The notes: generated by a model from the sequence alone, not told the origin. A stretch of 64,000 bases of DNA from an uncultured virus (IMG/VR IMGVR_UViG_3300020037_001477) (IMGVR_UViG_3300020037_001477), one strand, 5' to 3'. Shown: positions 1 through 64,000, numbered from the stretch's first letter. Program-made: numbers and translations.

Positions 1-121
1 TTGCTGGTTGCTGGTTGCTGGTTGCTGGTTGCTGGTTGCTGGTTGCTGGTTGCTGGTTGCTGGTTGCTGGTTGCTGGTTGCTGGTTGCTGGTTGCTGGTT
101 GCTGGTTGCTGGTTGCTGGTT
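1..121. repeat. Perfect heptamer tandem repeat (TTGCTGG)x17, truncated by the window edge
   Basis: Directly visible. Generates the spurious LLVAGCW ORFs. Confidence 0.98.
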
Positions 122-350
122 CGAGTTACTGCTTCCTTACTCTTCCGCCTTTTAGGTACTGCCGATCACCGACCGGCAGGACGGGCTTTCACTACCACCT
201 ACCAAACAGAGCCTCCCTGACGAGAGGATGCACCGTAGGACGATCACCACCGAGAGGGTCGGCTACCTCTCCGGGGCACGCGCTGCTGCTGGCGTTAGCC
301 GCAAGCTGTCCTCTTGGCATTACCCTTCGGACGTGAGGATTAAACTCCCG

Positions 351-1631
351 TTACTCGATCCTTGTCAAGGGAAACTCACTGAGCACGACGGGCGTGGCCT
401 CTTCCAAGTCGCGCTGACCCCGCTTGCGACGGAGCTTGCCGTATTCCCTCGGGACAGGCACGACCGTGGGGGTGGGAGAGTGTGCGCTCGGGAGGCGAGC
501 GTCGTTCTCGTGGGAGTACACCAGATTCTCGTCGATCTCCCGCTGCTCACGGGACAGAGCACGCGCTGTCTCCACCATGGCCTGCTTGTCTCTGACCTTC
601 AGGTGTCCCCAGCCCTTGCGGATCAGGTACTTCATCCTCACGCCCATCTCCGAGAGATACTCGTCGGTCTCCAGGCCCATAGGAAAGCCTAGCTGATAGA
701 GCACCCAGCGTGCGTTGTGCTGGCCCATGATCGCCAACTCACGGGGGTCAATCATCTGGTCGTTGAAGAAGGTTGTCTCCCTTCGGAACCACGACCAGAA
801 CTTCACGCCGCGTTCGTTGGTGACAGGATGCACCACGAGTTTCCCATGCTGAAGCACGTCCATCTTAACGAGGGCGTTGGGCATGGTGCGCAGGCCACCA
901 TCCAGGAAGCAGTGGTCAAGCTCAGCACTGTAGGCTTGCGCAGCCGGGGGGTAGGTGCGCTGGTACTCCCGCGTCAGGATACCCTTGCTGTGGCTCTCGG
1001 CGATGGTGGCCGCGCGCACCCGATAGAAGGCGACGGTGCCACTGACCAGAGACATGCGGGTAAGATCGCGGTTGGCTTCGTTGCGCCCGTGGTCGAAGTA
1101 ACTCCCGTCCTTCACCTGATAGAAGGGCGTGCCGTCCTGGCTTAGAAGCTCAAGCTGCACATTGCGCCTTTCCAAGGCGGTCATCTGTTCCAGCGTGAGC
1201 CAGCGCGACAGCGTGAGCATGTCGCTGAGCACCCATGGAGGCGCGCCGAAGTCGAACGCGCCCGGATCAGCGAGGAACTCGTGCGCGTGGTTTCTCCTGA
1301 CGCACAGCACGATGTCCCCCGGCAGCGCCGCGCGCACGATCAGGCGGAGCTTGCGCAGGGTGGCCACCCACACCGTGGGCTTGCGAGTTACTCCGTCCTG
1401 GTTCTGGAAGGGGAGCAGCGATCCCAGCCTCACGGAACCCACGCCCATGTAAGCTGTGACGAGGTCTTCGAGTCGGACGAGCGTGGGCTCCCGCGCCGAT
1501 GCCAGGGAGACAAGCGCCCGCTCCCGGTGCTGAGACAGCGGGTCGAGCTTCCCCCCAGCGCCGGGGGTAGCGTGCTCGATGGTGCTCGTGACGGGGTCTC
1601 GGGGGAGCCGCGCATTCCTGGGCCTACGCAT
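351..1631 (-). CDS. Hypothetical protein (about 426 aa)
   Basis: Long ORF with GC3-biased codons. ATG at 1631 is preceded by GGAG; upstream extension to 1715 lies in AT-rich non-coding DNA. Confidence 0.75.
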   Translation of the reverse strand: MRRPRNARLPRDPVTSTIEHATPGAGGKLDPLSQHRERALVSLASAREPTLVRLEDLVTAYMGVGSVRLGSLLPFQNQDGVTRKPTVWVATLRKLRLIVRAALPGDIVLCVRRNHAHEFLADPGAFDFGAPPWVLSDMLTLSRWLTLEQMTALERRNVQLELLSQDGTPFYQVKDGSYFDHGRNEANRDLTRMSLVSGTVAFYRVRAATIAESHSKGILTREYQRTYPPAAQAYSAELDHCFLDGGLRTMPNALVKMDVLQHGKLVVHPVTNERGVKFWSWFRRETTFFNDQMIDPRELAIMGQHNARWVLYQLGFPMGLETDEYLSEMGVRMKYLIRKGWGHLKVRDKQAMVETARALSREQREIDENLVYSHENDARLPSAHSPTPTVVPVPREYGKLRRKRGQRDLEEATPVVLSEFPLTRIE

Positions 1632-1971
1632 GTGACATACTCCAAAATTAAATAAACACGTTTTATGTTTTATCCCATCGCCAGACTTGTTTCTACCAGG
1701 AGATCGGAAACCCATCGCCGACCCGCTTAGTCAGTGTGAACCCCCCGGAGGGTTGTTCTGTAGGCTTCCCCCTGACAATTGGTTTTACACCTACTAATCC
1801 ACTCTTCACTTTCTCTAACTACGCGCATGAGGAAAAAAAGGAGAGAGATAGGAGGGGGTAGATAGGGGGGTGTGTATATATAGGGAAACTCTTTGGGGTT
1901 CTGAAGATCAATCCAGTAGGGATAAAACCAGATATCTGGGATATGGGCGATGGGTAAAGCTACCCAGAAAG

Positions 1972-1980
1972 TTATCCACA
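1972..1980 (+). promoter_or_regulatory. Perfect DnaA box TTATCCACA in an AT-rich intergenic island
   Basis: Exact match to the bacterial DnaA-box consensus. Single copy, function not shown. Confidence 0.45.
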
Positions 1981-2050
1981 GGGGAGGGGGGAGAGCTAGG
2001 GCGAGAGCTAGGGTGTGGCGTTGGGGCGATGGCGCGGGTAGGTTGGCCGC

Positions 2051-2689
2051 ATGTCTCACCCGAAGGCCTGTCTCGCCCTCGACCTGGGCTCGACCATGGG
2101 GTTCGCCGCCGCCAGCGATCTGGTTGTGCGCGCCGCGCGCCCGCTCGATGCAACGCGCTACTCCTGCTGGCCTGAGAAACTCCTGACCAAGCGGAAGGAC
2201 GAGCGCCCAGGCATGCGGCCGAAGCGTCTGCGCGATGCACTGGTCTCGACCGTCACCGCGATCAGGCAGGGGGAGTTCTTCGACGAGCCGCGCGAGCCGG
2301 TGCTGGTGTACGAGGACATCGTGTTCCAGAAGGGGCACCTTGCTGCGATTGTCTTTGGCCAGTTACTCGGCGTGATCCTGGAGACATGCGAGACACTGGC
2401 TGTCGAGTACGAAGCTGTCAGCCCCTCGACCTACAGGGCCTACTTGTTTGGACACACCGGGCCAACAGAACACGAGACGCTCTACCTCGTGTCTTCGCTG
2501 CTCGATGCACAGTGGTCGGGGGAGACAGATCACAACGCGCTCGATGCCATGGCGCTGCTGCTGTGGAAGCTGGCCGTCAGCACAAACGAAAAGACCGGGG
2601 ATGTCCCCGGCCTCGTCGCGCCTGCTCGATGGTGTGCCGGCTCAGTCTGGCGGGGCGCTCTTCGCAAAAAGCTGAAGGCGGCGGGCTAG
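2051..2689 (+). CDS. ruvC: RuvC-like Holliday junction resolvase
   Basis: LALDLGSTMGFA N-terminal strand with catalytic D, VYED, and C-terminal DHNALDAMALL, matching phage RuvC-like nucleases. Confidence 0.85.
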   Translation: MSHPKACLALDLGSTMGFAAASDLVVRAARPLDATRYSCWPEKLLTKRKDERPGMRPKRLRDALVSTVTAIRQGEFFDEPREPVLVYEDIVFQKGHLAAIVFGQLLGVILETCETLAVEYEAVSPSTYRAYLFGHTGPTEHETLYLVSSLLDAQWSGETDHNALDAMALLLWKLAVSTNEKTGDVPGLVAPARWCAGSVWRGALRKKLKAAG

Positions 2690-3250
2690 CACGTCGAGTT
2701 GCTTCGCCCTGTCGAGCGTCGCCTGCCTCTTTCCCATGGCCTGCGCCACGTCCTGCACTGTCTCCGATACCTCGGCTTCCGGCATGAGCCCCAGGCCTTG
2801 CAGCGTGCGGGTCATCACGCCGAGTTCATCCTGGTTTGTCTCAATGCGGATTGCGTCGAGCGCGTTGCGCTCTTCGCTCGTCATGCTGGCCGGGGCGTAG
2901 TCGAGTTCCGTCACCATGGCCACGCCCAGGCCTGACGCCACGGCGGTCAGCCGGTGCGCTACGCAGAGGCGCAGGTACTCACTGACGCCGACCGGCATGG
3001 GGTGCCGTCCGTTCAGCGTGTCTTGCTCCAGCCACTCTCTGACGCGCCGCACGGGTACGTCGAAGAGCGATGCCAGGGCGCGCGGCGTCACGCCCAGCGC
3101 TTGCATCGCCAACGCTAGCTGCATCGGGGTCAGCACCGTGCGCGCCGTCTTGCCCTGGACCCATGGCCACGCGTCCGCCGGGGCATAGCCCTGCGCCCCG
3201 GCGGAGCGACGCGCCCTCACGGGCGCGCCTGTCTCTGCGTTCATGCTCAC
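2642..3250 (-). CDS. Helix-turn-helix DNA-binding protein
   Basis: LGVTPRALASLFDVPVRRVREWLE..PMP is an XRE-like HTH. GTG start overlaps the TGA of the VWA gene (alternative ATG at 3244). Confidence 0.65.
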   Translation of the reverse strand: MSMNAETGAPVRARRSAGAQGYAPADAWPWVQGKTARTVLTPMQLALAMQALGVTPRALASLFDVPVRRVREWLEQDTLNGRHPMPVGVSEYLRLCVAHRLTAVASGLGVAMVTELDYAPASMTSEERNALDAIRIETNQDELGVMTRTLQGLGLMPEAEVSETVQDVAQAMGKRQATLDRAKQLDVLARRLQLFAKSAPPD

Positions 3251-5859
3251 CGTCCCTTCGTGCGGCGGCGCTGCTCGACTTGCTTGATCAGCACGTCGAG
3301 AACGCGGCCGGTCAGGTCTTGCACGTCGTCGATTTTGATCGAGGTCTCGTAGCACTGCACGACGTCGTGCTGGATACCGACGCCAATCACTTCGACGCCC
3401 TTCGACATCGCGAACCGCGTTGCGAACGTCAACGCGTCCGGCCCTGCTCCTTCGCCATCGGTCATGACGAGCAAGACGCGACGCTGCGCCGGCTGCGCCA
3501 GGATTTCTTGCGTCGCTGCCATCACCCCGGCGAAGTCCGGCGTGCCGCCGAAAGCAGCCATGCGCGAGATGGCCTCTTCTGCCAGCTTTGGTGCCGTCGC
3601 CCAATCGCGATGGGTCTCAAGCGTGCAGCTTTCGGTCAGGTTGCCGTAGTTGACAGACAGGGAGCGCCCAGCCTCTTGCCCGGCGTCGAGCGTGTGGTCG
3701 TTGCCGTGCGTGCGGTAGGACATCACGGCTGCCTTGTCGTTACGCACCCAGCGCCCGCGCCGGCCTCTGACCGCCGCTTCTTTGACTTGGTAGTAGTGCG
3801 CTCCCATGCGCGCCGCCTTGTTCATGGCCTCCGCCATCACGTTTGCGTCGCGCATGCGCGCCATCGTGGCGAGTTTCTCGCGTTCCGCTTTGTCAATTTT
3901 CTGGTCGATGAATGAGCGCGCTCCGATGTTGTGAAACGTCCAGATCGCGTGCTTCACCGCCATGGTCTGAAGGCACTTCGTCAGTGCCAGCGCCATTTGC
4001 TTGCACACTTCCATCTTCGGTCCGGTCATGCTCGACGAGCCGTCAATCAGCACGCCGACAACGGTCTCGACGCCGGGCTTCTCCCAGCGGCGCGCGAAGA
4101 CGTCAGGAACGCCAGCCATCGCACGATGCGCGTCGCGTGCAGTGAAGCGCCCGGCCTCTTGTCTCCGTTGCTGGCCCCACTGCGCAGGGTTGGCCAGCAA
4201 GCGCGCTAGCCGCGAGCCGATGTTCGCGAAGCCCTTCGGCAACGTGTCGCGGAGCTCCTGCACGCGGCGTTGCAGATCAGCGTCGTCGATGCCACCGCGC
4301 TTGCCGCCTTCCTTGGCGAACACCTTGCGCACGATGTGCCCGGTGAAGTCTGGGATGCGCGGGGGAGCAAGCTCGGTCGGCAGATCGGGGAGCGTGTCTT
4401 CGATTGCCTTGATGGTCTGCTCCGCCGCCTTCGCCGGGTCGTAGTGTTCGACGTTGTCGAGCCACTTGCCGGTGTCGGCGATCTCGCCGCCCGGCGAGTA
4501 GCCGTCGCTGCTCGACGAGACGCCATACTCCCCGCCGTTCGTCGCGTTGCCTTCACCTTCGCCGCCGTCGCTGTCCCCCTCGGCGTCGGCCTCGCCGAAG
4601 GCGTCGTCACCCTCGCCGCCGAAGTCGCCCATCGGGTCGTCGTCAGCGTCTTCGCCGCCGTCACCTTCCTGGCCAGCGTCGCCTTCGCCTTCGCCGTCTT
4701 CGCTGCCATGGCCCTCGTCGCCCCGGCCCCCGTCGCCCTGGCCCTCGTCGCCCTGGTCGCCCTGGTCGCCCTGGTCGCCCTGGTCGCCCTGGTCCTGTGG
4801 CTTGTCGCCCTTCGGCTTCTGCTCGGCCGGATCACGTTCGCCGGGCTCCGAGAGACGTGGCTTCGGCTTGTCTCCGGTCGAGCCGTTGCTGCCCTGCTCT
4901 TGCTGCTCCGACTGCTCGCCCTCGCGTCCGTGGTCGACGTACTCGACCTTGTCTTCGATGTCCTTCAGCGCGGCCACCAGTTTGCGCGCGAGTTTGACGA
5001 CGTCGCTGGTATCGGCGCAGCGCGCCAAGCGCGGGACATACTTGTCGAGGACGGCGAGGATCACCGGGTTTGCCTGCCGGCGCAACTCGGCGAGCAGGGC
5101 CGGCTTGTCGAAGCCCCAGGTGTGGACGCGGCCAAGCACCGCAACCAGCCACGGGGTATTACGCGGGTTTCCTAGCGAGCCTTCTTGGATCGAGTTCGCA
5201 AGCATGGTCTCGATCATCGCTTGGAACACCGGCCGCGCGTTGGGAGCGATGCCGCTGTTGCAGAGTTGCGCCTCTTGCCTCGGGTCTTCCAGCGCGTTGG
5301 TGAAGACCTTGAGCGCCTTGCCTTCCTTCGCGGCTTTGCTGAACGCCGTGGCGTCAGTGAAGAGCGCGTGGCCAATCTCGTGCAGCCAGTAGCCCACCAG
5401 CCGGTTGGCATGGGCGCGCGTCAAGTAGCACTCGTCGCTGAGCGTCGGCATGAGGATCGCCACGTCAACGACGAGCGTGTCCGCCTTCGCCATGTTGTGC
5501 CCGGTCGGCGGCAGGTTGTCGTCGAGCGCTCGGCCCCGCCATGCGAGCCGCCACGAGTAGAACGTGGTGGCAGAGACGCCGTTGAACGCGAGAGACACGC
5601 GACCACCAGTGATCGGGAGTTTCTGCGCCCATGCCGGCGTCACTTGCGTCTGGCAGGTGATGTCCGCGCGGTACTGAATGCGAGACAGAATGCTCTGCAC
5701 CGCTTCCATCACCGCCATTTTGAAGTCTGGCACGGTCACTGCGCCGGCCGGCGGAGCCTTCGCCGGGTCGCGGCGCAACACCGCTCCGCTGGGCAACACG
5801 TAGCCGCCGTGTTGCACAACCGCGCGCCGTGCGGCTTCGTCGAGTGTGGTTGGTTGCAT
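3247..5859 (-). CDS. CobT-like protein: N-terminal HExxH zincin-like domain, acidic linker, C-terminal VWA domain
   Basis: LHEIGH and NALEDPR motifs; long D/E/G linker; MIDAS DGSSSM, GGTP and VMTDG. Adjacent to a MoxR/CobS ATPase. Confidence 0.85.
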   Translation of the reverse strand: MQPTTLDEAARRAVVQHGGYVLPSGAVLRRDPAKAPPAGAVTVPDFKMAVMEAVQSILSRIQYRADITCQTQVTPAWAQKLPITGGRVSLAFNGVSATTFYSWRLAWRGRALDDNLPPTGHNMAKADTLVVDVAILMPTLSDECYLTRAHANRLVGYWLHEIGHALFTDATAFSKAAKEGKALKVFTNALEDPRQEAQLCNSGIAPNARPVFQAMIETMLANSIQEGSLGNPRNTPWLVAVLGRVHTWGFDKPALLAELRRQANPVILAVLDKYVPRLARCADTSDVVKLARKLVAALKDIEDKVEYVDHGREGEQSEQQEQGSNGSTGDKPKPRLSEPGERDPAEQKPKGDKPQDQGDQGDQGDQGDQGDEGQGDGGRGDEGHGSEDGEGEGDAGQEGDGGEDADDDPMGDFGGEGDDAFGEADAEGDSDGGEGEGNATNGGEYGVSSSSDGYSPGGEIADTGKWLDNVEHYDPAKAAEQTIKAIEDTLPDLPTELAPPRIPDFTGHIVRKVFAKEGGKRGGIDDADLQRRVQELRDTLPKGFANIGSRLARLLANPAQWGQQRRQEAGRFTARDAHRAMAGVPDVFARRWEKPGVETVVGVLIDGSSSMTGPKMEVCKQMALALTKCLQTMAVKHAIWTFHNIGARSFIDQKIDKAEREKLATMARMRDANVMAEAMNKAARMGAHYYQVKEAAVRGRRGRWVRNDKAAVMSYRTHGNDHTLDAGQEAGRSLSVNYGNLTESCTLETHRDWATAPKLAEEAISRMAAFGGTPDFAGVMAATQEILAQPAQRRVLLVMTDGEGAGPDALTFATRFAMSKGVEVIGVGIQHDVVQCYETSIKIDDVQDLTGRVLDVLIKQVEQRRRTKGR
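4747..4794. repeat. 9-bp tandem repeat GTCGCCCTG x5 (encodes QGD repeats in the VWA protein linker)
   Basis: Directly visible. Confidence 0.9.
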
Positions 5860-5884
5860 GGTCTAGTTCCTTCTGCGTTGAGCG

Positions 5885-7390
5885 TTAGAACGGGTTGCCG
5901 TTGGTGGCCGGGTCGCTAGCCTGCGGTGTCGGGACGGTCTTGCCGGCGAGCGCCGCCTCGACCGTGTCGACGTTCACCTTCAACAGCACGATCTGGTGCA
6001 TGGCCTCGCGGTCCACTGCGGTCAGCGACGAAAGCAGCGTGACTTCGGCACTGCGCATCACGGGCCGCTGGTTCATGATCTGCTTGCCCCAGGCGATCAG
6101 ATTGCGCAGCGACGGCGCGACGGTCAGATTGCCGGCGATCACGCCAGCACGCGCCGTTGCAGCGACTTCCGCCAGCATGAGCGAGACAACCATCGGAAGG
6201 CCGGGCACGCGCTTCGTCAGAAGCTCGGCTTCGACTTCGGCCGACAGATACTCAAACTGGCAGATCACGCCCCAGCGGTTCACGAAAGCCGCGTTCATCG
6301 GCCCCGTGTCGACGTACTGGCCGGTCTCGTCGCCGCGCCCAGCGGTGTTGTCAGCAGCCGCGAAGTAGACGCCATCGGCCGGATAGATCACGTCGCCGGT
6401 TTCCAGCGTCAACCGCCCGCCAGGGACCAGCAAGCCGTGCAGCGAGATAAGCTCGCCGGGGCGCGCCGCGCTGGGCTCGTCGAGCAGCACGACGGTGCCG
6501 GGCCGCTGAATTGCGAGCGTCAGCACGCCATGTTCCCAGCGGGTGCTGCCCTGGTTGAGTTGGTAGCCGCCGAAGAGTTCAAGCCGCGAGAGCGTTTTGT
6601 CGCAAACGATCTGCACGAACGCACGACCGAGACGCGCTGCGAACTGCTCCCAGAACGTCGACTTGCCGGTGCCGGCCGGGCCGGCGCACCAGCAAAACGT
6701 GCCACCCTCATGCGCTGCGATCACGTCGGCCAGAAGCTCTTGGTCGAAGCGATACGCGTGATCTACTGCCGGCGCGGTTGGATCATTCCAGACGTCGACT
6801 TCGATGTTGCGCAGCGTTGCAGGCACGTTGCGGTCCTTCGGGCTGAAGCCGAAGGCCTCGGCCGCGCTGATCGACTTGACGACTTGCGGCACGAACGTGT
6901 CGACCTTCCGGTGCGGTGCAGCGCTCGACGTGATCAGCGCCGCAGCGCCGGTCTCGACGACGCGGTCCTGATACACGATTTTCTCGACCTCGACCGTCAC
7001 CGGGGGCTTCGCGGCTTCCGCTGCGAGTTCCTCGATAGCCTTGCGCAGGCCAACGACGGGCAGAGACAAGATCGCGTTGGCACGATCAGCCGGCGACAGA
7101 GACGCAGGGACAGAAGCGTCCGGCGTGTCTCCAGCGGCGTCGGGCGCAGCGGCGTCAGGCGCAGCGGCGTCAGGCGCGTCGGCCTGGGCCGCGTGGTTCA
7201 TGGCCGGCGCATTGGCCACGGTCGCCGCGATGTCGATTCCCAGCGCCTTCGCCTGGGCTAAGAGTTCGTGCTTGCCTAGGTGCTTCGGGTCGCGATAGCC
7301 GGGCGCGGTCTTGTCCGACTTCGCCCTGATCGCGTTGCGCAGCGCTGCGCGACCGTCAGCGCCGAGTGTGATGTTGGTCTCTTGTTGCAT
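5885..7390 (-). CDS. MoxR/CobS/CbbQ-family AAA+ ATPase
   Basis: Walker A GPAGTGKS, Walker B VVLLDE, NTAGRGD, MNAAFVNRW and SLRNL motifs. Confidence 0.9.
   Translation of the reverse strand: MQQETNITLGADGRAALRNAIRAKSDKTAPGYRDPKHLGKHELLAQAKALGIDIAATVANAPAMNHAAQADAPDAAAPDAAAPDAAGDTPDASVPASLSPADRANAILSLPVVGLRKAIEELAAEAAKPPVTVEVEKIVYQDRVVETGAAALITSSAAPHRKVDTFVPQVVKSISAAEAFGFSPKDRNVPATLRNIEVDVWNDPTAPAVDHAYRFDQELLADVIAAHEGGTFCWCAGPAGTGKSTFWEQFAARLGRAFVQIVCDKTLSRLELFGGYQLNQGSTRWEHGVLTLAIQRPGTVVLLDEPSAARPGELISLHGLLVPGGRLTLETGDVIYPADGVYFAAADNTAGRGDETGQYVDTGPMNAAFVNRWGVICQFEYLSAEVEAELLTKRVPGLPMVVSLMLAEVAATARAGVIAGNLTVAPSLRNLIAWGKQIMNQRPVMRSAEVTLLSSLTAVDREAMHQIVLLKVNVDTVEAALAGKTVPTPQASDPATNGNPF
7132..7176. 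repeat. 15-bp tandem repeat x3 (PDAAA linker in the ATPase)
   Basis: CAGCGGCGTCRGGCG three times. Confidence 0.85.
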
Positions 7391-7502
7391 GTCTAGTTCC
7401 TTCGTTGTGCCCGTAGATCACCATGATCTGCGGCGTGTCTCCGGTCAGCGCCGGACGGCACGTTGCTGCGCCCAGGTTGCCCCAGGCGCAGCCCCTTGCC
7501 GT

Positions 7503-7718
7503 CTAGCGCGTGAACCCGCATGCGATCAGGAAGCGCGAACGGTCGAAGCGCGGATTGTCCTTGGCCAGCAGGTCGGCCAGCACTCCCGATGCTTCGCGCA
7601 TTGTCGAGACGCGCGCCGCCCAGATTGCCGCGACTTCCCCGTCGATTGGTTTGGTTGCGTCAACGACCGACTTGGCAAGGGCTTCGTAGTGGCGACGCTG
7701 GAAAAGGCTGGTGCTCAT
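7503..7718 (-). CDS. Small hypothetical early phage protein
   Basis: GGGAG SD. C-terminal NPRFDRSRFLIAC motif typical of small phage proteins. Confidence 0.75.
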   Translation of the reverse strand: MSTSLFQRRHYEALAKSVVDATKPIDGEVAAIWAARVSTMREASGVLADLLAKDNPRFDRSRFLIACGFTR

Positions 7719-7781
7719 GTCTGTCTCCCGTGGAAGGGCCGCGCCTGCCCGATGCAGACGCGGCCAGGGTGTGAGTTACTG

Positions 7782-8168
7782 CTAGGACCGGACGTCGAGG
7801 CCGTTCGCGGCCATGCCGTTCAGCAGGTCGTCAGCGTAGTTGTGGTCGACGGCCAGCGCCCGGCCGTGCCACGCCCAATCAGGGACCGACACGAAGTTGT
7901 CGATGAAGGCCTTCGCTTCGACCGTCAATGGCGTGACGAGGACAATGCTGCCCTGGTCGCAGATCACGACGTCGCCCGTCAGCTTCCGCCGCTCCGCCGC
8001 GATCATGGCCTGCGCCGTGCCGATGGCATCGGCCGCGTCGTCCGTGTAGGACGCCGTCGCCTCGGTCGAGCCCCGCAGGTTCACCCGATACTCCCCGTCC
8101 CGGTGCGACGCGGTGCAGCCGATGGCCCGGATGGCGGCGAGCGTGCCTTTCACAGTGTGCTTTTTCAT
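7782..8168 (-). CDS. Hypothetical early phage protein
   Basis: AAGGA SD, good codon bias, first gene after the leftward promoter. Confidence 0.75.
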   Translation of the reverse strand: MKKHTVKGTLAAIRAIGCTASHRDGEYRVNLRGSTEATASYTDDAADAIGTAQAMIAAERRKLTGDVVICDQGSIVLVTPLTVEAKAFIDNFVSVPDWAWHGRALAVDHNYADDLLNGMAANGLDVRS

Positions 8169-8246
8169 TGTCTAGTTCCTTGTTTCTGCTGGGTTATCCG
8201 GCCCGGATGGCGGTGCCGGCCCGGTCGAACAACGACCGGAGACAAG

Positions 8247-8275
8247 ATAATACAAGTCCAGAAGCCAATTTGCAA
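8247..8275 (-). promoter_or_regulatory. Sigma70-like promoter for the leftward early operon
   Basis: Minus strand TTGCAA-17 bp-TATTAT, about 80 bp upstream of the ORF starting at 8168. Confidence 0.65.
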
Positions 8276-8895
8276 CGACCTTGAGGCCTTGCAAACGCCC
8301 CTTTCAGCGTCGCCCAGCGCTACAGCGGCCCCTAGCGAGTTCTCGGGCGAACCGAAAGCGGAGACCAGCGCCCGTCCAACGCGCGAGAGAACGGGAGATG
8401 TCCCTGTCTCCCAGCGCCTTCCCGATCTACATCTTGTGTGTCGAAGCGTGTCGCATAATATCTATTATGGAAAATCCATCGCCTAAGTGCTTGAAATTGC
8501 AGGGCTTTCGATGGAAAGGGCGCTGGACGCAATATGTGGTATGGGGCGATGGCCACCCCCCGCCGTTTCAATGAGCCTCCCGATCCGGCTTTGGTTCCCT
8601 GGCCCGTGGCCCGCCCGCCGACAAGGTGCTCCGCAAGTAAATGCGTCGGCTCCATCGCCCCGCCACCCCACTTTCCCCTTTATAGACAGAGACTTACAGA
8701 CCAATAATTCCCATCGCCGGGCGCTGGAGTGGGGTTTTAATCCGGTTATAATCCGGTTAAAACCCTAAGTTCTTGAATTTTCTATATTTTTTGCTACACG
8801 CGCGGGCGCTGGGGAATTTGTGACACTAATTCGAGACGGGGTGCTCCGAATTAATGCCCAAAAAAGTGTTTGTTTGCAGGATATTACGTAATTCG

Positions 8896-8924
8896 TTGCA
8901 CTAATTAACCCGAGCCCCTACTAT
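8896..8924 (+). promoter_or_regulatory. Sigma70-like promoter for the rightward packaging/structural operon
   Basis: TTGCAC-17 bp-TACTAT with AT-rich upstream DNA. Confidence 0.6.
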
Positions 8925-9061
8925 CCCTAGCCGTGGGGGTGCCACCGCAGGGCCGGGCAGACCCGCTCCAGGGCCGGCGGGGCTCGATCAGGGTTGTTTC
9001 CCCCCTGAAGAGCCTCGCCGGCTCCACCACGGTGCTCCCCAGGCCCGCCAGGAGACACCCC

Positions 9062-9166
9062 ATGACGGGCATCGCACGCGGTCTTCAGGCGATCTACGAC
9101 TGGTTCATCAAGCTCAAGCGCTGGGTGGGCCGGAAGCTGCTCTTCGACAAGGGCCACGGCGCATGA
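9062..9166 (+). CDS. Small basic amphipathic peptide (34 aa)
   Basis: AGGAG SD; ATGA overlap with the next ORF. Confidence 0.5.
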   Translation: MTGIARGLQAIYDWFIKLKRWVGRKLLFDKGHGA

Positions 9167-9345
9167 GCGCGCTCGACGCGCATCTCCTGACCAGGGTTGC
9201 GGAGGCGATGGTCTGGCTGGCGCTGATGGGGAGCTTCGTCTCGCTCGTCGGCATCTGGCTCACGCTCAGGAAGATCGCCCAGGCGGCGCGCGATCTGGCC
9301 GACGAGACCGAGCAGCGCCGCTGGATCGAGGAACGTAAGTCGTGA
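9163..9345 (+). CDS. Small single-TM membrane protein
   Basis: Hydrophobic stretch MVWLALMGSFVSLVGIWLTL; 4-nt overlaps with both neighbours. Confidence 0.65.
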   Translation: MSALDAHLLTRVAEAMVWLALMGSFVSLVGIWLTLRKIAQAARDLADETEQRRWIEERKS

Positions 9346-10127
9346 CCGACCAGCCTGTCTCTGGCACGCCGGCCCCGCCGCCCCGCCGAGGGCGTCCCCC
9401 CGGCTCTGGCAAGGGCCTCGCCCAGAAGGTGCGCCTCAAGCAACAGGTCCACGGGGCGAACCAGTCCACCCAACAGATCGGCTCGATCAAGCACGGCCGG
9501 CGCACGCCGCCGGCTTTCCCGACGTCGCCCCAAGGCACGGTCGTGAAGCTCGACAAGGTGCCGGACGTCGGCGATCTCACGACCCTCGAAGACGCGGCGA
9601 TGGCCCAGGCGCGCCAGCGCTACATGGGCAACCAAGCGGTTTTCAGGGATCGGCTCTACGCGCGGCTTCCTGATGTGGCCGACCGCATCGTTGACTTCGT
9701 GCTCGCGCCCAACAAGCTGCTCTTCGACCAGAAGGGTCGCCCCTACAACATGGTCGCCGACGACACGAAGTCGATGACGAAGGAGCAGGCGCATCTCGCC
9801 AACATGATCCTGCTCAAGACCATGCAGACCATGGCTCCCATCGACGAGGACGGGAAGGCCGTGGGTCCGGCCGGTGGCACGGGGCCGGTGAAGATCATCG
9901 TCAACACGATCAACGGCTATCAGGCGAGCGACGACGCCGCGCCGGCCGGTGCGCAAGGCGAGCCCGGCGCGGGCGGAGCGCCGACCAACCTGGGGCGCAT
10001 GGGCCAAGCCAAGAGCGTGACCAGCGTCGTCTTCGACAACGGCAAGGAACAGACGCGCCAGGACGTGCCGGTGCCGGCGGTCGACGAGCCGGGGCAGATG
10101 ACCACCTTCAAGGTAGGAGGCGTGTAG
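9342..10127 (+). CDS. Putative terminase small subunit / DNA-binding protein
   Basis: Upstream of TerL; AT-hook-like RRGRPPGS; C-terminal GGTGPVKIIVN typical of TerS. Confidence 0.55.
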   Translation: MTDQPVSGTPAPPPRRGRPPGSGKGLAQKVRLKQQVHGANQSTQQIGSIKHGRRTPPAFPTSPQGTVVKLDKVPDVGDLTTLEDAAMAQARQRYMGNQAVFRDRLYARLPDVADRIVDFVLAPNKLLFDQKGRPYNMVADDTKSMTKEQAHLANMILLKTMQTMAPIDEDGKAVGPAGGTGPVKIIVNTINGYQASDDAAPAGAQGEPGAGGAPTNLGRMGQAKSVTSVVFDNGKEQTRQDVPVPAVDEPGQMTTFKVGGV

Positions 10128-10376
10128 ATGGGCACGATCAGGAAAGCCGCGTGTATGACGGGTTTCCTGTTCGCGATGGGAGCCCTCTACACCCTGCTGA
10201 TCTTTCTGCTCTTCAAGTACGTCAACGAGCCCTTCGTGCTGGCCGGCGCGGTGCCGGTCGCCACGGCTTGGTTGATCGCGCTGATCTTCGTTGGCATCAA
10301 CGTGCTGCGCCGCATCTGGAAGCGCATGGACATGATGAACGAGGACGACGAGGACTTCGACCAGTATGGCGCGTAA
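10128..10376 (+). CDS. Small two-TM membrane protein
   Basis: Two hydrophobic helices, AGGAGG SD, acidic tail. Confidence 0.65.
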   Translation: MGTIRKAACMTGFLFAMGALYTLLIFLLFKYVNEPFVLAGAVPVATAWLIALIFVGINVLRRIWKRMDMMNEDDEDFDQYGA

Positions 10377-11748
10377 ATCCACCAAGACCCCGGCGTCGGT
10401 GATCGGTGCCCAGCTTCAAGGGCACACCGGCACGCGCGAGTACCACTTCAATGTCTACACGGCGCAGAGACAGGTGCTCGAAGCGTCGATGTTTGCGCGC
10501 TATATGGTGCTCTCCTGCGGTCGCCGCTGGGGCAAGGACCACCTAGCCGCGATCAAGATCATCTCGCACTCGTTGAGCACGACGTCGCCGAAGGGCGTGA
10601 AGAAATACGCCTACATCAACCCTGTCTACAACCCGCAGAGCCGAGACAGCTTCCAGGTCTTCCTCGACTTCGCTCACGGCGCGGGCCTTGTGCAGAGCGT
10701 GATCCAGACTCCGCCGATGCGAGTAACGCTCACCAACGGGGACATCATCGTTTTCTTCTCCGCTGATCAGCCCGACAACCTGCGCGGCGGTCAGTACGAC
10801 GGCATCATCATCAACGAAGCTGGGCTGATGGCGGACCTGAAGGCCATGTGGGACGGGCCTATTCGCGCCATGCTGCTCGACCGCTTGGGCTGGTGCTGGA
10901 TTCAGGGCACGCCCAAGGGGAAGAATGCGTTCCATACGTTCTGGATGAAGGGCTTCGCACGCGAGCAGGACTACGCCGCGTTCCAGTTCAAGACTGAAGA
11001 CAACCCCTTCATGGACAAGATGGAGCTTGAGAAGATCAAGCGAGATACTCCTGAAGCAATGTGGAGACAGGAGTATTGCGGCGAGTTCATCGACGGTGCC
11101 GGCACGGTCTTCCGGGGCCTCGACGCGATGCGCCGCCGGTCGCTTGGCTTCAATCTCTTGCCCCAGGCTGACGGATGTCGTGTCGGTATCGACATCGCGC
11201 GGCACGTCGACTTCTCTGGACTCATCGCGCTGTCTCCGCGCAACGCCGTGGTTGGCTACGACCGCTTCAACAACCTCGACTGGAACGTCACCGAGCGCCG
11301 CATCAAAGGCTTCATGTCTCGCTACCGAGGTCGAGCCATGATGGACGTCAGCGGCGCGGGCGATCCGGTCTACACGAAGCTCAACCAGATGGGCGTGCCT
11401 ATCCAGCCGGTGACGTTCACCAACGCGAAGAAAGCCGCGATGGTGCAGAACCTCGCCATGATGATCGAGCAGGGAGACATGGTGATCCCGATTGCCGGGC
11501 TCACTACCGATCCGGCGAGAGACACCGTCCAGCTTTGGCGCGAGCTTAGCGTCTACACCTACGAGATCACGGCCTACGGGCGCATGCGGTACACCGCGCC
11601 GGCCGGCGAGCACGACGACATGGTCACGGCGCTGTTCCTGGCGGCGTCGGAGCTTCCGCCTATGGACTACGGCGAGGCACCGAGTAACCCGTGGGCCGGT
11701 ATCGACCTGAATGACGTGATCGAGGTAGGGGAGAGCATCTACCGCTAG
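10366..11748 (+). CDS. terL: Terminase large subunit
   Basis: Walker A CGRRWGKD, LRGGQYDGIIINEAG, GTPKGKN, RQEYCGEF, nuclease GIDIAR..D and HDDMVTALFLA. Confidence 0.95.
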   Translation: MARKSTKTPASVIGAQLQGHTGTREYHFNVYTAQRQVLEASMFARYMVLSCGRRWGKDHLAAIKIISHSLSTTSPKGVKKYAYINPVYNPQSRDSFQVFLDFAHGAGLVQSVIQTPPMRVTLTNGDIIVFFSADQPDNLRGGQYDGIIINEAGLMADLKAMWDGPIRAMLLDRLGWCWIQGTPKGKNAFHTFWMKGFAREQDYAAFQFKTEDNPFMDKMELEKIKRDTPEAMWRQEYCGEFIDGAGTVFRGLDAMRRRSLGFNLLPQADGCRVGIDIARHVDFSGLIALSPRNAVVGYDRFNNLDWNVTERRIKGFMSRYRGRAMMDVSGAGDPVYTKLNQMGVPIQPVTFTNAKKAAMVQNLAMMIEQGDMVIPIAGLTTDPARDTVQLWRELSVYTYEITAYGRMRYTAPAGEHDDMVTALFLAASELPPMDYGEAPSNPWAGIDLNDVIEVGESIYR

Positions 11749-11882
11749 AAGAGGGCTTTCAAGAGACACCAGACTTGGTGTAGGTTCCGAGCGCAGTCTT
11801 CTCGGCGGCTGGGTAGGAAGAGCGGGTGAGACGGGCCGAGACGGGCTCCCTGCGATTAGAACTCCCCATGGAGGGTACCCAA

Positions 11883-12650
11883 ATGCTGAAGTGGCCTCTT
11901 CCCACCTTTAAGGGGTCGCCGAAAATCCGCGCTTCGCGGACGTCCGGCGCACCCCAATACAGCTTTGCAGGCTTCCCGCTTGCCGGGCTGGGCATCACCA
12001 CGCTGGGTGTGCCGATCCTGCGCGGTGGCACGGCGACCGACACGATCAACGACAGCAGCCCGGCGGCGATCCCGTTGACGACACCCGTCTCGCTGATCTC
12101 GATGACGGGTTCCGGCAACCTCAACCTCACGCTCGCGGACGGCGTCGCCGGTCAGGAAAAGACCCTGATCCTCATCGCCAAGTCCGGCACCGGCAATCCG
12201 GTGATCACGCCGGCCAACTTCCACGGCTACACCAACCTCACCATGCGGAACGCGGGTGCGGTGGTCGTGCTGCGGTTCGAGGGCGGCGAGTGGGGCATCG
12301 TCGGGATGGGCGGCAAGCCCGATGACATCGCCATCGACACGACGGACGAGACGATCACCGGGGCTGGCGCGCTCACGCCGAACCGCAAGGTGACTCGTCT
12401 CCAGACGTCGAGCGGCGTCGATGTGGCGATCACGCTCGCCAACATGAGCCCCTCGGGCCTCGGCAACTTCGAGAAGCTGATCTACATGGAGACCAAGGGC
12501 GGGGCCGGCAACTACGTGCTGACGCCGACCGCGCTCATGGGCTACACGACGATCACCTTCAACACCATCGGTGATGCCGTGCTGCTTCGGTGGGGTTCCG
12601 GCATCGCCCGCTGGATCGTCGCCTCCAACCAGGGCTGCACGCTGGCGTAA
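11883..12650 (+). CDS. Virion structural protein with two copies of a beta-rich domain (possible head fibre/decoration)
   Basis: GGAGGG SD before ATG 11883; internal duplication TLA..EK.I..TP..GYT.(L/I)T..G..V.LR(F/W)..W. Confidence 0.65.
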   Translation: MLKWPLPTFKGSPKIRASRTSGAPQYSFAGFPLAGLGITTLGVPILRGGTATDTINDSSPAAIPLTTPVSLISMTGSGNLNLTLADGVAGQEKTLILIAKSGTGNPVITPANFHGYTNLTMRNAGAVVVLRFEGGEWGIVGMGGKPDDIAIDTTDETITGAGALTPNRKVTRLQTSSGVDVAITLANMSPSGLGNFEKLIYMETKGGAGNYVLTPTALMGYTTITFNTIGDAVLLRWGSGIARWIVASNQGCTLA

Positions 12651-12700
12651 GCCGGCCCGCTGCCCAGCTTCAGCAACTCGCATAGAAGGACATCTACATC

Positions 12701-13171
12701 ATGGCAAACGACCGCAACTTCCCTCTGGTGATGACGCCCATTCCGGCTTCGGCCGGCTCGACGCTGCTTGGCGCGGCGGCGGGCGGCGACCGCAACGCCG
12801 GCCTGGGCCTCTCGAACAGCGGCATCCCGGTGCTGAACTCTGCGAAGAACACGCAGATTTTGACCACCGCTGCCCCGACCATGCCGCGTGGCGCGAGCGT
12901 CCTCCTGTTCGACACGACCGCGAACGCCATCGCGATGTCGCTGGCGGACGGCGAGGTCGACAACGAGATGGTCTTCCTCGCGTTGCAGGCGCGGCCGGGC
13001 GCGGACGACGTGACGATCTCGCCGGTCTCGTCGAACATCCGGGGCGCGCCGACCAGCATCGTGTTCAACGCGGTCGGCGACAGCGCGCTGCTGCGCTGGG
13101 TCGTGGAGAACTACACGACCGGTGCCGGCAAGTGGTACATCGTCGCCAGCAACAGCGCGACGATCAGCTAA
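12701..13171 (+). CDS. Virion structural protein, paralog of the preceding gene
   Basis: SLADG..P..IVFNAVGDSALLRW..WYIVASN aligns with the preceding protein. Confidence 0.65.
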   Translation: MANDRNFPLVMTPIPASAGSTLLGAAAGGDRNAGLGLSNSGIPVLNSAKNTQILTTAAPTMPRGASVLLFDTTANAIAMSLADGEVDNEMVFLALQARPGADDVTISPVSSNIRGAPTSIVFNAVGDSALLRWVVENYTTGAGKWYIVASNSATIS

Positions 13172-13193
13172 GCCTAGCTGGGGAGCAGCAACT

Positions 13194-15647
13194 ATGGCGG
13201 CACGGAAGGGACGAGGCACGGACGGCTATCGTCGTGGCAGCAAGACCACGCCGACCGATCCTCGTGCTGACCGCGTAGATGCACGCACCTTTGCGTTTCC
13301 GAACGTGGAGACACGCGTGCCCTATCCGGTCGGCGGTCCCGACCGTGCCGCCGAGTTGCAGACGACGCTGACGGCGGACTTCGACGGCATGCGGGAGGTC
13401 GCGCTCCAGAGCGCGGTCAACCCGATGGGAGCCGAGGTCGAAGAGCCTGAAGAGACAGAGACGAACGACGCGGCCGAGGATGCCGCCGAGGGCGAGACAG
13501 ACGACATGCCGATGTGGGGCACGGCCCCCGCACCGGAGATCGAAGCCAAGCTGACGCAGGCCAAGGTCGACAAGGCGGAGCAGACCATCGAGCGCGAGCG
13601 CGTCGAGGGCGAGCGCAGCACGGTGCATGTTGTCTCTTATGTCCCCGAGGCCGAGCACCGGACGCCAGCCAACTGCGCCAATGCGCTAAATCACAACCAG
13701 AACGCCGCCGAGTTTCTCAGCGACGAGATGGAGAAAGACCTCGTTGATCTGGTGCAGGCATGTTTCGATATGTCGCACGCCTCCATCGAAGAGCGTTACA
13801 ATCACTGGCAGGAAGCTGAGATCGCGCACGATGTCTATGTGCCGACGTCGAAGCTGAGCGAAGCCAAGAAATCCAACGTGAAGACGCGCCGAGGGATGAA
13901 GCCCCGCCTCGTCGACACGATCATGACCCCGTACAGCCGTGCGATCAGCGACACGCAAGCCACTTACATGCTGGCCGTGTTCGGCGGCAATCCAGCGTTT
14001 CGCATCGAGCCCATCGGCAAGCGCGGTACGCGGCAGTCGGCCAAGATTATCGAGACCGAGTTGCACGCCAACATGCGCCGCATCGGCTTCGAGGCTCGCC
14101 TCTATCAGATGGCGCTCGACAACAATCGCTATGGTATGTGCCCGACCGCCATCTTCTGGGGTGACGGCGGCAACGTGCCGGTCAACATCGACCCGTGGAA
14201 TTTCTTCCCCGATCCGCGCACGACATCGCAGAACCGTCACGAGAGCGAGTTCATGGGCTGGCGCACGACGTCGAGCTTGAGCGCGCTGTTTCGGCGGAAG
14301 ATGTACCAGAACCTTCACAAGCTGAAGCAGTCGCGCGGCAACAACAAGCGGTCGTCCTGGCGCTGCAACCTGGAAATCAGAGACAGCATTCGCGGGCAGT
14401 CGATTGACCAGACGCTCGATCCGGTCAGCGGCAACGCCGCGCGCTTCCAGCTTGGCGCGCTGCACACGATCAACTCGCTGTATATCTGGCTCGACCCGAC
14501 GATGGTGGGTATCCCCGCGCCGTTCGGGCTCTATCGCATCGTGGTCGCGGATGAAGAGCACATCCTGCTCTTCGACCGCACGCCGTTCATGCACAACCAA
14601 ATCCCGGTGATCTTCGGCAGCGCCGGCTACGACGCGCATAAGACCTTCATGAGCGGCACCTACGACTTGATCATGCCGCTTCAGCGCTTCCAGGATTGGC
14701 TCCTGCGCTCGCGCGTCGAGAACGTGCAGGCCTTGATCCAGAGCCGGTTGATCGTCGATCCGACGAAGGTCAACGTGCTCGACATCCTCCAGCCGAACGC
14801 CGCGCGTTTGATCCGCACGCTGTCGGGGCAGAACCCGAAAGAGGGCGTCATGCCCATCGCCGTCGAGGATGCGACGCGCGGCTTCTGGAACGATATGTCG
14901 AACACCGGAGACTTGATGCAGCGTGTCTCCGCTGCGAACGACACCGCGCAGGGTGTGCAGAGCGAGACACAGCGCACCGCGACCGAGATCGCGCGCATCA
15001 CCGCGCTGGGGCAGCAACGCCTGGGCATGAACGCGCGGCTCATGAGTTCAACCACGGTTCGTCCGATGGTTCTCCAGATGGTCTCGAACCTTCAGGAGTT
15101 CGGTGTCGACGGCGGGCACATTCAGCTTCCGTCTCCGTTCAACAAGAACGCGCGTGACGGCTGGGTGCAGTGGGCGCGCAACGACATCCAGGGTGCCTAT
15201 GACTATCTGATCGTCGATGGCACGCTGCCTGTCTCTCCGACCGAGAATGCGGACAACATCCGCCGCGCCATCGAGATGCTTGTCCAGGCACAGCAAGCCG
15301 GGCTTGCTCGTAGCTGGAATGTGGACGCGCTGGTCGAGCGGCTCGCCAATACCTGGGGCATCGAAGACACGACGCCGTTCAAGTATCCCGATGGCGGACA
15401 GGCCCCGCTGGCGAGCACGCCTGACGCGCGGGCTGCGCTCAAGGCTGCGCAAATCCAGCAGCAGGGCCAGCTTGCCAACACGGCGTTGCAGAACAACGTC
15501 GTGCGTGACGAGGAAGCCGCGCGCATGCTGGAGAAGGGTGACGTCGTCCCCGCCAGCGTTGCGCAAGCCGAGGCCGGCGGTGCGATCCCCGAAGGGTTGC
15601 TGCCCGGCCCGCCGCTCCCGAGTAACTTCCCGCAGTACATGCAATGA
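13194..15647 (+). CDS. Portal protein (podovirus type) with long acidic N-terminal extension
   Basis: Position after TerL; IDPWNFFPDP and QRTATEI motifs; Q-rich C-terminus; GGGGAG SD before ATG 13194. Confidence 0.85.
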   Translation: MAARKGRGTDGYRRGSKTTPTDPRADRVDARTFAFPNVETRVPYPVGGPDRAAELQTTLTADFDGMREVALQSAVNPMGAEVEEPEETETNDAAEDAAEGETDDMPMWGTAPAPEIEAKLTQAKVDKAEQTIERERVEGERSTVHVVSYVPEAEHRTPANCANALNHNQNAAEFLSDEMEKDLVDLVQACFDMSHASIEERYNHWQEAEIAHDVYVPTSKLSEAKKSNVKTRRGMKPRLVDTIMTPYSRAISDTQATYMLAVFGGNPAFRIEPIGKRGTRQSAKIIETELHANMRRIGFEARLYQMALDNNRYGMCPTAIFWGDGGNVPVNIDPWNFFPDPRTTSQNRHESEFMGWRTTSSLSALFRRKMYQNLHKLKQSRGNNKRSSWRCNLEIRDSIRGQSIDQTLDPVSGNAARFQLGALHTINSLYIWLDPTMVGIPAPFGLYRIVVADEEHILLFDRTPFMHNQIPVIFGSAGYDAHKTFMSGTYDLIMPLQRFQDWLLRSRVENVQALIQSRLIVDPTKVNVLDILQPNAARLIRTLSGQNPKEGVMPIAVEDATRGFWNDMSNTGDLMQRVSAANDTAQGVQSETQRTATEIARITALGQQRLGMNARLMSSTTVRPMVLQMVSNLQEFGVDGGHIQLPSPFNKNARDGWVQWARNDIQGAYDYLIVDGTLPVSPTENADNIRRAIEMLVQAQQAGLARSWNVDALVERLANTWGIEDTTPFKYPDGGQAPLASTPDARAALKAAQIQQQGQLANTALQNNVVRDEEAARMLEKGDVVPASVAQAEAGGAIPEGLLPGPPLPSNFPQYMQ

Positions 15648-15937
15648 GCAAGAAGATCACGCACGCAGAGCTTCTTGTCGCGTTCGAGGCGATCCAGAGC
15701 AACGTGTTCTGGCGTCTCTTCACGGCGGCACTGAAGGAGCAAGAGGACAACGCCCTCGCTGTCCTCGGAAACATGGAAGCGTTGAAGGGTGCCCCCGATG
15801 CACACCTTCGCGTAGCCGGGGGCGCTTACAGTATGATCCGCACCGTTCGTGGGTTGCCAAAGTCTCTTCTCGATCAGGTCAAGGCCAACGAGGAAATGAT
15901 GGCGGCAACCAACGCGCAGGAGGATGACGGAGAATAA
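15644..15937 (+). CDS. Small protein between portal and scaffold
   Basis: ATGA overlap with portal; usual position in podovirus head modules. Confidence 0.7.
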   Translation: MSKKITHAELLVAFEAIQSNVFWRLFTAALKEQEDNALAVLGNMEALKGAPDAHLRVAGGAYSMIRTVRGLPKSLLDQVKANEEMMAATNAQEDDGE

Positions 15938-15939
15938 CG

Positions 15940-17046
15940 ATGGCTACTACCCCTCCCACCGAAGCTGCTGTGACGAACGCCAAGAATCCGCCGGGCACCG
16001 CGACGCCGAGTTCGCCGCCCAAGACCGAGGGCAATGCCTCTGCGACCGACAAGCGGTTCGCCGAGTGGGGCTCCGATCTGTCGAAGCCGGCCGGCATGAA
16101 GGCCACCAACCCGCGTGGGCAGAGCGGTGACGGCGGCAATCCGTCTGGCTCGCAGGGTGACGCCGCGAAGCCAGCCGATGGCGGTGCGCCGGCCGCTGCC
16201 AACGGCAAGATCGTGGTCAAGTTCAAGGGTGCGGATCGCGAGTACGACACCGAGGCCGCGCGCAATCTGATCCAGCAGGGGCTCGCCTTGCAGGACAAGC
16301 ACACCGCGCTCAAGCCTGTGATCGACGGGACCGAGCAGTTGATGCAGCGCATCGGCGTCAATGACCCGCAGGTGTTCCTGAACACCATCGTGGCCGGGCT
16401 CCAGGCGCTCAGCGAGAAGCAGACCGGTGCCAACGCCCGCGCCGCCGCGCCGAACGGCGGAGAGCAGATCGACCCTGCCGCTGCCCAGAGCGCCGGCAAC
16501 GTCGATGTCAACGCGGCGCTCGCCGACTTCGAGAAAGAGAACGGCATCGTTCTGACGCCGGCTTTCAAGGCGATGATGACCAACATCGCCAAGAACTCGA
16601 ACAGCGTCGCGGCAGTCGCCGGCACCCTGCCGACGTTGCAGGCGCAGATCGAGAAGCTGGCGAATGGCGAACGGTTGCGCGGGATGAAGGCGCAGGCCGA
16701 CGCGGTCAACACCGCTGCGGTCGCGGCGCGAGACAAGAACAACCTGACGGACGACGACTACACCGACTTCCAGGCGTTTGTCGACGAGACCGACAAGGTG
16801 TTCCCCGGCTTCAAGACCCGCATCCAGACCGATCCGAACGCCGTGACCTACGCGATCAATCGCTTCGCGATGGAGCGCAAGGGAACGGCCGCGATCAAGA
16901 CCCAGGCCGAGATGGATGCCGAAGCCCGTCAGCGCGCCGGGCGCGCGGGTGGCGACACTGTCTCCGCGCGTGGGACCGGCGGCGCGCCGGGCAGCACGGG
17001 CTCGTCGACGAAGACCTTCAACGACGAGATGCTGCGCACTCTCTAG
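15940..17046 (+). CDS. Capsid scaffolding protein
   Basis: Low-complexity N-terminus, VKFKGADREY, helical body, immediately upstream of the major capsid gene. Confidence 0.7.
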   Translation: MATTPPTEAAVTNAKNPPGTATPSSPPKTEGNASATDKRFAEWGSDLSKPAGMKATNPRGQSGDGGNPSGSQGDAAKPADGGAPAAANGKIVVKFKGADREYDTEAARNLIQQGLALQDKHTALKPVIDGTEQLMQRIGVNDPQVFLNTIVAGLQALSEKQTGANARAAAPNGGEQIDPAAAQSAGNVDVNAALADFEKENGIVLTPAFKAMMTNIAKNSNSVAAVAGTLPTLQAQIEKLANGERLRGMKAQADAVNTAAVAARDKNNLTDDDYTDFQAFVDETDKVFPGFKTRIQTDPNAVTYAINRFAMERKGTAAIKTQAEMDAEARQRAGRAGGDTVSARGTGGAPGSTGSSTKTFNDEMLRTL

Positions 17047-17063
17047 CAGGGCCGGGGCCGGCG

Positions 17064-17091
17064 GGGGCGGGGAGCGATCCTCGCCCCTTTT
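17064..17091 (+). terminator. Rho-independent terminator after scaffold gene
   Basis: GGGGCGGGGA-GCGA-TCCTCGCCCC stem with GNRA loop followed by TTTT. Confidence 0.65.
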
Positions 17092-17094
17092 CGT

Positions 17095-17124
17095 TTGACA
17101 GCCGCACAAGCTGTAGCTTAGGTT
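17095..17124 (+). promoter_or_regulatory. Putative sigma70-like promoter for the major capsid gene
   Basis: Perfect TTGACA with TAGGTT 18 bp downstream. Confidence 0.45.
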
Positions 17125-17294
17125 AACGCTCAACCGCATACCTGTATGCCAACCCTTCGGCTAAGCGGTTCCTCGGACCACGCTGCGGCGCGGCTACCGA
17201 CCGAACCCAAGCCCTCCGGGAGCAACACGAGGGAAGCGGGATGTCCGCTGGCCTAGCCAGCTACGTCCTCTTCGTGTTCACACTGGAGATTTCC

Positions 17295-18473
17295 ATGGCC
17301 GCTTTGCTTGGCATGCTTGGCACGGGTGACTTCCCGGCCGACCACCGTCCCGAAAACTGGCGCGAGAAGTATCTGCTGCTGGAGCCGAACGGTTCCGCGC
17401 CGCTGACCGCGATGCTCGCGATGCTCGCTTCGGAGAGCACCGACGACCCGGTCTACCACAACTTCCGCAAGGACTTGCCGGGGTTCACCTTCCTGCACTC
17501 CGGTTCGGCGCTCGCCGCCGCGACCGTCATCACCGCCGTGTCGAGCGACGACCTGTCGTTCTTCCGCGCCGGGATGCTGATCCGCAACTACCGCACGGGT
17601 GAAGTCCTGAAGGTCACGTCGAAGCCGACGCCGACCACGCTGAACGTCACGCGCGGCGTCGGCCAGAGCGGCACCGGTCAGGCGATCAACGCCAACGACG
17701 TGTTCTTCATGGTTGGCAACTCCAACCCGGAAGGCGCGGATACCCCGGAGGCCGTGCAGCACAACGCGGCGAGCACGACCAACCACTGCCAGATTTTCCG
17801 CGATCCGGTGAAGATCACCCGCACGGCGATGCAGACCAACTTCCGTACTGGCGACCAGTACAAGGAGAAGGCCCGCGACAGCCTGAAGCACCACATGATG
17901 GCCATGGAGCGCGCCTTCCTGTGGGGCCGCTACGACAGCATCACCGGTTCCAACGGCGAGCCGGAACGCTACACGGGCGGGCTGATCTCGGCCCTCTCGA
18001 CCAACGTGCTCGATCTCGCGGCGGCGTCCACGCCGAACACGCTGACCGAGCAGGACTTCGACGCCTTCCTGGCGCAGTACGCGTTTGCCTACGGGTCCAG
18101 CAGCAAGCTGGCCATCGTCGGCTGGCGCGTCGCCGACCTTCTCCAGCGCATGGCGAAGGACCGGTGGCAGATCGCCATGATGAACGGCGGCGGCACCTAC
18201 GGCATGACCTTCACGGCCTACGACACGTTCGCCGGCCGGCTGATGGTCAAGACGCATCCGATGTTCCGGCAGATCAGCGGTGCCGAGGACATGATGCTGA
18301 TCGTCGACACGGCGGACCTGCGCTACCGCTATGTCCAGGACACGGTCCTGCTGAAGGACCGCCAGTCCCCCGGCATCGACGGTGTCGTGGACGAGTACCT
18401 GACCGAGTGCGGCCTGGAGCTTCTCCAGGAGAAGACGCACGCGCTGATCCTCGGGTGGCAGCAGGTCGCCTAA
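17295..18473 (+). CDS. Major capsid protein (DUF5309/SU10-like HK97 fold)
   Basis: GNSNPEGAD, NHCQIFR, MERAFLWG, RYTGGL, YLTECGLE motifs; strongest codon bias; GGAG SD before ATG 17295. Confidence 0.9.
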   Translation: MAALLGMLGTGDFPADHRPENWREKYLLLEPNGSAPLTAMLAMLASESTDDPVYHNFRKDLPGFTFLHSGSALAAATVITAVSSDDLSFFRAGMLIRNYRTGEVLKVTSKPTPTTLNVTRGVGQSGTGQAINANDVFFMVGNSNPEGADTPEAVQHNAASTTNHCQIFRDPVKITRTAMQTNFRTGDQYKEKARDSLKHHMMAMERAFLWGRYDSITGSNGEPERYTGGLISALSTNVLDLAAASTPNTLTEQDFDAFLAQYAFAYGSSSKLAIVGWRVADLLQRMAKDRWQIAMMNGGGTYGMTFTAYDTFAGRLMVKTHPMFRQISGAEDMMLIVDTADLRYRYVQDTVLLKDRQSPGIDGVVDEYLTECGLELLQEKTHALILGWQQVA

Positions 18474-18587
18474 CGGGTCCGGCCTGGGGTTAGCTCCAGG
18501 GTGGAGGGGGAGCCAGGGGTGGGGTATAATAGCCCCGCCCCTGGTGTCTATCAGGGGCTTGGCAACACCATCCATGGAGCTACCCCG

Positions 18588-19370
18588 ATGGCCAACAAGC
18601 CCAAGCCGGTCGACCCCTCGCCCCTCGAAAGCCTGAGCGAACCCGACACGCTTCAGCGTGTCTCTCCGCCGTCTCTTCCGGCCGCGCCGCCGGTCGTGCA
18701 GATCGCGGAGACAGCCCCCGAGACCGAAGTCATCGTGGTCGGTAAGGCCACGATCCCCGACTTCAGCAACCAACCCGAAGACCCGCCCGAGCCCCCGGCC
18801 CAGGAGCAGGTCATTCCCGGCGTCGAAGCGAAGGCCGGGCGCGTCCCGTTCGTCGCCCCCGAGAAACTCGACCGCAACGCGCCCCCGCCCGTTCTGGAAC
18901 CCGGTTCCGGCGGCGACGTGCTGGAGCCGGACGGCACGGTGCTGTTCATCTCGAAGGTGCCGGGCTTCCAGGTTCGCCTCGGTGTCGACGTGAAGGACTT
19001 GCACACCTTCAGCGGCAACAACGAACTCCGGGTCAAGCCTGACATCGCGAAGCGGCTGAAGATGCATCATCTCTACGAGATGGGGCACTTCTACTTGGCG
19101 TCGGAGGTCTTGCGCTCCGGTGACAAGTATCTCGTGATCAAGCGGGATGATCCGATGGCTGAAGAGCGCGCCGCCGGCAAGGTGCTCTTCTACTTCCCCG
19201 AGAAGCCGACGCTCAACGTCATGCTGCCCGGCGTGAAGCAGGCCAACGGCGGCTCGCAGACTGAGTACGTGCAGTTCAGCGATCACCGCGCCGCCGTCGA
19301 TCCGGCTGTGGCGGAAGTCCTGAAGCGCCACACGTTCTTTCGCGAGGGCCGCATCCGCGAGCTTGTTTAA
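18588..19370 (+). CDS. Hypothetical protein, Pro-rich N-terminus and two similar C-terminal modules
   Basis: GGAG SD before ATG 18588; good codon bias. Confidence 0.7.
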   Translation: MANKPKPVDPSPLESLSEPDTLQRVSPPSLPAAPPVVQIAETAPETEVIVVGKATIPDFSNQPEDPPEPPAQEQVIPGVEAKAGRVPFVAPEKLDRNAPPPVLEPGSGGDVLEPDGTVLFISKVPGFQVRLGVDVKDLHTFSGNNELRVKPDIAKRLKMHHLYEMGHFYLASEVLRSGDKYLVIKRDDPMAEERAAGKVLFYFPEKPTLNVMLPGVKQANGGSQTEYVQFSDHRAAVDPAVAEVLKRHTFFREGRIRELV

Positions 19371-19386
19371 CTGACGGGAGCGGCCA

Positions 19387-20067
19387 ATGGCCAACACGAG
19401 TTGGAACCCAGCAGATCATCCTAACGGGAGTTACTCCCCGATCCAGAGCCTCATTCGCGATGCTCTGCGTGATCTCGGAGAGACTGCGCCCGATAGCATT
19501 CTGCTGAATGACAGCAAGCGGTTCCTCAACTACGCCAACCGTGTTCTGCAAAACATCAACCGGCACCCCTACTACACCGCAATCGTGCGCGGGAAGATGG
19601 CGAGGGGTGTCGGGGCGATCACTGCCGGCGACACGCTGCTCACGCTGGCCAATTCCTCTTCCACGCTTGAGAACCCGCTGAAGGTCGGTACCCCGGTGCT
19701 CGTCACCGGGGCCGGCTCCAGCGGGGGAGATTTGATTACCAAGGTTGTCTCTGTCGACGACGCTGGTCTCAACAGCGGCCAGCTTCGTCTCTTCGACGAG
19801 GCGGAGACAACCGTGACCGACGCGGTCGTGCGTTCTCCATACGAGAGCGCGCTCAAGCTCTACGTGAACCTGACCGACATCCGCGCCATCGAAGACATGG
19901 TGATGGTGTCGGGCCTGAAGTATTTCATGGCGGTCGACGGCATTACCGCAGCAGAAGGGGAGAGCCTCAAGGCCTACTTGCCGCTTTTCCAGAGCGACGC
20001 GAACGGATGGCTCGCCGATCTGGTCGGGCTCATGTTCGAGCTTGAAGTCGAGACGCGAGACGCCTGA
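19387..20067 (+). CDS. Head-tail adaptor (tail tubular protein A-like)
   Basis: LIRDALRDLGE..LNYAN helical motif; position between capsid and nozzle genes. Confidence 0.6.
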   Translation: MANTSWNPADHPNGSYSPIQSLIRDALRDLGETAPDSILLNDSKRFLNYANRVLQNINRHPYYTAIVRGKMARGVGAITAGDTLLTLANSSSTLENPLKVGTPVLVTGAGSSGGDLITKVVSVDDAGLNSGQLRLFDEAETTVTDAVVRSPYESALKLYVNLTDIRAIEDMVMVSGLKYFMAVDGITAAEGESLKAYLPLFQSDANGWLADLVGLMFELEVETRDA

Positions 20068-21521
20068 TGGCGCGCAAGACGATCCCATACGAGCGCTTCA
20101 TCGGCCTGGACACCGTTGCCCAGGCCGAGAATATGTCTGAGCGCTACCTTGTTGCGCTGAAGAACGCGTATGTGGATTTCCGTGGCCAGATCGTGAAGAT
20201 GGGCGGGAAGGTGTCGCTGTCTCCGATTGGCAAGACGGTCGCGGTCGAGCACTTCGGTATGGACGATGCTGCGTTCGCCGTTGAAGCTGGCGGCGGAACG
20301 CGCATCGACGCCTACTCCCGCGCTGGCCTGAACTTTCCGAACGCGTTCACCGGAAGCCCGATCATCGACTTCACGCAGTTCGTCAACGGTATCTTCTTCA
20401 GCGTCACCGGACAGAACCCGCTTGTCTACAACGGCGCTGCGTTTGCGATCAGCGCAGTTACTCCGCAGGGCGGTGCCAACGCCACGATCTTCAAGCGTCT
20501 GTGCATCGCTGACGTGCCTGGGCATGAGACCGAGTTCTATGTCTCCAAGCTGGATGTCAACGACTTCGTTGTGGCCGGTATCGGCGCGAACGACGCGGCG
20601 ATCTTCAACATCGCCAACGAACTCACGGCCAAGGACAAGATCAAAGGCCTTGGTGTCGTCGAGGGCGATAAGCTCGCCGTGTTCTGCCAGAACGAAGTGT
20701 TGATGTATAAGGCCGACGCCGACATTGCGAATTGGGAAATCGTGCGCGACTTCCGCATTCCGTTCGGCGTGTTCGGTCGAAAGACCATCAAGCCTGTCGG
20801 AACTGACCTGTTCTTCTGTTCGCGTGTTGGGCTGCACTCGCTGCGCCGCGCGATCTCGGGCATCACGCTGGAGACCATCACGCTGTCGAGCGCGGTGCAT
20901 GGTCTGTTCGAGGACTTGGTCGAGAACGTGCCGTCAGGCAAAGAGCCAGCTTCGGTGTGGAACGCCAACATCGGGCAGTACAGCATCTTCTTTCCGACGT
21001 CCGATCCGCTGGTGACAGCCAAGCTCTCGTACACCTACGAGCCCGGCATCGGCAAGGGCGGGCACCGGTCCTGGTCGTATTCAAACGACAGCACCATCAT
21101 CGACGGGAGTTTCTTCGCGTCGCAGGAGTTGCTTGCGTCGATTGATCCGGCTGTTGGTCTGGCGGAGACAGAGGACGATTGGGACGAGGTCACGCAGCCT
21201 GTCGACATGCAGGTGTTGACCCCCATCCTGTGGCAAGGCGCGCCGGACAGGATCAAGCAGTATCACAAGTTTCTCCTGCGGGTGGCCGGCACTGCGCAGT
21301 TGACGATCAAGTTCTACAATGAGCTTGGGACGTTGCTGCAAACCGACACTGTCCAGCCGAACCCGCCCACCGTGTTCGATCCGTCCGTGCCGGCGGTTGC
21401 GCCGCATAGGCCGATCATTCTCGGGTGCAGGCACAGAGCGCGTGGCTTGCAGATCGAGTTCATCTGTGAGGGGAACGGATCGCTGAAGATTTTGGATTTC
21501 GCGCTGGAGGTATCCTACTAA
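20067..21521 (+). CDS. Tail nozzle / DNA stabilisation protein (P22 gp10 or T7 gp12-like)
   Basis: Beta-propeller-like sequence, N-terminal FIGLD..LKN, DLFFCSRVGLHSL; coupled to adaptor gene. Confidence 0.7.
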   Translation: MARKTIPYERFIGLDTVAQAENMSERYLVALKNAYVDFRGQIVKMGGKVSLSPIGKTVAVEHFGMDDAAFAVEAGGGTRIDAYSRAGLNFPNAFTGSPIIDFTQFVNGIFFSVTGQNPLVYNGAAFAISAVTPQGGANATIFKRLCIADVPGHETEFYVSKLDVNDFVVAGIGANDAAIFNIANELTAKDKIKGLGVVEGDKLAVFCQNEVLMYKADADIANWEIVRDFRIPFGVFGRKTIKPVGTDLFFCSRVGLHSLRRAISGITLETITLSSAVHGLFEDLVENVPSGKEPASVWNANIGQYSIFFPTSDPLVTAKLSYTYEPGIGKGGHRSWSYSNDSTIIDGSFFASQELLASIDPAVGLAETEDDWDEVTQPVDMQVLTPILWQGAPDRIKQYHKFLLRVAGTAQLTIKFYNELGTLLQTDTVQPNPPTVFDPSVPAVAPHRPIILGCRHRARGLQIEFICEGNGSLKILDFALEVSY

Positions 21522-23050
21522 TGTCCCGCTTGAACCAACTCCATGCGAACGACTACCCGTCTCAGACGAAGATCAACGCTGACTTCTCGCAGCTTTATTC
21601 CTACCTCGTTGCGTGCGAGCGTGGGAACTACTCGCTGCCCGAGTTGCTCGCCAAGATTTTCGATACTGGCGGGTCGATCAGCGACACGTTCATTGACCTG
21701 CGGTGGTCGAGCAATCAAATCCAGTTCCGTCTCGGTGGCGGTGCGTGGGAGAACCTCGGTGTCGGACTCGCTGAGCTTCAGGGTCCGGCCGGTCCCAGCG
21801 GAGCCGGCACCGGAGACATGACGCGTGCTGTCTACGATCCGAACAATGACAGCAAGATCGGCTACAACGAGATGTTGTTTGCCGACAATGAAATCCCGAC
21901 CATCAAGGTGAACGGGCTCGATGCGGCGCTATTGCTTCGCGCCAAGGCGGAGGTCAGCGCAGCGGCACCGGGGACGCCGTCGTACCCGCCGGCCGGGCCG
22001 GTGTCCCTGTGGCTCGACACGTCCAATCCGGCTGCCCCGGTTTGGAAATATTGGGATGGTGCCGCGTCCTGGCGCAACCTTGTCGACGTCGCGGCTGCCA
22101 CCGGGATCGAGGTAGTTACCGCCAGTCTGATTGCCGGGGAAAGCATCGCGTCTCGCGATCTCGTGACGTACTTCCCCGTCGACTACGTGAAGGACAATAC
22201 GTTCGCCAGCGGCGGCGCGGTCGTTGTCTCTGGCGGTGTTGGCGCGAACGCGTTCGACGGCAACACCGGAACGCAGTGCGATACGGCATCCACCACCGGC
22301 CATGTCGGCTATGATCGAGGCGCGGGCAACACCAAGCGTATCGGACAGGTGCGTGCGCTGTTCAACGCAGCGGTCAAGAACCACACCATCACCATCGAAT
22401 ATTCTCTCGATGCCGCTGCGTGGGTTGTGGCGGCTTCGTTCGCCAACGCCAACTACGACGGCACCAACTGGTCGACGTTCAACATTGTCGATCCGCCGCT
22501 CGCTCGTGCGTGGCGTTTGAAGTGCTCTGGCGGTGCGGACACGCTGATTGTGCGCGAGATCGTGTTCATGGAACTGATCGCCAAGAAAAAGCGCGTCTAC
22601 AAGGCAGGCAATGCGATCCGTGGCAGCATTGTCGGCGTCGCGCTGGAGAACGGCACGCTGGACAATCGCTTCAAGGTTCAGGTTGCGCCGGGCTTGATCA
22701 GCGGACTGTCGGGCCTGACGGCTGGTGAGACCGTGCATAGCACCACGGTCGCTGGATCGTTCGCTGTTGCTGCGTCCGGCCAGAGCTACCCGGTCGGTGA
22801 AGCGCGCAGCACGTCCGATCTGAACTTCATGCCGCAGCTTGACAACTGCCCTGTCGGCGGCTCGATCAAGTTCAGCGGGCCGGACGCCAACATCCCGCCG
22901 AACTACCTGAAGTGCGACGGGTCGTTCTACTCGCGTGTGCAGTTCCAGGAGACGCTGTACTCGAAGATCGGAACCACCGTCAGCGTGGGCGACGGTGTGA
23001 CTACGTTCGGTGTCCCCAACGATGCCGGCTTCATCATCAGGGCGTGGTAA
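21521..23050 (+). CDS. Tail fibre/spike with F5/8-like carbohydrate-binding domain and C-terminal tail-collar domain
   Basis: NAFDGNTGT..IEYSLD..ARAWRL; collar motif PVGGSI..PPNYLKCDG..LYSKIGT..GDGVTTFGVP. Confidence 0.75.
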   Translation: MSRLNQLHANDYPSQTKINADFSQLYSYLVACERGNYSLPELLAKIFDTGGSISDTFIDLRWSSNQIQFRLGGGAWENLGVGLAELQGPAGPSGAGTGDMTRAVYDPNNDSKIGYNEMLFADNEIPTIKVNGLDAALLLRAKAEVSAAAPGTPSYPPAGPVSLWLDTSNPAAPVWKYWDGAASWRNLVDVAAATGIEVVTASLIAGESIASRDLVTYFPVDYVKDNTFASGGAVVVSGGVGANAFDGNTGTQCDTASTTGHVGYDRGAGNTKRIGQVRALFNAAVKNHTITIEYSLDAAAWVVAASFANANYDGTNWSTFNIVDPPLARAWRLKCSGGADTLIVREIVFMELIAKKKRVYKAGNAIRGSIVGVALENGTLDNRFKVQVAPGLISGLSGLTAGETVHSTTVAGSFAVAASGQSYPVGEARSTSDLNFMPQLDNCPVGGSIKFSGPDANIPPNYLKCDGSFYSRVQFQETLYSKIGTTVSVGDGVTTFGVPNDAGFIIRAW

Positions 23051-23511
23051 TGAACCTTGCGCACCAAGAGGCCACCAAGGTTGGCCAGATTGCGGAGTTG
23101 ATGGCCGGTACCGAAAGGTACGGGAAGATCACCATCGCCGAGTTACTCCGCGTCGTCCTTCCTCCGTTGCGTCACGGGCAGTATGTCATGCTCTGGGGCA
23201 ACGATGGCAGGCTGCTTGGGTATGCATCTTGGGCGCTGTTCTCCCCCGAGATCGAGCGCGTGTTCAGGAACCGCGAGCGCAAGCTCCAGCATAGTGACTG
23301 GAACTCAGGGCGCATTATGTGGGTGCTCGACTTCGTCGCGCCTGGGCACGCGCTCGAACTCACCAAGCTGGTGCAGTTCACGATCAGCACGCGCTACCCG
23401 TTCGTCAAGGTCGGCAAGTTCCGACGTGGCACCATCGACGGCAAGACACGGCGCGAAGGCTACGTGCATCGCCTTGATCTGAAGAAAGAGGCTCGCCATG
23501 CATCCGTTTAA
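23050..23511 (+). CDS. hlyC: RTX toxin-activating lysine acyltransferase family protein (HlyC/TAAT-like)
   Basis: VLPPLRHGQY, GYASWALFSPEIE and DWNSGRIMWVLDFVAP match HlyC-family motifs; start overlaps the fibre stop (TAATG). Confidence 0.85.
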   Translation: MNLAHQEATKVGQIAELMAGTERYGKITIAELLRVVLPPLRHGQYVMLWGNDGRLLGYASWALFSPEIERVFRNRERKLQHSDWNSGRIMWVLDFVAPGHALELTKLVQFTISTRYPFVKVGKFRRGTIDGKTRREGYVHRLDLKKEARHASV

Positions 23512-26416
23512 GAGCATCTGGGAACGCCTGCTGCGCGACGGCGACAGCGGCGGGGACAACAGCGGAAACGCCGATGGGCCGAATGACCCCGGCGTTGATC
23601 CGATGGGCGGCAACCAGGGCGTCGGTGCCGGTGGCACGAACGCGTCCAATGCCGGCGCGGGTAACACTGGTGATACCGGCGGACAAGCGGAGGGGACCGA
23701 CACCGGCTCGCCGGCCAGCGAGAACGTCGGTGTCGAGGAAGCCTCGGCTGTCAGCACCGCGCCGTCCACCGCGCCGGGCACGACCGCGACCTCGAACGTC
23801 GGCACGACCACGGCCTCTACTGAAGACCAGAGCGTTGTCTCCCAGGAAGAGAACGCGACGATGTCGACGCAGTCGACGAACTCGAAGCAGGGCTTCTCCA
23901 ACGTGGCCACCGACGCCATGACGGAGCAGCAGGCTATCGCGCTTGGTGCCGTGCCTGGAACTACCCCCAGCATGAGCAACTCGGTTGCCGCCGTTGGTCA
24001 GGTCAATGTCGACCCGGCGACTAACACCATGAGCGTGACGGCCACGACGACGGAAGAGGCTGTCAACGCGCTGGCTGAGCAGCTTGGCGTCACGCCTGGA
24101 ACGGTGCAGGGCGTTCTTGACGGCAAGTCTCCGAACCTGAGCGGGCATGTGTCCACGGCCATCGGCATCGGGCCGGAAGCGATTTCTGGTGTGAGCGTGT
24201 CGGTGTCGGCAAAATCCGACACTACCGACATGGGCTCGACGTCAGGTACGCAAGGCGGGCAGGTGTCGGCGTCGGGGACGGGGACTACCGACGCCAACCA
24301 GAGCGCGACAACCTCGGACGCGGGACAGCAGACCTCGACGGCTGAGAGCCAGCAAGGCGGGCAAACTGCAACCGGCGACACGTCGTCGACAGACACCGCG
24401 TCGCAGGCCGGGACAACCGGCAACGCCGGCTCGACGTCCCCGACCGGGGCGACGGGAGAGCAGGGCGCGTTTGGTGGTACCGATACTGGTGAAGCTAGCC
24501 CCGGTGCTACAACCGGCACGCCAACCTCGCAGAGTTTCTCGCAGGTCGCCAGCCCGCAGTCGCAGCAGACCGGTGTGACGAGCTTGTCTGACGTGTTGGG
24601 CGCGATTGCAGGCGCGGTGAACCCGATTGGCTCGGCGCAAGCGCAGACCGTCGACCCCAACACTGGCGGCATCGGTGGCGGGCAGGGCCAGCAGGGCACC
24701 ACCGAAGAGGAAGAGCAGGAGAAGGCCAAGAAGGGCAAGGCCTTCGGCGGCGTCGCGCCCGCTCCCGGTGTGGTTGACGTCATGCCCGGCATCATGAACA
24801 CCCTCCGAGGGTTTCTTGGTGGCGCGCAGACCCCGTCGTCGGTTGGTATCAAGGGGGGCAACGCGGCGGCTGACGCTATCGACAAGGCTGTTGCCGAAGG
24901 CCTCGCGCAGTCGCGAGCGCGTGCGGCTACGATGCCCGCGCCTCCGCCGCTGCCCACGCTCGATCAGGTCAACGCCCCGGCGCTTACCGGCATGACCGGG
25001 TTCCGTGGTGTTGACGGTGAAGAGGGCGGCGTCCCCGGCGCGACGAAGGGGACCACCAAGGGCTTTGCAGGTGTCGCTCCCGCGCAGCCGCCCGCGCCGG
25101 CCATGCCTCCGAGGAACGGCCCGGCCCCCGCTGCGGACACCACTGCCCCGACCGCGCCTCGCGGTTCGCCGATGGGGCCTGTCGGTGTGTCGAAGGAACG
25201 CTCCGACGCGATCAAGTCGGAGATCGAGGCGCTTGTGTCTCCGCAGACGGTCGAGCAGATCATGAACAATCCGCCGGTTAAGAGCTACCCGGCGCTGCCG
25301 CCGTCGAAGCTGCCCGGCATCCTTGATCGCATGGGCAAGGGCCAGCCCGGCGTCATGAGCCAGAGTGGCGACGGCACGGGCGGGCCTAGCACGCCCGGCG
25401 CGAAGGGACAGGCCCCTGGTGTGCAGGGCCAGACCGTCAAGGGCGAGGAAGAGCCGACGCCTGTCTCTGTTGTCCCGAAGCTCCCGTCGTTCGGCGGCGT
25501 AGCCCAGGCTCCGACCGAGACGCCGCCCAGCGTGGTGCCGGCGCTGCCCCAGCTACCGTCGATCACGACGACGCAGCAGCCGACGCAGGAGACGATGCCT
25601 GCGGCTACCATCGACAAGAACGCTCCGCAGAGCTTCACGTCGGCGCTCGCCGCTGCGAACAAGACCATGACGGTCAAGGAAGGTATGCAGGCCATCGGAG
25701 CGCTGCGCGGACAGGCGGTCGCGACGCTGGGGAACCCGAACGCGACGCAGGAGGATGTCGAGGCAGCGAAGAGCTATCTCGACAAGACGAACTCCATCGC
25801 CAACCCTGGCGCGATGAACGTGACCGGTGTGTCTCCCAGCGTGCAGGCGAACCAGCAGAAGCAGGGCACTGCGGCGGCTATCGCTGGCAACCCGTCCATC
25901 GGGATGATCGACAAGGCCTTCACGGGTGCGATGGTCAACCCGGTGAGCCTGTCGACGCAGACCAACATCGCCGCGTCGGTCGCCAAGGTCGGCAGCATGT
26001 CGGGCATCCCCGGCATCTCGACCATGGCGTCTCTTGGTAGCCGCGCCGCCGCGAAGTGGGGCGGCTCGACGCAGGGTGCGACGCTGGGCCAGGAGGAAGC
26101 TGCGCCAAACACTCCTGGTGCGACCACGCCTTGGGGTGGGGACGACGGCTTCGGAGACACGCGCGGAGACAACTCCGGGTTCGGCCGGATCGCCGGGCTG
26201 TCCTCTGGCGCGCGGCTTGCGGACATGGGCCTGGGTGGGGTAAACTCCTTCGCAACCATCGGCTCTGATCCGCTGTTCGTGGCGCAGGATTATGGGCTGG
26301 CGGGCGACGCCTTCAGCACGCTGGGTTACTCGCTCCCAGGTGAGGTAGACGACCCGAGGATACCGGAAGCCGGTCGGCGCGTGACCAACGGCTTCCTGCT
26401 CCGTCGTGTCGCTTAG
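23498..26416 (+). CDS. Large low-complexity G/T/S/P/A-rich protein, putative internal virion (ejection) protein
   Basis: 972-aa ORF overlapping hlyC-like gene; first of four genes in the usual ejection-protein position. Confidence 0.6.
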   Translation: MHPFKSIWERLLRDGDSGGDNSGNADGPNDPGVDPMGGNQGVGAGGTNASNAGAGNTGDTGGQAEGTDTGSPASENVGVEEASAVSTAPSTAPGTTATSNVGTTTASTEDQSVVSQEENATMSTQSTNSKQGFSNVATDAMTEQQAIALGAVPGTTPSMSNSVAAVGQVNVDPATNTMSVTATTTEEAVNALAEQLGVTPGTVQGVLDGKSPNLSGHVSTAIGIGPEAISGVSVSVSAKSDTTDMGSTSGTQGGQVSASGTGTTDANQSATTSDAGQQTSTAESQQGGQTATGDTSSTDTASQAGTTGNAGSTSPTGATGEQGAFGGTDTGEASPGATTGTPTSQSFSQVASPQSQQTGVTSLSDVLGAIAGAVNPIGSAQAQTVDPNTGGIGGGQGQQGTTEEEEQEKAKKGKAFGGVAPAPGVVDVMPGIMNTLRGFLGGAQTPSSVGIKGGNAAADAIDKAVAEGLAQSRARAATMPAPPPLPTLDQVNAPALTGMTGFRGVDGEEGGVPGATKGTTKGFAGVAPAQPPAPAMPPRNGPAPAADTTAPTAPRGSPMGPVGVSKERSDAIKSEIEALVSPQTVEQIMNNPPVKSYPALPPSKLPGILDRMGKGQPGVMSQSGDGTGGPSTPGAKGQAPGVQGQTVKGEEEPTPVSVVPKLPSFGGVAQAPTETPPSVVPALPQLPSITTTQQPTQETMPAATIDKNAPQSFTSALAAANKTMTVKEGMQAIGALRGQAVATLGNPNATQEDVEAAKSYLDKTNSIANPGAMNVTGVSPSVQANQQKQGTAAAIAGNPSIGMIDKAFTGAMVNPVSLSTQTNIAASVAKVGSMSGIPGISTMASLGSRAAAKWGGSTQGATLGQEEAAPNTPGATTPWGGDDGFGDTRGDNSGFGRIAGLSSGARLADMGLGGVNSFATIGSDPLFVAQDYGLAGDAFSTLGYSLPGEVDDPRIPEAGRRVTNGFLLRRVA

Positions 26417-26427
26417 AGGGGGTCGTT

Positions 26428-27585
26428 ATGAGCATCTGGGGTAAGATCGGTGACGTCCTCACCAACCCGGCCTTCAAGATCGCCTCTGGCGTCTTTGGGC
26501 TGGGGGCCGGCACCGGAGCTTTCGGCGACACAGCAGCCAACATCGCTGGCGGTCTGAACCTCGCATCCGGCGCGGCCGGTGTCGCGAAGAACGGCCCGTC
26601 GTGGGACAACGTCCTTCAGCTTGGCCTAGGCGCGGCCGACGTCGGCGTAGGCACGGGGTTCCTGCCCAAGGTCAGCGAGAACCTGTTTGGCTCCGGTGGC
26701 AGCTTCGGCGGCATCGGCAGCGAGACCGTCAATGACACGATGATCGGCGGTGGTTACGAGGGAGAGGGCACCAAGCTCGACTTCGGCGGCGGCTCCGACG
26801 ATCTCGACGGTGGGGCCAAGGTCGACTTCAAGCCGGCCGGCGGCGGGGACAGCCCCTTCAAGCTGGAGACCACCATCGGCAACGGAGCACAGGCCCCAAG
26901 CTCGACAGGTGGGGCCGTGGGCAAGCCCGGCGGCGGGGACGGCACGTTCCTAGGCAATCTCCAAGCCGCGCTCAAGGCCAATCCTGTGCAGTCTGCGGGC
27001 ACGGGTCTGGCGCTGCTGGGTCTCCTGGCCCCCGACCAGCGCGGGGACGTCTACAGCCTCGCTACCGGCATGGCCAAGAACAGCGCCGCGCAGGCGGAGC
27101 GCGCGAACGCGGCTGCGCTCACGCGGTACCAGCAGGCCCAGACCGAGGCGGCTGCGGCGGCGTCGCTCGACAGCCCGCAGGCCAAGGGCTGGATCGACAA
27201 CTACACCACCGCCGCCAACACCGAACTCGACCGCCAGTATCAGGTGGCGTTGAGCGCCATGGATGCGCGGCACTCGCGTCGCGGCATCTCGGACAGTTCG
27301 GTCGCGGCGACGGAACGCACGCAGCTTGAAGCGAAATACGCCGAGGCCCGCGCCAGGATCATCTCGGATGCGCGCAACGAGTGGCTGAAGTACGCCACTG
27401 CGATGATCGGCAACTACAACGCCGCGCTCAAGCCGGGCGCGACCGAGGCCGAGTTGCTGGCCAATCAGGCGGCGCGTTCGGATCAGGCGGCGCGCCAGGG
27501 GTTGGTCACTGCGGCGGCGACGGCGGCTCCGAACACGTTCTCGCAGATCGGCAACACGCTCGGCAAGACGACGACCACGAGGTAG
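26428..27585 (+). CDS. Putative DNA ejection/pilot protein
   Basis: Gly-rich hydrophobic N-terminus, A/Q-rich helices, SRRGISDSS motif typical of podovirus ejection proteins. Confidence 0.65.
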   Translation: MSIWGKIGDVLTNPAFKIASGVFGLGAGTGAFGDTAANIAGGLNLASGAAGVAKNGPSWDNVLQLGLGAADVGVGTGFLPKVSENLFGSGGSFGGIGSETVNDTMIGGGYEGEGTKLDFGGGSDDLDGGAKVDFKPAGGGDSPFKLETTIGNGAQAPSSTGGAVGKPGGGDGTFLGNLQAALKANPVQSAGTGLALLGLLAPDQRGDVYSLATGMAKNSAAQAERANAAALTRYQQAQTEAAAAASLDSPQAKGWIDNYTTAANTELDRQYQVALSAMDARHSRRGISDSSVAATERTQLEAKYAEARARIISDARNEWLKYATAMIGNYNAALKPGATEAELLANQAARSDQAARQGLVTAAATAAPNTFSQIGNTLGKTTTTR

Positions 27586-27588
27586 ACC

Positions 27589-28989
27589 ATGGCTTCCTTC
27601 GGAGACATCGCTTCGAGGCTGTCGCAGTTCGGTGTCGGCGTCGCGGCCGGCGCGAACGAAGAGGAAGAGAAGCTCCGTCAGGAGAACCTCCAGCTTCTTC
27701 AGACCAGCGTCGAACTCGGCAAGGTTGGCATCGACCCGTCGAAGGTCGATCTCAGCGGCATCATCTCGTCGAACAACCTGACGGGCGCGCAGCAGGTTGC
27801 CGATCTGGCATCGAAGGACGGCATCTTCACGAAGTCCTACATCGACACGTCCGCGCGTGCTGATCGTCAGCTTACGGAAGCTGAGCGCTCGAACAAGGCG
27901 CGAGAAGCGTACCAGGATCGTGCGCTCACGCAGAACCAGAGCCAGTTCGACACGACCAACATCAACCAGAAGCGCCAGCTTGATCTGACCGAAAAGCAGA
28001 TCGAAGAGATGTCCAAGTACCGGATGTCGACGGTTGGGCTCCAGGGCGCGCAGCTTGCGGAAGCCACGCGCCACAATAAGGAGATCGAGCGGCTCCAGCA
28101 GGAGGCGCGTGATACTGCCAAGTCGCAGTATGACCGTCAGCAGAGCATCTACGAAGACACGCAGGGGCCGAACCGCATCCTCGGTGAGAAGGATCGCAGC
28201 GCGCTGATCCAGGAGACAGCGCTGTCTATCCTGTCTTCCAAGGCGGCGGAGGTCGGCATCGACAGCGACAAGCTCTACAAGAGTGGCAAGGACGGGAAGA
28301 CCACGCTGACCGATGAAGGGCGCACGCTGCTTTCGCGTGTTCAGGGCGTGTTGCTGGAAGAGGCCGGCAAGACCAACCGGTACACCGACCTCATGGGCGC
28401 GCTCGACGCCGCAGGCCAGCGTATCCAGTTGAGCCCCGGTGCTGGCTGGGCGAAGCCTTACGTCACCGTCACGCCGAAGGGTGTGGCGACGACGAGCCCC
28501 GCAGCGCAGGCAAGCTCGACCTATGTCGTGGGCCAGATCGGGTATCAGGCTGCGGTCGATCCGTCCGTGCTTTCCGATCCTGACAAGCTGGCGGGGCGCA
28601 TCGCCGACGCGCTGACGACGCGCGCCAAGCTGCTCAACATGGACCCAGGCGAACTCGCCAACGCCACGCTCGACCAGACGCTCCAGGGCTTGAAGGCCAC
28701 GCGCAAGGTCGACGTCACCAAGGATGCGGTGCTGGCGCGTCTCAACAGCCCGGCGCTCTCCGCGTCAGGGGCGTTCGTGCAGCGCGACATGAAGGTGTCG
28801 TTCGACGAAGAGCTTCAGAAGCTCGACCGGTTGTCGAAGCGCGGATACGGCGTGTTCGACCCGACGACCAGCCGATACTTGACTGACAGCGCCGAGGCGC
28901 TCAGCACACGATATCCTGCGTACTCGACCGCGCAGTGGAAGGCGTACCTCTACCAGCGGCAGGTTCCCCCCGCCAGCGCAGGAAGGTAA
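27589..28989 (+). CDS. Putative DNA ejection protein
   Basis: Helical Q/E/R-rich protein with EAERSN and EATRHN repeats; position. Confidence 0.65.
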   Translation: MASFGDIASRLSQFGVGVAAGANEEEEKLRQENLQLLQTSVELGKVGIDPSKVDLSGIISSNNLTGAQQVADLASKDGIFTKSYIDTSARADRQLTEAERSNKAREAYQDRALTQNQSQFDTTNINQKRQLDLTEKQIEEMSKYRMSTVGLQGAQLAEATRHNKEIERLQQEARDTAKSQYDRQQSIYEDTQGPNRILGEKDRSALIQETALSILSSKAAEVGIDSDKLYKSGKDGKTTLTDEGRTLLSRVQGVLLEEAGKTNRYTDLMGALDAAGQRIQLSPGAGWAKPYVTVTPKGVATTSPAAQASSTYVVGQIGYQAAVDPSVLSDPDKLAGRIADALTTRAKLLNMDPGELANATLDQTLQGLKATRKVDVTKDAVLARLNSPALSASGAFVQRDMKVSFDEELQKLDRLSKRGYGVFDPTTSRYLTDSAEALSTRYPAYSTAQWKAYLYQRQVPPASAGR

Positions 28990-28995
28990 TCCAGG

Positions 28996-31900
28996 ATGGC
29001 CATCCGTCAGAACCTTGTCGAAGAGGGCGTCGTCGGCGAGCCGAACCTCGGCAGCATCGACACGGCATCCCCCGGCAGCGCGCCACCGCTGGGGCCTGAT
29101 CCGTTCGAGACGGCGACTGGCGGTGTTGGCTCGTCGACACAGCCGCTTCGCATCGACTTGCCCAACGCGCCGGAAGCGCCCGCGCCGGAAGAGGTCATGG
29201 TTCGAGATCGGCCCCCGCCGATCCCCGCGCCGCCGAAGCCGTCACAGAAAGACATCGCCGCGAAGGTGAACTTCTCCCAAGAGGCGGAGAACATCGGAGC
29301 GCTCGCTGTCTCTGGCATCGACCTCGGCCGCGCGACGATCACCGACAAGCCCGGCCTGATCCAAGACTTCATGGGCGCGGCGGGAGACGAGTGGGACAGC
29401 ACCAAGATGGGTGCCTCGCTGCTCGGTGCCAATCCGATGGAGCGGCAGGCTATCGCTGAGCGCCAAATCCTGAAGGCGCTGATCGACCCTTCGCGCGGGC
29501 AGGAGAAGCCCGACTGGCTACCGTGGTTTGCGCAGATGGCCGGCGGCACCGTGCCGGCGGTCGGCGCTGCGCTAGCGGGTGCCGCTGTTGGAACGCTGGC
29601 GGCGTCGCCGCTGGCCGGTGCCGCGCTCGGCACGGGCGCGCAAGCTGGCCTGTCCACGTTCGCGCAGGTCTACGTCGGGGCCTACAACGCGTACTTGAAA
29701 GAGAACCCGAACAATCGCGCCGCCGCTGACGAGCGTGCCTATAACGACGCGCTCAGGGCGTCCGGTGTCTCCGGGTTGATCAACACGGCGGCGACCGCGA
29801 CCGGCGGGCTGCGCGTCTTCGGGCCGTCCAGCAAGCTGCTGACCAACGTCTATGCGCGCGGCGCGGGCAACGTCGCGGCGCAGACGTTCGGTATCCAGCC
29901 CGGCACCATGGTCGTCGATCAGGTCACGCAGAACATCCTGGCTCAGGCATCGTGGGACCGCGACCGCAACCTCAGTGATAACGTGCTGGATGCTTGGGTC
30001 GCCGGCACGTTCCTCGGTGCGGCGGTTACTCCGCTCGGTGCCATCTCTGCCAAGATGCGAGGCAAGTCGTGGCTGGCTGAAGAGGCCGGCATGCTGCATG
30101 TCGACAGCGGCCCGCCGGCAGACACGATTGGAGGGCCGAAGCCTCCCGACCCTCTGTACCCGTGGAACGAACAGAACTTCACGGACGCGCAGTGGGTCGG
30201 ATACCAGAAGCAGCGCATCCTCGATCAATACAAGAAGGCGCGGGATAACGACCCCGACTTCGTGCCTGACGGCAAGATGAACCGCGTGCTCAACTTCCTC
30301 GACTTCGTCGGCGAAGGCCCGAAGCTCATGGAAGAGATCAGGGCCATTGACGACCCGCGCGAGGTCTCCCAGACTACCGTCGAGAGCGCGAAGCGTCGCG
30401 TGCAGTTCTTGCAGATGATGCGCGACCCGCTGCGCCTAATCGTGACGCCGGTTGACGTGTTCGAGAAGAACGCCCGGCGTGACGGCACCCCTGAGTATTT
30501 TATGGTGCAGACCGCGCCGAACGGGGAGCCCATCTCGCAGACCGGCAAGGGCGGGCGCGTGCAGTATCAGGTGCGCAACGCCGAAGGTCAGGTGATGTGG
30601 GTGGACGCCAAGTCCGGCTCGCTGGTCACGCTGAACAAGAAAGAGATTTTCAACTCGCTCATGTCGCCGGAAGCGTCGCGCATGGCGACGCAGTTGCTCG
30701 AAGAGTACAACCTAGCGCAACAGGCCATGCTGCGTCAGGAGCAGGTGACGACTGACACGACGCGGACGAGCGTCAACAGAGACATCGACGCGGCCTCCGC
30801 CGCTGCGCGCGATCCGCGCCAGTTCGGAGACAAGCCGGTCCAAGGTCAGCAGGCCGGGCGCAACCAGAAGACAGGTCTGCCGGCCGTCATCAAGCCTGAA
30901 GCCCGCTCTCTGACGCTCGTTGCCGACCCTGATATTCAGGCTGCGTTGGCCAACCGCAACATGCAGGCCGAGTTTGATGCCGCGCGCAAAGCGCTCAACC
31001 TTGGCGACGACAGCTTCATCTACGAAGTGGCGCAGAAGATGCTCGACAACGGGGAGCCCATCGTTGCCGAGAAGATGATTGCGTATGCGAGCAAGGAACT
31101 CCAGATCAGGAAACAGATCGAAGAGAAGACCGCCGCCCTCGTTGCCGAAGGCGCGGAGAAGGGCAAGGCCAAAGATATTGAGGCGCGTACTGCGCGGCTG
31201 GTGGACGCGATCAACAAGGAACAGGCTGACCTGAACGCGGAACGGGAGAAGAAGGCGAACGACCTGCGAGGTCTCGAAGATATTCAGCGCCGGCAACAGG
31301 CACTCGACGAACAGCGAGCCCTGATCGAACAGCGCCAGCAGAACACGCGTGAGCTTCTCCAGGCTGCGGCAAAGGTGACGCGCGGGGAGACGGGGACGAT
31401 CCCGCTGGATGCCCTGTCTCAACGCGAAGCCCTCGCCGTCGCCAACTCTCGCATCCGTGGCGGGGAGAGCAACGTCAGCAAGCCGTACACCACGGCCGAA
31501 GAACTCCGCGCGCTTGGTGTCGACCCCAATCGCATCAGCGACCTGAGCATGAAGTTCGCTCTCGGCAAGGTGCCGAAGGAAGTCGCCGAGGCGGCGCAGA
31601 GCGGGCTGATCCTCGGTCGCGGTGTCCAAGGGCTCTTGAACGCTGTCTCCCCCGAAGCGCGTCCCTACGTCGAGCGCATGCTCCAGACGTTTCAGTCGCT
31701 TCGTGGTGTGGAGCTTACCGAACTCGACGTGCTCGATCTGGCTGGTTGGCTGCAACGCAACCCCGATCCTCTGGGGGAGCAGGCCACTGGCGGGTTCCTC
31801 GGTGACTGGACACGCAAGGTAGGCAATGACATCACGACTGCCGCCGTGGCACTGCGTCAAGGTACGGATACGGATACTGCGGTGCGCGCTGTCGCGCACG

Positions 31901-34900
31901 AAGTCACGCACTTCGTCATCAAAGCGTTCGACATCCCGCAAGAAAGGCTGGCTGAGTTTTGGAACTCGGTTCCTGACACCGACGCCTACAAAAAGGTAGT
32001 TGGCGCTCCCGAGAACTACGGTGGAATGCCTGACAGCGTGAAGGGCGAAGAGCTTGTCGCGGTGATGATCGACCATGCCATGGCCGACCGGTACGTCCCG
32101 CGCTCGACGTTTTTCGGCGAAATGCTGCGGCGCTTCGTGCTGGCTGTCCGCACGATCTGGAACGATGTCACCGGCAAGAACGAGGTCGAGAAACTGCTCG
32201 CCGGCATCGAGCGCAAGTATGGCGTGGTGCTGAACGCAATCGACGGGATTGACGGCCAGCAGCGCAATGGCCCGGCCGGCTCGCTCTTCAAGTTGCAGGA
32301 CAACAATCCCATCAGCATGGTCGACGAGACCACGCTTGCGCAGCGGTTCTCCGCCAAGGAAAACGCGCGCTCCAGCACCGGCACGCCGAAGAATAAGAAG
32401 ACCATGTTGCCGAACGGTCTCATGGTTGGCGACATCTCCGCTGTCGACATGATGTCGAACATCATGAACTTCCTCTCCAAGGAAGAGATCGCTACTGCGG
32501 CCAACTGGTATCGCGATCTTCCGACGTGGTTCAAGAATTTCTACGGCAACAACTGGTACAAGAACCTTGTCGCGTGGGCAGCGGCCAACCAGAACGTGTC
32601 TCCCGAAGGCGCGGTGCGGATCACGCAGCGCGTCAAGGAACGCTACGAGACTGGTAAGACTGGACCGCAGGGCGGTGTCTCGGACGCCAACGTCGAGATG
32701 ATCCTCTACGGCGAGCCGGGCAGCGCCAACCTCGGTGTGAAGCTCACCGACTTTATCGACGCGGCGCTCGGCCGCTCGACCCGCCGCTGGTTCAACGACG
32801 ACGCGCGTGGCGGTGATCCGGTCGTGATCGACATCCATGCGATCTCGGCGCGCGGCTACATCCGCGAAGCCAACATGAACGCCATCCGCAAAGAGTATGG
32901 CGATGCTGTAGCTGCCAAGCTCGAACTGGATTTTCCGCGCTCTGCGCCGCATGCGTCGCAGTACGAAGCTGTCGCGCAGTGGTACCGTGATGCGACCGCG
33001 ACCTTCAACTCCCAGAAGTTCATGGGTCGAGACAACTGGACTGCGTCCGAGGTCCAGGCTGTCTCTTGGACCGCGATGCAGAAAGCCTATGGAGACACGC
33101 CGACGTCCGTGAAGGATATGTTTGATCTCAACACGCGCAACATTTCCTTCGAGTTGGCCCCCGCCAACGACAGCCCGGCGATGCGGATGTACGGCGACCG
33201 CTATAACAACCTGCCGCTGGCACAGCAGCGCATGGTTTCGGCCGTGTCTCTGGATTGGGCCGTCGAGAAACTCATGGGGGACTTCAGCTTGGTGCGGCGC
33301 GATCCGAACGCCAAGGATCGCCCGGCCGTGAACATCTACGCGCTCGGTGGGTACGAAGGCTTCTCGAACATCAGCCGGCAGTTGAAGGTCTTCGGCACCG
33401 ATTACGGCGTCAAGAACTTCGCCCGCGCTCTCGGCACGCTGCTCCAGCAGACCGAGGTCTGGGTGTCCCGCCCGCACCCGCAGGGCAAGACGCTCGGTGT
33501 GGATGTGCAGGTTCCGGCCAACTTCATTGGCGACGACGGTGCGGCGATTCGCTTCTGGAATGCGCTGCGCGAGGCTGAGCCCGATCTGATCAAGGGCTAC
33601 CACATCACTGATCGCAACCTGGACGAAAGCGCCAAGGTTCCGTCGATGCGTATCCTGCTCGCCGATCAGGCGTTGCCGGGCCGCAAGGCGAACCCGGAGA
33701 ACGTCCAGAAGGCGATCATGGACAGCTACCAGCGGATTGCTCGCGCCGCAGAGAAGGCCTATGGTGTCCTTGGGCTGGACCCTGGCAACTTCGATGTGAC
33801 GTGGTTCCGTCTCAACGTCGAGAAACTCGGCAACGATTGGAGCACGAACCAACATGGCGAAGGCTATTTTGAAGGGTATGATGCCGGCAACCGCTCCGAT
33901 TTATTCGAGCGGCTACGCGGTCCATACCGGAGCGAATTTGAGCAAGTTGTCACCGACGCAATCGGGACAGCAGAGCGCTCCGGGTCCGAACGCGCCGTCA
34001 CCAAAGGGGAGCCGGCAGCGGGACGAACAGGGGAGGTTGCCCCATCAGTTTCCCTGGATCGACCCGTCGACGTCCGAGGACACGGACTAGAGCCGGGCCT
34101 CGCCGCGCAGGGCGACATCTACAGCCGCTTCGGCGCGCTCGATCCGAACGTCGGAGACACGACGAATGCCCTCAAGGTCTACGACCTCGGTCAGTTCACC
34201 GAAGCGCCTGAGCGCGTCCAGGCCATGGCCGAACGCTACAAGGCAAAGGTGGAGACGTTCTCTTTCCACGAGGACGCTGCCGCTGGAGTTACTGTGCGCG
34301 TCCCCCGGCTCGCCGATGGCTACGCCAAGGGCACCGTCTGGATTTACGACCCTCGCGTGGCGGATGGGTCTTTCAAGGACGAGCTATATACGAGCGCTTG
34401 GCGTGTCTCCCATGAGATCGCTCACGGCATCACCGAAAGTTTTCTGGCTCGCCGGTATGGACCGTCCCGTCGTTATGGACGCCTCGGGCAGGAGATGGTC
34501 GGAGAACGTGGTGCCGCTGGTAAGCGTGTGGCTGTAACCCTCGATCCGCTGACGCTCAGTGAAGCCCAGCGTGCGGTCGAGTGGGAAGACGTCGCGTTCC
34601 GCGCGCAGCGCATGATCCTGGAGAAGGAAGGCCTGCGGATCACCGACGAAGAGTTCGCCCGCGAGTACAACATCAACCTGAGCGACGCCACCTATCGCGT
34701 CACGACCGGCAAGTTTGGCAACCCCGGTGAGTATGGCTTCTCGCCGGCTACGACCAAGGCCGATCTGAAGAGTGTGCTCCGCATGCTCGAAGACACGGAG
34801 CGGTCGCTGGCTGAGCGAGACGAGCGCGCCATGACGCAAGGCGTGCATCTCGATGGGTGGGAACCGATCAGTGATGCCGAGATCAGGATCATGGTCGAGC

Positions 34901-37900
34901 GGGCGGCGCGCGACGGCCTGTCCGCTGCTGCGGTCGACCCGCGCCAGTTCAAGGGCAAGCTCGAAGCGCGGTCGGCGTCCCTGCTGGCTGATCCGCAGCG
35001 GGGAGAGAAGCTCGACCTCAACCGCATCCCGACCCGCCTGGGCACCCTGCGTGCGTTGACTGCCAACTTGGTGACGGAGCAGCTTCGCGGCGCGGCGGAC
35101 TTCCGGGCCAAGGCAGAGGCCGCTGGGTTCAACACGGAGAAGACCTACTTCGTCGGAACCCCGGAGGGAGAGCGCATCGTCACCGACCGCGTCGGTACTG
35201 GCGATCCGAACCAAGACCCGCGCTGGGCTTTCGGTCGTGCGGTGTACGCATCCACCAGCGAGCGCGAGGCCACGCATCTCGCCTACTCGCCTGGAGACAA
35301 CGGCTCGACCATCGTGCCGAAGGTGTTCGCTGTCTATCTGAAGAACGGCAAGATGCTCGACACCCGCCGCATCTACTCGCCCGACGAGGCGCGTGGGTTC
35401 TTCGGCGCGAGCATCGACGCGCCGCGATCCGGCATGGACATCTACAATCAGATCGCTTCCGGCCGTAGCGCAGACGAGGCGAACGCCTATCTCGTTGGCC
35501 GTGGCGTCCGTGCCCTGCTGCACGACAAGGCGACGCTGAAGGACAACGCTACGGGTGTCGTGATCCTCGACCCGGCCGATGCCCGCATGATCGACGCGGA
35601 GGTCAACCTGGATCAGGTCGGCTCGCGCGGCATCAAGTTCCGTCTCGGTGGCGCGCGTGTTGTCGCCGAAGAGGGCCTAAAGAAGCTGATCGGGAACGGG
35701 GCCGAGATCGCCAGCGATCTGACGCAGGCCATGAAGACCGGAGACAACGTGCCTGAGACGTTGATGCGTCTCACCCGTGCGCTGTCTCCGTGGACCTCGA
35801 CCGCAGCGCAGATGCGCGCCTTCGGTACCAAGGCCAGCTTCCTCCTGGGGAACCACTTCGACAAATCGAAGGAAGGCTTCGTCTCGCCGACCGAGAAGGG
35901 CGTGATCACGTTCAAGTCCCCGACCGGCAGCACGATCTACGGCGACTATCACAGCGAAGTCGACGCCGGTCTTGCGCGGCTCAACCAGCACTTCCGGCCC
36001 ATCGACTTCATGCCGGCTAAGGCTGTGCGCAACGGGTTGGCCAACGCGCTCGAAGGTGCCGACCCGGCGCAATACGGGCTGCGCGCGGCCGACGTCGATT
36101 CGCTGCGCCAGGGTCTCGACAAGGCCTACGACTACCTGCGGAGGGCCATGATCGAGGGCGGTGCTGAACCGGGCGACGTGCCGCCGAAGCTCAAGAACTA
36201 CTTCCCGCACATCTATCGTCTGGAGGGCACGTTCAAGGACGGCGCGATTGCCGGCAAGCGCCGGCTGGAGATGTTCGACCGCTTCCTGCAAAGTGCCGGC
36301 TTCTCGCAGAAGGCCACTGAGAACGTGATCATGAAGATCAGCCACGAGGACATGGTGCCGTCGTGGGGCTTCGACTTCGCGCGCATTCTCGGCGAGCGCA
36401 CCTACGCGCTGAGCAAGCAGGAGCAGAACCGGTTCATCAACATGAACCCGTTGCAGAAGTTCGACGTGAAGCTGGAGAACGGCACCGTCGTCAAGATGAG
36501 CCTGTCTGACTTCCTGTTCCGTGACCCGTTCCTGGTCTTTGATCGGTACATCGCCACGACCGTGCGCCGTGCCGAGTTCGTGCGTCGCTTCGGGCCGACT
36601 GGCAAGACGCTCAACCAGATCGTCGACCAGATCGCGGCGGAGAAGGCCGCGAAGGGCGAACGCTTCACGGTCGATGACCGCAGCCGTCTCTTCACCTTGA
36701 TGAAGGCGAACGTCGGCATGCTCGGCACCGATGCCGTGCGCAACCATCCGACTGCCTTCCAGGCGCAGAACGTGTTGAAATTCGGCGTCAACATCGCGCT
36801 GCTTAGCGCGTCGGTCATCGCGTCGCTGCCCGAGTATCTCTCCGTGGCCCAGCGTCTCGGGATGGGCGCGCAGCTTCGTGCCCTGTCGACCGGTATCCAG
36901 GAAGTGCTGCGTCTTCCGGCCTCGGCCGCGCGTGCCGCCGGCAAGGCCGCTGGTGCCGAGGGAGGGTTGCGAGACAAGTTCCGCGCGTTCGCCGCCTACC
37001 ACGGGATGGACAACAGCGACATCCGTCAGTTCGCGACCGACATCGGCGTGATCGTCGATCACATGGTGCAGTCGATCCACAACTCCGCCGAGGCCAACAT
37101 CACCCGGTGGACGGATCGTGCGACTAACGTGTTCTTCAAGGGCAACCTGCTCCAGCCGGTGACGGACCATCAACGCGTCGGAGCCACGGCTGCGGCGGTG
37201 CTGTCTCTGTCTCAGTGGGCACGCAAGGCCAGCGATCCGAAGTACGCTGGGTATCTGCGCGAGGTCGGCCTCAAGCCGGAAGACCTCAAGGCCTTCGATC
37301 CGAACCGCCCGCGCGAGACCAGCACGCCCGCGATCAACGCTGCTGTGCGCCAGATCGTCGACCAGATCGTGATCGAGCCGAACGCGGCAAAGAAGCCGGC
37401 GTGGATGTCCGATCCGCGCTTCGGCTTGTTCTCGCAGATCAGCGGCTACGTCACGGCGTTCAACAACACGATCCTCCAGCGCTCCGTGCGCGAGATGGTC
37501 GTGAACCGCAACCCCGTGCCGATGCTCTACCTCGCCGGCTACGCCGCTGCTGCCGCCACGATCTACGAGATGTACCAGTGGTGGAAGTGGGGCGAGGAAG
37601 GCAACCCCTACATGGCGAAGCTGGGCCTGGAGCCCGGCGACCCGAAGCGCTTCCTGCTCGTCATGGGGCAGCGCGGCGGTCTCTTCGGCCCTCTGGAAAA
37701 GCCCATCGACCTCATGCTCGGCACGCGCGTCGGGCGACAGGCCGACGTCGGCGGCATGCTGGCTCCGTCCATTGGTGTGATGAACGACATGGTCGGCGGC
37801 TTCGCGAACCTGTTCACGGGCATGATGGTTGACGACGATCAGTCCGTGCGTCGCGGTATCGAAGGGCTCGTCAAGGTGACGCCGGGTCTCGCGATCATGT

Positions 37901-38076
37901 CGGGTGATGCGCGCAAGGACTTCGTCTACTACATGACCGGCATCCCGACGATCAAGAACAGCAAGACGACTTCGAGCAGTGGCCCGCTTGGCTTCTCGGG
38001 TTTGAACATCGTACCGGTCATCACGCCGATCAGCCTCGACGGGATCGGCAAGATCACACCGGTCACGTTTAGGTAG
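28996..38076 (+). CDS. Giant polyvalent internal virion protein (3026 aa)
   Basis: Gly/Ala-rich membrane-like N-terminus, two HExxH motifs, HhH-glycosylase-like segment, ART-like segment, helical C-terminus with NYFPHIY. Confidence 0.8.
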   Translation: MAIRQNLVEEGVVGEPNLGSIDTASPGSAPPLGPDPFETATGGVGSSTQPLRIDLPNAPEAPAPEEVMVRDRPPPIPAPPKPSQKDIAAKVNFSQEAENIGALAVSGIDLGRATITDKPGLIQDFMGAAGDEWDSTKMGASLLGANPMERQAIAERQILKALIDPSRGQEKPDWLPWFAQMAGGTVPAVGAALAGAAVGTLAASPLAGAALGTGAQAGLSTFAQVYVGAYNAYLKENPNNRAAADERAYNDALRASGVSGLINTAATATGGLRVFGPSSKLLTNVYARGAGNVAAQTFGIQPGTMVVDQVTQNILAQASWDRDRNLSDNVLDAWVAGTFLGAAVTPLGAISAKMRGKSWLAEEAGMLHVDSGPPADTIGGPKPPDPLYPWNEQNFTDAQWVGYQKQRILDQYKKARDNDPDFVPDGKMNRVLNFLDFVGEGPKLMEEIRAIDDPREVSQTTVESAKRRVQFLQMMRDPLRLIVTPVDVFEKNARRDGTPEYFMVQTAPNGEPISQTGKGGRVQYQVRNAEGQVMWVDAKSGSLVTLNKKEIFNSLMSPEASRMATQLLEEYNLAQQAMLRQEQVTTDTTRTSVNRDIDAASAAARDPRQFGDKPVQGQQAGRNQKTGLPAVIKPEARSLTLVADPDIQAALANRNMQAEFDAARKALNLGDDSFIYEVAQKMLDNGEPIVAEKMIAYASKELQIRKQIEEKTAALVAEGAEKGKAKDIEARTARLVDAINKEQADLNAEREKKANDLRGLEDIQRRQQALDEQRALIEQRQQNTRELLQAAAKVTRGETGTIPLDALSQREALAVANSRIRGGESNVSKPYTTAEELRALGVDPNRISDLSMKFALGKVPKEVAEAAQSGLILGRGVQGLLNAVSPEARPYVERMLQTFQSLRGVELTELDVLDLAGWLQRNPDPLGEQATGGFLGDWTRKVGNDITTAAVALRQGTDTDTAVRAVAHEVTHFVIKAFDIPQERLAEFWNSVPDTDAYKKVVGAPENYGGMPDSVKGEELVAVMIDHAMADRYVPRSTFFGEMLRRFVLAVRTIWNDVTGKNEVEKLLAGIERKYGVVLNAIDGIDGQQRNGPAGSLFKLQDNNPISMVDETTLAQRFSAKENARSSTGTPKNKKTMLPNGLMVGDISAVDMMSNIMNFLSKEEIATAANWYRDLPTWFKNFYGNNWYKNLVAWAAANQNVSPEGAVRITQRVKERYETGKTGPQGGVSDANVEMILYGEPGSANLGVKLTDFIDAALGRSTRRWFNDDARGGDPVVIDIHAISARGYIREANMNAIRKEYGDAVAAKLELDFPRSAPHASQYEAVAQWYRDATATFNSQKFMGRDNWTASEVQAVSWTAMQKAYGDTPTSVKDMFDLNTRNISFELAPANDSPAMRMYGDRYNNLPLAQQRMVSAVSLDWAVEKLMGDFSLVRRDPNAKDRPAVNIYALGGYEGFSNISRQLKVFGTDYGVKNFARALGTLLQQTEVWVSRPHPQGKTLGVDVQVPANFIGDDGAAIRFWNALREAEPDLIKGYHITDRNLDESAKVPSMRILLADQALPGRKANPENVQKAIMDSYQRIARAAEKAYGVLGLDPGNFDVTWFRLNVEKLGNDWSTNQHGEGYFEGYDAGNRSDLFERLRGPYRSEFEQVVTDAIGTAERSGSERAVTKGEPAAGRTGEVAPSVSLDRPVDVRGHGLEPGLAAQGDIYSRFGALDPNVGDTTNALKVYDLGQFTEAPERVQAMAERYKAKVETFSFHEDAAAGVTVRVPRLADGYAKGTVWIYDPRVADGSFKDELYTSAWRVSHEIAHGITESFLARRYGPSRRYGRLGQEMVGERGAAGKRVAVTLDPLTLSEAQRAVEWEDVAFRAQRMILEKEGLRITDEEFAREYNINLSDATYRVTTGKFGNPGEYGFSPATTKADLKSVLRMLEDTERSLAERDERAMTQGVHLDGWEPISDAEIRIMVERAARDGLSAAAVDPRQFKGKLEARSASLLADPQRGEKLDLNRIPTRLGTLRALTANLVTEQLRGAADFRAKAEAAGFNTEKTYFVGTPEGERIVTDRVGTGDPNQDPRWAFGRAVYASTSEREATHLAYSPGDNGSTIVPKVFAVYLKNGKMLDTRRIYSPDEARGFFGASIDAPRSGMDIYNQIASGRSADEANAYLVGRGVRALLHDKATLKDNATGVVILDPADARMIDAEVNLDQVGSRGIKFRLGGARVVAEEGLKKLIGNGAEIASDLTQAMKTGDNVPETLMRLTRALSPWTSTAAQMRAFGTKASFLLGNHFDKSKEGFVSPTEKGVITFKSPTGSTIYGDYHSEVDAGLARLNQHFRPIDFMPAKAVRNGLANALEGADPAQYGLRAADVDSLRQGLDKAYDYLRRAMIEGGAEPGDVPPKLKNYFPHIYRLEGTFKDGAIAGKRRLEMFDRFLQSAGFSQKATENVIMKISHEDMVPSWGFDFARILGERTYALSKQEQNRFINMNPLQKFDVKLENGTVVKMSLSDFLFRDPFLVFDRYIATTVRRAEFVRRFGPTGKTLNQIVDQIAAEKAAKGERFTVDDRSRLFTLMKANVGMLGTDAVRNHPTAFQAQNVLKFGVNIALLSASVIASLPEYLSVAQRLGMGAQLRALSTGIQEVLRLPASAARAAGKAAGAEGGLRDKFRAFAAYHGMDNSDIRQFATDIGVIVDHMVQSIHNSAEANITRWTDRATNVFFKGNLLQPVTDHQRVGATAAAVLSLSQWARKASDPKYAGYLREVGLKPEDLKAFDPNRPRETSTPAINAAVRQIVDQIVIEPNAAKKPAWMSDPRFGLFSQISGYVTAFNNTILQRSVREMVVNRNPVPMLYLAGYAAAAATIYEMYQWWKWGEEGNPYMAKLGLEPGDPKRFLLVMGQRGGLFGPLEKPIDLMLGTRVGRQADVGGMLAPSIGVMNDMVGGFANLFTGMMVDDDQSVRRGIEGLVKVTPGLAIMSGDARKDFVYYMTGIPTIKNSKTTSSSGPLGFSGLNIVPVITPISLDGIGKITPVTFR
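33854..34090 (+). CDS. Possible overprinted small gene in +1 frame inside the giant protein
   Basis: ATG with GGAG 11 nt upstream; main-frame codon bias collapses over this interval. Confidence 0.4.
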   Translation: MAKAILKGMMPATAPIYSSGYAVHTGANLSKLSPTQSGQQSAPGPNAPSPKGSRQRDEQGRLPHQFPWIDPSTSEDTD

Positions 38077-38088
38077 TGGAGACAGCCA

Positions 38089-39732
38089 ATGGCTTCCAAA
38101 ATCTCGATGGTCCGGTTCAAGCTGTCTGGCGCGCTCACGCATCTGCCGGGCAGCAACATCATCGACATTCCCTATGCCGGTGGTGACAGCCAAGCCGAGT
38201 TCAGCACGGCCGAGGGCATCAACGTCCTGATCATCAATGGCGGCATCAACACGGCGCGGTCGGGTAAGACCATCGTCGACAGTGGCCGCACGTTCTCGCT
38301 GACGTTCAACCCGTCGTCGATCCGCATGACGTGGCTCGACCCGGCGAGCAGCATCGGTGACACCGACGATCTGGTGCTCGGTCTCAACGCGCTGTCGAAC
38401 CCGAACTCCAGCGCCGGCATCGACGGCGAGAAGGTGAAGATCACTGCTGCCGACACGACGACGGACTATCTCGGCAGCAAGCTGTCCATCGTCAACCCGC
38501 TCTACGTCAACCTGTTGAACCCCGGCGGCAACGAGCAGCTTGAGATCGGCATCACGGCGAACCCCGTGCTCACCGGCACGTCGCACATGGGCATCCCCGT
38601 GGGCACGACCGTACAGCGCCCAGGCGCGCCGGTCGCCGGGTACTTCCGTGCGAACACGACGACCAATCGCATCGAGTCCTACATCGGCGGTGCGTGGCAC
38701 CAGTTCCTCGACACGACCGACATCGGAACGATGGCGACGCAGAGCGCCGCTGCGGTCGCGATCACTGGCGGCACCATCGCCAACGTGACCGCTACCAACC
38801 TGACGATCTCCAGCCTGTCGACGCAGATCACGGTTCCCCAAGGCGGCACCGGCAAGACCACGTTGGCCGCGCATGCGCTGCTGCTGGGCAACGGCGCTGG
38901 AGCCATCAACGAGTTGTCTCTCGGCGCGGCGGGGCAAATCCTGACAAGTGCCGGCGCTGGCAACGATCCGTCGTGGGCGTCCACCATCGCCCTAACCGCT
39001 GTGAACATCACAGGCGGTACGGTGCTGGGCGCAGCCCCGGCGCTGGACGACGTCGTTCCGCTCTATGATACGAGCGCGACCGCTAACAAGACGGTGACGG
39101 TCGAGCAGTTGCTCGCGCCGCGCAACTACAAGATTTTCACCGCGACCGGGAACCTCGTCAAAGCGACGGACATCCCGACGAACGTCTCGCATGTGATCGC
39201 CGAAGGTTGGGGCGCTGGCGGTGGCGGCGGTGGCGGCAACACTACGGGTGGTTCCGAGGCGCGCGGCCCTGGCGGTGGCGGCGGTGGGTACTTCCTCAAG
39301 CGGATTGCTGTCTCTGCGCTCGCAGCGTCGGAGACAGTCACCGTGGGGACCGGCGGCGCTGGTGGTGCCGGCGGCGCGCCCGGCACCAACGGCTCTAACG
39401 GCGGCACGACCAGCTTCGGTGCGTTTGCCTCGGCCAACGGCGGTGGTGGCGGGCCGTTTGCTGGTACCGTCGTCGCTGGCGGTGCTGGCGGTACGGCAAC
39501 CGGCGGTGATCTGAACCTGACAGGCGGGTATGGCGGTCTCAGCACACCCGTCTTCGGCTCGCCGACTGTTGGGTGGCTGGGCTTCGGCGGCGCTCCGCAG
39601 CGCATGGCGTCGAACCTTGCCAACGTCTCGACTACCGGCCCCGCCAACACAGGCGTGGGCGGCACGGGCGGCAATCACACCGGGGGCTCGGCAGGTGCCG
39701 GTGCCGATGGTCTCGTTATCGTGTGGTGGTGA
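38089..39732 (+). CDS. Tail fibre protein with glycine-rich C-terminal domain
   Basis: IPVGTTVQRP, VPQGGTG fibre motifs; WGAGGGGGGG..GADGLVIVWW glycine-rich domain. Confidence 0.8.
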   Translation: MASKISMVRFKLSGALTHLPGSNIIDIPYAGGDSQAEFSTAEGINVLIINGGINTARSGKTIVDSGRTFSLTFNPSSIRMTWLDPASSIGDTDDLVLGLNALSNPNSSAGIDGEKVKITAADTTTDYLGSKLSIVNPLYVNLLNPGGNEQLEIGITANPVLTGTSHMGIPVGTTVQRPGAPVAGYFRANTTTNRIESYIGGAWHQFLDTTDIGTMATQSAAAVAITGGTIANVTATNLTISSLSTQITVPQGGTGKTTLAAHALLLGNGAGAINELSLGAAGQILTSAGAGNDPSWASTIALTAVNITGGTVLGAAPALDDVVPLYDTSATANKTVTVEQLLAPRNYKIFTATGNLVKATDIPTNVSHVIAEGWGAGGGGGGGNTTGGSEARGPGGGGGGYFLKRIAVSALAASETVTVGTGGAGGAGGAPGTNGSNGGTTSFGAFASANGGGGGPFAGTVVAGGAGGTATGGDLNLTGGYGGLSTPVFGSPTVGWLGFGGAPQRMASNLANVSTTGPANTGVGGTGGNHTGGSAGAGADGLVIVWW

Positions 39733-39734
39733 AC

Positions 39735-40109
39735 ATGACTCAACGGTTTGCTCGGCTGGAAAAAGACGTCGTGATGGAAGTGATCGATCTTCCAGACAAC
39801 GTCGCTGTGCAGAAGGCATTCCACCCGGATGTCGTGGCTCAGCTTGTCGAAGTGCCGCCGGAGATCAGGGTGGCGCAGGGGATGATCTTCCTGGAGCAGG
39901 CTGGTATGTTCGATGATCCGCCAACCCCAACACCGCCGGCTCTGTCGAAGGCTGAGGCCTTGGCTCAGAACAACATGAAGATGCTTCGTGTTGTGGACGA
40001 GCTATCGGACATCGTGCTTCAACTTGCGACGCGCGTCGGCGGCGTGAAGGTGTTGTCTCCTGAAGCGCAGGCAATCCTGTCCGAACGTCGCACGATCATC
40101 ACTAGCTAG
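39735..40109 (+). CDS. Tail fibre assembly/chaperone-like protein
   Basis: MTQRFARLEKDVVMEVI..FHPD N-terminus typical of genes following Gly-rich fibres. Confidence 0.6.
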   Translation: MTQRFARLEKDVVMEVIDLPDNVAVQKAFHPDVVAQLVEVPPEIRVAQGMIFLEQAGMFDDPPTPTPPALSKAEALAQNNMKMLRVVDELSDIVLQLATRVGGVKVLSPEAQAILSERRTIITS

Positions 40110-40121
40110 AAGAGGTCGCAC

Positions 40122-40445
40122 ATGTCTTCGCGCAACCGTCCGTTTCACCAGACCGCTGCTGGCGTCATCGTCACCAGCGGGAACAACGCATCCGGCGCTG
40201 CCACGGAAGTCCAGGCCGGAACCATCTCCGCCGAGAAGTCGAACGTCTGGCGTGTTCGCAACCGCGACGCGACCAACTCGGTGAATATCCGGCTGGGCGA
40301 TTCGACCGTGCAGGCCACGAATACCGGGCCCAGCTTGAGCCCAGGGCAGACCGAACTCTTCGACCGCGTTGGCGCGACGCATCTCGCTGCATGGGGCATC
40401 GGCGGCGTGGTGAGTGTTGAAGTGGTCCCTGGGGAGGGTATATAG
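40122..40445 (+). CDS. Small beta-rich virion-associated protein
   Basis: GAGG SD; jelly-roll-like sequence. Confidence 0.65.
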   Translation: MSSRNRPFHQTAAGVIVTSGNNASGAATEVQAGTISAEKSNVWRVRNRDATNSVNIRLGDSTVQATNTGPSLSPGQTELFDRVGATHLAAWGIGGVVSVEVVPGEGI

Positions 40446-40470
40446 TAGCGCTGCGGGGGGACAGCCTACC

Positions 40471-42747
40471 ATGGCTATGCGCCTAGACGATCCGTTTTAC
40501 GGGAGTGTAGTCCCGGAAGGGCCACTGGATCGGGCCGCGCGCCGTGCTGTGCGGAGCGAGGTCGATGGCCTATGCGCGTTCCGCTCTATGGTGTCTCGGC
40601 TCACGGGGCCTGGGCGCGGTGTAGACAACCCTGGTGGCGGGGGCGGGGGCGGTAGCGGCACATTCCTGTTCGATCTCCCGTTCCGCAATGACGGGGCCTC
40701 GAATGCCTCCGGACAAATCCTCACACGCACGGCCGTCTTCCCAGCCAGTCTCGTACCATCTGGTCAACTGCTTGAAGTGCGTAAGTCTGACGGCACGACG
40801 CCGCTGACCTACCAGCAGTTCGATCTTGTCGCCGTGTACGGGGACTCCGCCAAGCGATGTGTGGCGATCACCGTTGAGCAAGAAGACGACTGTGCAGCCG
40901 GCGCGACGCAGACCCTCAAGCTTTATAAGAATAGCTCTTCCGCTGCTTCCAACACATCGGCGATCACCGATCAAAACCTGAAAGACCTGGACTACACAGT
41001 CGAGGTCGACATCACGTCGGTCGGCACGGTCGAGTTCGACGTGGCTGCATGCATCACCGCCGGCAGGTGGCGCAACACGAAGATTGGACCCGTGCTACGA
41101 GAAATCCGCGTGTACCACAAGGTTCGCGACGGGTTGTTCGTTGTCGCATGGATCGCGCTGCGGCGGGATGGCACGACGGCTTATGCTTACGGCCGCTGTG
41201 TCTCGCACTGGAACGAAATCTATTCGGCATCAGCTTCCGCTCCTGGGACCGGCACGATCACCGCGCTACGCATCTTGAAGGGTGGTAGCAACGCGGTTGT
41301 CTATTCGTCGCTGTCCTACAACATGAAGGGCGGTATGGCGCAGGACGTGGCGTCCTCGACCTTCGAGGCGGTCTACTCGTCCAACGCACCGACGATGATC
41401 CCGCTCTACGATCTAGATCAGTTGCTAGAGGCACATGCCATCCTTCCATTGAAGGTGCGTGCTGGTGTTGTCTCGGCCATTGGCAGCCCGACGCCGGACA
41501 CGTTGGTACCGTTCGATGTCTATGACATCCACACTGGCCTCGACGACGGCGGCGGTCGCCAAGACATCGGCTGGCTCCCTGCCTGGGCAGCGCGGGCGCT
41601 TCTGTCGCAGAACAAGAACACCTACCAGCAGCTTCGCGCCAATTTCAACGGCACGAACCTGATTACGAAAAACCACTACAACTCGACCTCGGGTGAGGTG
41701 GTCATAGCCCGAGACGAAACCTACGGCTCGATCACTGGAGACAAGGACGTCAGCGCGAGCGTCGGGAGTTTCACCATCAACCGCAGTGCCGGCTCTTGCC
41801 CGTTCGGCGGAGTCTGCAACATGTACCACTGGCCAGAGTTGCCGTGGGTCACCTATCTGATTAGCGGTATGTCATGGCATCTGGAGAGCGTCATCGTCGA
41901 CGGTTGCCACGGCGTCCTCGCGTCTGGCGCTCCGCACAGCTTCACTTGGCTTAATTCGGATGTTCAGCTTTCGGTTCCGCGCTTCGACGGCGGGCCGCGT
42001 GGTTACGGCTGGGCTGAGTGCGCGACGAGTAATGCACACTACTGCACACCGGCCGATCATCCTATTCGTGGCTACGTCGAAGACATTATGATCGACACCG
42101 TCGCGTTCTGTAACTCGATGATGAAGGCAACCAATGTCGCGACGCAGGCGCAAGCGCTAGGCCTTCCGATTGCCAACGATCATGATCCTGGCGGCGCGGT
42201 ATGGTACCCGTCCTTCATCGAGCGGGTTATCTTTGGCGACGACTCCTGGTCCACGCGTTGGTTTCAGTGGCACTACTGGATGATTGTTGTAGCCGTTGAC
42301 ATCTTGCGCGGACACTTCTCTCTGACGGACGAGTTCGTCGCAAATGGTGCGGTCAAGTTCTACGTTGACTTCTGCAACGAATGTCCGGCACGCGCGCAGT
42401 CGTACACCATCAACCTGACGCAGGACAACGGGTCCAGCGGAGCGCTTGCTGATCTGGCGCAGACGCTTGATCGCATCGCCATTTCTGATACCTCTGGAAC
42501 GTGGAACGACACGACGAAGTTTATCCCGTCCACAGGGTGTCCGGTTGACGGAAGCATCCTCGCCAACTGGCTCGGGATGCACGCCTACTCCTGGTACAAT
42601 CTAGCGGCACTTATCATGCTGGATCGTGCTGGCCTCAATGTCACCACGGCGCTCAACCATCTGATCGCTTCGCGCGATAGCTCGACGCTCGCGCCGGATG
42701 CCGACAAGGCGTTCGATCCGCAATTCGATCTTCAGGAGGCTGCGTGA
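40471..42747 (+). CDS. Large putative carbohydrate-active/receptor-binding protein (beta N-terminus, aromatic-rich helical C-terminus)
   Basis: GGRQDIGWLPAW, HWP..YLISG and RGYGW motifs resemble alpha-toroid lyase/hydrolase-like proteins; start uncertain. Confidence 0.5.
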   Translation: MAMRLDDPFYGSVVPEGPLDRAARRAVRSEVDGLCAFRSMVSRLTGPGRGVDNPGGGGGGGSGTFLFDLPFRNDGASNASGQILTRTAVFPASLVPSGQLLEVRKSDGTTPLTYQQFDLVAVYGDSAKRCVAITVEQEDDCAAGATQTLKLYKNSSSAASNTSAITDQNLKDLDYTVEVDITSVGTVEFDVAACITAGRWRNTKIGPVLREIRVYHKVRDGLFVVAWIALRRDGTTAYAYGRCVSHWNEIYSASASAPGTGTITALRILKGGSNAVVYSSLSYNMKGGMAQDVASSTFEAVYSSNAPTMIPLYDLDQLLEAHAILPLKVRAGVVSAIGSPTPDTLVPFDVYDIHTGLDDGGGRQDIGWLPAWAARALLSQNKNTYQQLRANFNGTNLITKNHYNSTSGEVVIARDETYGSITGDKDVSASVGSFTINRSAGSCPFGGVCNMYHWPELPWVTYLISGMSWHLESVIVDGCHGVLASGAPHSFTWLNSDVQLSVPRFDGGPRGYGWAECATSNAHYCTPADHPIRGYVEDIMIDTVAFCNSMMKATNVATQAQALGLPIANDHDPGGAVWYPSFIERVIFGDDSWSTRWFQWHYWMIVVAVDILRGHFSLTDEFVANGAVKFYVDFCNECPARAQSYTINLTQDNGSSGALADLAQTLDRIAISDTSGTWNDTTKFIPSTGCPVDGSILANWLGMHAYSWYNLAALIMLDRAGLNVTTALNHLIASRDSSTLAPDADKAFDPQFDLQEAA

Positions 42748-43067
42748 TGGAATGGGTTAGCGGCAACATCTACATCCGGCCGATGGAGTTCGAGAAGGCC
42801 GGGCAAGTGCGTCCTGGCCACGAACACAACTTCGACCATACGAGTGTCGTGTTTAAGGGCGCGGTTCGCGTCAAGGCAAAGACACCGGACGGGCGGCTGA
42901 TCGAGCGCGCGTTCACGGCTCCGCAGCATTTCCTGGTGCTGAAGAATGTCGAGCACGAGATCACGGCACTGGTCGACGATACCGTAGTTTGGTGTGTCTA
43001 CAGCCACCGGACTCCGCAAGGTGACGTGGTGCAAGACTACAACGGCTGGGGCGGAGCCTACGGCTAA
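42747..43067 (+). CDS. Cupin-domain protein
   Basis: GHEHNFDHTS..G.V and VEHEITAL..WCVY motifs; AGGAGG SD. Confidence 0.8.
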   Translation: MEWVSGNIYIRPMEFEKAGQVRPGHEHNFDHTSVVFKGAVRVKAKTPDGRLIERAFTAPQHFLVLKNVEHEITALVDDTVVWCVYSHRTPQGDVVQDYNGWGGAYG

Positions 43068-43498
43068 TGTGCGAACTTCTAGTCTTCGTGCGGGACAAGA
43101 CGAACCCGAACGACCCATACAAGGACGCGCGCCTGTATAAGGCTGGCGACGTGGTCGTCGTTGTGCCTGACGGCTGGAAGTGGGGCCTGCGAGAACTGGA
43201 CAACCCTGATTGGCGCATCATCAAGATTCCCAATCTCGCGCCGGCAGCACTTCAAAACCTGATGGATGTTGGGTTCAGCCTCGGCTCGCTCGATGCGAAG
43301 AATGTGCTTCGTCGACGCAGCAACAGGTTGGACTTGGCAGCGATCACAGACGCAGGCTTTGCCGACTTCCTGGCCGATGACAAGCGGCAGCAGCCTAGCT
43401 TCACGCTAGGCAGCGCCAAGGTGCTAGCAGCCGTAGCGCTGAAAGCGCCAGTCAACGATGCTGCGGTGATTGGCAATCCGCTGGAGGTAATCGGATGA
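43067..43498 (+). CDS. Hypothetical protein
   Basis: TAATG coupling; KAGDVVVVVPDGWKWG.RE motif. Confidence 0.7.
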   Translation: MCELLVFVRDKTNPNDPYKDARLYKAGDVVVVVPDGWKWGLRELDNPDWRIIKIPNLAPAALQNLMDVGFSLGSLDAKNVLRRRSNRLDLAAITDAGFADFLADDKRQQPSFTLGSAKVLAAVALKAPVNDAAVIGNPLEVIG

Positions 43499-44505
43499 CG
43501 GTCTCCAGTATCGGCTCTGGTGGCGGACGCGACTACTCGACCATCGCCTCATGGGAAGCGGCGGCGGCTGCGACGCTGACTGCGCCGTGGGAGGGTGAGT
43601 GCTATAACGATAGCGAGTTTTCGGTCGCCGGGACTATCGTCACCTTTGCCGGCATCACGGCAAGCGCTACGAACTTCATCGAGCTTCGCCCGGCGTCTGG
43701 GCAAGGTTTCAAGGACCACGCCAGCGCCGCGTCCAATCCGCTACGTTACGACCAGACCAAGGGCGTCGGGCTGAAATGCACCGCGAACTACGTGGCTGCG
43801 GTTGTGATCCAGGTCAACCATGTGCGGCTGCGCGGGCTGCAAATCCTGCACACCGGCGGCGGCAACGACGCATCTTGTGTCAGGGAAGACGCAGGCGGGA
43901 CCAGCAGCAATTTGATTCGGGACTGCATCCTGGAAAGCACGGGTAATACGTCATCGTATGGCGGGGTGTTCGGAGTGCGCGGCGCGACGGTTGAAAACGT
44001 CGTGACCATCCATCGCGGGTCCGGTACCCAGATTGCGGTATTGGGGAACGACGGGCCGACAGTGATGAACTGCACCATGGTGCGTCCTGCCGATCTGTCG
44101 GATTTGACCTATGTCTTCTCGAAGTATTTTGGCACGGCCTGCACGGTCACGAACACCGCAGGGTTCGGCTGCACCAACTTTTTTGGCGGCGCTGGCTCGG
44201 GGAGCGGCACGAACAACGCGACGGACCTCGCTTCGGTCGGGTTTGGCAGCGGGCATCTCACCAGCCTGACCTACGCCGACCAGTTCGAGAATGAGAACAA
44301 CACCACGCCAGATTTCCGGCTCAAGGCCGGGTCCGATCTGATCGACGCTGGTACGGGGACTGGTGCCCCGACTGACGACATCATCGCGCAGGCTCGCTCC
44401 ACAACCGACATCGGTGCCTGGGAGTATCAGTCTGGCGGTGGTGGAGGCGGTGACGTCTTTCCGCCTTTCTTCCGGCACGAACCAACCACTCACTTGAGGA
44501 TGTGA
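43495..44505 (+). CDS. Parallel beta-helix (pectate lyase-like) protein
   Basis: DYSTIASWEA N-terminus, beta-helix-like repeats, C-terminal DFRLKAGSDLIDAG..DIGAWEY. Confidence 0.65.
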   Translation: MTVSSIGSGGGRDYSTIASWEAAAAATLTAPWEGECYNDSEFSVAGTIVTFAGITASATNFIELRPASGQGFKDHASAASNPLRYDQTKGVGLKCTANYVAAVVIQVNHVRLRGLQILHTGGGNDASCVREDAGGTSSNLIRDCILESTGNTSSYGGVFGVRGATVENVVTIHRGSGTQIAVLGNDGPTVMNCTMVRPADLSDLTYVFSKYFGTACTVTNTAGFGCTNFFGGAGSGSGTNNATDLASVGFGSGHLTSLTYADQFENENNTTPDFRLKAGSDLIDAGTGTGAPTDDIIAQARSTTDIGAWEYQSGGGGGGDVFPPFFRHEPTTHLRM

Positions 44506-44508
44506 AAC

Positions 44509-44970
44509 ATGGAAGGCTACACCTATGAAGTAAGGAATGGCGGGGTCGTGATCTCGACCGCGATCACCGTCATTCAGATCAAGGCCGGTGCGTCGGCGCT
44601 CGAACTCCTGCGTGCGTCCATTGGGCAGCGCGGGTCGACGACGAGCACCATCGAGCGCATCGGCATCCTGCGCAAGTCGGCGGCTGCCACGGTGACTTCG
44701 GCGACCCCGCTGAAGCTCAACCCTGGCGATCCGGCGGCGCTCGCGGTTGGCGGCGCGTCTGCCACCGGCATCACCGCATCGGCCGAAGGCACGGATGGAG
44801 ACATCCTGGTCGACGAGTGCTTCAACATCGTCAACGGCATCTGGTCGTGGCTGCCGACGCCGAGCGAGCGCATCCGCGTTCCGCAGGGCGGCATCATCGC
44901 GTTGAAGTTCCTGGCCGCGCCGGGGAGCCAGACGTGGTTCGCCAGCATGAAGTTCCGCGAGCTTCAGTAG
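44509..44970 (+). CDS. Hypothetical beta-rich protein
   Basis: GAGG SD; good codon bias. Confidence 0.7.
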   Translation: MEGYTYEVRNGGVVISTAITVIQIKAGASALELLRASIGQRGSTTSTIERIGILRKSAAATVTSATPLKLNPGDPAALAVGGASATGITASAEGTDGDILVDECFNIVNGIWSWLPTPSERIRVPQGGIIALKFLAAPGSQTWFASMKFRELQ

Positions 44971-44977
44971 AACCGTC

Positions 44978-45391
44978 ATGGACGGCATTTTCTACCATCA
45001 GCCAGCCTGGACGCCTCCTGCACCCAGGCTGACTGCGGTGTTCTTGGTCCTGCAAGAGGTCTCGTATCGGGTGTTCGACGCATCCGACGAGGTCTATTAC
45101 GAGCCGAGGGAAGACGATGCATACCCGTATCGTCTATCGAATAGTGCCGTCCAGGTTCTCTTGTCGGATGCGCCGACGATAGTGCCGGTGCCGCCGCTGG
45201 CGGTACGCATGGCCTATGTGCAACACGAAACGCATGTGGTGGACAACGCCGCCGAGACAGACGTCAACTTCATGATGTACTACGAGCAGACCAGACGCAT
45301 GAACGTCGATCTGCTGATCCCTCCTGTGATCCCGCCCGGCCCGACCGGGGCGTTCTATCATCGACGGCGGTTCGGTTCGCTACGTTCGTAG
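44978..45391 (+). CDS. Hypothetical protein
   Basis: ORF fills the gap in a co-directional operon. Confidence 0.55.
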   Translation: MDGIFYHQPAWTPPAPRLTAVFLVLQEVSYRVFDASDEVYYEPREDDAYPYRLSNSAVQVLLSDAPTIVPVPPLAVRMAYVQHETHVVDNAAETDVNFMMYYEQTRRMNVDLLIPPVIPPGPTGAFYHRRRFGSLRS

Positions 45392-45400
45392 GAGACAGAC

Positions 45401-45733
45401 GTGGCTACTAACACAAGCCTGCATGACATCAGCGTTCAGATCGGTCGTCTACAGGAGCAGGGCATGAATGCCGAGCGGTCGCGCACCTACATCAAGCAGG
45501 AGATCACCGCGATCAATAACCGGCTTATGGTGATCGAGAAAAAAATGAGCGCACAGTCCGGTCAGGGGGACGACATCCAGAACCACGACGACCGCATCCG
45601 GTTGCTGGAGACAGACCTCAACCAGCGGATCGGCAAGGCCAAGGTGGCTGGCGTCGCGGCCGGGTTTGCCGGCGCTATCGGCGTGGCTGGGGTGATCGAG
45701 ACCATCAAACACTTCTTTGATTGGAAACCTTGA
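45401..45733 (+). CDS. Coiled-coil protein with C-terminal TM (lysis-module associated)
   Basis: AGGAG SD, HDDRIRLLE coiled coil, hydrophobic C-terminus. Confidence 0.65.
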   Translation: MATNTSLHDISVQIGRLQEQGMNAERSRTYIKQEITAINNRLMVIEKKMSAQSGQGDDIQNHDDRIRLLETDLNQRIGKAKVAGVAAGFAGAIGVAGVIETIKHFFDWKP

Positions 45734-45758
45734 CCGGACCCTAGTCCAGGGGTAGGCT
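45730..45758 (+). promoter_or_regulatory. Sigma70-like promoter for the lysis cassette
   Basis: TTGACC-17 bp-TAGGCT. Confidence 0.5.
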
Positions 45759-45806
45759 CCTGTTCTGGCGTCCACCCCTAGGGTGTCGCCCAGACAGGAG
45801 GCGTCA

Positions 45807-46157
45807 GTGGCCAGGGCCAAGATCATTGTTGCGCTCGTTGTCGGATTGTCCCCCCTGACCAGCGGGTGCTCCTTCGTTCGAGACCTCGCCATTGACGCCT
45901 TCATTCCCGAGGCCCGGCCGTTGATCGACAGCTTGCGCAAGCAAGCGGAGCCGCAGCCCGAGCCGGAGACAGTGCCACTTCCCGCGCTTCCGCCGGCTCC
46001 GGTGATCGAGCCGCTCCCCGAGCCAGCGCCGCCTCCCAAGGTAGACACCGTGCTGTCTCCAGAAGACGAAGCCGCGAGACGAGCCATCGAGCTTTATGAA
46101 AATCGCATGGACGAGCTTCGTCGTCAGATCGAGCGCAAGCTGACCACCAGTCCGTAG
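45807..46157 (+). CDS. Proline-rich lipoprotein (possible spanin)
   Basis: AGGAGG SD before GTG 45807; signal peptide with lipobox LTSG/C; Pro-rich body. Confidence 0.55.
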   Translation: MARAKIIVALVVGLSPLTSGCSFVRDLAIDAFIPEARPLIDSLRKQAEPQPEPETVPLPALPPAPVIEPLPEPAPPPKVDTVLSPEDEAARRAIELYENRMDELRRQIERKLTTSP

Positions 46158-46166
46158 GAGGCCCCT

Positions 46167-46715
46167 ATGCTTTTGACGACCCTGTCGTCGTTCCTCGGGC
46201 TGGCGGCGAGTGCCGTCCCCGCGTTCATCGACTACTTCAAAATGAAGCAGTCGCAGAAGCACGAGATCGCGCTGCTCGGACTGCAAATCCAGGCGCAGGT
46301 GCAGATGGGGCAGTTGAACCTCCAGATGATCCAGACGCAAGGCGACGTCTCGGAGATGATGGCGCGCTTCCAGTTCGCAGCGCCGACAGGCAGCGCGACG
46401 TGGGCCGACCGCCTCAACATCTCCGTGCGCCCCATCGTCACGTTCGGGTTCTTCGGGCTCTACGCTTTCATCAAGATCATCCTGACCATGGTCATGCTGA
46501 TTGCCTACCCGTTCAGCGTCATGCAGGCCGCACCGAACATTGCGTGGTACGATCTGCTCACTCTTGTCGCCGAGAAACTCACGACCACTGTGTGGGGTGA
46601 GGGCGATCACCTGATCTTCTCGACGATCCTTAGCTTCTGGTTTGGCGACCGCATGTTCAACAAGGGCCGTAACGTCACGGCTCAGCCCGCGCTCGCCTTG
46701 CCGAAGACGTCCTAA
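46167..46715 (+). CDS. Holin (GTA 3TM-like)
   Basis: LNISVRPIVTF and ILSFWFGDR motifs, several TM segments, near the endolysin. Confidence 0.75.
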   Translation: MLLTTLSSFLGLAASAVPAFIDYFKMKQSQKHEIALLGLQIQAQVQMGQLNLQMIQTQGDVSEMMARFQFAAPTGSATWADRLNISVRPIVTFGFFGLYAFIKIILTMVMLIAYPFSVMQAAPNIAWYDLLTLVAEKLTTTVWGEGDHLIFSTILSFWFGDRMFNKGRNVTAQPALALPKTS

Positions 46716-46738
46716 CCCCCACCAACAGGAGAGCCAGA

Positions 46739-46942
46739 ATGACTTCGTCTGTCGCCGAAAAGAAGTCGCGCATCGAACAGGCCGTCGAGGCTGATCGGGC
46801 AGCGATCACCGACGACCGCGCCGTCACGTTCAACGGCAAGTGGCCGAGCGTCGAGTTCATCGAGAACTTCAAGCCGTGGAACGTGCGCGAGCGCAAGCCG
46901 CGCAAGGCCCCGGCGGCTCCGGCGAGCGACGCGCAGGAGTAA
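46739..46942 (+). CDS. Small hypothetical protein
   Basis: AGGAG SD; good codon bias. Confidence 0.6.
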   Translation: MTSSVAEKKSRIEQAVEADRAAITDDRAVTFNGKWPSVEFIENFKPWNVRERKPRKAPAAPASDAQE

Positions 46943-46948
46943 GCTCTC

Positions 46949-47482
46949 GTGAATGCTCTGGCTGAACAGCCTCTCCCGAGGTTCCTGACTCAGCCCAAGC
47001 TGGCTCCGGGACTGGTGCGGCTTGTCTCTACCTATGAGACAAGCGACCAGGGCGTGGCGTTCATCCAGAGCTACGAGCGTTTCTCGGCGACCGTTTACAA
47101 AGACCAGGGCGGGCTACCAACCATCGGGTGGGGCCATCTGATCAAGCCCGGTGAGAAGTTCGACGAGCCGATGTCGCGGGAGACGGGGGACGCGCTTTTC
47201 CGCGAAGACCTGAAGGAACACGAGCGTGCTGTGCTCAAGCTGTTTGCGATGCCGCTGGCGCAGCACCAGTTCGATGCGTTGGTGTCGTTCGCGTTCAACG
47301 TGGGGACCGGGGCGTTGCAACGATCAACGCTACGTCAGATGATCCTGCACAGGATGGAGCAAGAAGTTCCCTACCAGTTTCTCCGCTGGAACAAGGTACA
47401 AGGCAAGGTGTCGAACGGGCTCACCCGTCGTCGCGTCGCCGAGGCCATCATCTACACGCAAGGTGTCTATGTCCCAAATTGA
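46949..47482 (+). CDS. Endolysin, GH24 lysozyme
   Basis: E-x8-D-x5-T triad in YERFSATVYKDQGGLPTIGWGH; QFDALVSFAFNVG; GLTRRRVAE. Confidence 0.92.
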   Translation: MNALAEQPLPRFLTQPKLAPGLVRLVSTYETSDQGVAFIQSYERFSATVYKDQGGLPTIGWGHLIKPGEKFDEPMSRETGDALFREDLKEHERAVLKLFAMPLAQHQFDALVSFAFNVGTGALQRSTLRQMILHRMEQEVPYQFLRWNKVQGKVSNGLTRRRVAEAIIYTQGVYVPN

Positions 47483-47777
47483 TATCGCGAAGGTGCTCTT
47501 TGCCAAGGGCAAGGGGCCGAAGGTTCCCGCCAAGCTAACCCAGACCGAGGCACTGGTGCTCGTGATCCGCTACTGGATCACGGTCAACAGCATCTCGATC
47601 TGGAAGCTCAACCACAAGCTGGGGTTCACCGATCACAAGCTGCGCGACATCATGTCGCCTGAGTGGAACCCGACGTACCAAACGCTCGTCGCTATCGAGC
47701 GCCTGATCGTCAAGACTGGCTTGACAGGCCCCGCGCTAGAAGCGCTGCGTCAGCCTCCAGGGAAGCGAAGCCGCTAG
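47469..47777 (+). CDS. Small HTH-like protein
   Basis: LNHKLGFTDHKLRDI..WNPTYQTLVAIE resembles an XRE HTH. Confidence 0.5.
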   Translation: MSQIDIAKVLFAKGKGPKVPAKLTQTEALVLVIRYWITVNSISIWKLNHKLGFTDHKLRDIMSPEWNPTYQTLVAIERLIVKTGLTGPALEALRQPPGKRSR

Positions 47778-48510
47778 TGTTGGAGAGCGTGTAGTCCACG
47801 TCCCAGGACCAGTGCGTGCCCTCGCTGACGTGATCGTAGCTTTCCAGTTCCTTGTCGCGTGTCAGGCGGACCACCTTGCCACCGGCCCGCTTGACCGCGA
47901 GGAACTCGTTGTCGAAACGCACGTCACCCCACAGGACCATCTTCGCGCCCTGCTTGCGCACGAGGTCCGACTTCCATAGGGCGATCTTCACCCACATATC
48001 GTTGTCGACGTGCCGGCCAACTTCGGTGCCCATCAACTGGAGCACACGACGCCCGGTCGTCGGGATCATGTACTCGTAGTGCTTCAGCGCCAACGGGTCT
48101 GTCTCCATCATGGAGACCATGCGGCGGTCCTGCTCATAGCCGAGTTCCTCGCCCATCACGACGACAGCCCGTGCCGCGAGCTTCTCCGTGAACGCATGGT
48201 GATCGCCGAACGCGGCGACGAGATCGCGGTCGCTCATGGAGTTGATGCAGGCCTTGGCGAAGACGCGCATCGCCGGGACGGAGTTGGGGCCGACAGCGAA
48301 GCGCGGCAACGGCAGCGGCGCTTTCTTCCCCTCGCTGGTATAGAGGAACCACTGGTTGATGTTGAACGCCACGGTGCAGGCATACTTCAGAGGATCGGCG
48401 AGGTTCACTTCCTTCGCCGCCTCGTGCCCCAGCGCCTTCGCCATCAAGCGCAGCGCCGTGGTCTTCCCAGCGCCAATGTCCCCGCAGATACCGACGATCA
48501 TCGGAACCAT
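47710..48510 (-). CDS. Deoxynucleoside monophosphate kinase
   Basis: IVGICGDIGAGKTT, LADPLK, RRVLQLMGTEVGR, DVRFDNE, HVSE. Confidence 0.9.
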   Translation of the reverse strand: MVPMIVGICGDIGAGKTTALRLMAKALGHEAAKEVNLADPLKYACTVAFNINQWFLYTSEGKKAPLPLPRFAVGPNSVPAMRVFAKACINSMSDRDLVAAFGDHHAFTEKLAARAVVVMGEELGYEQDRRMVSMMETDPLALKHYEYMIPTTGRRVLQLMGTEVGRHVDNDMWVKIALWKSDLVRKQGAKMVLWGDVRFDNEFLAVKRAGGKVVRLTRDKELESYDHVSEGTHWSWDVDYTLSNTSGFASLEADAALLARGLSSQS

Positions 48511-48902
48511 CCTCCCATGTTGGAATGCACAACTGCCGCGACGAACGTCGCTCCTACCGCCCAGATCGTCAACCAGACATTGACGACCGCGAGCCTGTTG
48601 GCATGCACGGTCTTCCGCTGGGCGACGCCGCGCATGTCTTTGTAGCCGTCCTTGTAGGACTTCAACTCGTTCTCAGCTTCGGTGAGCGCGAGCTTCGTCT
48701 CGTTGAGCAGCACGTCGGTGTCGATCACCCCGGCGTTGGTGGCTTCCGAGCGCATCGCGCCAAGCTGGCGATGGATTTCGTCGAGCGCGCCGCGCGCACC
48801 TTCCATGCCAGCACCCCCACCGACAAGGCATCGCCGCGCGTCGAAGACGAGCTTCGCTGCGTCGCTGAGCCCCCTGACGTAGGCCGCAGGAGTTTCGTTC
48901 AT
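48498..48902 (-). CDS. Coiled-coil protein with C-terminal TM
   Basis: AAGGA SD before ATG 48902; hydrophobic C-terminus. Confidence 0.6.
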   Translation of the reverse strand: MNETPAAYVRGLSDAAKLVFDARRCLVGGGAGMEGARGALDEIHRQLGAMRSEATNAGVIDTDVLLNETKLALTEAENELKSYKDGYKDMRGVAQRKTVHANRLAVVNVWLTIWAVGATFVAAVVHSNMGGWFR

Positions 48903-48906
48903 GTGT

Positions 48907-51108
48907 CTAGTCCTTTGCATCGGCCCAATTGTCTCCGATCCCGCCAGAGACAAGGCCATTGGTAGGCATCTGCGGGAAGATGGTGGTCGCGGCCCAGATC
49001 AGGGTCTCCTTCATGACCTCGAACGCTTCGGCCGCGTCGTGCTCCGCCACGTCGGCGATCAACTCGTCATGCACCGTGTGAACGAGATGCGCGTCGAGCC
49101 GATAGTCGGGCTCGACCTGCCACACCTTGGGGAACCGGCTGAGCGCGAGCAGCATGATCTCCGCCGCGCCGCCCTGCGAGGGCGTGTTGATCGCCTTGGT
49201 GAAGGTACCACCGCGAGGCTTGTAGACGTTGCCGCACGGCGTCCACAGGAAGCCGCTGACCTCGGCCTGCGCCTCCTGGAGGTTCTTCCACGCCTTGAAG
49301 TCCACGAACAGATCGAGGATCGCGTGCTGGATCGCAGTGGCTTCGTCGACCGTGATGACGATCTTGCTCTTCCGCAGCAACAGCGTGAGACCCTTGGGCT
49401 GCTGGCCGAACAGCAGACCGAACAATGCGTTCTTCGCCGCCTGTCGCATCCACTTTCCCGCGCCCTTTTTGAAGAACGCGACGACGTCAAGACGCGCAGC
49501 GAAGTTCAGCAGATCGGTCAGGTCGATCTGGCCGAAGGTGGTGCGGACCAGCGGGTGGGATTGGAAGCAGGCGCACGCCGTCATGACGTGAATGTCGAGG
49601 CCGCGCTGCACAGCTTCGAGCAGGAAGCGGTCCTTCGAGAGACAGGCCGGGACACGTAGCTCGATCTGCCCAAGGTCAAGCACGACGAACTTGCGGCCCT
49701 TCCTGGCTTTGAAGAGCTTCCTGAAGTTTCTCTTCAACTCGTCGTCTTCGTCAGGGCGCTTGATCGTCTGGAGCGCCGGCTCCGTCACAGAGAAGCGGAA
49801 CGTCTCCGTGCCGCCGATCCTGAAGTTCGCGTGGATGTTCTGCGTGAACGGATTGATGTGGCGTCGCAGGTTCCAGCCGAGCGTCTCGAACTCTTTCTTT
49901 ACCTCGGCCCATTCGATCAGGCACTCCAGCGGGTATTGAAGCTCCTGGACGATCATGTGCTTGTACTGCTCAAGCGTGTCTTGCCCGGTCGACATCGCGC
50001 CCGTGTCGGTGACGGGCCAGTCGCCGACCGTGCGCGCTCCGGTGTTGAGCAGCACCCACTGCACCCACGCTGAGACCTGCGCGTAGCTTCCGGGGTTCTG
50101 CACCTTCGGCGCGCCCGGCGGGCTGTGCGCCTTGAACGCTTCAAGCGTGCGGTCGTGCAGCGCATCATACTCGCGCTCCATTTCCTCGCACATCTTCCAA
50201 TGCAACTCGGCGTCGAAGCCGATGCCGTGCGTCACCACTTCGTTCACCGCTGGCATCGCGCCGCGCAGCAGGTTGTAGACACGGCGGCAATTCTCCTGCG
50301 GCAGACGCTTGATCTCGCTGATGAAGCGGTCCTGTGCCCAGAAGAGTTCGTAGGTCGCGACCACGTCGGTCGAGGCGTAGCTGATCTGCTCGACCGTCAG
50401 CGTCGGTGCGCCCCAATCACTGACCTGAAGCTGCTTCGAGAGTTTCTTCCCGAGATGCTGGTCGCAGAGGTATGCCAGCGTGCGCGTCATGCCGGACAGC
50501 GACGTGATCGCCACGTTCTGGAGCATCGTGCAGTGCGGCGTCTTGGCCGGCGCGAAGCCGTACTGGCTCAGCATCTTCATGTCGAACGATAGATAGTGGC
50601 CGACCCAGGCCACGCCCGGCGAGTTCAGAAACTCGTAGAGCGGTTCGAGAGCTTCGCGAGACAGCACATGCAGATCGGCGACGAGCACCGTGTCTCCGCC
50701 CCAATAGACCTGGATCAGGCGGACGTTGCCGGTGCCGACGTTGAGACCGCCTTCACGCACGTTCTTCGAGCACTGCTCGCTCCACGCCTCGGCGTCGAGC
50801 AGCGCTTGGCGCATGTTGATCCAGAGGTCGGAGTTCTGATCCTTCGACTTCACCGCCTCGAAGTTGGCGCGTGCCTGCCTCTCGAACTCCTGCGCCTCGG
50901 CGAACTCTTTCTTCACCGCCTCGACGCAGTAGGTCTCGACGTCGACACAGATCAGCAGCGGGTTGTTGGGATCGAGGTTCTGGGGGATCGCGTTGGCGAG
51001 CGCGTCGCGGGTGGTCGGGACCAGGACAGTCTTGTTCCAGAGGAAGTTGAAAAACCCCCCTGGCAAATGAGCTTCCGGTTGGGCTGCGGCGGTCACGGCT
51101 GCGGTCAT
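48907..51108 (-). CDS. polA: DNA polymerase, family A, with 3'-5' exonuclease domain
   Basis: Exo DVET, SFD, YASTD; motif A DLGQIELRV, motif B RQAAKNALFG, INTPSQG, motif C VHDELI. Confidence 0.95.
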   Translation of the reverse strand: MTAAVTAAAQPEAHLPGGFFNFLWNKTVLVPTTRDALANAIPQNLDPNNPLLICVDVETYCVEAVKKEFAEAQEFERQARANFEAVKSKDQNSDLWINMRQALLDAEAWSEQCSKNVREGGLNVGTGNVRLIQVYWGGDTVLVADLHVLSREALEPLYEFLNSPGVAWVGHYLSFDMKMLSQYGFAPAKTPHCTMLQNVAITSLSGMTRTLAYLCDQHLGKKLSKQLQVSDWGAPTLTVEQISYASTDVVATYELFWAQDRFISEIKRLPQENCRRVYNLLRGAMPAVNEVVTHGIGFDAELHWKMCEEMEREYDALHDRTLEAFKAHSPPGAPKVQNPGSYAQVSAWVQWVLLNTGARTVGDWPVTDTGAMSTGQDTLEQYKHMIVQELQYPLECLIEWAEVKKEFETLGWNLRRHINPFTQNIHANFRIGGTETFRFSVTEPALQTIKRPDEDDELKRNFRKLFKARKGRKFVVLDLGQIELRVPACLSKDRFLLEAVQRGLDIHVMTACACFQSHPLVRTTFGQIDLTDLLNFAARLDVVAFFKKGAGKWMRQAAKNALFGLLFGQQPKGLTLLLRKSKIVITVDEATAIQHAILDLFVDFKAWKNLQEAQAEVSGFLWTPCGNVYKPRGGTFTKAINTPSQGGAAEIMLLALSRFPKVWQVEPDYRLDAHLVHTVHDELIADVAEHDAAEAFEVMKETLIWAATTIFPQMPTNGLVSGGIGDNWADAKD

Positions 51109-51135
51109 GGTGTTTCCCTTTTGTCTCTCGGTCGT

Positions 51136-51173
51136 CACCCCCTCCCCCGGTCTACGCTCCAGGGGAGGGGGTG
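51136..51173. terminator. Strong intergenic hairpin between SSB-like gene and polymerase
   Basis: CACCCCCTCCCC..GGGGAGGGGGTG perfect 12-bp inverted repeat; no clear U-tract. Confidence 0.4.
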
Positions 51174-51208
51174 CGCTCGACTGCCGGCGTCTAGGTGCCT
51201 GAACTCAC

Positions 51209-52576
51209 CTAGACGCTGCCGTCCCCGAGCGCCGCGTCGACCGCCGCGCCGGCCACGGCGGGGGCATCCGGCGCGGTGCCGGCGGGGGCGGCGGCAGGAG
51301 GCCGTCGCGGATGGCCACGGCGCGCGACCGGGGGAGCCCCGGCGGGAGCCGCCTGGGCGGGCGCAGGAGCGGCCTGGACCGGCGGGGGTGCCGCAGGTAC
51401 CGGTGCCGGCGCAGGCGCAGCCACGGGCGCAGGGGCGGGCGCGGCCGGGGCCTGCTGGCCGTAGTCCACCACGGCGGTCGGGGCCGGGCCGGCGGGCACC
51501 GACTGGACCGGCGGCGGGGCCTGGACCGGCGGCGCACCGGCTGCGACAAAACGACGCACCGGGGGAGCCATCGGCTGGGCCACCGCAGGGGCCGGCTGGG
51601 CACCGCCGAACTGCCGCGCCGGCTGCGGGGCCTGGACCTGCGGCGCGGCGACCGGGGCCGGCTGCTGGGGCGGGATCGTGCTAGGCCCCTCCCACGACGG
51701 CGGCGCGGCCTGCGGCTGGGGAGCCGCGTAGACCGGTGCCGGCGCGGCGACCGGGGCCGGCGCACCGCCGAACTGGCGCGGCGGCTGCGGCGCGGGTGCC
51801 GCGTAGACCTGCGCCGTGGGAGCCGGCGGGGCGTAGGCCGGTGCCGGCGCGGCCGGCGGGGCGTAGGGCTGGCGCTGCACCTGCGGAGCCGGCGTCGGCT
51901 GATGGTTGATCGCCGCGCGCATGGTCGGCGGCAGCGAGACGCCGTAGCCTTCCATGAGCGCAATCGCCGAAAGCTCGTCCATCCACTGCGTGACGTCGAA
52001 CACCGGGTAGGGCGTCGGGCCGTACTGCTTGTGGACGTAGGTGTCGGTGGTCGCGCGCACAATGATCTGCTCGCTCTCGGCGTGTCCCGTCTTGAGACCG
52101 GTCGAGTAGTCGCGCAGCAGCTTGGAGACAGCGTTCAACCCGCCCGTGCTCGACGAGATGAACATGCCGAAGATCGCCTCCTGCACCGGAGCCGAGGGGT
52201 CGGGCAGAATGAGCAACTCCAGCTTGACCGACTTCTGCCAGCCGTCGTTCTGCTTCGAGTACGGGCCGTGGTCAGGCAGCGACGTCTTCTCGGGGATGCG
52301 CTCGCCGGCCGAGTACCAGCGATCCTCGATGCACTGGCTGTTGCGCCAGCATTGCCAGCCGTACACCACGTTCTGGAGGTTCGGCATGAAGTAGAACTCG
52401 TTGTTGGGGAACTGCAAGCCCTCGCGGCCGAGCAGCCACCAACCCTTCTGAAACTTCACGTACTGCACGCCAGCGCTGCCAATGGCCGCAGCGGCGGCTT
52501 CAAGCTGCCGGACGTAGTCCGACTTCTGGTTCGGGTCGACAATCGCGGTACCCGGTCGATGTCCGATGTTCGTCAT
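51209..52576 (-). CDS. Putative ssDNA-binding/annealing protein with long Pro/Ala-rich tail
   Basis: YVKF.KG.W, GWQCW, DGWQ, SSTGG, Y.HKQYG..PVF..W motifs; located between nuclease and polymerase. Confidence 0.6.
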   Translation of the reverse strand: MTNIGHRPGTAIVDPNQKSDYVRQLEAAAAAIGSAGVQYVKFQKGWWLLGREGLQFPNNEFYFMPNLQNVVYGWQCWRNSQCIEDRWYSAGERIPEKTSLPDHGPYSKQNDGWQKSVKLELLILPDPSAPVQEAIFGMFISSSTGGLNAVSKLLRDYSTGLKTGHAESEQIIVRATTDTYVHKQYGPTPYPVFDVTQWMDELSAIALMEGYGVSLPPTMRAAINHQPTPAPQVQRQPYAPPAAPAPAYAPPAPTAQVYAAPAPQPPRQFGGAPAPVAAPAPVYAAPQPQAAPPSWEGPSTIPPQQPAPVAAPQVQAPQPARQFGGAQPAPAVAQPMAPPVRRFVAAGAPPVQAPPPVQSVPAGPAPTAVVDYGQQAPAAPAPAPVAAPAPAPVPAAPPPVQAAPAPAQAAPAGAPPVARRGHPRRPPAAAPAGTAPDAPAVAGAAVDAALGDGSV

Positions 52577-52581
52577 CTGGC

Positions 52582-53712
52582 TTAGTCCACTTCCTCTGTT
52601 TGCTGGTTCCCCCTCTTGGGCGTGATGGTGAGCCGGGGGTAAAGCTCGCCACCTTCGAGAAACGGTGTCGGGTCGATGCCGGCCGCGAGCAGCTTGTCCT
52701 GCGAGACACGCGTCGGGGTCTTCATCGAGAAGTAAGAGACAGAGCCAGACGGCGTCCGCACCGACTTGGTGCCAGCCTCCTGGAGTATCTGCTTCACGTC
52801 TTCACTGATCCGACCCGTCTCATGCTCAGCGAACTTTTTGCCGTCGTTCGCCTGCGCGTACTGCTGGATCAGCGGCTCGATCTTCTCAGCCACGCCAGGA
52901 GGCGCAGCCTTTTTGTCCTTCGGGATCATCGAGACAGCGGCCTTCGTGCATTCCTTTTTGAAGGCGCAATACTGACACTCGTTGCCCTCGTTGATGTAGA
53001 GCCCCTCCTGCCTTGGCAGGTTGGACAGCGAGCGCTCGTACATGATCTCGCTGGCGCGCCTCGTCAGGCGTTGCGCGTATTCCTCGTCGTACATCACGTA
53101 GTAGAGCTTACGCTCGCTGTAGAAACTCGCGTTCACGTAGAGGATCACGGCATAGCTGGGCATGTACTGGCCGACGCGGCGCAGGATGCTCATGCCCTGG
53201 ATTGCCTGCGAGACGTGCTCGATCTTCGGTTCCTTCAGCCCGTCGAAGGCGCGCGGGTCGATGGACTTCACTTCGAGATAAAGCTGGTCGACGATGGCGT
53301 CCTCGATCACGCGGCCGAGTTCGTCGAAACGCAGCGGCACAGCGATGATCGGCTGCGGCGCGACGAAGATGCCGTCAGGCGTCGCGCTCTGCGCGCCAAT
53401 CACCATGGTCTGTTGTGCGTCGCCGGCCAGATCGAGCCGCAAGCCTTCGGGGTGGTCCTTCAGCGCCGCGCGAAGCTGCTCGACGACCCAGGCCTCGACG
53501 TTGTGCCCACGCTCCAGCGCCCCGTAGTCCTGCTTGTAGGTCTTGTCCAAGGGCTGGTTGTGCTTCAGGTAGACGGTCTTCCGAGCACACTGCGAAATCT
53601 CCGACGCGCCGACCGTGTCGGCACGATTGTGGCCGGACCAGTCGCGCACGTTGTGCTGGGAATAGACGCCCTTGTCGATCAGACTGGAGACGTTCTCGAA
53701 CGCGTCGGTCAT
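52582..53712 (-). CDS. Cas4-like PD-(D/E)xK exonuclease with Fe-S cysteines
   Basis: GASEISQCARK, TPDG, LEVKS, CQYCAFKKEC. Confidence 0.85.
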   Translation of the reverse strand: MTDAFENVSSLIDKGVYSQHNVRDWSGHNRADTVGASEISQCARKTVYLKHNQPLDKTYKQDYGALERGHNVEAWVVEQLRAALKDHPEGLRLDLAGDAQQTMVIGAQSATPDGIFVAPQPIIAVPLRFDELGRVIEDAIVDQLYLEVKSIDPRAFDGLKEPKIEHVSQAIQGMSILRRVGQYMPSYAVILYVNASFYSERKLYYVMYDEEYAQRLTRRASEIMYERSLSNLPRQEGLYINEGNECQYCAFKKECTKAAVSMIPKDKKAAPPGVAEKIEPLIQQYAQANDGKKFAEHETGRISEDVKQILQEAGTKSVRTPSGSVSYFSMKTPTRVSQDKLLAAGIDPTPFLEGGELYPRLTITPKRGNQQTEEVD

Positions 53713-53715
53713 GGC

Positions 53716-53949
53716 CTATTCCTTTGTCCACATGGCGCGAGCACCGGCCCAAGCGAGTACGATGGCCAGCATCACAGTGATAAGCACGACGTGTCCGACC
53801 ATAGCCGCAATCCACAGCGGGATCGAGACAGGGAACAGCACGACCGCCAGCCGACGCAACCACAACGGCCACTTATGCGCTGATACCGTGGTCTCAAAGC
53901 TATCGACCGCGTGTTTGCCGATCAACTCGGCGATCTCGAAGTTGGTCAT
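53716..53949 (-). CDS. Small membrane protein
   Basis: ATGA overlap with helicase stop; long hydrophobic segment. Confidence 0.6.
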   Translation of the reverse strand: MTNFEIAELIGKHAVDSFETTVSAHKWPLWLRRLAVVLFPVSIPLWIAAMVGHVVLITVMLAIVLAWAGARAMWTKE

Positions 53950-55769
53950 GGTGTATCTCCCTGAAGCTGTGCTTTCGCGAGCGCGAGTTCGTCGGCGATG
54001 ATGCCGACCATGTTCTGTGTCTCCGCGCCGGGGTTGAGGACGGCGAGCGCGACGGCGTTCTTCTGCTGAAGACGAGACGCGAGACGCTCTTCGATGGTCG
54101 AGCCGCACACCACGTAGGTGTAGGTGCAAGGCTTCGTCTGCCCTCGGCGATGGATACGATCTTCCATCTGATCCATCTTGTGCGGGCTCCAGTCGAGTTC
54201 GACCACGAGCATGTTCGACGACGCCGTGAACTCGTAGCTCTCGCCCCCCGTGTCGATGGTGGTGAAGAGCACGCGGTAGACGCCGGCCTGGAACTCCTGG
54301 ATCAGCTTGTCTCGCTTCGCCATCGGCGTGTCACCGTGGATCACAGCGACGGCGACCGTATCCTCGGGCTGCTGCACGGCCTTCTGGTCTACCGGGTTGT
54401 CATCGTCGGTGTCGTCGCCGATAGCTGCGGCCAGATCGTCAGCTACCCACTTGTGCTTGGTGAAGACGACGAGCGGCTCGTTGCGGTCGGTGCTCTCGAT
54501 GTAGTCCTTGATCCACGCGACGGTCGCCGACATCTTGGCCTTCGCCGTGATCTGCATCAGCGCGTTCATCTTCGGCAGGATCGTAAGCGTGTTCATCGGA
54601 TTGCCGGTGGCCATGCTCGTCCAGTGATCGACGATCTCGTCTTCGACCTCCTGGTACTCGGCAGCCTGCTCCGCATCCATAGGCACGATCATCGTCTCGT
54701 AGGACTTGGCCGGCAGGAACTTCAGCACGTCGCTCTTCAAGCGGCGGAAGACGTAAGGCGCGATCTCGGCGCTCAACTTCGACAAGTTACTCGCGCCGCT
54801 GAAGTCGTAGCCGAAGCCGTTGTACTTCATGTCGCAATACTGCCGGGCGTAGCGAATGAAGTTGCCCCACTTGGTGGCGTCGATCATGTTGAGGATCGGC
54901 CACAGCGACGCAGGCCGTCCGATCAGCGGCGTGCCGGACATGGGCATGAAGTATTTGCAGCGCAGAGAGAGCCAGCGCAGCGCCTTCGTGCGGCGCGCAT
55001 TCTGGTTCTTGGCGCGGTGGCACTCGTCGGCGAAGAGCGTCACGAAGGGGAAGTCCTTGCCGGCCTTGTCGGCCAGCTTGTAGGCGGAGGCCCAGCCGAC
55101 CAGCAACACGCCGTTGGTCGAGGCGACCCAATCGCGCGGGCCGAACTGGTCGATGCCGTAGAGGTAGACCGGACGATCCGGGTTCACCTTTTTCCAGTCG
55201 CGGCGGAACTTCAGCAGCATGCCCTCGGGCAGCACGCCGATGGCGCGTTCGTTAGGCGCGGTGTTCTCGGTGAAGAAGATCGCGGCGTAGGTCTTGCCGA
55301 GCCCTCGGTCCCAGGCGAGAAGCCCGCGTCCGCCATTGGCCAGGAGTTGAGACAGGTCATCGACCTGATAAGGATCGAGAGACACGTCCGGCGTCTGGGT
55401 CAGGGTGAGAGACAGCCGGGTCTTGGGGGCGACCTGCACACCGTGGTCGGCCTGGGCGTCTGCGATCCTGGCCTGGGTTATGTCGTCGACATCGACACGC
55501 ATCGCCGACGTCTGCCCTACCTGGATCAAGCGCAGCAGGCACGCGACCTGCGCCGCTTCGAGCGACGGGTCGCCGGACCACACGAACCACCAGCACTTGT
55601 TGTCGGGGTTCCAGCGTGCGCTAGGGATGGACCGGAGTACGTCCAGCAGCGCCGGACTGTACGGCGTGCGAACCTCGCAAACCGGCGGCGTGCTCTTGGT
55701 GGTGGAGATGGAGAAGCCCGAAGGGCGTGCTGCGTTGAACGCGGCGGACAGGGGGGACGGGGCTGGCAT
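53946..55769 (-). CDS. SNF2-family helicase with N-terminal HARP-like domain
   Basis: GLGKT, DECH, MSGTP, QMEDRIHRRGQ; N-terminal YSPALLD..ARWNPDNKCW. Confidence 0.92.
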   Translation of the reverse strand: MPAPSPLSAAFNAARPSGFSISTTKSTPPVCEVRTPYSPALLDVLRSIPSARWNPDNKCWWFVWSGDPSLEAAQVACLLRLIQVGQTSAMRVDVDDITQARIADAQADHGVQVAPKTRLSLTLTQTPDVSLDPYQVDDLSQLLANGGRGLLAWDRGLGKTYAAIFFTENTAPNERAIGVLPEGMLLKFRRDWKKVNPDRPVYLYGIDQFGPRDWVASTNGVLLVGWASAYKLADKAGKDFPFVTLFADECHRAKNQNARRTKALRWLSLRCKYFMPMSGTPLIGRPASLWPILNMIDATKWGNFIRYARQYCDMKYNGFGYDFSGASNLSKLSAEIAPYVFRRLKSDVLKFLPAKSYETMIVPMDAEQAAEYQEVEDEIVDHWTSMATGNPMNTLTILPKMNALMQITAKAKMSATVAWIKDYIESTDRNEPLVVFTKHKWVADDLAAAIGDDTDDDNPVDQKAVQQPEDTVAVAVIHGDTPMAKRDKLIQEFQAGVYRVLFTTIDTGGESYEFTASSNMLVVELDWSPHKMDQMEDRIHRRGQTKPCTYTYVVCGSTIEERLASRLQQKNAVALAVLNPGAETQNMVGIIADELALAKAQLQGDTP

Positions 55770-55806
55770 GGTCTAGTTCCTGTTTACCTGTTTGATCGCG
55801 GGCAGG

Positions 55807-55835
55807 ACTTTATTCCCCCTGTCGATCTCGGTCAA
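55807..55835 (-). promoter_or_regulatory. Sigma70-like promoter for the leftward replication operon
   Basis: Minus strand TTGACC-17 bp-TAAAGT. Confidence 0.55.
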
Positions 55836-55867
55836 GAAAAAACCCCCGGCTTTGTGGGCCGGGGGTG
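55836..55867 (-). terminator. Rho-independent terminator (minus strand)
   Basis: CCCCCGGC-loop-GCCGGGGG followed by a T6 tract on the minus strand. Confidence 0.65.
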
Positions 55868-55997
55868 AGTGGGAGGAAACCCTCCTGAACTAGACGCTGG
55901 CATTGTATTCCAGGCTGTTGCTTTCAGCAAGCCTCTGGTATCCTGGCCGGCTCATAGATCGCCCTATGATGGGGTGGTCGCGCCATGCGGGGAAACC

Positions 55998-58742
55998 ATG
56001 ACGTTCCAACTAGACCAGAAGGCGGTCGTCGCCTTTCTGCGCACGATCACACCGCCGAACAAGGCGGGCTCTCTCGCCATCATCTCGCGCCCGACCGACG
56101 CCAACCTGAAGATCGCAGAGGATGCGCTAGCTGCGGGGGAGAAACGCGGCGGGTTCATCTACAAAGAGACCACGCGGCAGTTTGCCGGCAACGATCCGAA
56201 CGGTCTCACCAATCTGATCACGCTGCTCAACGAGCGCAACGGCATCGCGCACATCTCAGCGCGCATGGGCCGCATCAAGATCGGATCGCCGACAGCGAAG
56301 CTCGACAATATCGAGCAGGTCGGTGCGCTCTGGATCGACATCGACGCCAAGAAAATGGCACCGACGTTCTACCCCGATCCTGACACAGCGGTGCAGTGCG
56401 CGGTCGACGCGCTGCTGGAGTTCGAGTTGCCGCCAACGATGATCGTCTTCACTGGTGGCGGCGTGCATGCCTATTGGAAGCTGAGCCAGGGTGCAGGCCC
56501 GGCGGCGCTATCCGTGATCGAGACGTGCAACCGCGCGCTGGTGAACCTGTTCACCGCTGACGACACGCCTGCGATCATGAAGGCGAACGCGGCGATGCGT
56601 ATCCCTGGCACGATCAACTGCAAGTACGGGATCGTGACGGAGATCGTGCATCACGACGAGACCGCGATCTACGATCTAGGCGACACGGCGAACTTCCTAG
56701 CTCAGCCGCGTGACGCGCTCGCCTTCGGCCCTGGTCTCATGACGCTGAAGGACACGCTTGATCGGTTGTCCGGCAAGCAACTCACGCCGGCCGCGCTATA
56801 CCAGCGCGCGGCTGCGCAGGTCGGGGCGCGCGGCGGCAAGACCGATGAAGAGTGGGAAGAGATCATCGGTCGCATCGCTCTGCCTGGGCACCGCAACAGC
56901 GCATGGGCAACGGTGTGCGGCAAGCTGGCGCAGGAAGGCTTGTCTCCTGACCAGATGGTTGGCTGGTACGCGCAGGAGTACGAGCAGCAGGCGAAGGCCT
57001 ACCCCGGCACGCGCGAGCCGCTGCCTCCGATGGAAGTAGTCGCGACAGCGGATAGCGTGTGGAAGAGCCACCAGTCTTCGCGGCGGGAGACCGACGCTCG
57101 CCACCCTACACAGGCCCCCGCGTCCGCATCGGATGCAGGGGCGGAAGAACCGGAGCCGGAAGCAGAGACAATAGCGCTGGACCCTGTGTCGACATCCAAT
57201 CCGTTTGGCAGCGCGTCCGTCTCAACGCGAGCGCGCGTCGAGGACATCGAGAAGAACGTCAAGAAGGCGCAGCGAAAGCAGCACATCCTGCGGGCGTTCG
57301 TTGATGGCGTCGTGTCGTTCTTCGATCCTGGCCGCAACGGCAGGCTGATCGAGAGCGAAGAACTCTTCTGGGTTTGCGATCTGACATCCAACGTCTGGTC
57401 GTCGAAGACCCACGACGCCATGGCGCGCGTCATCAACGACTTCATCACCTACGGCGTTGGTGCCGTCGCCAGCGCGGCGGTGGTCAACGAGGTCAGGTTG
57501 ATGCTGAAGAACAAGACGCACCAGACCGTGGTGCCGTGGAACAGTGGCGCGGGCAAGCATGCGGTGGTGTTCTCGAACAACATCGTGATCGACCTGAACA
57601 CGATGAACGAGTTGACGCTGACCCCCGATATGTACGTGCAGGATCGTCACAAGATGGCGTGGCCGTGGGAGCCCGGCGCGCAGTGCCCGTTGTGGAATAA
57701 GGCGCTCGCCGACACCTTCGCGCACATCCCTGCTGCTGATCAGCCCGGCGTGCTCGACACGATTGAAGAGTGGATGGGGACGATCCTGATTGGCAGGCAC
57801 AAGCCGCGCGAGATTGCCAAGGCCATGGTGTTCTTCGGTCCTGAGTTGACCGGCAAGTCCACGGTGATCGACGTGTGTCGGCGAATGTTGGGAGACAGCA
57901 AAAGCTCGTCGCTCAAGCCCAGCGATCTAGGCGGCGACCATAGTCTCAGCGAGCTAGCTCAATCCATCGCTTGGCTGGTCGACGAAATCCCCTCCGCCGG
58001 CAAGCTCGAAGACAACATCTTCAAGCAACTCGTCACCAACGAACCGGTGCAGATCAACCCGAAGTACGTCGCCGCCTACACGAAGCGCCTGGACTTGACC
58101 ATCGGGTTCGCCGGCAACAACCTCCCGATCATCACCGACCCGACGATGGCCACGCTGAGCCGCATCATCTGGGTGCCGTGCCTAACGCAGTTCTTCCCGA
58201 ACAACCCAAACACGAACCCAACCCTGATCGACGATCTGGAGAAGGAAGCCGCTGGCATCGTGCAGCAGGTGGCCTGGGCAGCGAACCGCGTGCTGCTGCG
58301 CGGCCGGTTCGATCTGCCGCCTGTGTTGATGCAGGAACAGGAGAAGATCAAGGTTGTCTCCAACCCGATGCACGACTACCTGAAGCAGGCGATCAGGCCG
58401 AACCCGAAGGTCTCGATCAAGGTGCGCGATCTCCTGGCTGGCTACCTTGGGTACCGCGCCATGATCCGGGGCACTGTCTCTAAGAAGCTGATCCACGAGC
58501 GAGACACGACGACCGATGTCCTCGGGCGTGTGCTGAGCACCATGGTCCCGTCAGCGATCTCCAGCCAGAGCGGGGGGCAAGGCGTGTGGATCGGGGTGGA
58601 GTGGAGCGACAACGGTCTCGGGTGGGTGCTGCATGGGGACGGGATGTTCGATCACCCGACCTATGGAAGCTCTCCGCAAGCTGCGAAGAGCGCCAACATG
58701 GCAGCACCCCCCGGCACCGTCCTGCCTTTCGCGAGGCCTTAG
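55998..58742 (+). CDS. Primase-helicase: RepB-like AEP primase fused to D5/P4-type SF3 helicase
   Basis: LWIDID, TGGGVHAYW, MRIPGTIN; GHRN PriCT-like; GPELTGKST, VDE, AGNNLP. Confidence 0.9.
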   Translation: MTFQLDQKAVVAFLRTITPPNKAGSLAIISRPTDANLKIAEDALAAGEKRGGFIYKETTRQFAGNDPNGLTNLITLLNERNGIAHISARMGRIKIGSPTAKLDNIEQVGALWIDIDAKKMAPTFYPDPDTAVQCAVDALLEFELPPTMIVFTGGGVHAYWKLSQGAGPAALSVIETCNRALVNLFTADDTPAIMKANAAMRIPGTINCKYGIVTEIVHHDETAIYDLGDTANFLAQPRDALAFGPGLMTLKDTLDRLSGKQLTPAALYQRAAAQVGARGGKTDEEWEEIIGRIALPGHRNSAWATVCGKLAQEGLSPDQMVGWYAQEYEQQAKAYPGTREPLPPMEVVATADSVWKSHQSSRRETDARHPTQAPASASDAGAEEPEPEAETIALDPVSTSNPFGSASVSTRARVEDIEKNVKKAQRKQHILRAFVDGVVSFFDPGRNGRLIESEELFWVCDLTSNVWSSKTHDAMARVINDFITYGVGAVASAAVVNEVRLMLKNKTHQTVVPWNSGAGKHAVVFSNNIVIDLNTMNELTLTPDMYVQDRHKMAWPWEPGAQCPLWNKALADTFAHIPAADQPGVLDTIEEWMGTILIGRHKPREIAKAMVFFGPELTGKSTVIDVCRRMLGDSKSSSLKPSDLGGDHSLSELAQSIAWLVDEIPSAGKLEDNIFKQLVTNEPVQINPKYVAAYTKRLDLTIGFAGNNLPIITDPTMATLSRIIWVPCLTQFFPNNPNTNPTLIDDLEKEAAGIVQQVAWAANRVLLRGRFDLPPVLMQEQEKIKVVSNPMHDYLKQAIRPNPKVSIKVRDLLAGYLGYRAMIRGTVSKKLIHERDTTTDVLGRVLSTMVPSAISSQSGGQGVWIGVEWSDNGLGWVLHGDGMFDHPTYGSSPQAAKSANMAAPPGTVLPFARP

Positions 58743-59008
58743 ATCATCAGGCTCTTCGGCGGGGTGTAGTCGTCAGCGCCCCGCCGCTTGGCCATGAAGG
58801 ATCGCGGGAGTTTCTTCCCGTAGACCTTCTCCAGATAGGCAGTCATGACCAGCGCGCTAAACACGCCGACCGGCATGTTCGCACGCTTGGCCTGGGCCGT
58901 GAGATGCGCCGCCGTCTTCAACGGCATCCGCATCATGATCGGGCGTGCAGCCCCGGCCACCAAGTTCTGCACGCCATCCTTCGTGTTGTTTCGCTTCAGC
59001 TTCGGCAC
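58739..59008 (-). CDS. Small ribbon-helix-helix-like DNA-binding protein
   Basis: IMMRMP..HL..QAKRANMPV pattern; AAGGAG SD. Confidence 0.55.
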   Translation of the reverse strand: MPKLKRNNTKDGVQNLVAGAARPIMMRMPLKTAAHLTAQAKRANMPVGVFSALVMTAYLEKVYGKKLPRSFMAKRRGADDYTPPKSLMI

Positions 59009-59011
59009 GGT

Positions 59012-59755
59012 CTACTCCTTCTTCTCCTGGTTGGTGGGGGCCTGCTGCATGCCGGGCATCGTCGTGAACCCGGCCGGCGCAACGCCCGCCGACAGCCCTT
59101 GCAGATAGCGGCGGGTGTCGGTGTACAGGCGAGTGCTGGGCGTGTTGGCGAGCTTCTCCAGCGCCTTCCGCCGCAGCCAGTTGGCTTGGTTGGGGTCGAG
59201 CATGCGGAAGGTCTGCACGTTCGCCATCGACTGCGACAGCAGATCGTTGAAGCGGAACATCTTGATGGGCTCGTCCATCGGGATGTTGTGCCAGATGCGC
59301 AGCAGCGTGAAGCCGATCATCTGGCGCTGGAACTCGTCGGCCCGTCCCTGGTCCGACATATCGAGCAGCTTGCCGGCGAGCGCGGAGAACACCGCGACCG
59401 CATGGATGAAGCTGCCGTAGCTGTGCTGATACTTCGACGTGAGGTCGGTGAACAGCAGCAGCGCGCCGGCAAGATCGTTGATCGACGAGGCGCGCCGGTA
59501 CCACTCGTCGATGATCATCGCGTCATCATCGGGCACGATGATCTGGCCCTTGTCGTTCTTCTGGAAGGGCGTGATCTTCTCCGCCATGTTGACGGGCTCG
59601 GTCTGGCGCGGCTGCTCAACCAGCGTGGCAACCGGAGCCACGACAGGCGGGGGCGGCGCGTCAGCAGGAGCTTCCGTGAGCTTCACGCGGGTAGCCCGCC
59701 GCCGGTTCAGCGCCTTGCTGACTTCGTTGGGGGACGGGGTCTTACGAGAGGCCAT
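59012..59755 (-). CDS. Hypothetical phage protein
   Basis: GGAG SD; good codon bias. Confidence 0.75.
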   Translation of the reverse strand: MASRKTPSPNEVSKALNRRRATRVKLTEAPADAPPPPVVAPVATLVEQPRQTEPVNMAEKITPFQKNDKGQIIVPDDDAMIIDEWYRRASSINDLAGALLLFTDLTSKYQHSYGSFIHAVAVFSALAGKLLDMSDQGRADEFQRQMIGFTLLRIWHNIPMDEPIKMFRFNDLLSQSMANVQTFRMLDPNQANWLRRKALEKLANTPSTRLYTDTRRYLQGLSAGVAPAGFTTMPGMQQAPTNQEKKE

Positions 59756-60416
59756 GTGTTATCTCCATGAGTTCGGGAGGGATGTTGAGGTTGTCTCTGT
59801 CGAGACCGAAGTCCTCGATCAAGAGACCTGTCTCCAGGACGTGGGCTCGCCATGCCTTGGTGGCGCTCTTTCCTTTCAGCGTTGTTGGATCGACGAAGAG
59901 CCTGCGTGGGTCTTTGCCGTTCCGCTTGCAGTAACGCTTGATGCTCTTCACCAAGCGCATGGTGTCGACGACCTGGGTTGTCTCACCATCCACGTTGACG
60001 GTGGTGTAGAGCCCCAGAAGCTCGGCGATGCGGTACCATGACAGCGCGTGCTCGACGCGCAGAACGATGGCCAGTCGACAGCGCGCCTCATACAGATCAC
60101 GCCGGGCGTTGGATTTGATCTCCTGCTCTTCTGCCGGCGTGCTCAGCAGATCGAGGCGTCCAGCGTTGCGCACGATCTGGTAGACGCGCTGGCGCGAGAT
60201 GCCGTGGCGCAGGCCGACATCAGCGAGAACGCTCGACTTCGAGTTCCCGTTGGCGACAGCGATCTGCTGTGCTGCTTCGACGTCGAGGATGATCTGCTTG
60301 TTGCGCTCGGGCTTGGCGTACATGGCGACGCCACGCTGGCCGCGCACCTTCTTAGTGAGCAGTGTCTCGATGCGCTCAGCTAGGCGCTCAGCGTCGGTTC
60401 TGGAGAGTTTGCGCAC
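59742..60416 (-). CDS. HTH transcriptional regulator (sigma region 4-like)
   Basis: LADVGLRHGISRQRVYQI and LSWYRIAELLG; GGAG SD before GTG 60416. Confidence 0.7.
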   Translation of the reverse strand: MRKLSRTDAERLAERIETLLTKKVRGQRGVAMYAKPERNKQIILDVEAAQQIAVANGNSKSSVLADVGLRHGISRQRVYQIVRNAGRLDLLSTPAEEQEIKSNARRDLYEARCRLAIVLRVEHALSWYRIAELLGLYTTVNVDGETTQVVDTMRLVKSIKRYCKRNGKDPRRLFVDPTTLKGKSATKAWRAHVLETGLLIEDFGLDRDNLNIPPELMEITHGLS

Positions 60417-60699
60417 TGAGAAACTCCGCCCATAGCTCGTGCAGATGGGCAATCTTGAACATATCGGTGAGACGGCTGTTGATCCTGGCCTCGCGTAAAT
60501 CCTTGGCCACGACCACGGGTGTCTCGCCGTGGGCCTGTTCCTTGGAGACGAGGATGAACTCGCCGTCTATCGGTGTGGTGTCGTCCGTGTAGGCGGCGAG
60601 GCCCTCACATATCCTGGTCGCGAGGTCTTCGTTGTTGAGACGGATGTCGCCTCGATGCTCGTCCAGGAGCAACTCCAGTCGCTTTGTGCTGATCCGCAT
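60388..60699 (-). CDS. Hypothetical protein
   Basis: Co-directional ORF with adjacent boundaries. Confidence 0.6.
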   Translation of the reverse strand: MRISTKRLELLLDEHRGDIRLNNEDLATRICEGLAAYTDDTTPIDGEFILVSKEQAHGETPVVVAKDLREARINSRLTDMFKIAHLHELWAEFLSAQTLQNRR

Positions 60700-60702
60700 G
60701 GC

Positions 60703-61224
60703 TCAAGCTCTCCCTTGATCTTGTGAGTACGCATGCGCCGGCCGTTCAACCTCCATCGCTTGCGTCTTGTCGAACTCCCTGAACCTGTGCATCAGGATCG
60801 CGGTGGGCGTATCCACATGCGCAAGCCAGTGGTTGGGATCGACGGCGCTGCCTGGGCGCTTGCTGGCGCTCACCTTGGCCTCTTCGATCTTGCCGTCCAG
60901 AACGACACGCGCAGCGACCGCTATCAGTCCTAGCTCGGCGATGAAGTTGGAAAGCTGAAGAGCCTTGCGCGGCACCGTGTTCGGGTCCATCGACACATCC
61001 TCGGCGTTGGCCGTGCGGTAAATCTCGATGTAGGTCATCTTCGCCAGCATGAACTTGTGTGTCTCGGCGATGATCAACTGCACGAGCGCCTTACACAGGC
61101 CAGCGGTAGGACCGTCTTCGAGTTTCTCGTAGTCGATTCCAGCATAATCCATCGCGCGTTTGCAGATCGTCAGCATCTCGGTGGCCTGGAGCATCGGGTC
61201 AGGCATCTTGATCGTGTCGTCCAT
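60703..61224 (-). CDS. Hypothetical protein
   Basis: ATG 61224 coupled to an upstream TGA; good codon bias. Confidence 0.65.
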   Translation of the reverse strand: MDDTIKMPDPMLQATEMLTICKRAMDYAGIDYEKLEDGPTAGLCKALVQLIIAETHKFMLAKMTYIEIYRTANAEDVSMDPNTVPRKALQLSNFIAELGLIAVAARVVLDGKIEEAKVSASKRPGSAVDPNHWLAHVDTPTAILMHRFREFDKTQAMEVERPAHAYSQDQGRA

Positions 61225-61394
61225 CAGAACCCCCAGCGGTGCATGTAGGTAAGCATGAGCCACGAGAACATGGCGACAAGATGCGCGAACCAGACGCGAC
61301 GCCATAACAGGGTGTCTTCGTCCCACGCCTTCTGCGTCTCATGCATGCGCAGCCACACGGCTTCGCGCATGGCCTGAAGCTGGTCTGGGTTCAT
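61224..61394 (-). CDS. Small hydrophobic protein (56 aa, MNPDQLQAM..)
   Basis: Below ORF-track cutoff; overlaps neighbours by TGATG and ATGA. Confidence 0.45.
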   Translation of the reverse strand: MNPDQLQAMREAVWLRMHETQKAWDEDTLLWRRVWFAHLVAMFSWLMLTYMHRWGF

Positions 61395-61519
61395 CGCACG
61401 ACGATCTTGATCGCCTGCACCATCAGGTCTGGAACCGACAGGCAGAGCAGCACGATGGCCACGAAGATCAAACCGGGGATCAGATCACCGGCAACGTGCA
61501 AGACAGCGCGCTTACTCAT
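61391..61519 (-). CDS. Small single-TM protein (42 aa, MSKRAVLH..)
   Basis: Below ORF-track cutoff; ATGA overlaps at both ends. Confidence 0.45.
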   Translation of the reverse strand: MSKRAVLHVAGDLIPGLIFVAIVLLCLSVPDLMVQAIKIVVR

Positions 61520-61917
61520 TTGATGGTCCTCGGCTTAGGTTTCGGGGAAGGGATCATAACAGGGTTCAGCACGCGTGCCAACCGTTCGTAGGCCTGAAGA
61601 AACTCCTGGAGGAATTTCCCAGACACAGCGCCAACCCTCGGCCCAACGCTGCTTGGATAGGAGGCGTTCGGGTTGATCCGCATCGGGTCGTCCTGCCCAG
61701 AGACAGCAGCCGTTATGGTCTTGGCGTGCTCACCGATCTCAGCAACCAGTGCGTAGGCACGCTTGAGTTTCTCCAGGATACCGTCGCTCTCGTATTGGCG
61801 GATGTGCTGGCTCTGGTCTATGGCATCTCGCAGAGAAATGGTGATCGTGTCGGTGCCGTCGACCCCGCGATCCACTCCCACTTCAACGACATCTTGCTCT
61901 GACTTCTCGACCGACAT
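61516..61917 (-). CDS. Hypothetical protein
   Basis: GAGG SD before ATG 61917. Confidence 0.6.
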   Translation of the reverse strand: MSVEKSEQDVVEVGVDRGVDGTDTITISLRDAIDQSQHIRQYESDGILEKLKRAYALVAEIGEHAKTITAAVSGQDDPMRINPNASYPSSVGPRVGAVSGKFLQEFLQAYERLARVLNPVMIPSPKPKPRTIK

Positions 61918-61925
61918 GGCAAACC

Positions 61926-62780
61926 TCAGTGATTGATGAAGGCGATTGCCCTGCCCCAGGAGGCATCCGCCCAACACAAGCCGCAGGTCGAGCACGCGGA
62001 GGTCTTGTCGATCTGCGCCGGGCAGACGATGACGTCCTTGTGCAACGCCGTCTTGTCTCCTGAGCTAGAGACAGGGATGGCCTCGCCTTCGTAGGTGATC
62101 GGGTTGGGCACCGATCTCCTGACCTTCCAACGCTCGGGGTACGCCTTACCGATCTGCATGACAGCTTGCCCGATCTCGCTCTGTGGCTGGCGCGCAGTGT
62201 ACCCGAAGACCCGCAGGCCGCGCATCGCCTTCATGGCCGTGTCCCACAGGCGCACGTATCCAAGCGAGTAGAAGTCCCCCAGAATATGGAGCCTCACAAC
62301 GAAGCCTCGGGGGTACTCGCTCTGAAGTTTCTCCAGATTGCGCCAGAGCGCGATCTCGAACAGCGTCGAGGGTTGGTACCGCTTCGACCAGTTCATGTTG
62401 TTGCCGTAGCACGAGAGCCAGTGCATGCACGAAGACGGGCATGTCTTGCGCTCTTCGAGGGTGAGCGCGAAGATTGGCATGCCTGTCCACGCGCCACGAG
62501 AGACAACGGCCCCTAGCTTGCGCTGATAGCCTCCGGGCTTGAGCACCCGCTCGTCCATCTGAGCGAACACCCTGGTGTGCGGGAAGAGCGTGCGGCTCTC
62601 CGTCACAGCTTGGTGGTCCTTGGTGAGCACGACGCCCCGCCGCTTGCGCGTGCTCACCGTGATGTTGGAGAAGCGCCGCCCCTCCATGCTGGGCTTGTGA
62701 ACCATCAGCGTGCCCGCCAGATCGAGCTTCCGGCGGCGATCTCGAAGGTCTCGTCGTGTGTGTAGCTCACGGCTCGGCAC
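61926..62780 (-). CDS. GP88-like Fe-S (radical SAM-related) protein
   Basis: TCPSSCMHWLSCYG, VRLHILGDF, VFGYT, CPAQ..CSTCGLCW; start uncertain. Confidence 0.75.
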   Translation of the reverse strand: MPSRELHTRRDLRDRRRKLDLAGTLMVHKPSMEGRRFSNITVSTRKRRGVVLTKDHQAVTESRTLFPHTRVFAQMDERVLKPGGYQRKLGAVVSRGAWTGMPIFALTLEERKTCPSSCMHWLSCYGNNMNWSKRYQPSTLFEIALWRNLEKLQSEYPRGFVVRLHILGDFYSLGYVRLWDTAMKAMRGLRVFGYTARQPQSEIGQAVMQIGKAYPERWKVRRSVPNPITYEGEAIPVSSSGDKTALHKDVIVCPAQIDKTSACSTCGLCWADASWGRAIAFINH

Positions 62781-63048
62781 CCTCTTCCTCGGGCTGCGCC
62801 TCGGCCGGCATGCTCAGGTCGCCGAAGTGTTCCTTGTTCAGGATCGCAACGGCTTCCAGCAGCGCGGCGAGCGCCTGCCTCGACGAGACCTTGATCTCGC
62901 TCGGACCCTCGGCCTCGAAGCTGAAGCCGTCGCGCTTGGCTTCGCCCTTCAGGGCCTTCAGGTTTTTCTTTGCGTCGCCCTGCTTGGCGTCGAAGTACCA
63001 AGCCGGCGGCTCGCCAGCCCTGGTGAAGATGGTACGCCAGACGATCAT
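62767..63048 (-). CDS. Hypothetical protein
   Basis: GGAG SD; good codon bias. Confidence 0.65.
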   Translation of the reverse strand: MIVWRTIFTRAGEPPAWYFDAKQGDAKKNLKALKGEAKRDGFSFEAEGPSEIKVSSRQALAALLEAVAILNKEHFGDLSMPAEAQPEEEGAEP

Positions 63049-63051
63049 GAG

Positions 63052-63345
63052 TTACTCCGCTCCTGGTTTGGCCGGGATGCGATATGCCCCCGGCGCGTGG
63101 ATCATCTCTCGCTCGGACTGTGGATCGCCCCAGCCCTGTCCATAGTTGGTGCCTGGGCCGCGCTTGTCGACGGCCTTGTCAGCAAGCTGCACCATCTTGC
63201 GGTGCTCGCGCGCACGAAGACGTCGCTGTGCCGGGGACAACCTAGCCAGTTGTTTGTGGTGGGGCGATCCGGGGATTGGACACGAGCCGTTGCACTGAGA
63301 CCAATCGTCCCCAGAGACAGCCCCGCACTTAGGACACGCTGTCAT
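63052..63345 (-). CDS. Small Cys-rich protein (MTACPKCG..)
   Basis: CPKC..CNGSC; GGGAG SD before ATG 63345. Confidence 0.55.
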   Translation of the reverse strand: MTACPKCGAVSGDDWSQCNGSCPIPGSPHHKQLARLSPAQRRLRAREHRKMVQLADKAVDKRGPGTNYGQGWGDPQSEREMIHAPGAYRIPAKPGAE

Positions 63346-63754
63346 CGGTCGGCTCCCGCTGTTGGCGCTCGTTGCGGATGTAGTAGGCGATCTCCATCTC
63401 GGCGGTCGCCTCGCACGCGAACACGATCTCGGGCTGCTCGGCGCGCCGCCCCAGGAGCATGATCTCCTGCGAGTTGCCGTTGCGGTCAGGCCCCATCGGG
63501 TATTCGCCGTCGCTTTCGTTCCAATCCTTGATGATCTTTTTTGCGGCACCCCAGAAGGTTCCGTCGTAGGTCTCGTGGATTGCGGCTTCGTCCCAGACGC
63601 CGGCCTTGGCGCACTCACCCACGAGGAACTCCCACTTCGGAAGGCACTTGTGCGTGCGCTTCCTGTCTCCGCCGATCAGCGCAGCAGAGACACCCTCGTT
63701 GAATGACAGGCCGTCATTCATGAGGTACTCGCCGCAGGTAGGACACGGCCTCAT
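63329..63754 (-). CDS. Hypothetical protein with N-terminal zinc-finger-like CPTC..HKC
   Basis: GGAG SD; co-directional with neighbours. Confidence 0.6.
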   Translation of the reverse strand: MRPCPTCGEYLMNDGLSFNEGVSAALIGGDRKRTHKCLPKWEFLVGECAKAGVWDEAAIHETYDGTFWGAAKKIIKDWNESDGEYPMGPDRNGNSQEIMLLGRRAEQPEIVFACEATAEMEIAYYIRNERQQREPTDDSVS

Positions 63755-63760
63755 GACTGG

Positions 63761-64000
63761 CTACTCCGGGATTTCAGTGGGCGGGGTCTCGGCGAGATGC
63801 TTCTCGATGTCCTCGCGAGACGGGTAGACCTGCTCCAGCAGAGACACGGCGTCCTTGGTCATGACGAAGAGCGCGTCTCGTGCTGCGACCTGGGTCTCGA
63901 TCAGCGACGAGCTTGAACTCAGCACCGCCTGCGCCGCAGCCGCAAGCCGGCGCAGCTTGCCGCGCATCTCGAACGCGCGCTGGAACAGGACGGCGTTGGC
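63761..64000 (-). CDS. Hypothetical protein, probably 5'-truncated by the window edge
   Basis: Frame stays open to the end of the window. Confidence 0.45.
   Translation of the reverse strand, partial: ANAVLFQRAFEMRGKLRRLAAAAQAVLSSSSSLIETQVAARDALFVMTKDAVSLLEQVYPSREDIEKHLAETPPTEIPE

Follow-up and report, generated by a model that had tools for sequence, protein, structure and literature searches.

What maintains the word GAGACA/TGTCTC throughout a phage genome, and which protein reads it? The question is raised by a stretch of 64,000 nucleotides (the window) from a phage of sewage and freshwater, in which an earlier note had counted by hand about 135 copies, split evenly between strands, against 20 to 25 anticipated from base composition. 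Exact counting gave 136 copies within 567..63846 (69 GAGACA and 67 TGTCTC), recovering every position that the note had listed, and base composition predicts 25. Markov models of orders 1 to 3 predict 30 to 49 copies, with GAGACA/TGTCTC the top word under each order, and 100 dinucleotide shuffles gave 37.2 ± 5.7 copies with a maximum of 49.

The encoded proteins require few of these copies. Called genes (60.4 kb) contain 127, compared with 16.2 after global synonymous-codon shuffling (maximum of 26 in 150 shuffles), 19.9 after per-gene shuffling and 29.6 when shuffling is conditioned on the amino acid, its first base and the next base; the word ranks first in all three shuffles (z of 19 to 25), and its excess within genes is about eightfold over the protein requirement. 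It occupies all six reading frames (29/30/5 and 2/26/35), 29 of 84 Glu-Thr pairs are written GAG-ACA (3.8 expected) and 10 of 20 AGA codons fall within it, in agreement with the earlier suggestion that several frames and otherwise rare codons are used and that the DNA word, rather than the protein, is the target. Similar words, whose equal enrichment had been named as grounds for abandoning that suggestion, are not comparably enriched in the codon shuffle: GAGACT occurs 7 times (12 expected) and AAGACA 24 times (15 expected), and among 19 listed neighbours only GAGAAA is mildly raised (26 versus 13 expected). Extension of the consensus is limited to weak flanks, with a purine before GAGACA and scarce thymine after it. 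A literature search, mainly of freely readable papers, turned up no earlier account of this word, nor any of words shared across a phage family; TGTCTC is identical to the plant auxin response element, to which no link was found.

Copies are dispersed without polarity. Enrichment is equal on the coding strand (64 versus 7.2 expected) and template strand (63 versus 8.5), and mean spacing is 923 bp on the plus and 956 bp on the minus strand and Poisson-like. Neither strand polarity by bin nor transcription-strand bias was detected in the window, no gradient from a genome end was seen and none of 17 genomes had spacing more regular than random. The copy number of each gene approximates the fold enrichment multiplied by its codon expectation; marine relatives carry the word at higher density in their replication genes than in their structural ones. 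Two absences that had been read as signals lose their force: the capsid gene does lack the word, but with about one copy expected this carries no information, and the gap at 41.75-44.79 kb is not significant (Table 1). Folding energy near the word equals that near control words, giving no hairpin signal, and the 136 dispersed sites contrast with RepB'/ssi-type origins, in which each strand has a single long hairpin for initiation. Nor are the copies confined to one strand, as in the tf/T5-type nick motif.

Table 1. Features of the window considered in relation to the word (coordinates in nucleotides of the window unless given as residues)
Feature	Position	Strand	Remarks
HTH protein	2642..3244	-	Kept in part of the subfamily; set aside as reader
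Major capsid protein, SU10-type	17241..18473	+	45% to Roseobacter phage CRP-810; 0 copies, ~1 expected from codons
Polyvalent ejection protein, 3,026 aa	28996..38076	+	Rival reader; HExxH peptidase-like and ART-like stretches
C-terminal part of the ejection protein	35713-38073	+	T7 gp16/PhiM1 ejectosome-like fold; E 1.6e-5; Z 11.9, rmsd 5.3, 292 aligned
Longest word-free stretch	41744..44797	.	Flanking copies 3,060 bp apart; random placement gives P = 0.16
Family A DNA polymerase with 3'-5' exonuclease	48907..51138	-	Would extend primers
Cas4/RecE-like exonuclease	52582..53712	-	Rival reader; weak homology to CRP-810 gp28 family, E 0.0018
SNF2-type helicase	53946..55769	-	Replication module
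AEP primase-helicase, 914 aa	55998..58742	+	Candidate reader; parts below
RepB'-like catalytic domain of primase	residues ~1-235	+	Motifs W-I-D-I-D, G-G-G-V-H-A-Y-W
PriCT-1 helix bundle of primase	56883..57068 (residues 296-357)	+	PF08708 22.2 bits, cut-off 21.1
D5/P4-type helicase part of primase	residues 527-819	+	

Silent bases within the word are kept between strains more often than in any other hexamer (rank 1 of 416), with 34 of 44 (21.6 expected) and 36 of 46 (22.7 expected) silent positions retained. This bears out the selection or mutational drive suspected in the earlier note and supports the conclusion that the word is maintained by selection or biased repair. A bias of modification or repair, of the kind proposed for cyanobacterial HIP1, could lower loss of the word or convert near matches into it with no fitness function at all. 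Such a bias is compatible with sites lying wherever coding allows, with gene counts that follow expectation and with random spacing, and it would likewise lower loss while sites turn over, as they do between the window and its 80%-identical relative L128 (28 of 58 copies kept); G001 and G047/L322 are identical fragments. We nevertheless consider it very unlikely, as no methyltransferase was found among the window proteins scanned with Pfam (57), PHROGs (60) and NCBIfam (53), consistent with the earlier impression, although a remote enzyme could be missed by these scans and the record may extend past the window; no one-letter neighbour is sufficiently depleted to supply 110 extra copies; and occurrence of the same word in phages of 37% to 53% GC, and the stop at a prophage border described below, would be unexpected from a host enzyme.

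The phage of the window is a podovirus with kinship to the CRP-810-type family (PMC11288001, available part), as a sister group with the virion module in common. It resembles that family in its capsid protein (45% identical), virion gene order, CobS/CobT pair and ejection protein of ~3,000 aa, but has PolA, an SNF2 helicase and a RepB'-like primase in place of Prim-Pol, and a different terminase; the CRP-810 module of Prim-Pol, AAA_24, PD-(D/E)XK, resolvase and integrase was not found in the window, which gave no integrase hit. CRP-810 is itself enriched for CAGACG (136 versus 52 expected), and the available part of the family's description does not mention an enriched word. Most relatives have words of their own (TGGACA, CAGACA, CAGACG, CAAGAC, CACGCTC, CGTAC and TGGCCAA), such that the proposed search of related phages for the same word found enrichment to be common and the word mostly to differ from GAGACA. 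A YGT/AC[AG] core, present in 23% of all hexamers, lies in the top hexamer of 18 of 24 family genomes and of 2 of 13 control sequences, the family genomes being kin and the core having been spotted only once the words were known. About five distinct words contain this core (T-GTC, C-GTC, C-GTG, C-GTA and C-GTT), and it is kept in L352, the genome nearest to CRP-810, where AGACG has shifted to GGACG (69 versus 42). The best word of genome G011 is TTGGCCA (95 versus 16); words are weakest in a Kistimonas prophage and G014. Top-word density (1.2 to 3.7 per kb) overlaps that of controls (0.9 to 4.4) and so provides no evidence for a shared target density. A phage family whose lineages have each rewritten silent positions in nearly all their genes, every lineage with a short word of its own, offers a natural set of matched word-protein pairs.

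Could the hosts supply the reader? A conserved host protein, such as AddAB with a host Chi, a nucleoid protein or a host primase partner, might read the word, and host-read words such as Chi do accumulate in phages (PMC12315714, available part). We regard this as highly improbable. A Poseidonocella contig has 117 copies of the prophage word CACGCTC in 1-60 kb and none in 60-80 kb, and 120 kb of Poseidonocella host genes contain 19 copies versus 14 expected. The word stops at the prophage-host border (in one prophage) and hence belongs to the phage, supporting its interpretation as a phage trait with no host signature. Enrichment of the host chromosome, characteristic of Chi, DUS/USS and HIP1, is thus absent in this one informative pair. 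Further, the words of two phages from roseobacter-type hosts are not the same (CAGACG in CRP-810 and CACGC[TG]C in the Poseidonocella prophage), and CAGACG is also found in a contig putatively binned with an Aquaspirillum MAG. Such words may be useful for binning phage contigs and locating prophage borders.

Beside the observed enrichment, strand symmetry, retention, phage specificity and lineage variants stands a gene overlooked in the earlier list of candidate readers. Its product is an AEP primase that has the catalytic motifs as well as a helix-bundle (PriCT) domain. The model of this primase matches S-2L PrimPol (Foldseek E 1.7e-8) and RepB' (E 2e-7), and the enzyme fits the shape of the word best, as TGTCTC contains a short asymmetric G-T-N motif with a central thymine. 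We tentatively propose, with confidence a little short of even, that GAGACA/TGTCTC is the preferred start site of this putative reader. The primase would read 5'-T-GTC-TC-3' on a single-stranded template and, by analogy with RepB' and T7 primase, might begin by placing an adenine nucleotide opposite the central T, copying towards the template 5' side to give a primer of 5'-ACA plus about six bases. In this GC-rich genome a six-letter site is met only every 7 to 8 kb on each strand, for which reason silent changes that create a site would be slightly favoured and those that destroy one would be removed, giving about one site per 0.9 kb per strand. If replication is bidirectional, both strands would serve as lagging template, which would explain the lack of polarity, and word and primase would drift together across lineages.

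Several lines of evidence favour the primase. First, most words share 5'-YGT-3', resembling the sites of known primases as given in the available parts of the respective papers: RepB' begins synthesis at the T of a GTG, using dATP, and its primers measure 10 to 12 nt (PMC8567376), pRN1 and NrS-1 primases prefer GTG (PMC10250227, PMC8718748), the pRN1 helix-bundle domain binds the GTG priming triplet (PMC10250227, PMC5862659) and T7 primase uses GTC, preferring T/G-rich to A/G-rich template flanks (PMC6136900). The G011 word TTGGCCA fits the second NrS-1 consensus, NTTGPuPyPyA (PMC10250227, PMC8718748, available parts). Second, both subfamilies (A and B) have an AEP primase with a helical region behind it that bears a G-R motif, while their other replication genes differ, and this motif is lost in the Kistimonas prophage and G014, where words are weakest. 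Third, the bases immediately 3' of the word, which a primer would cover, include few thymines. Silent positions 2 to 7 bases downstream are T-poor in the window (z of -2.8, bottom of 1,448 control words) and in L128 (z of -2.5), and six pooled genomes gave z of -6.2 downstream versus -1.9 upstream (-6.3 versus 0.2 for the discovery set), in both gene orientations and fading after +6, with a flank window picked after inspection of an earlier flank result. The asymmetry is weak in held-out genomes (-3.6 downstream versus -2.7 upstream, or -3.2 versus -2.4 minus the nearest two bases), and is -2.6 versus -1.9 in the window alone with those bases omitted. No flank asymmetry was seen in G002, no T-poor tail in subfamily B and no flank signal at T7 primase sites in the T7 genome.

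Other observations, the random spacing of sites among them, argue against the primase. In the same test, primase sites are barely enriched in the phages that use them: TGGTC occurs 123 times versus 81 in T7, GTG 641 versus 615 and NTTGRYYA 37 versus 35 in NrS-1, and CCAAC 90 versus 81 in phage 1706. The G011 signal is due mostly to the palindrome TGGCCA, with only one of eight NrS-1-type words raised. A GAC word is absent from six cultured phages with distant primase-domain homologues and from S-2L, whose top 4-mer, CACC/GGTG, is enriched only 1.3-fold. The helix bundles of the two subfamilies are not significantly alignable (hhalign 0.7%), and Pfam calls no PriCT-1 in subfamily B. When word profile was partially correlated with each gene family, the primase did not stand out (subfamily B, 0.14 and -0.34; subfamily A, 0.35), in an analysis that was unstable and ranked capsid, a Gam-like protein and small genes highest. 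Separately, scans with each of the two primase alignments, aimed at swaps between primase and virion modules, gave family members as far as examined among the loci kept (27 of 27; the best 80 of 465), and a search for specificity residues starting from L352 found no protein that stood out. If the primase is the reader, genome composition alone would predict where dozens of uncharacterised AEP enzymes prime, reveal how this specificity evolves (GTC, GTG, GTA, GTT and TTG variants) and account for comparable words in other viruses that lack an explanation; CRP-810, one family member, is in culture, making the question directly testable.

DNA uptake sequences (DUS/USS) and HIP1 are, like the word of the window, dispersed, strand symmetric, present wherever coding allows and divided into lineage dialects, but they are spread over entire cellular chromosomes and have competence or methylation proteins as readers, whereas the one prophage word that could be compared with its host is confined to the phage and not enriched in the host genes tested. 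The G-T core is short and asymmetric, as in the sites of AEP primases (GTG in ssiA for RSF1010 RepB', GTG for pRN1, GTG and NTTGPuPyPyA for NrS-1; PMC8567376, PMC10250227, PMC8718748, available parts) and T7 primase (GTC; PMC6136900, available part), and the window resembles AEP systems in encoding a RepB'-fold primase with a helix bundle and in a possible primer-side base preference. Unlike those sites, a six-letter word is enriched eightfold genome-wide on both strands and varies by lineage; RepB' requires a 40-nt hairpin site present twice (PMC8567376, available part), and the word has no hairpin signal. The nick motif WACTRTGAC/TACTRTGMC of tf-, TL- and Rembedalsseter-like Pseudomonas podoviruses (PMC11780129, available part) is likewise enriched across a podovirus clade and located in genes, ends in GAC and occurs in phages with a gp16-like ejection protein end, but comprises ~9-13 copies of a 9-mer on one strand rather than 136 copies of a 6-mer on both.

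As in the Chi-enriched lambdoid phages LLS, MD8 and P1, a short non-palindromic word has been built up in genes by selection (PMC12315714, available part), and a private equivalent of Chi may be envisaged, at which the Cas4/RecE-like exonuclease, while resecting ends, would pause or cut before strand annealing takes over, both orientations aiding recombination-dependent replication. A PD-(D/E)XK nuclease, weakly homologous between the subfamilies (Table 1), occurs in both, and a one-sided flank effect would also suit a directional enzyme. Chi, however, is read by the host, polar and clustered at ends, in phages mostly without their own recombination genes (PMC12315714, available part), whereas the word of the window is phage specific, with 69 plus- and 67 minus-strand copies, no bin polarity and random spacing, and the genome that carries it encodes a nuclease, a helicase and a polymerase. 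As, in subfamily B, the nuclease also does not follow the word more closely than the genome background does (partial correlation of 0.07), this function is distinctly unlikely.

A virion protein, likeliest a domain of the giant ejection protein, might instead bind the duplex word in either orientation and coat, anchor or mark the incoming genome as self. This reading, which we consider unlikely, draws on the CAGAC-type words, virion module, giant protein and CobS/CobT that both subfamilies have in common, unlike polymerase and helicase; on the lack of a comparable word in LUZ24-like TL, KPP25 and Kuura, which have smaller ejection proteins; and on symmetric strands and random spacing, which suit a non-polar binder. 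A family-wide private self code, in which an ejected gp16-like polyprotein domain binds ~130 places, shields or licenses the genome and shifts in specificity with the word in each lineage, is similarly doubtful; a virion-protein reader would be a new kind of self mark. What the giants have in common is a set of membrane helices, stretches resembling peptidases and ART, and the gp16-like end, among which no shared sequence-specific DNA-binding domain was found. The word has no gradient from a genome end and is denser in replication genes of marine relatives, the middle of the giant tracks it poorly in partial correlation, and G014 and the Kistimonas prophage combine a full giant with a weak word. 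The giant gene itself contains 20 copies versus 21 expected at the genome-wide fold. Of the earlier interpretation, the DNA-word signal and phage trait stand, while the HTH and giant-protein readers that it named are so far unsupported: G002 has a strong word, yet no counterpart of the HTH protein was found there, and the recognition helix of this protein varies among phages with the same word. CRP-810 gp25 was likewise rejected as reader. A sequence search of the PDB with the giant gave no match; ESM Atlas provided only leads for its middle (best 0.76) and for 9342-10127 (best 0.89).

The GAGACA/TGTCTC hexamer occurs 136 times in the window (69 and 67 copies per strand), confirming an earlier hand count of about 135 copies split evenly between strands, while dinucleotide shuffles gave 37 copies (maximum, 49). 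With proteins held fixed, three types of synonymous shuffle predicted 16, 20, and 30 copies against the 127 found in genes, and GAGACA was the top-ranked word in each. The enrichment therefore does exceed codon and protein needs, as the earlier note suggested, and counts of one-letter neighbours, whose equal enrichment would have spoken against it, were close to expected. The claim of several frames and rare codons also held: all six reading frames are used, and ACA, AGA, GGA, and TCT are recruited. Fold enrichment was 8.8 on the coding strand and 7.4 on the template strand, and this equality speaks against an RNA or transcription-direction role. No other genome in the set of 24 family members and 13 controls has an excess as large as this eightfold one.

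Spacing of the word is Poisson-like (CV, 1.0), and the load of each gene is approximately what its codons permit. Two absences listed in the earlier note carry no signal, as neither the capsid gene (0 versus about 1 expected) nor the 3-kb gap at 41.75 to 44.79 kb (P = 0.16) was significant. Pairs ≤40 bp apart were in mild excess (20 versus 11; P = 0.007). Close inverted pairs also occur (see the table), and within 60 bp the order TGTCTC...GAGACA outnumbered the reverse order 10 to 3.

As the earlier note had proposed, the word was looked for in related phages, gathered by their capsids and represented by long records; most have a top word of their own, differing by lineage. In relative G002 it is TGGACA (161 versus 37); marine phages of the window's subfamily have CAGACA or YAGACA, and Roseobacter phage CRP-810 and its kin (subfamily B) have CAGACG or CAGACR. 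G017 has CAAGAC, a Poseidonocella prophage has CACGC[TG]C, and G010, G012, and G016 have CGTAC, while AACGCCA is the word of G013, TGGCCAA of G011, and GCCAA of G018. Only weak words were found in G014 and a Kistimonas prophage, and no comparable word was found in TL, KPP25, or Kuura or, one CCGGCG case excepted, in the scanned flanks of remoter capsid relatives (33 to 41% identity). CRP-810 has a second enriched word, CGTACG/ACGTAC (65 versus 23; 91 versus 38), resembling that of G010, G012, and G016, and GCCAA/CTTGGC is a second word in many of its kin. In five relatives (G003, G004, G005, G006, and G008), replication genes (helicase and polymerase) are richer in the word, with 9 to 20 copies in the helicase gene where 4 to 12 are expected, and the portal and capsid genes are poorer in it, a pattern not seen in the window. 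No report of the word was found in the literature searched; what is new is the dialect series across the family, the contrast between prophage and host, the test of retention, and the availability of a cultured member for experiments.

The word is actively maintained. In a comparison of the window with relative L128 (80% identical at the nucleotide level across 15.3 kb), 34/44 and 36/46 silent positions within the word were retained, where the behavior of these codons in other places predicts 21.6 and 22.7, and GAGACA ranked first of 416 hexamers (z = 5.2). In four other genome pairs, the lineage word ranked 1, 1, 5, and 1. Individual sites turn over (28/58 retained), suggesting that copy number matters more than place. 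Retention is predicted by selection and biased repair alike. A repair drive is quite improbable.

A host protein reading the word is very improbable: in the Poseidonocella contig, the prophage word has 117 copies in the first 60 kb and none between 60 and 80 kb, and its count across 120 kb of host genes is 19 versus 14 expected, so the word follows phage lineage rather than host. An uptake sequence does not fit in the one host tested. Chi was ruled out as the word lacks polarity, and a Chi private to these phages is rather improbable. Folding around copies excluded an ssi hairpin origin, and occurrence on both strands excluded a tf-type nick motif, as described in PMC11780129.

Both subfamilies share virion genes, the giant ejection protein, CobS/CobT, and, weakly, the nuclease, while their polymerase, helicase, and primase belong to differing families. 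The shared genes might favor an ejected or virion protein as reader, but this is unlikely: the giant is made up of membrane helices, stretches resembling peptidases and ARTs, and a C-terminal region predicted to fold like the T7 gp16/PhiM1 ejectosome protein, and no sequence-specific domain shared among giants appeared. The earlier note's suggestion of giant domains has so far found no support, and of its other candidates, the HTH proteins, the gene examined (2642-3244) does not fit. Residues about 1120 to 1350 of the giant are unique to the window phage among relatives, and the ESM Atlas offers DUF7178 as a lead for them (score, 0.76); their pattern W-Y...A-N-Q...K-L..F...V-V-I-D-I-H resembles a helix-hairpin-helix glycosylase-like domain. 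G002's giant has a GNAT domain, and several others have ART-PolyVal. The giant is a single frame of 3,000 to 3,400 amino acids in relatives, and its split in CRP-810 is due to frameshifts, real or from sequencing.

By analogy, the word would work most like a primase start site multiplied through the genome by selection. This is the best-fitting reading, although its chance of being right falls somewhat short of even; explanations other than this one and the rivals named above are together quite improbable. Each subfamily encodes a primase of the AEP superfamily, which in the window is RepB'-like and carries PriCT-1 and in CRP-810 kin is a Prim-Pol. In both, a helical region bearing a G-R motif comes after the primase, and the two regions gave no significant alignment. 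Read on a single strand, the majority of the words include pyrimidine-G-T (T-GTC-TC, T-GTC-CA, T-GTC-TR, C-GTC-TG, GAGC-GTG, C-GTA-C, and TGGC-GTT); this core, noticed after the words were known, is in the top hexamer of 18/24 family genomes, which are kin, versus 2/13 controls and 23% of all hexamers. The exceptions, TTGGCCA and TTGGC, resemble a second NrS-1 consensus. Published work describes RepB' initiating with dATP on the T of GTG, with primers of 10 to 12 nt (PMC8567376), GTG preference in the pRN1 and NrS-1 primases and GTG recognition by the pRN1 helix bundle (PMC10250227, PMC8718748), and a T7 primase GTC site with T/G-rich flanks preferred (PMC6136900). In a RepB'/T7-like register, the constant part of the words would specify the start of the primer (A-C-purine), whereas what varies would be the recognition side, which is not copied.

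T is scarce at silent positions 2 to 7 bases 3' of GAGACA (a flank range picked after a first look). The z value for the window is −2.8, among the lowest found for 1,448 control words; a preference on the primer side would produce such a scarcity. Pooled over six genomes, depletion was −6.2 in the 3' flank versus −1.9 upstream (controls, −1.9 and −1.3). Each strand carries one site per 0.9 kb, within the range of lagging-strand fragments.

Several results keep the primase reading below an even chance. The identical test gave little or no enrichment for the established primase sites of T7, NrS-1, and 1706, and even spacing was not found. In held-out genomes, T depletion was nearly as strong upstream (−3.2 downstream versus −2.4; window, −2.6 versus −1.9). 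Gene-by-gene covariation with the word did not pick out the primase, and no natural module swap separating primase from virion genes was found among the loci examined from scans with the two primase alignments (27 of 27, and the best 80 of 465). Further, the T-poor tail is absent in subfamily B and G002, and neither S-2L nor any of six phages encoding distant homologues of the primase has a GAC word.

Separately, neither the top word of NrS-1 (L450; GCTTGA, 58 versus 20) nor that of Pam3 (L318; CGATCC, 154 versus 54) corresponds to a known priming site; the Pam3 excess may be a by-product of CGATCG avoidance.

Features of the window and of CRP-810 (L208)
Feature	Position	Strand	Remark
Tandem array	1-119		17 TTGCTGG heptamers, noncoding; may continue beyond window start; none of this type in relatives checked (G002 has a different repeat)
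HTH gene	2642-3244	-	
vWA partner of CobS-like ATPase	3247-5817		pair kept in both subfamilies
CobS-like AAA+ ATPase	5885-7390		short N-terminal helical domain resembling SAP/HeH
Divergent region	7718-8932		mostly noncoding, between leftward early genes and packaging genes; strain variation
Predicted sigma-70-like promoter	8275	-	in divergent region, facing away from 8679
Predicted sigma-70-like promoter	8679	+	in divergent region, facing away from 8275
Giant ejection protein	28996-38076	+	3,026 aa
AEP primase-helicase	55998-58742	+	914 aa; candidate reader of the word
PriCT-1 helix bundle	56883-57068	+	
Inverted TGTCTC...GAGACA pairs, 13-26 bp apart	39309-39336, 47023-47041, 48930-48952, 58475-58506, 62054-62073, 63664-63692		
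CRP-810 giant	21570-31210 (L208)		gp34-gp36, annotated as three ORFs

The window phage, a podovirus, encodes a capsid and portal of SU10 type along with a terminase, PolA, a Cas4/RecE-like nuclease, an SNF2 helicase, the primase-helicase, a CobS/CobT-like pair, and the ejection protein; CRP-810 is the closest cultured phage (capsid, 45%). Near-identical DNA (at least half of sampled words) was found in 17 runs from freshwater, wastewater, sludge, and soil. Many palindromes (GGCGCC, CCGCGG, CGATCG, CTCGAG, CTGCAG, AAGCTT, and others) are avoided almost completely, as are GANTC and the asymmetric hexamers CAGCTC (also avoided in many relatives), CTCCTC, CACCTC, CTCATC, ACTGGG, and AGATCC, with 0 to 3 copies versus 24 to 55 expected. 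Such avoidance is the usual sign of restriction pressure, and the avoided words are likely a list of host restriction or BREX targets; GANTC avoidance would suggest an alphaproteobacterial host.
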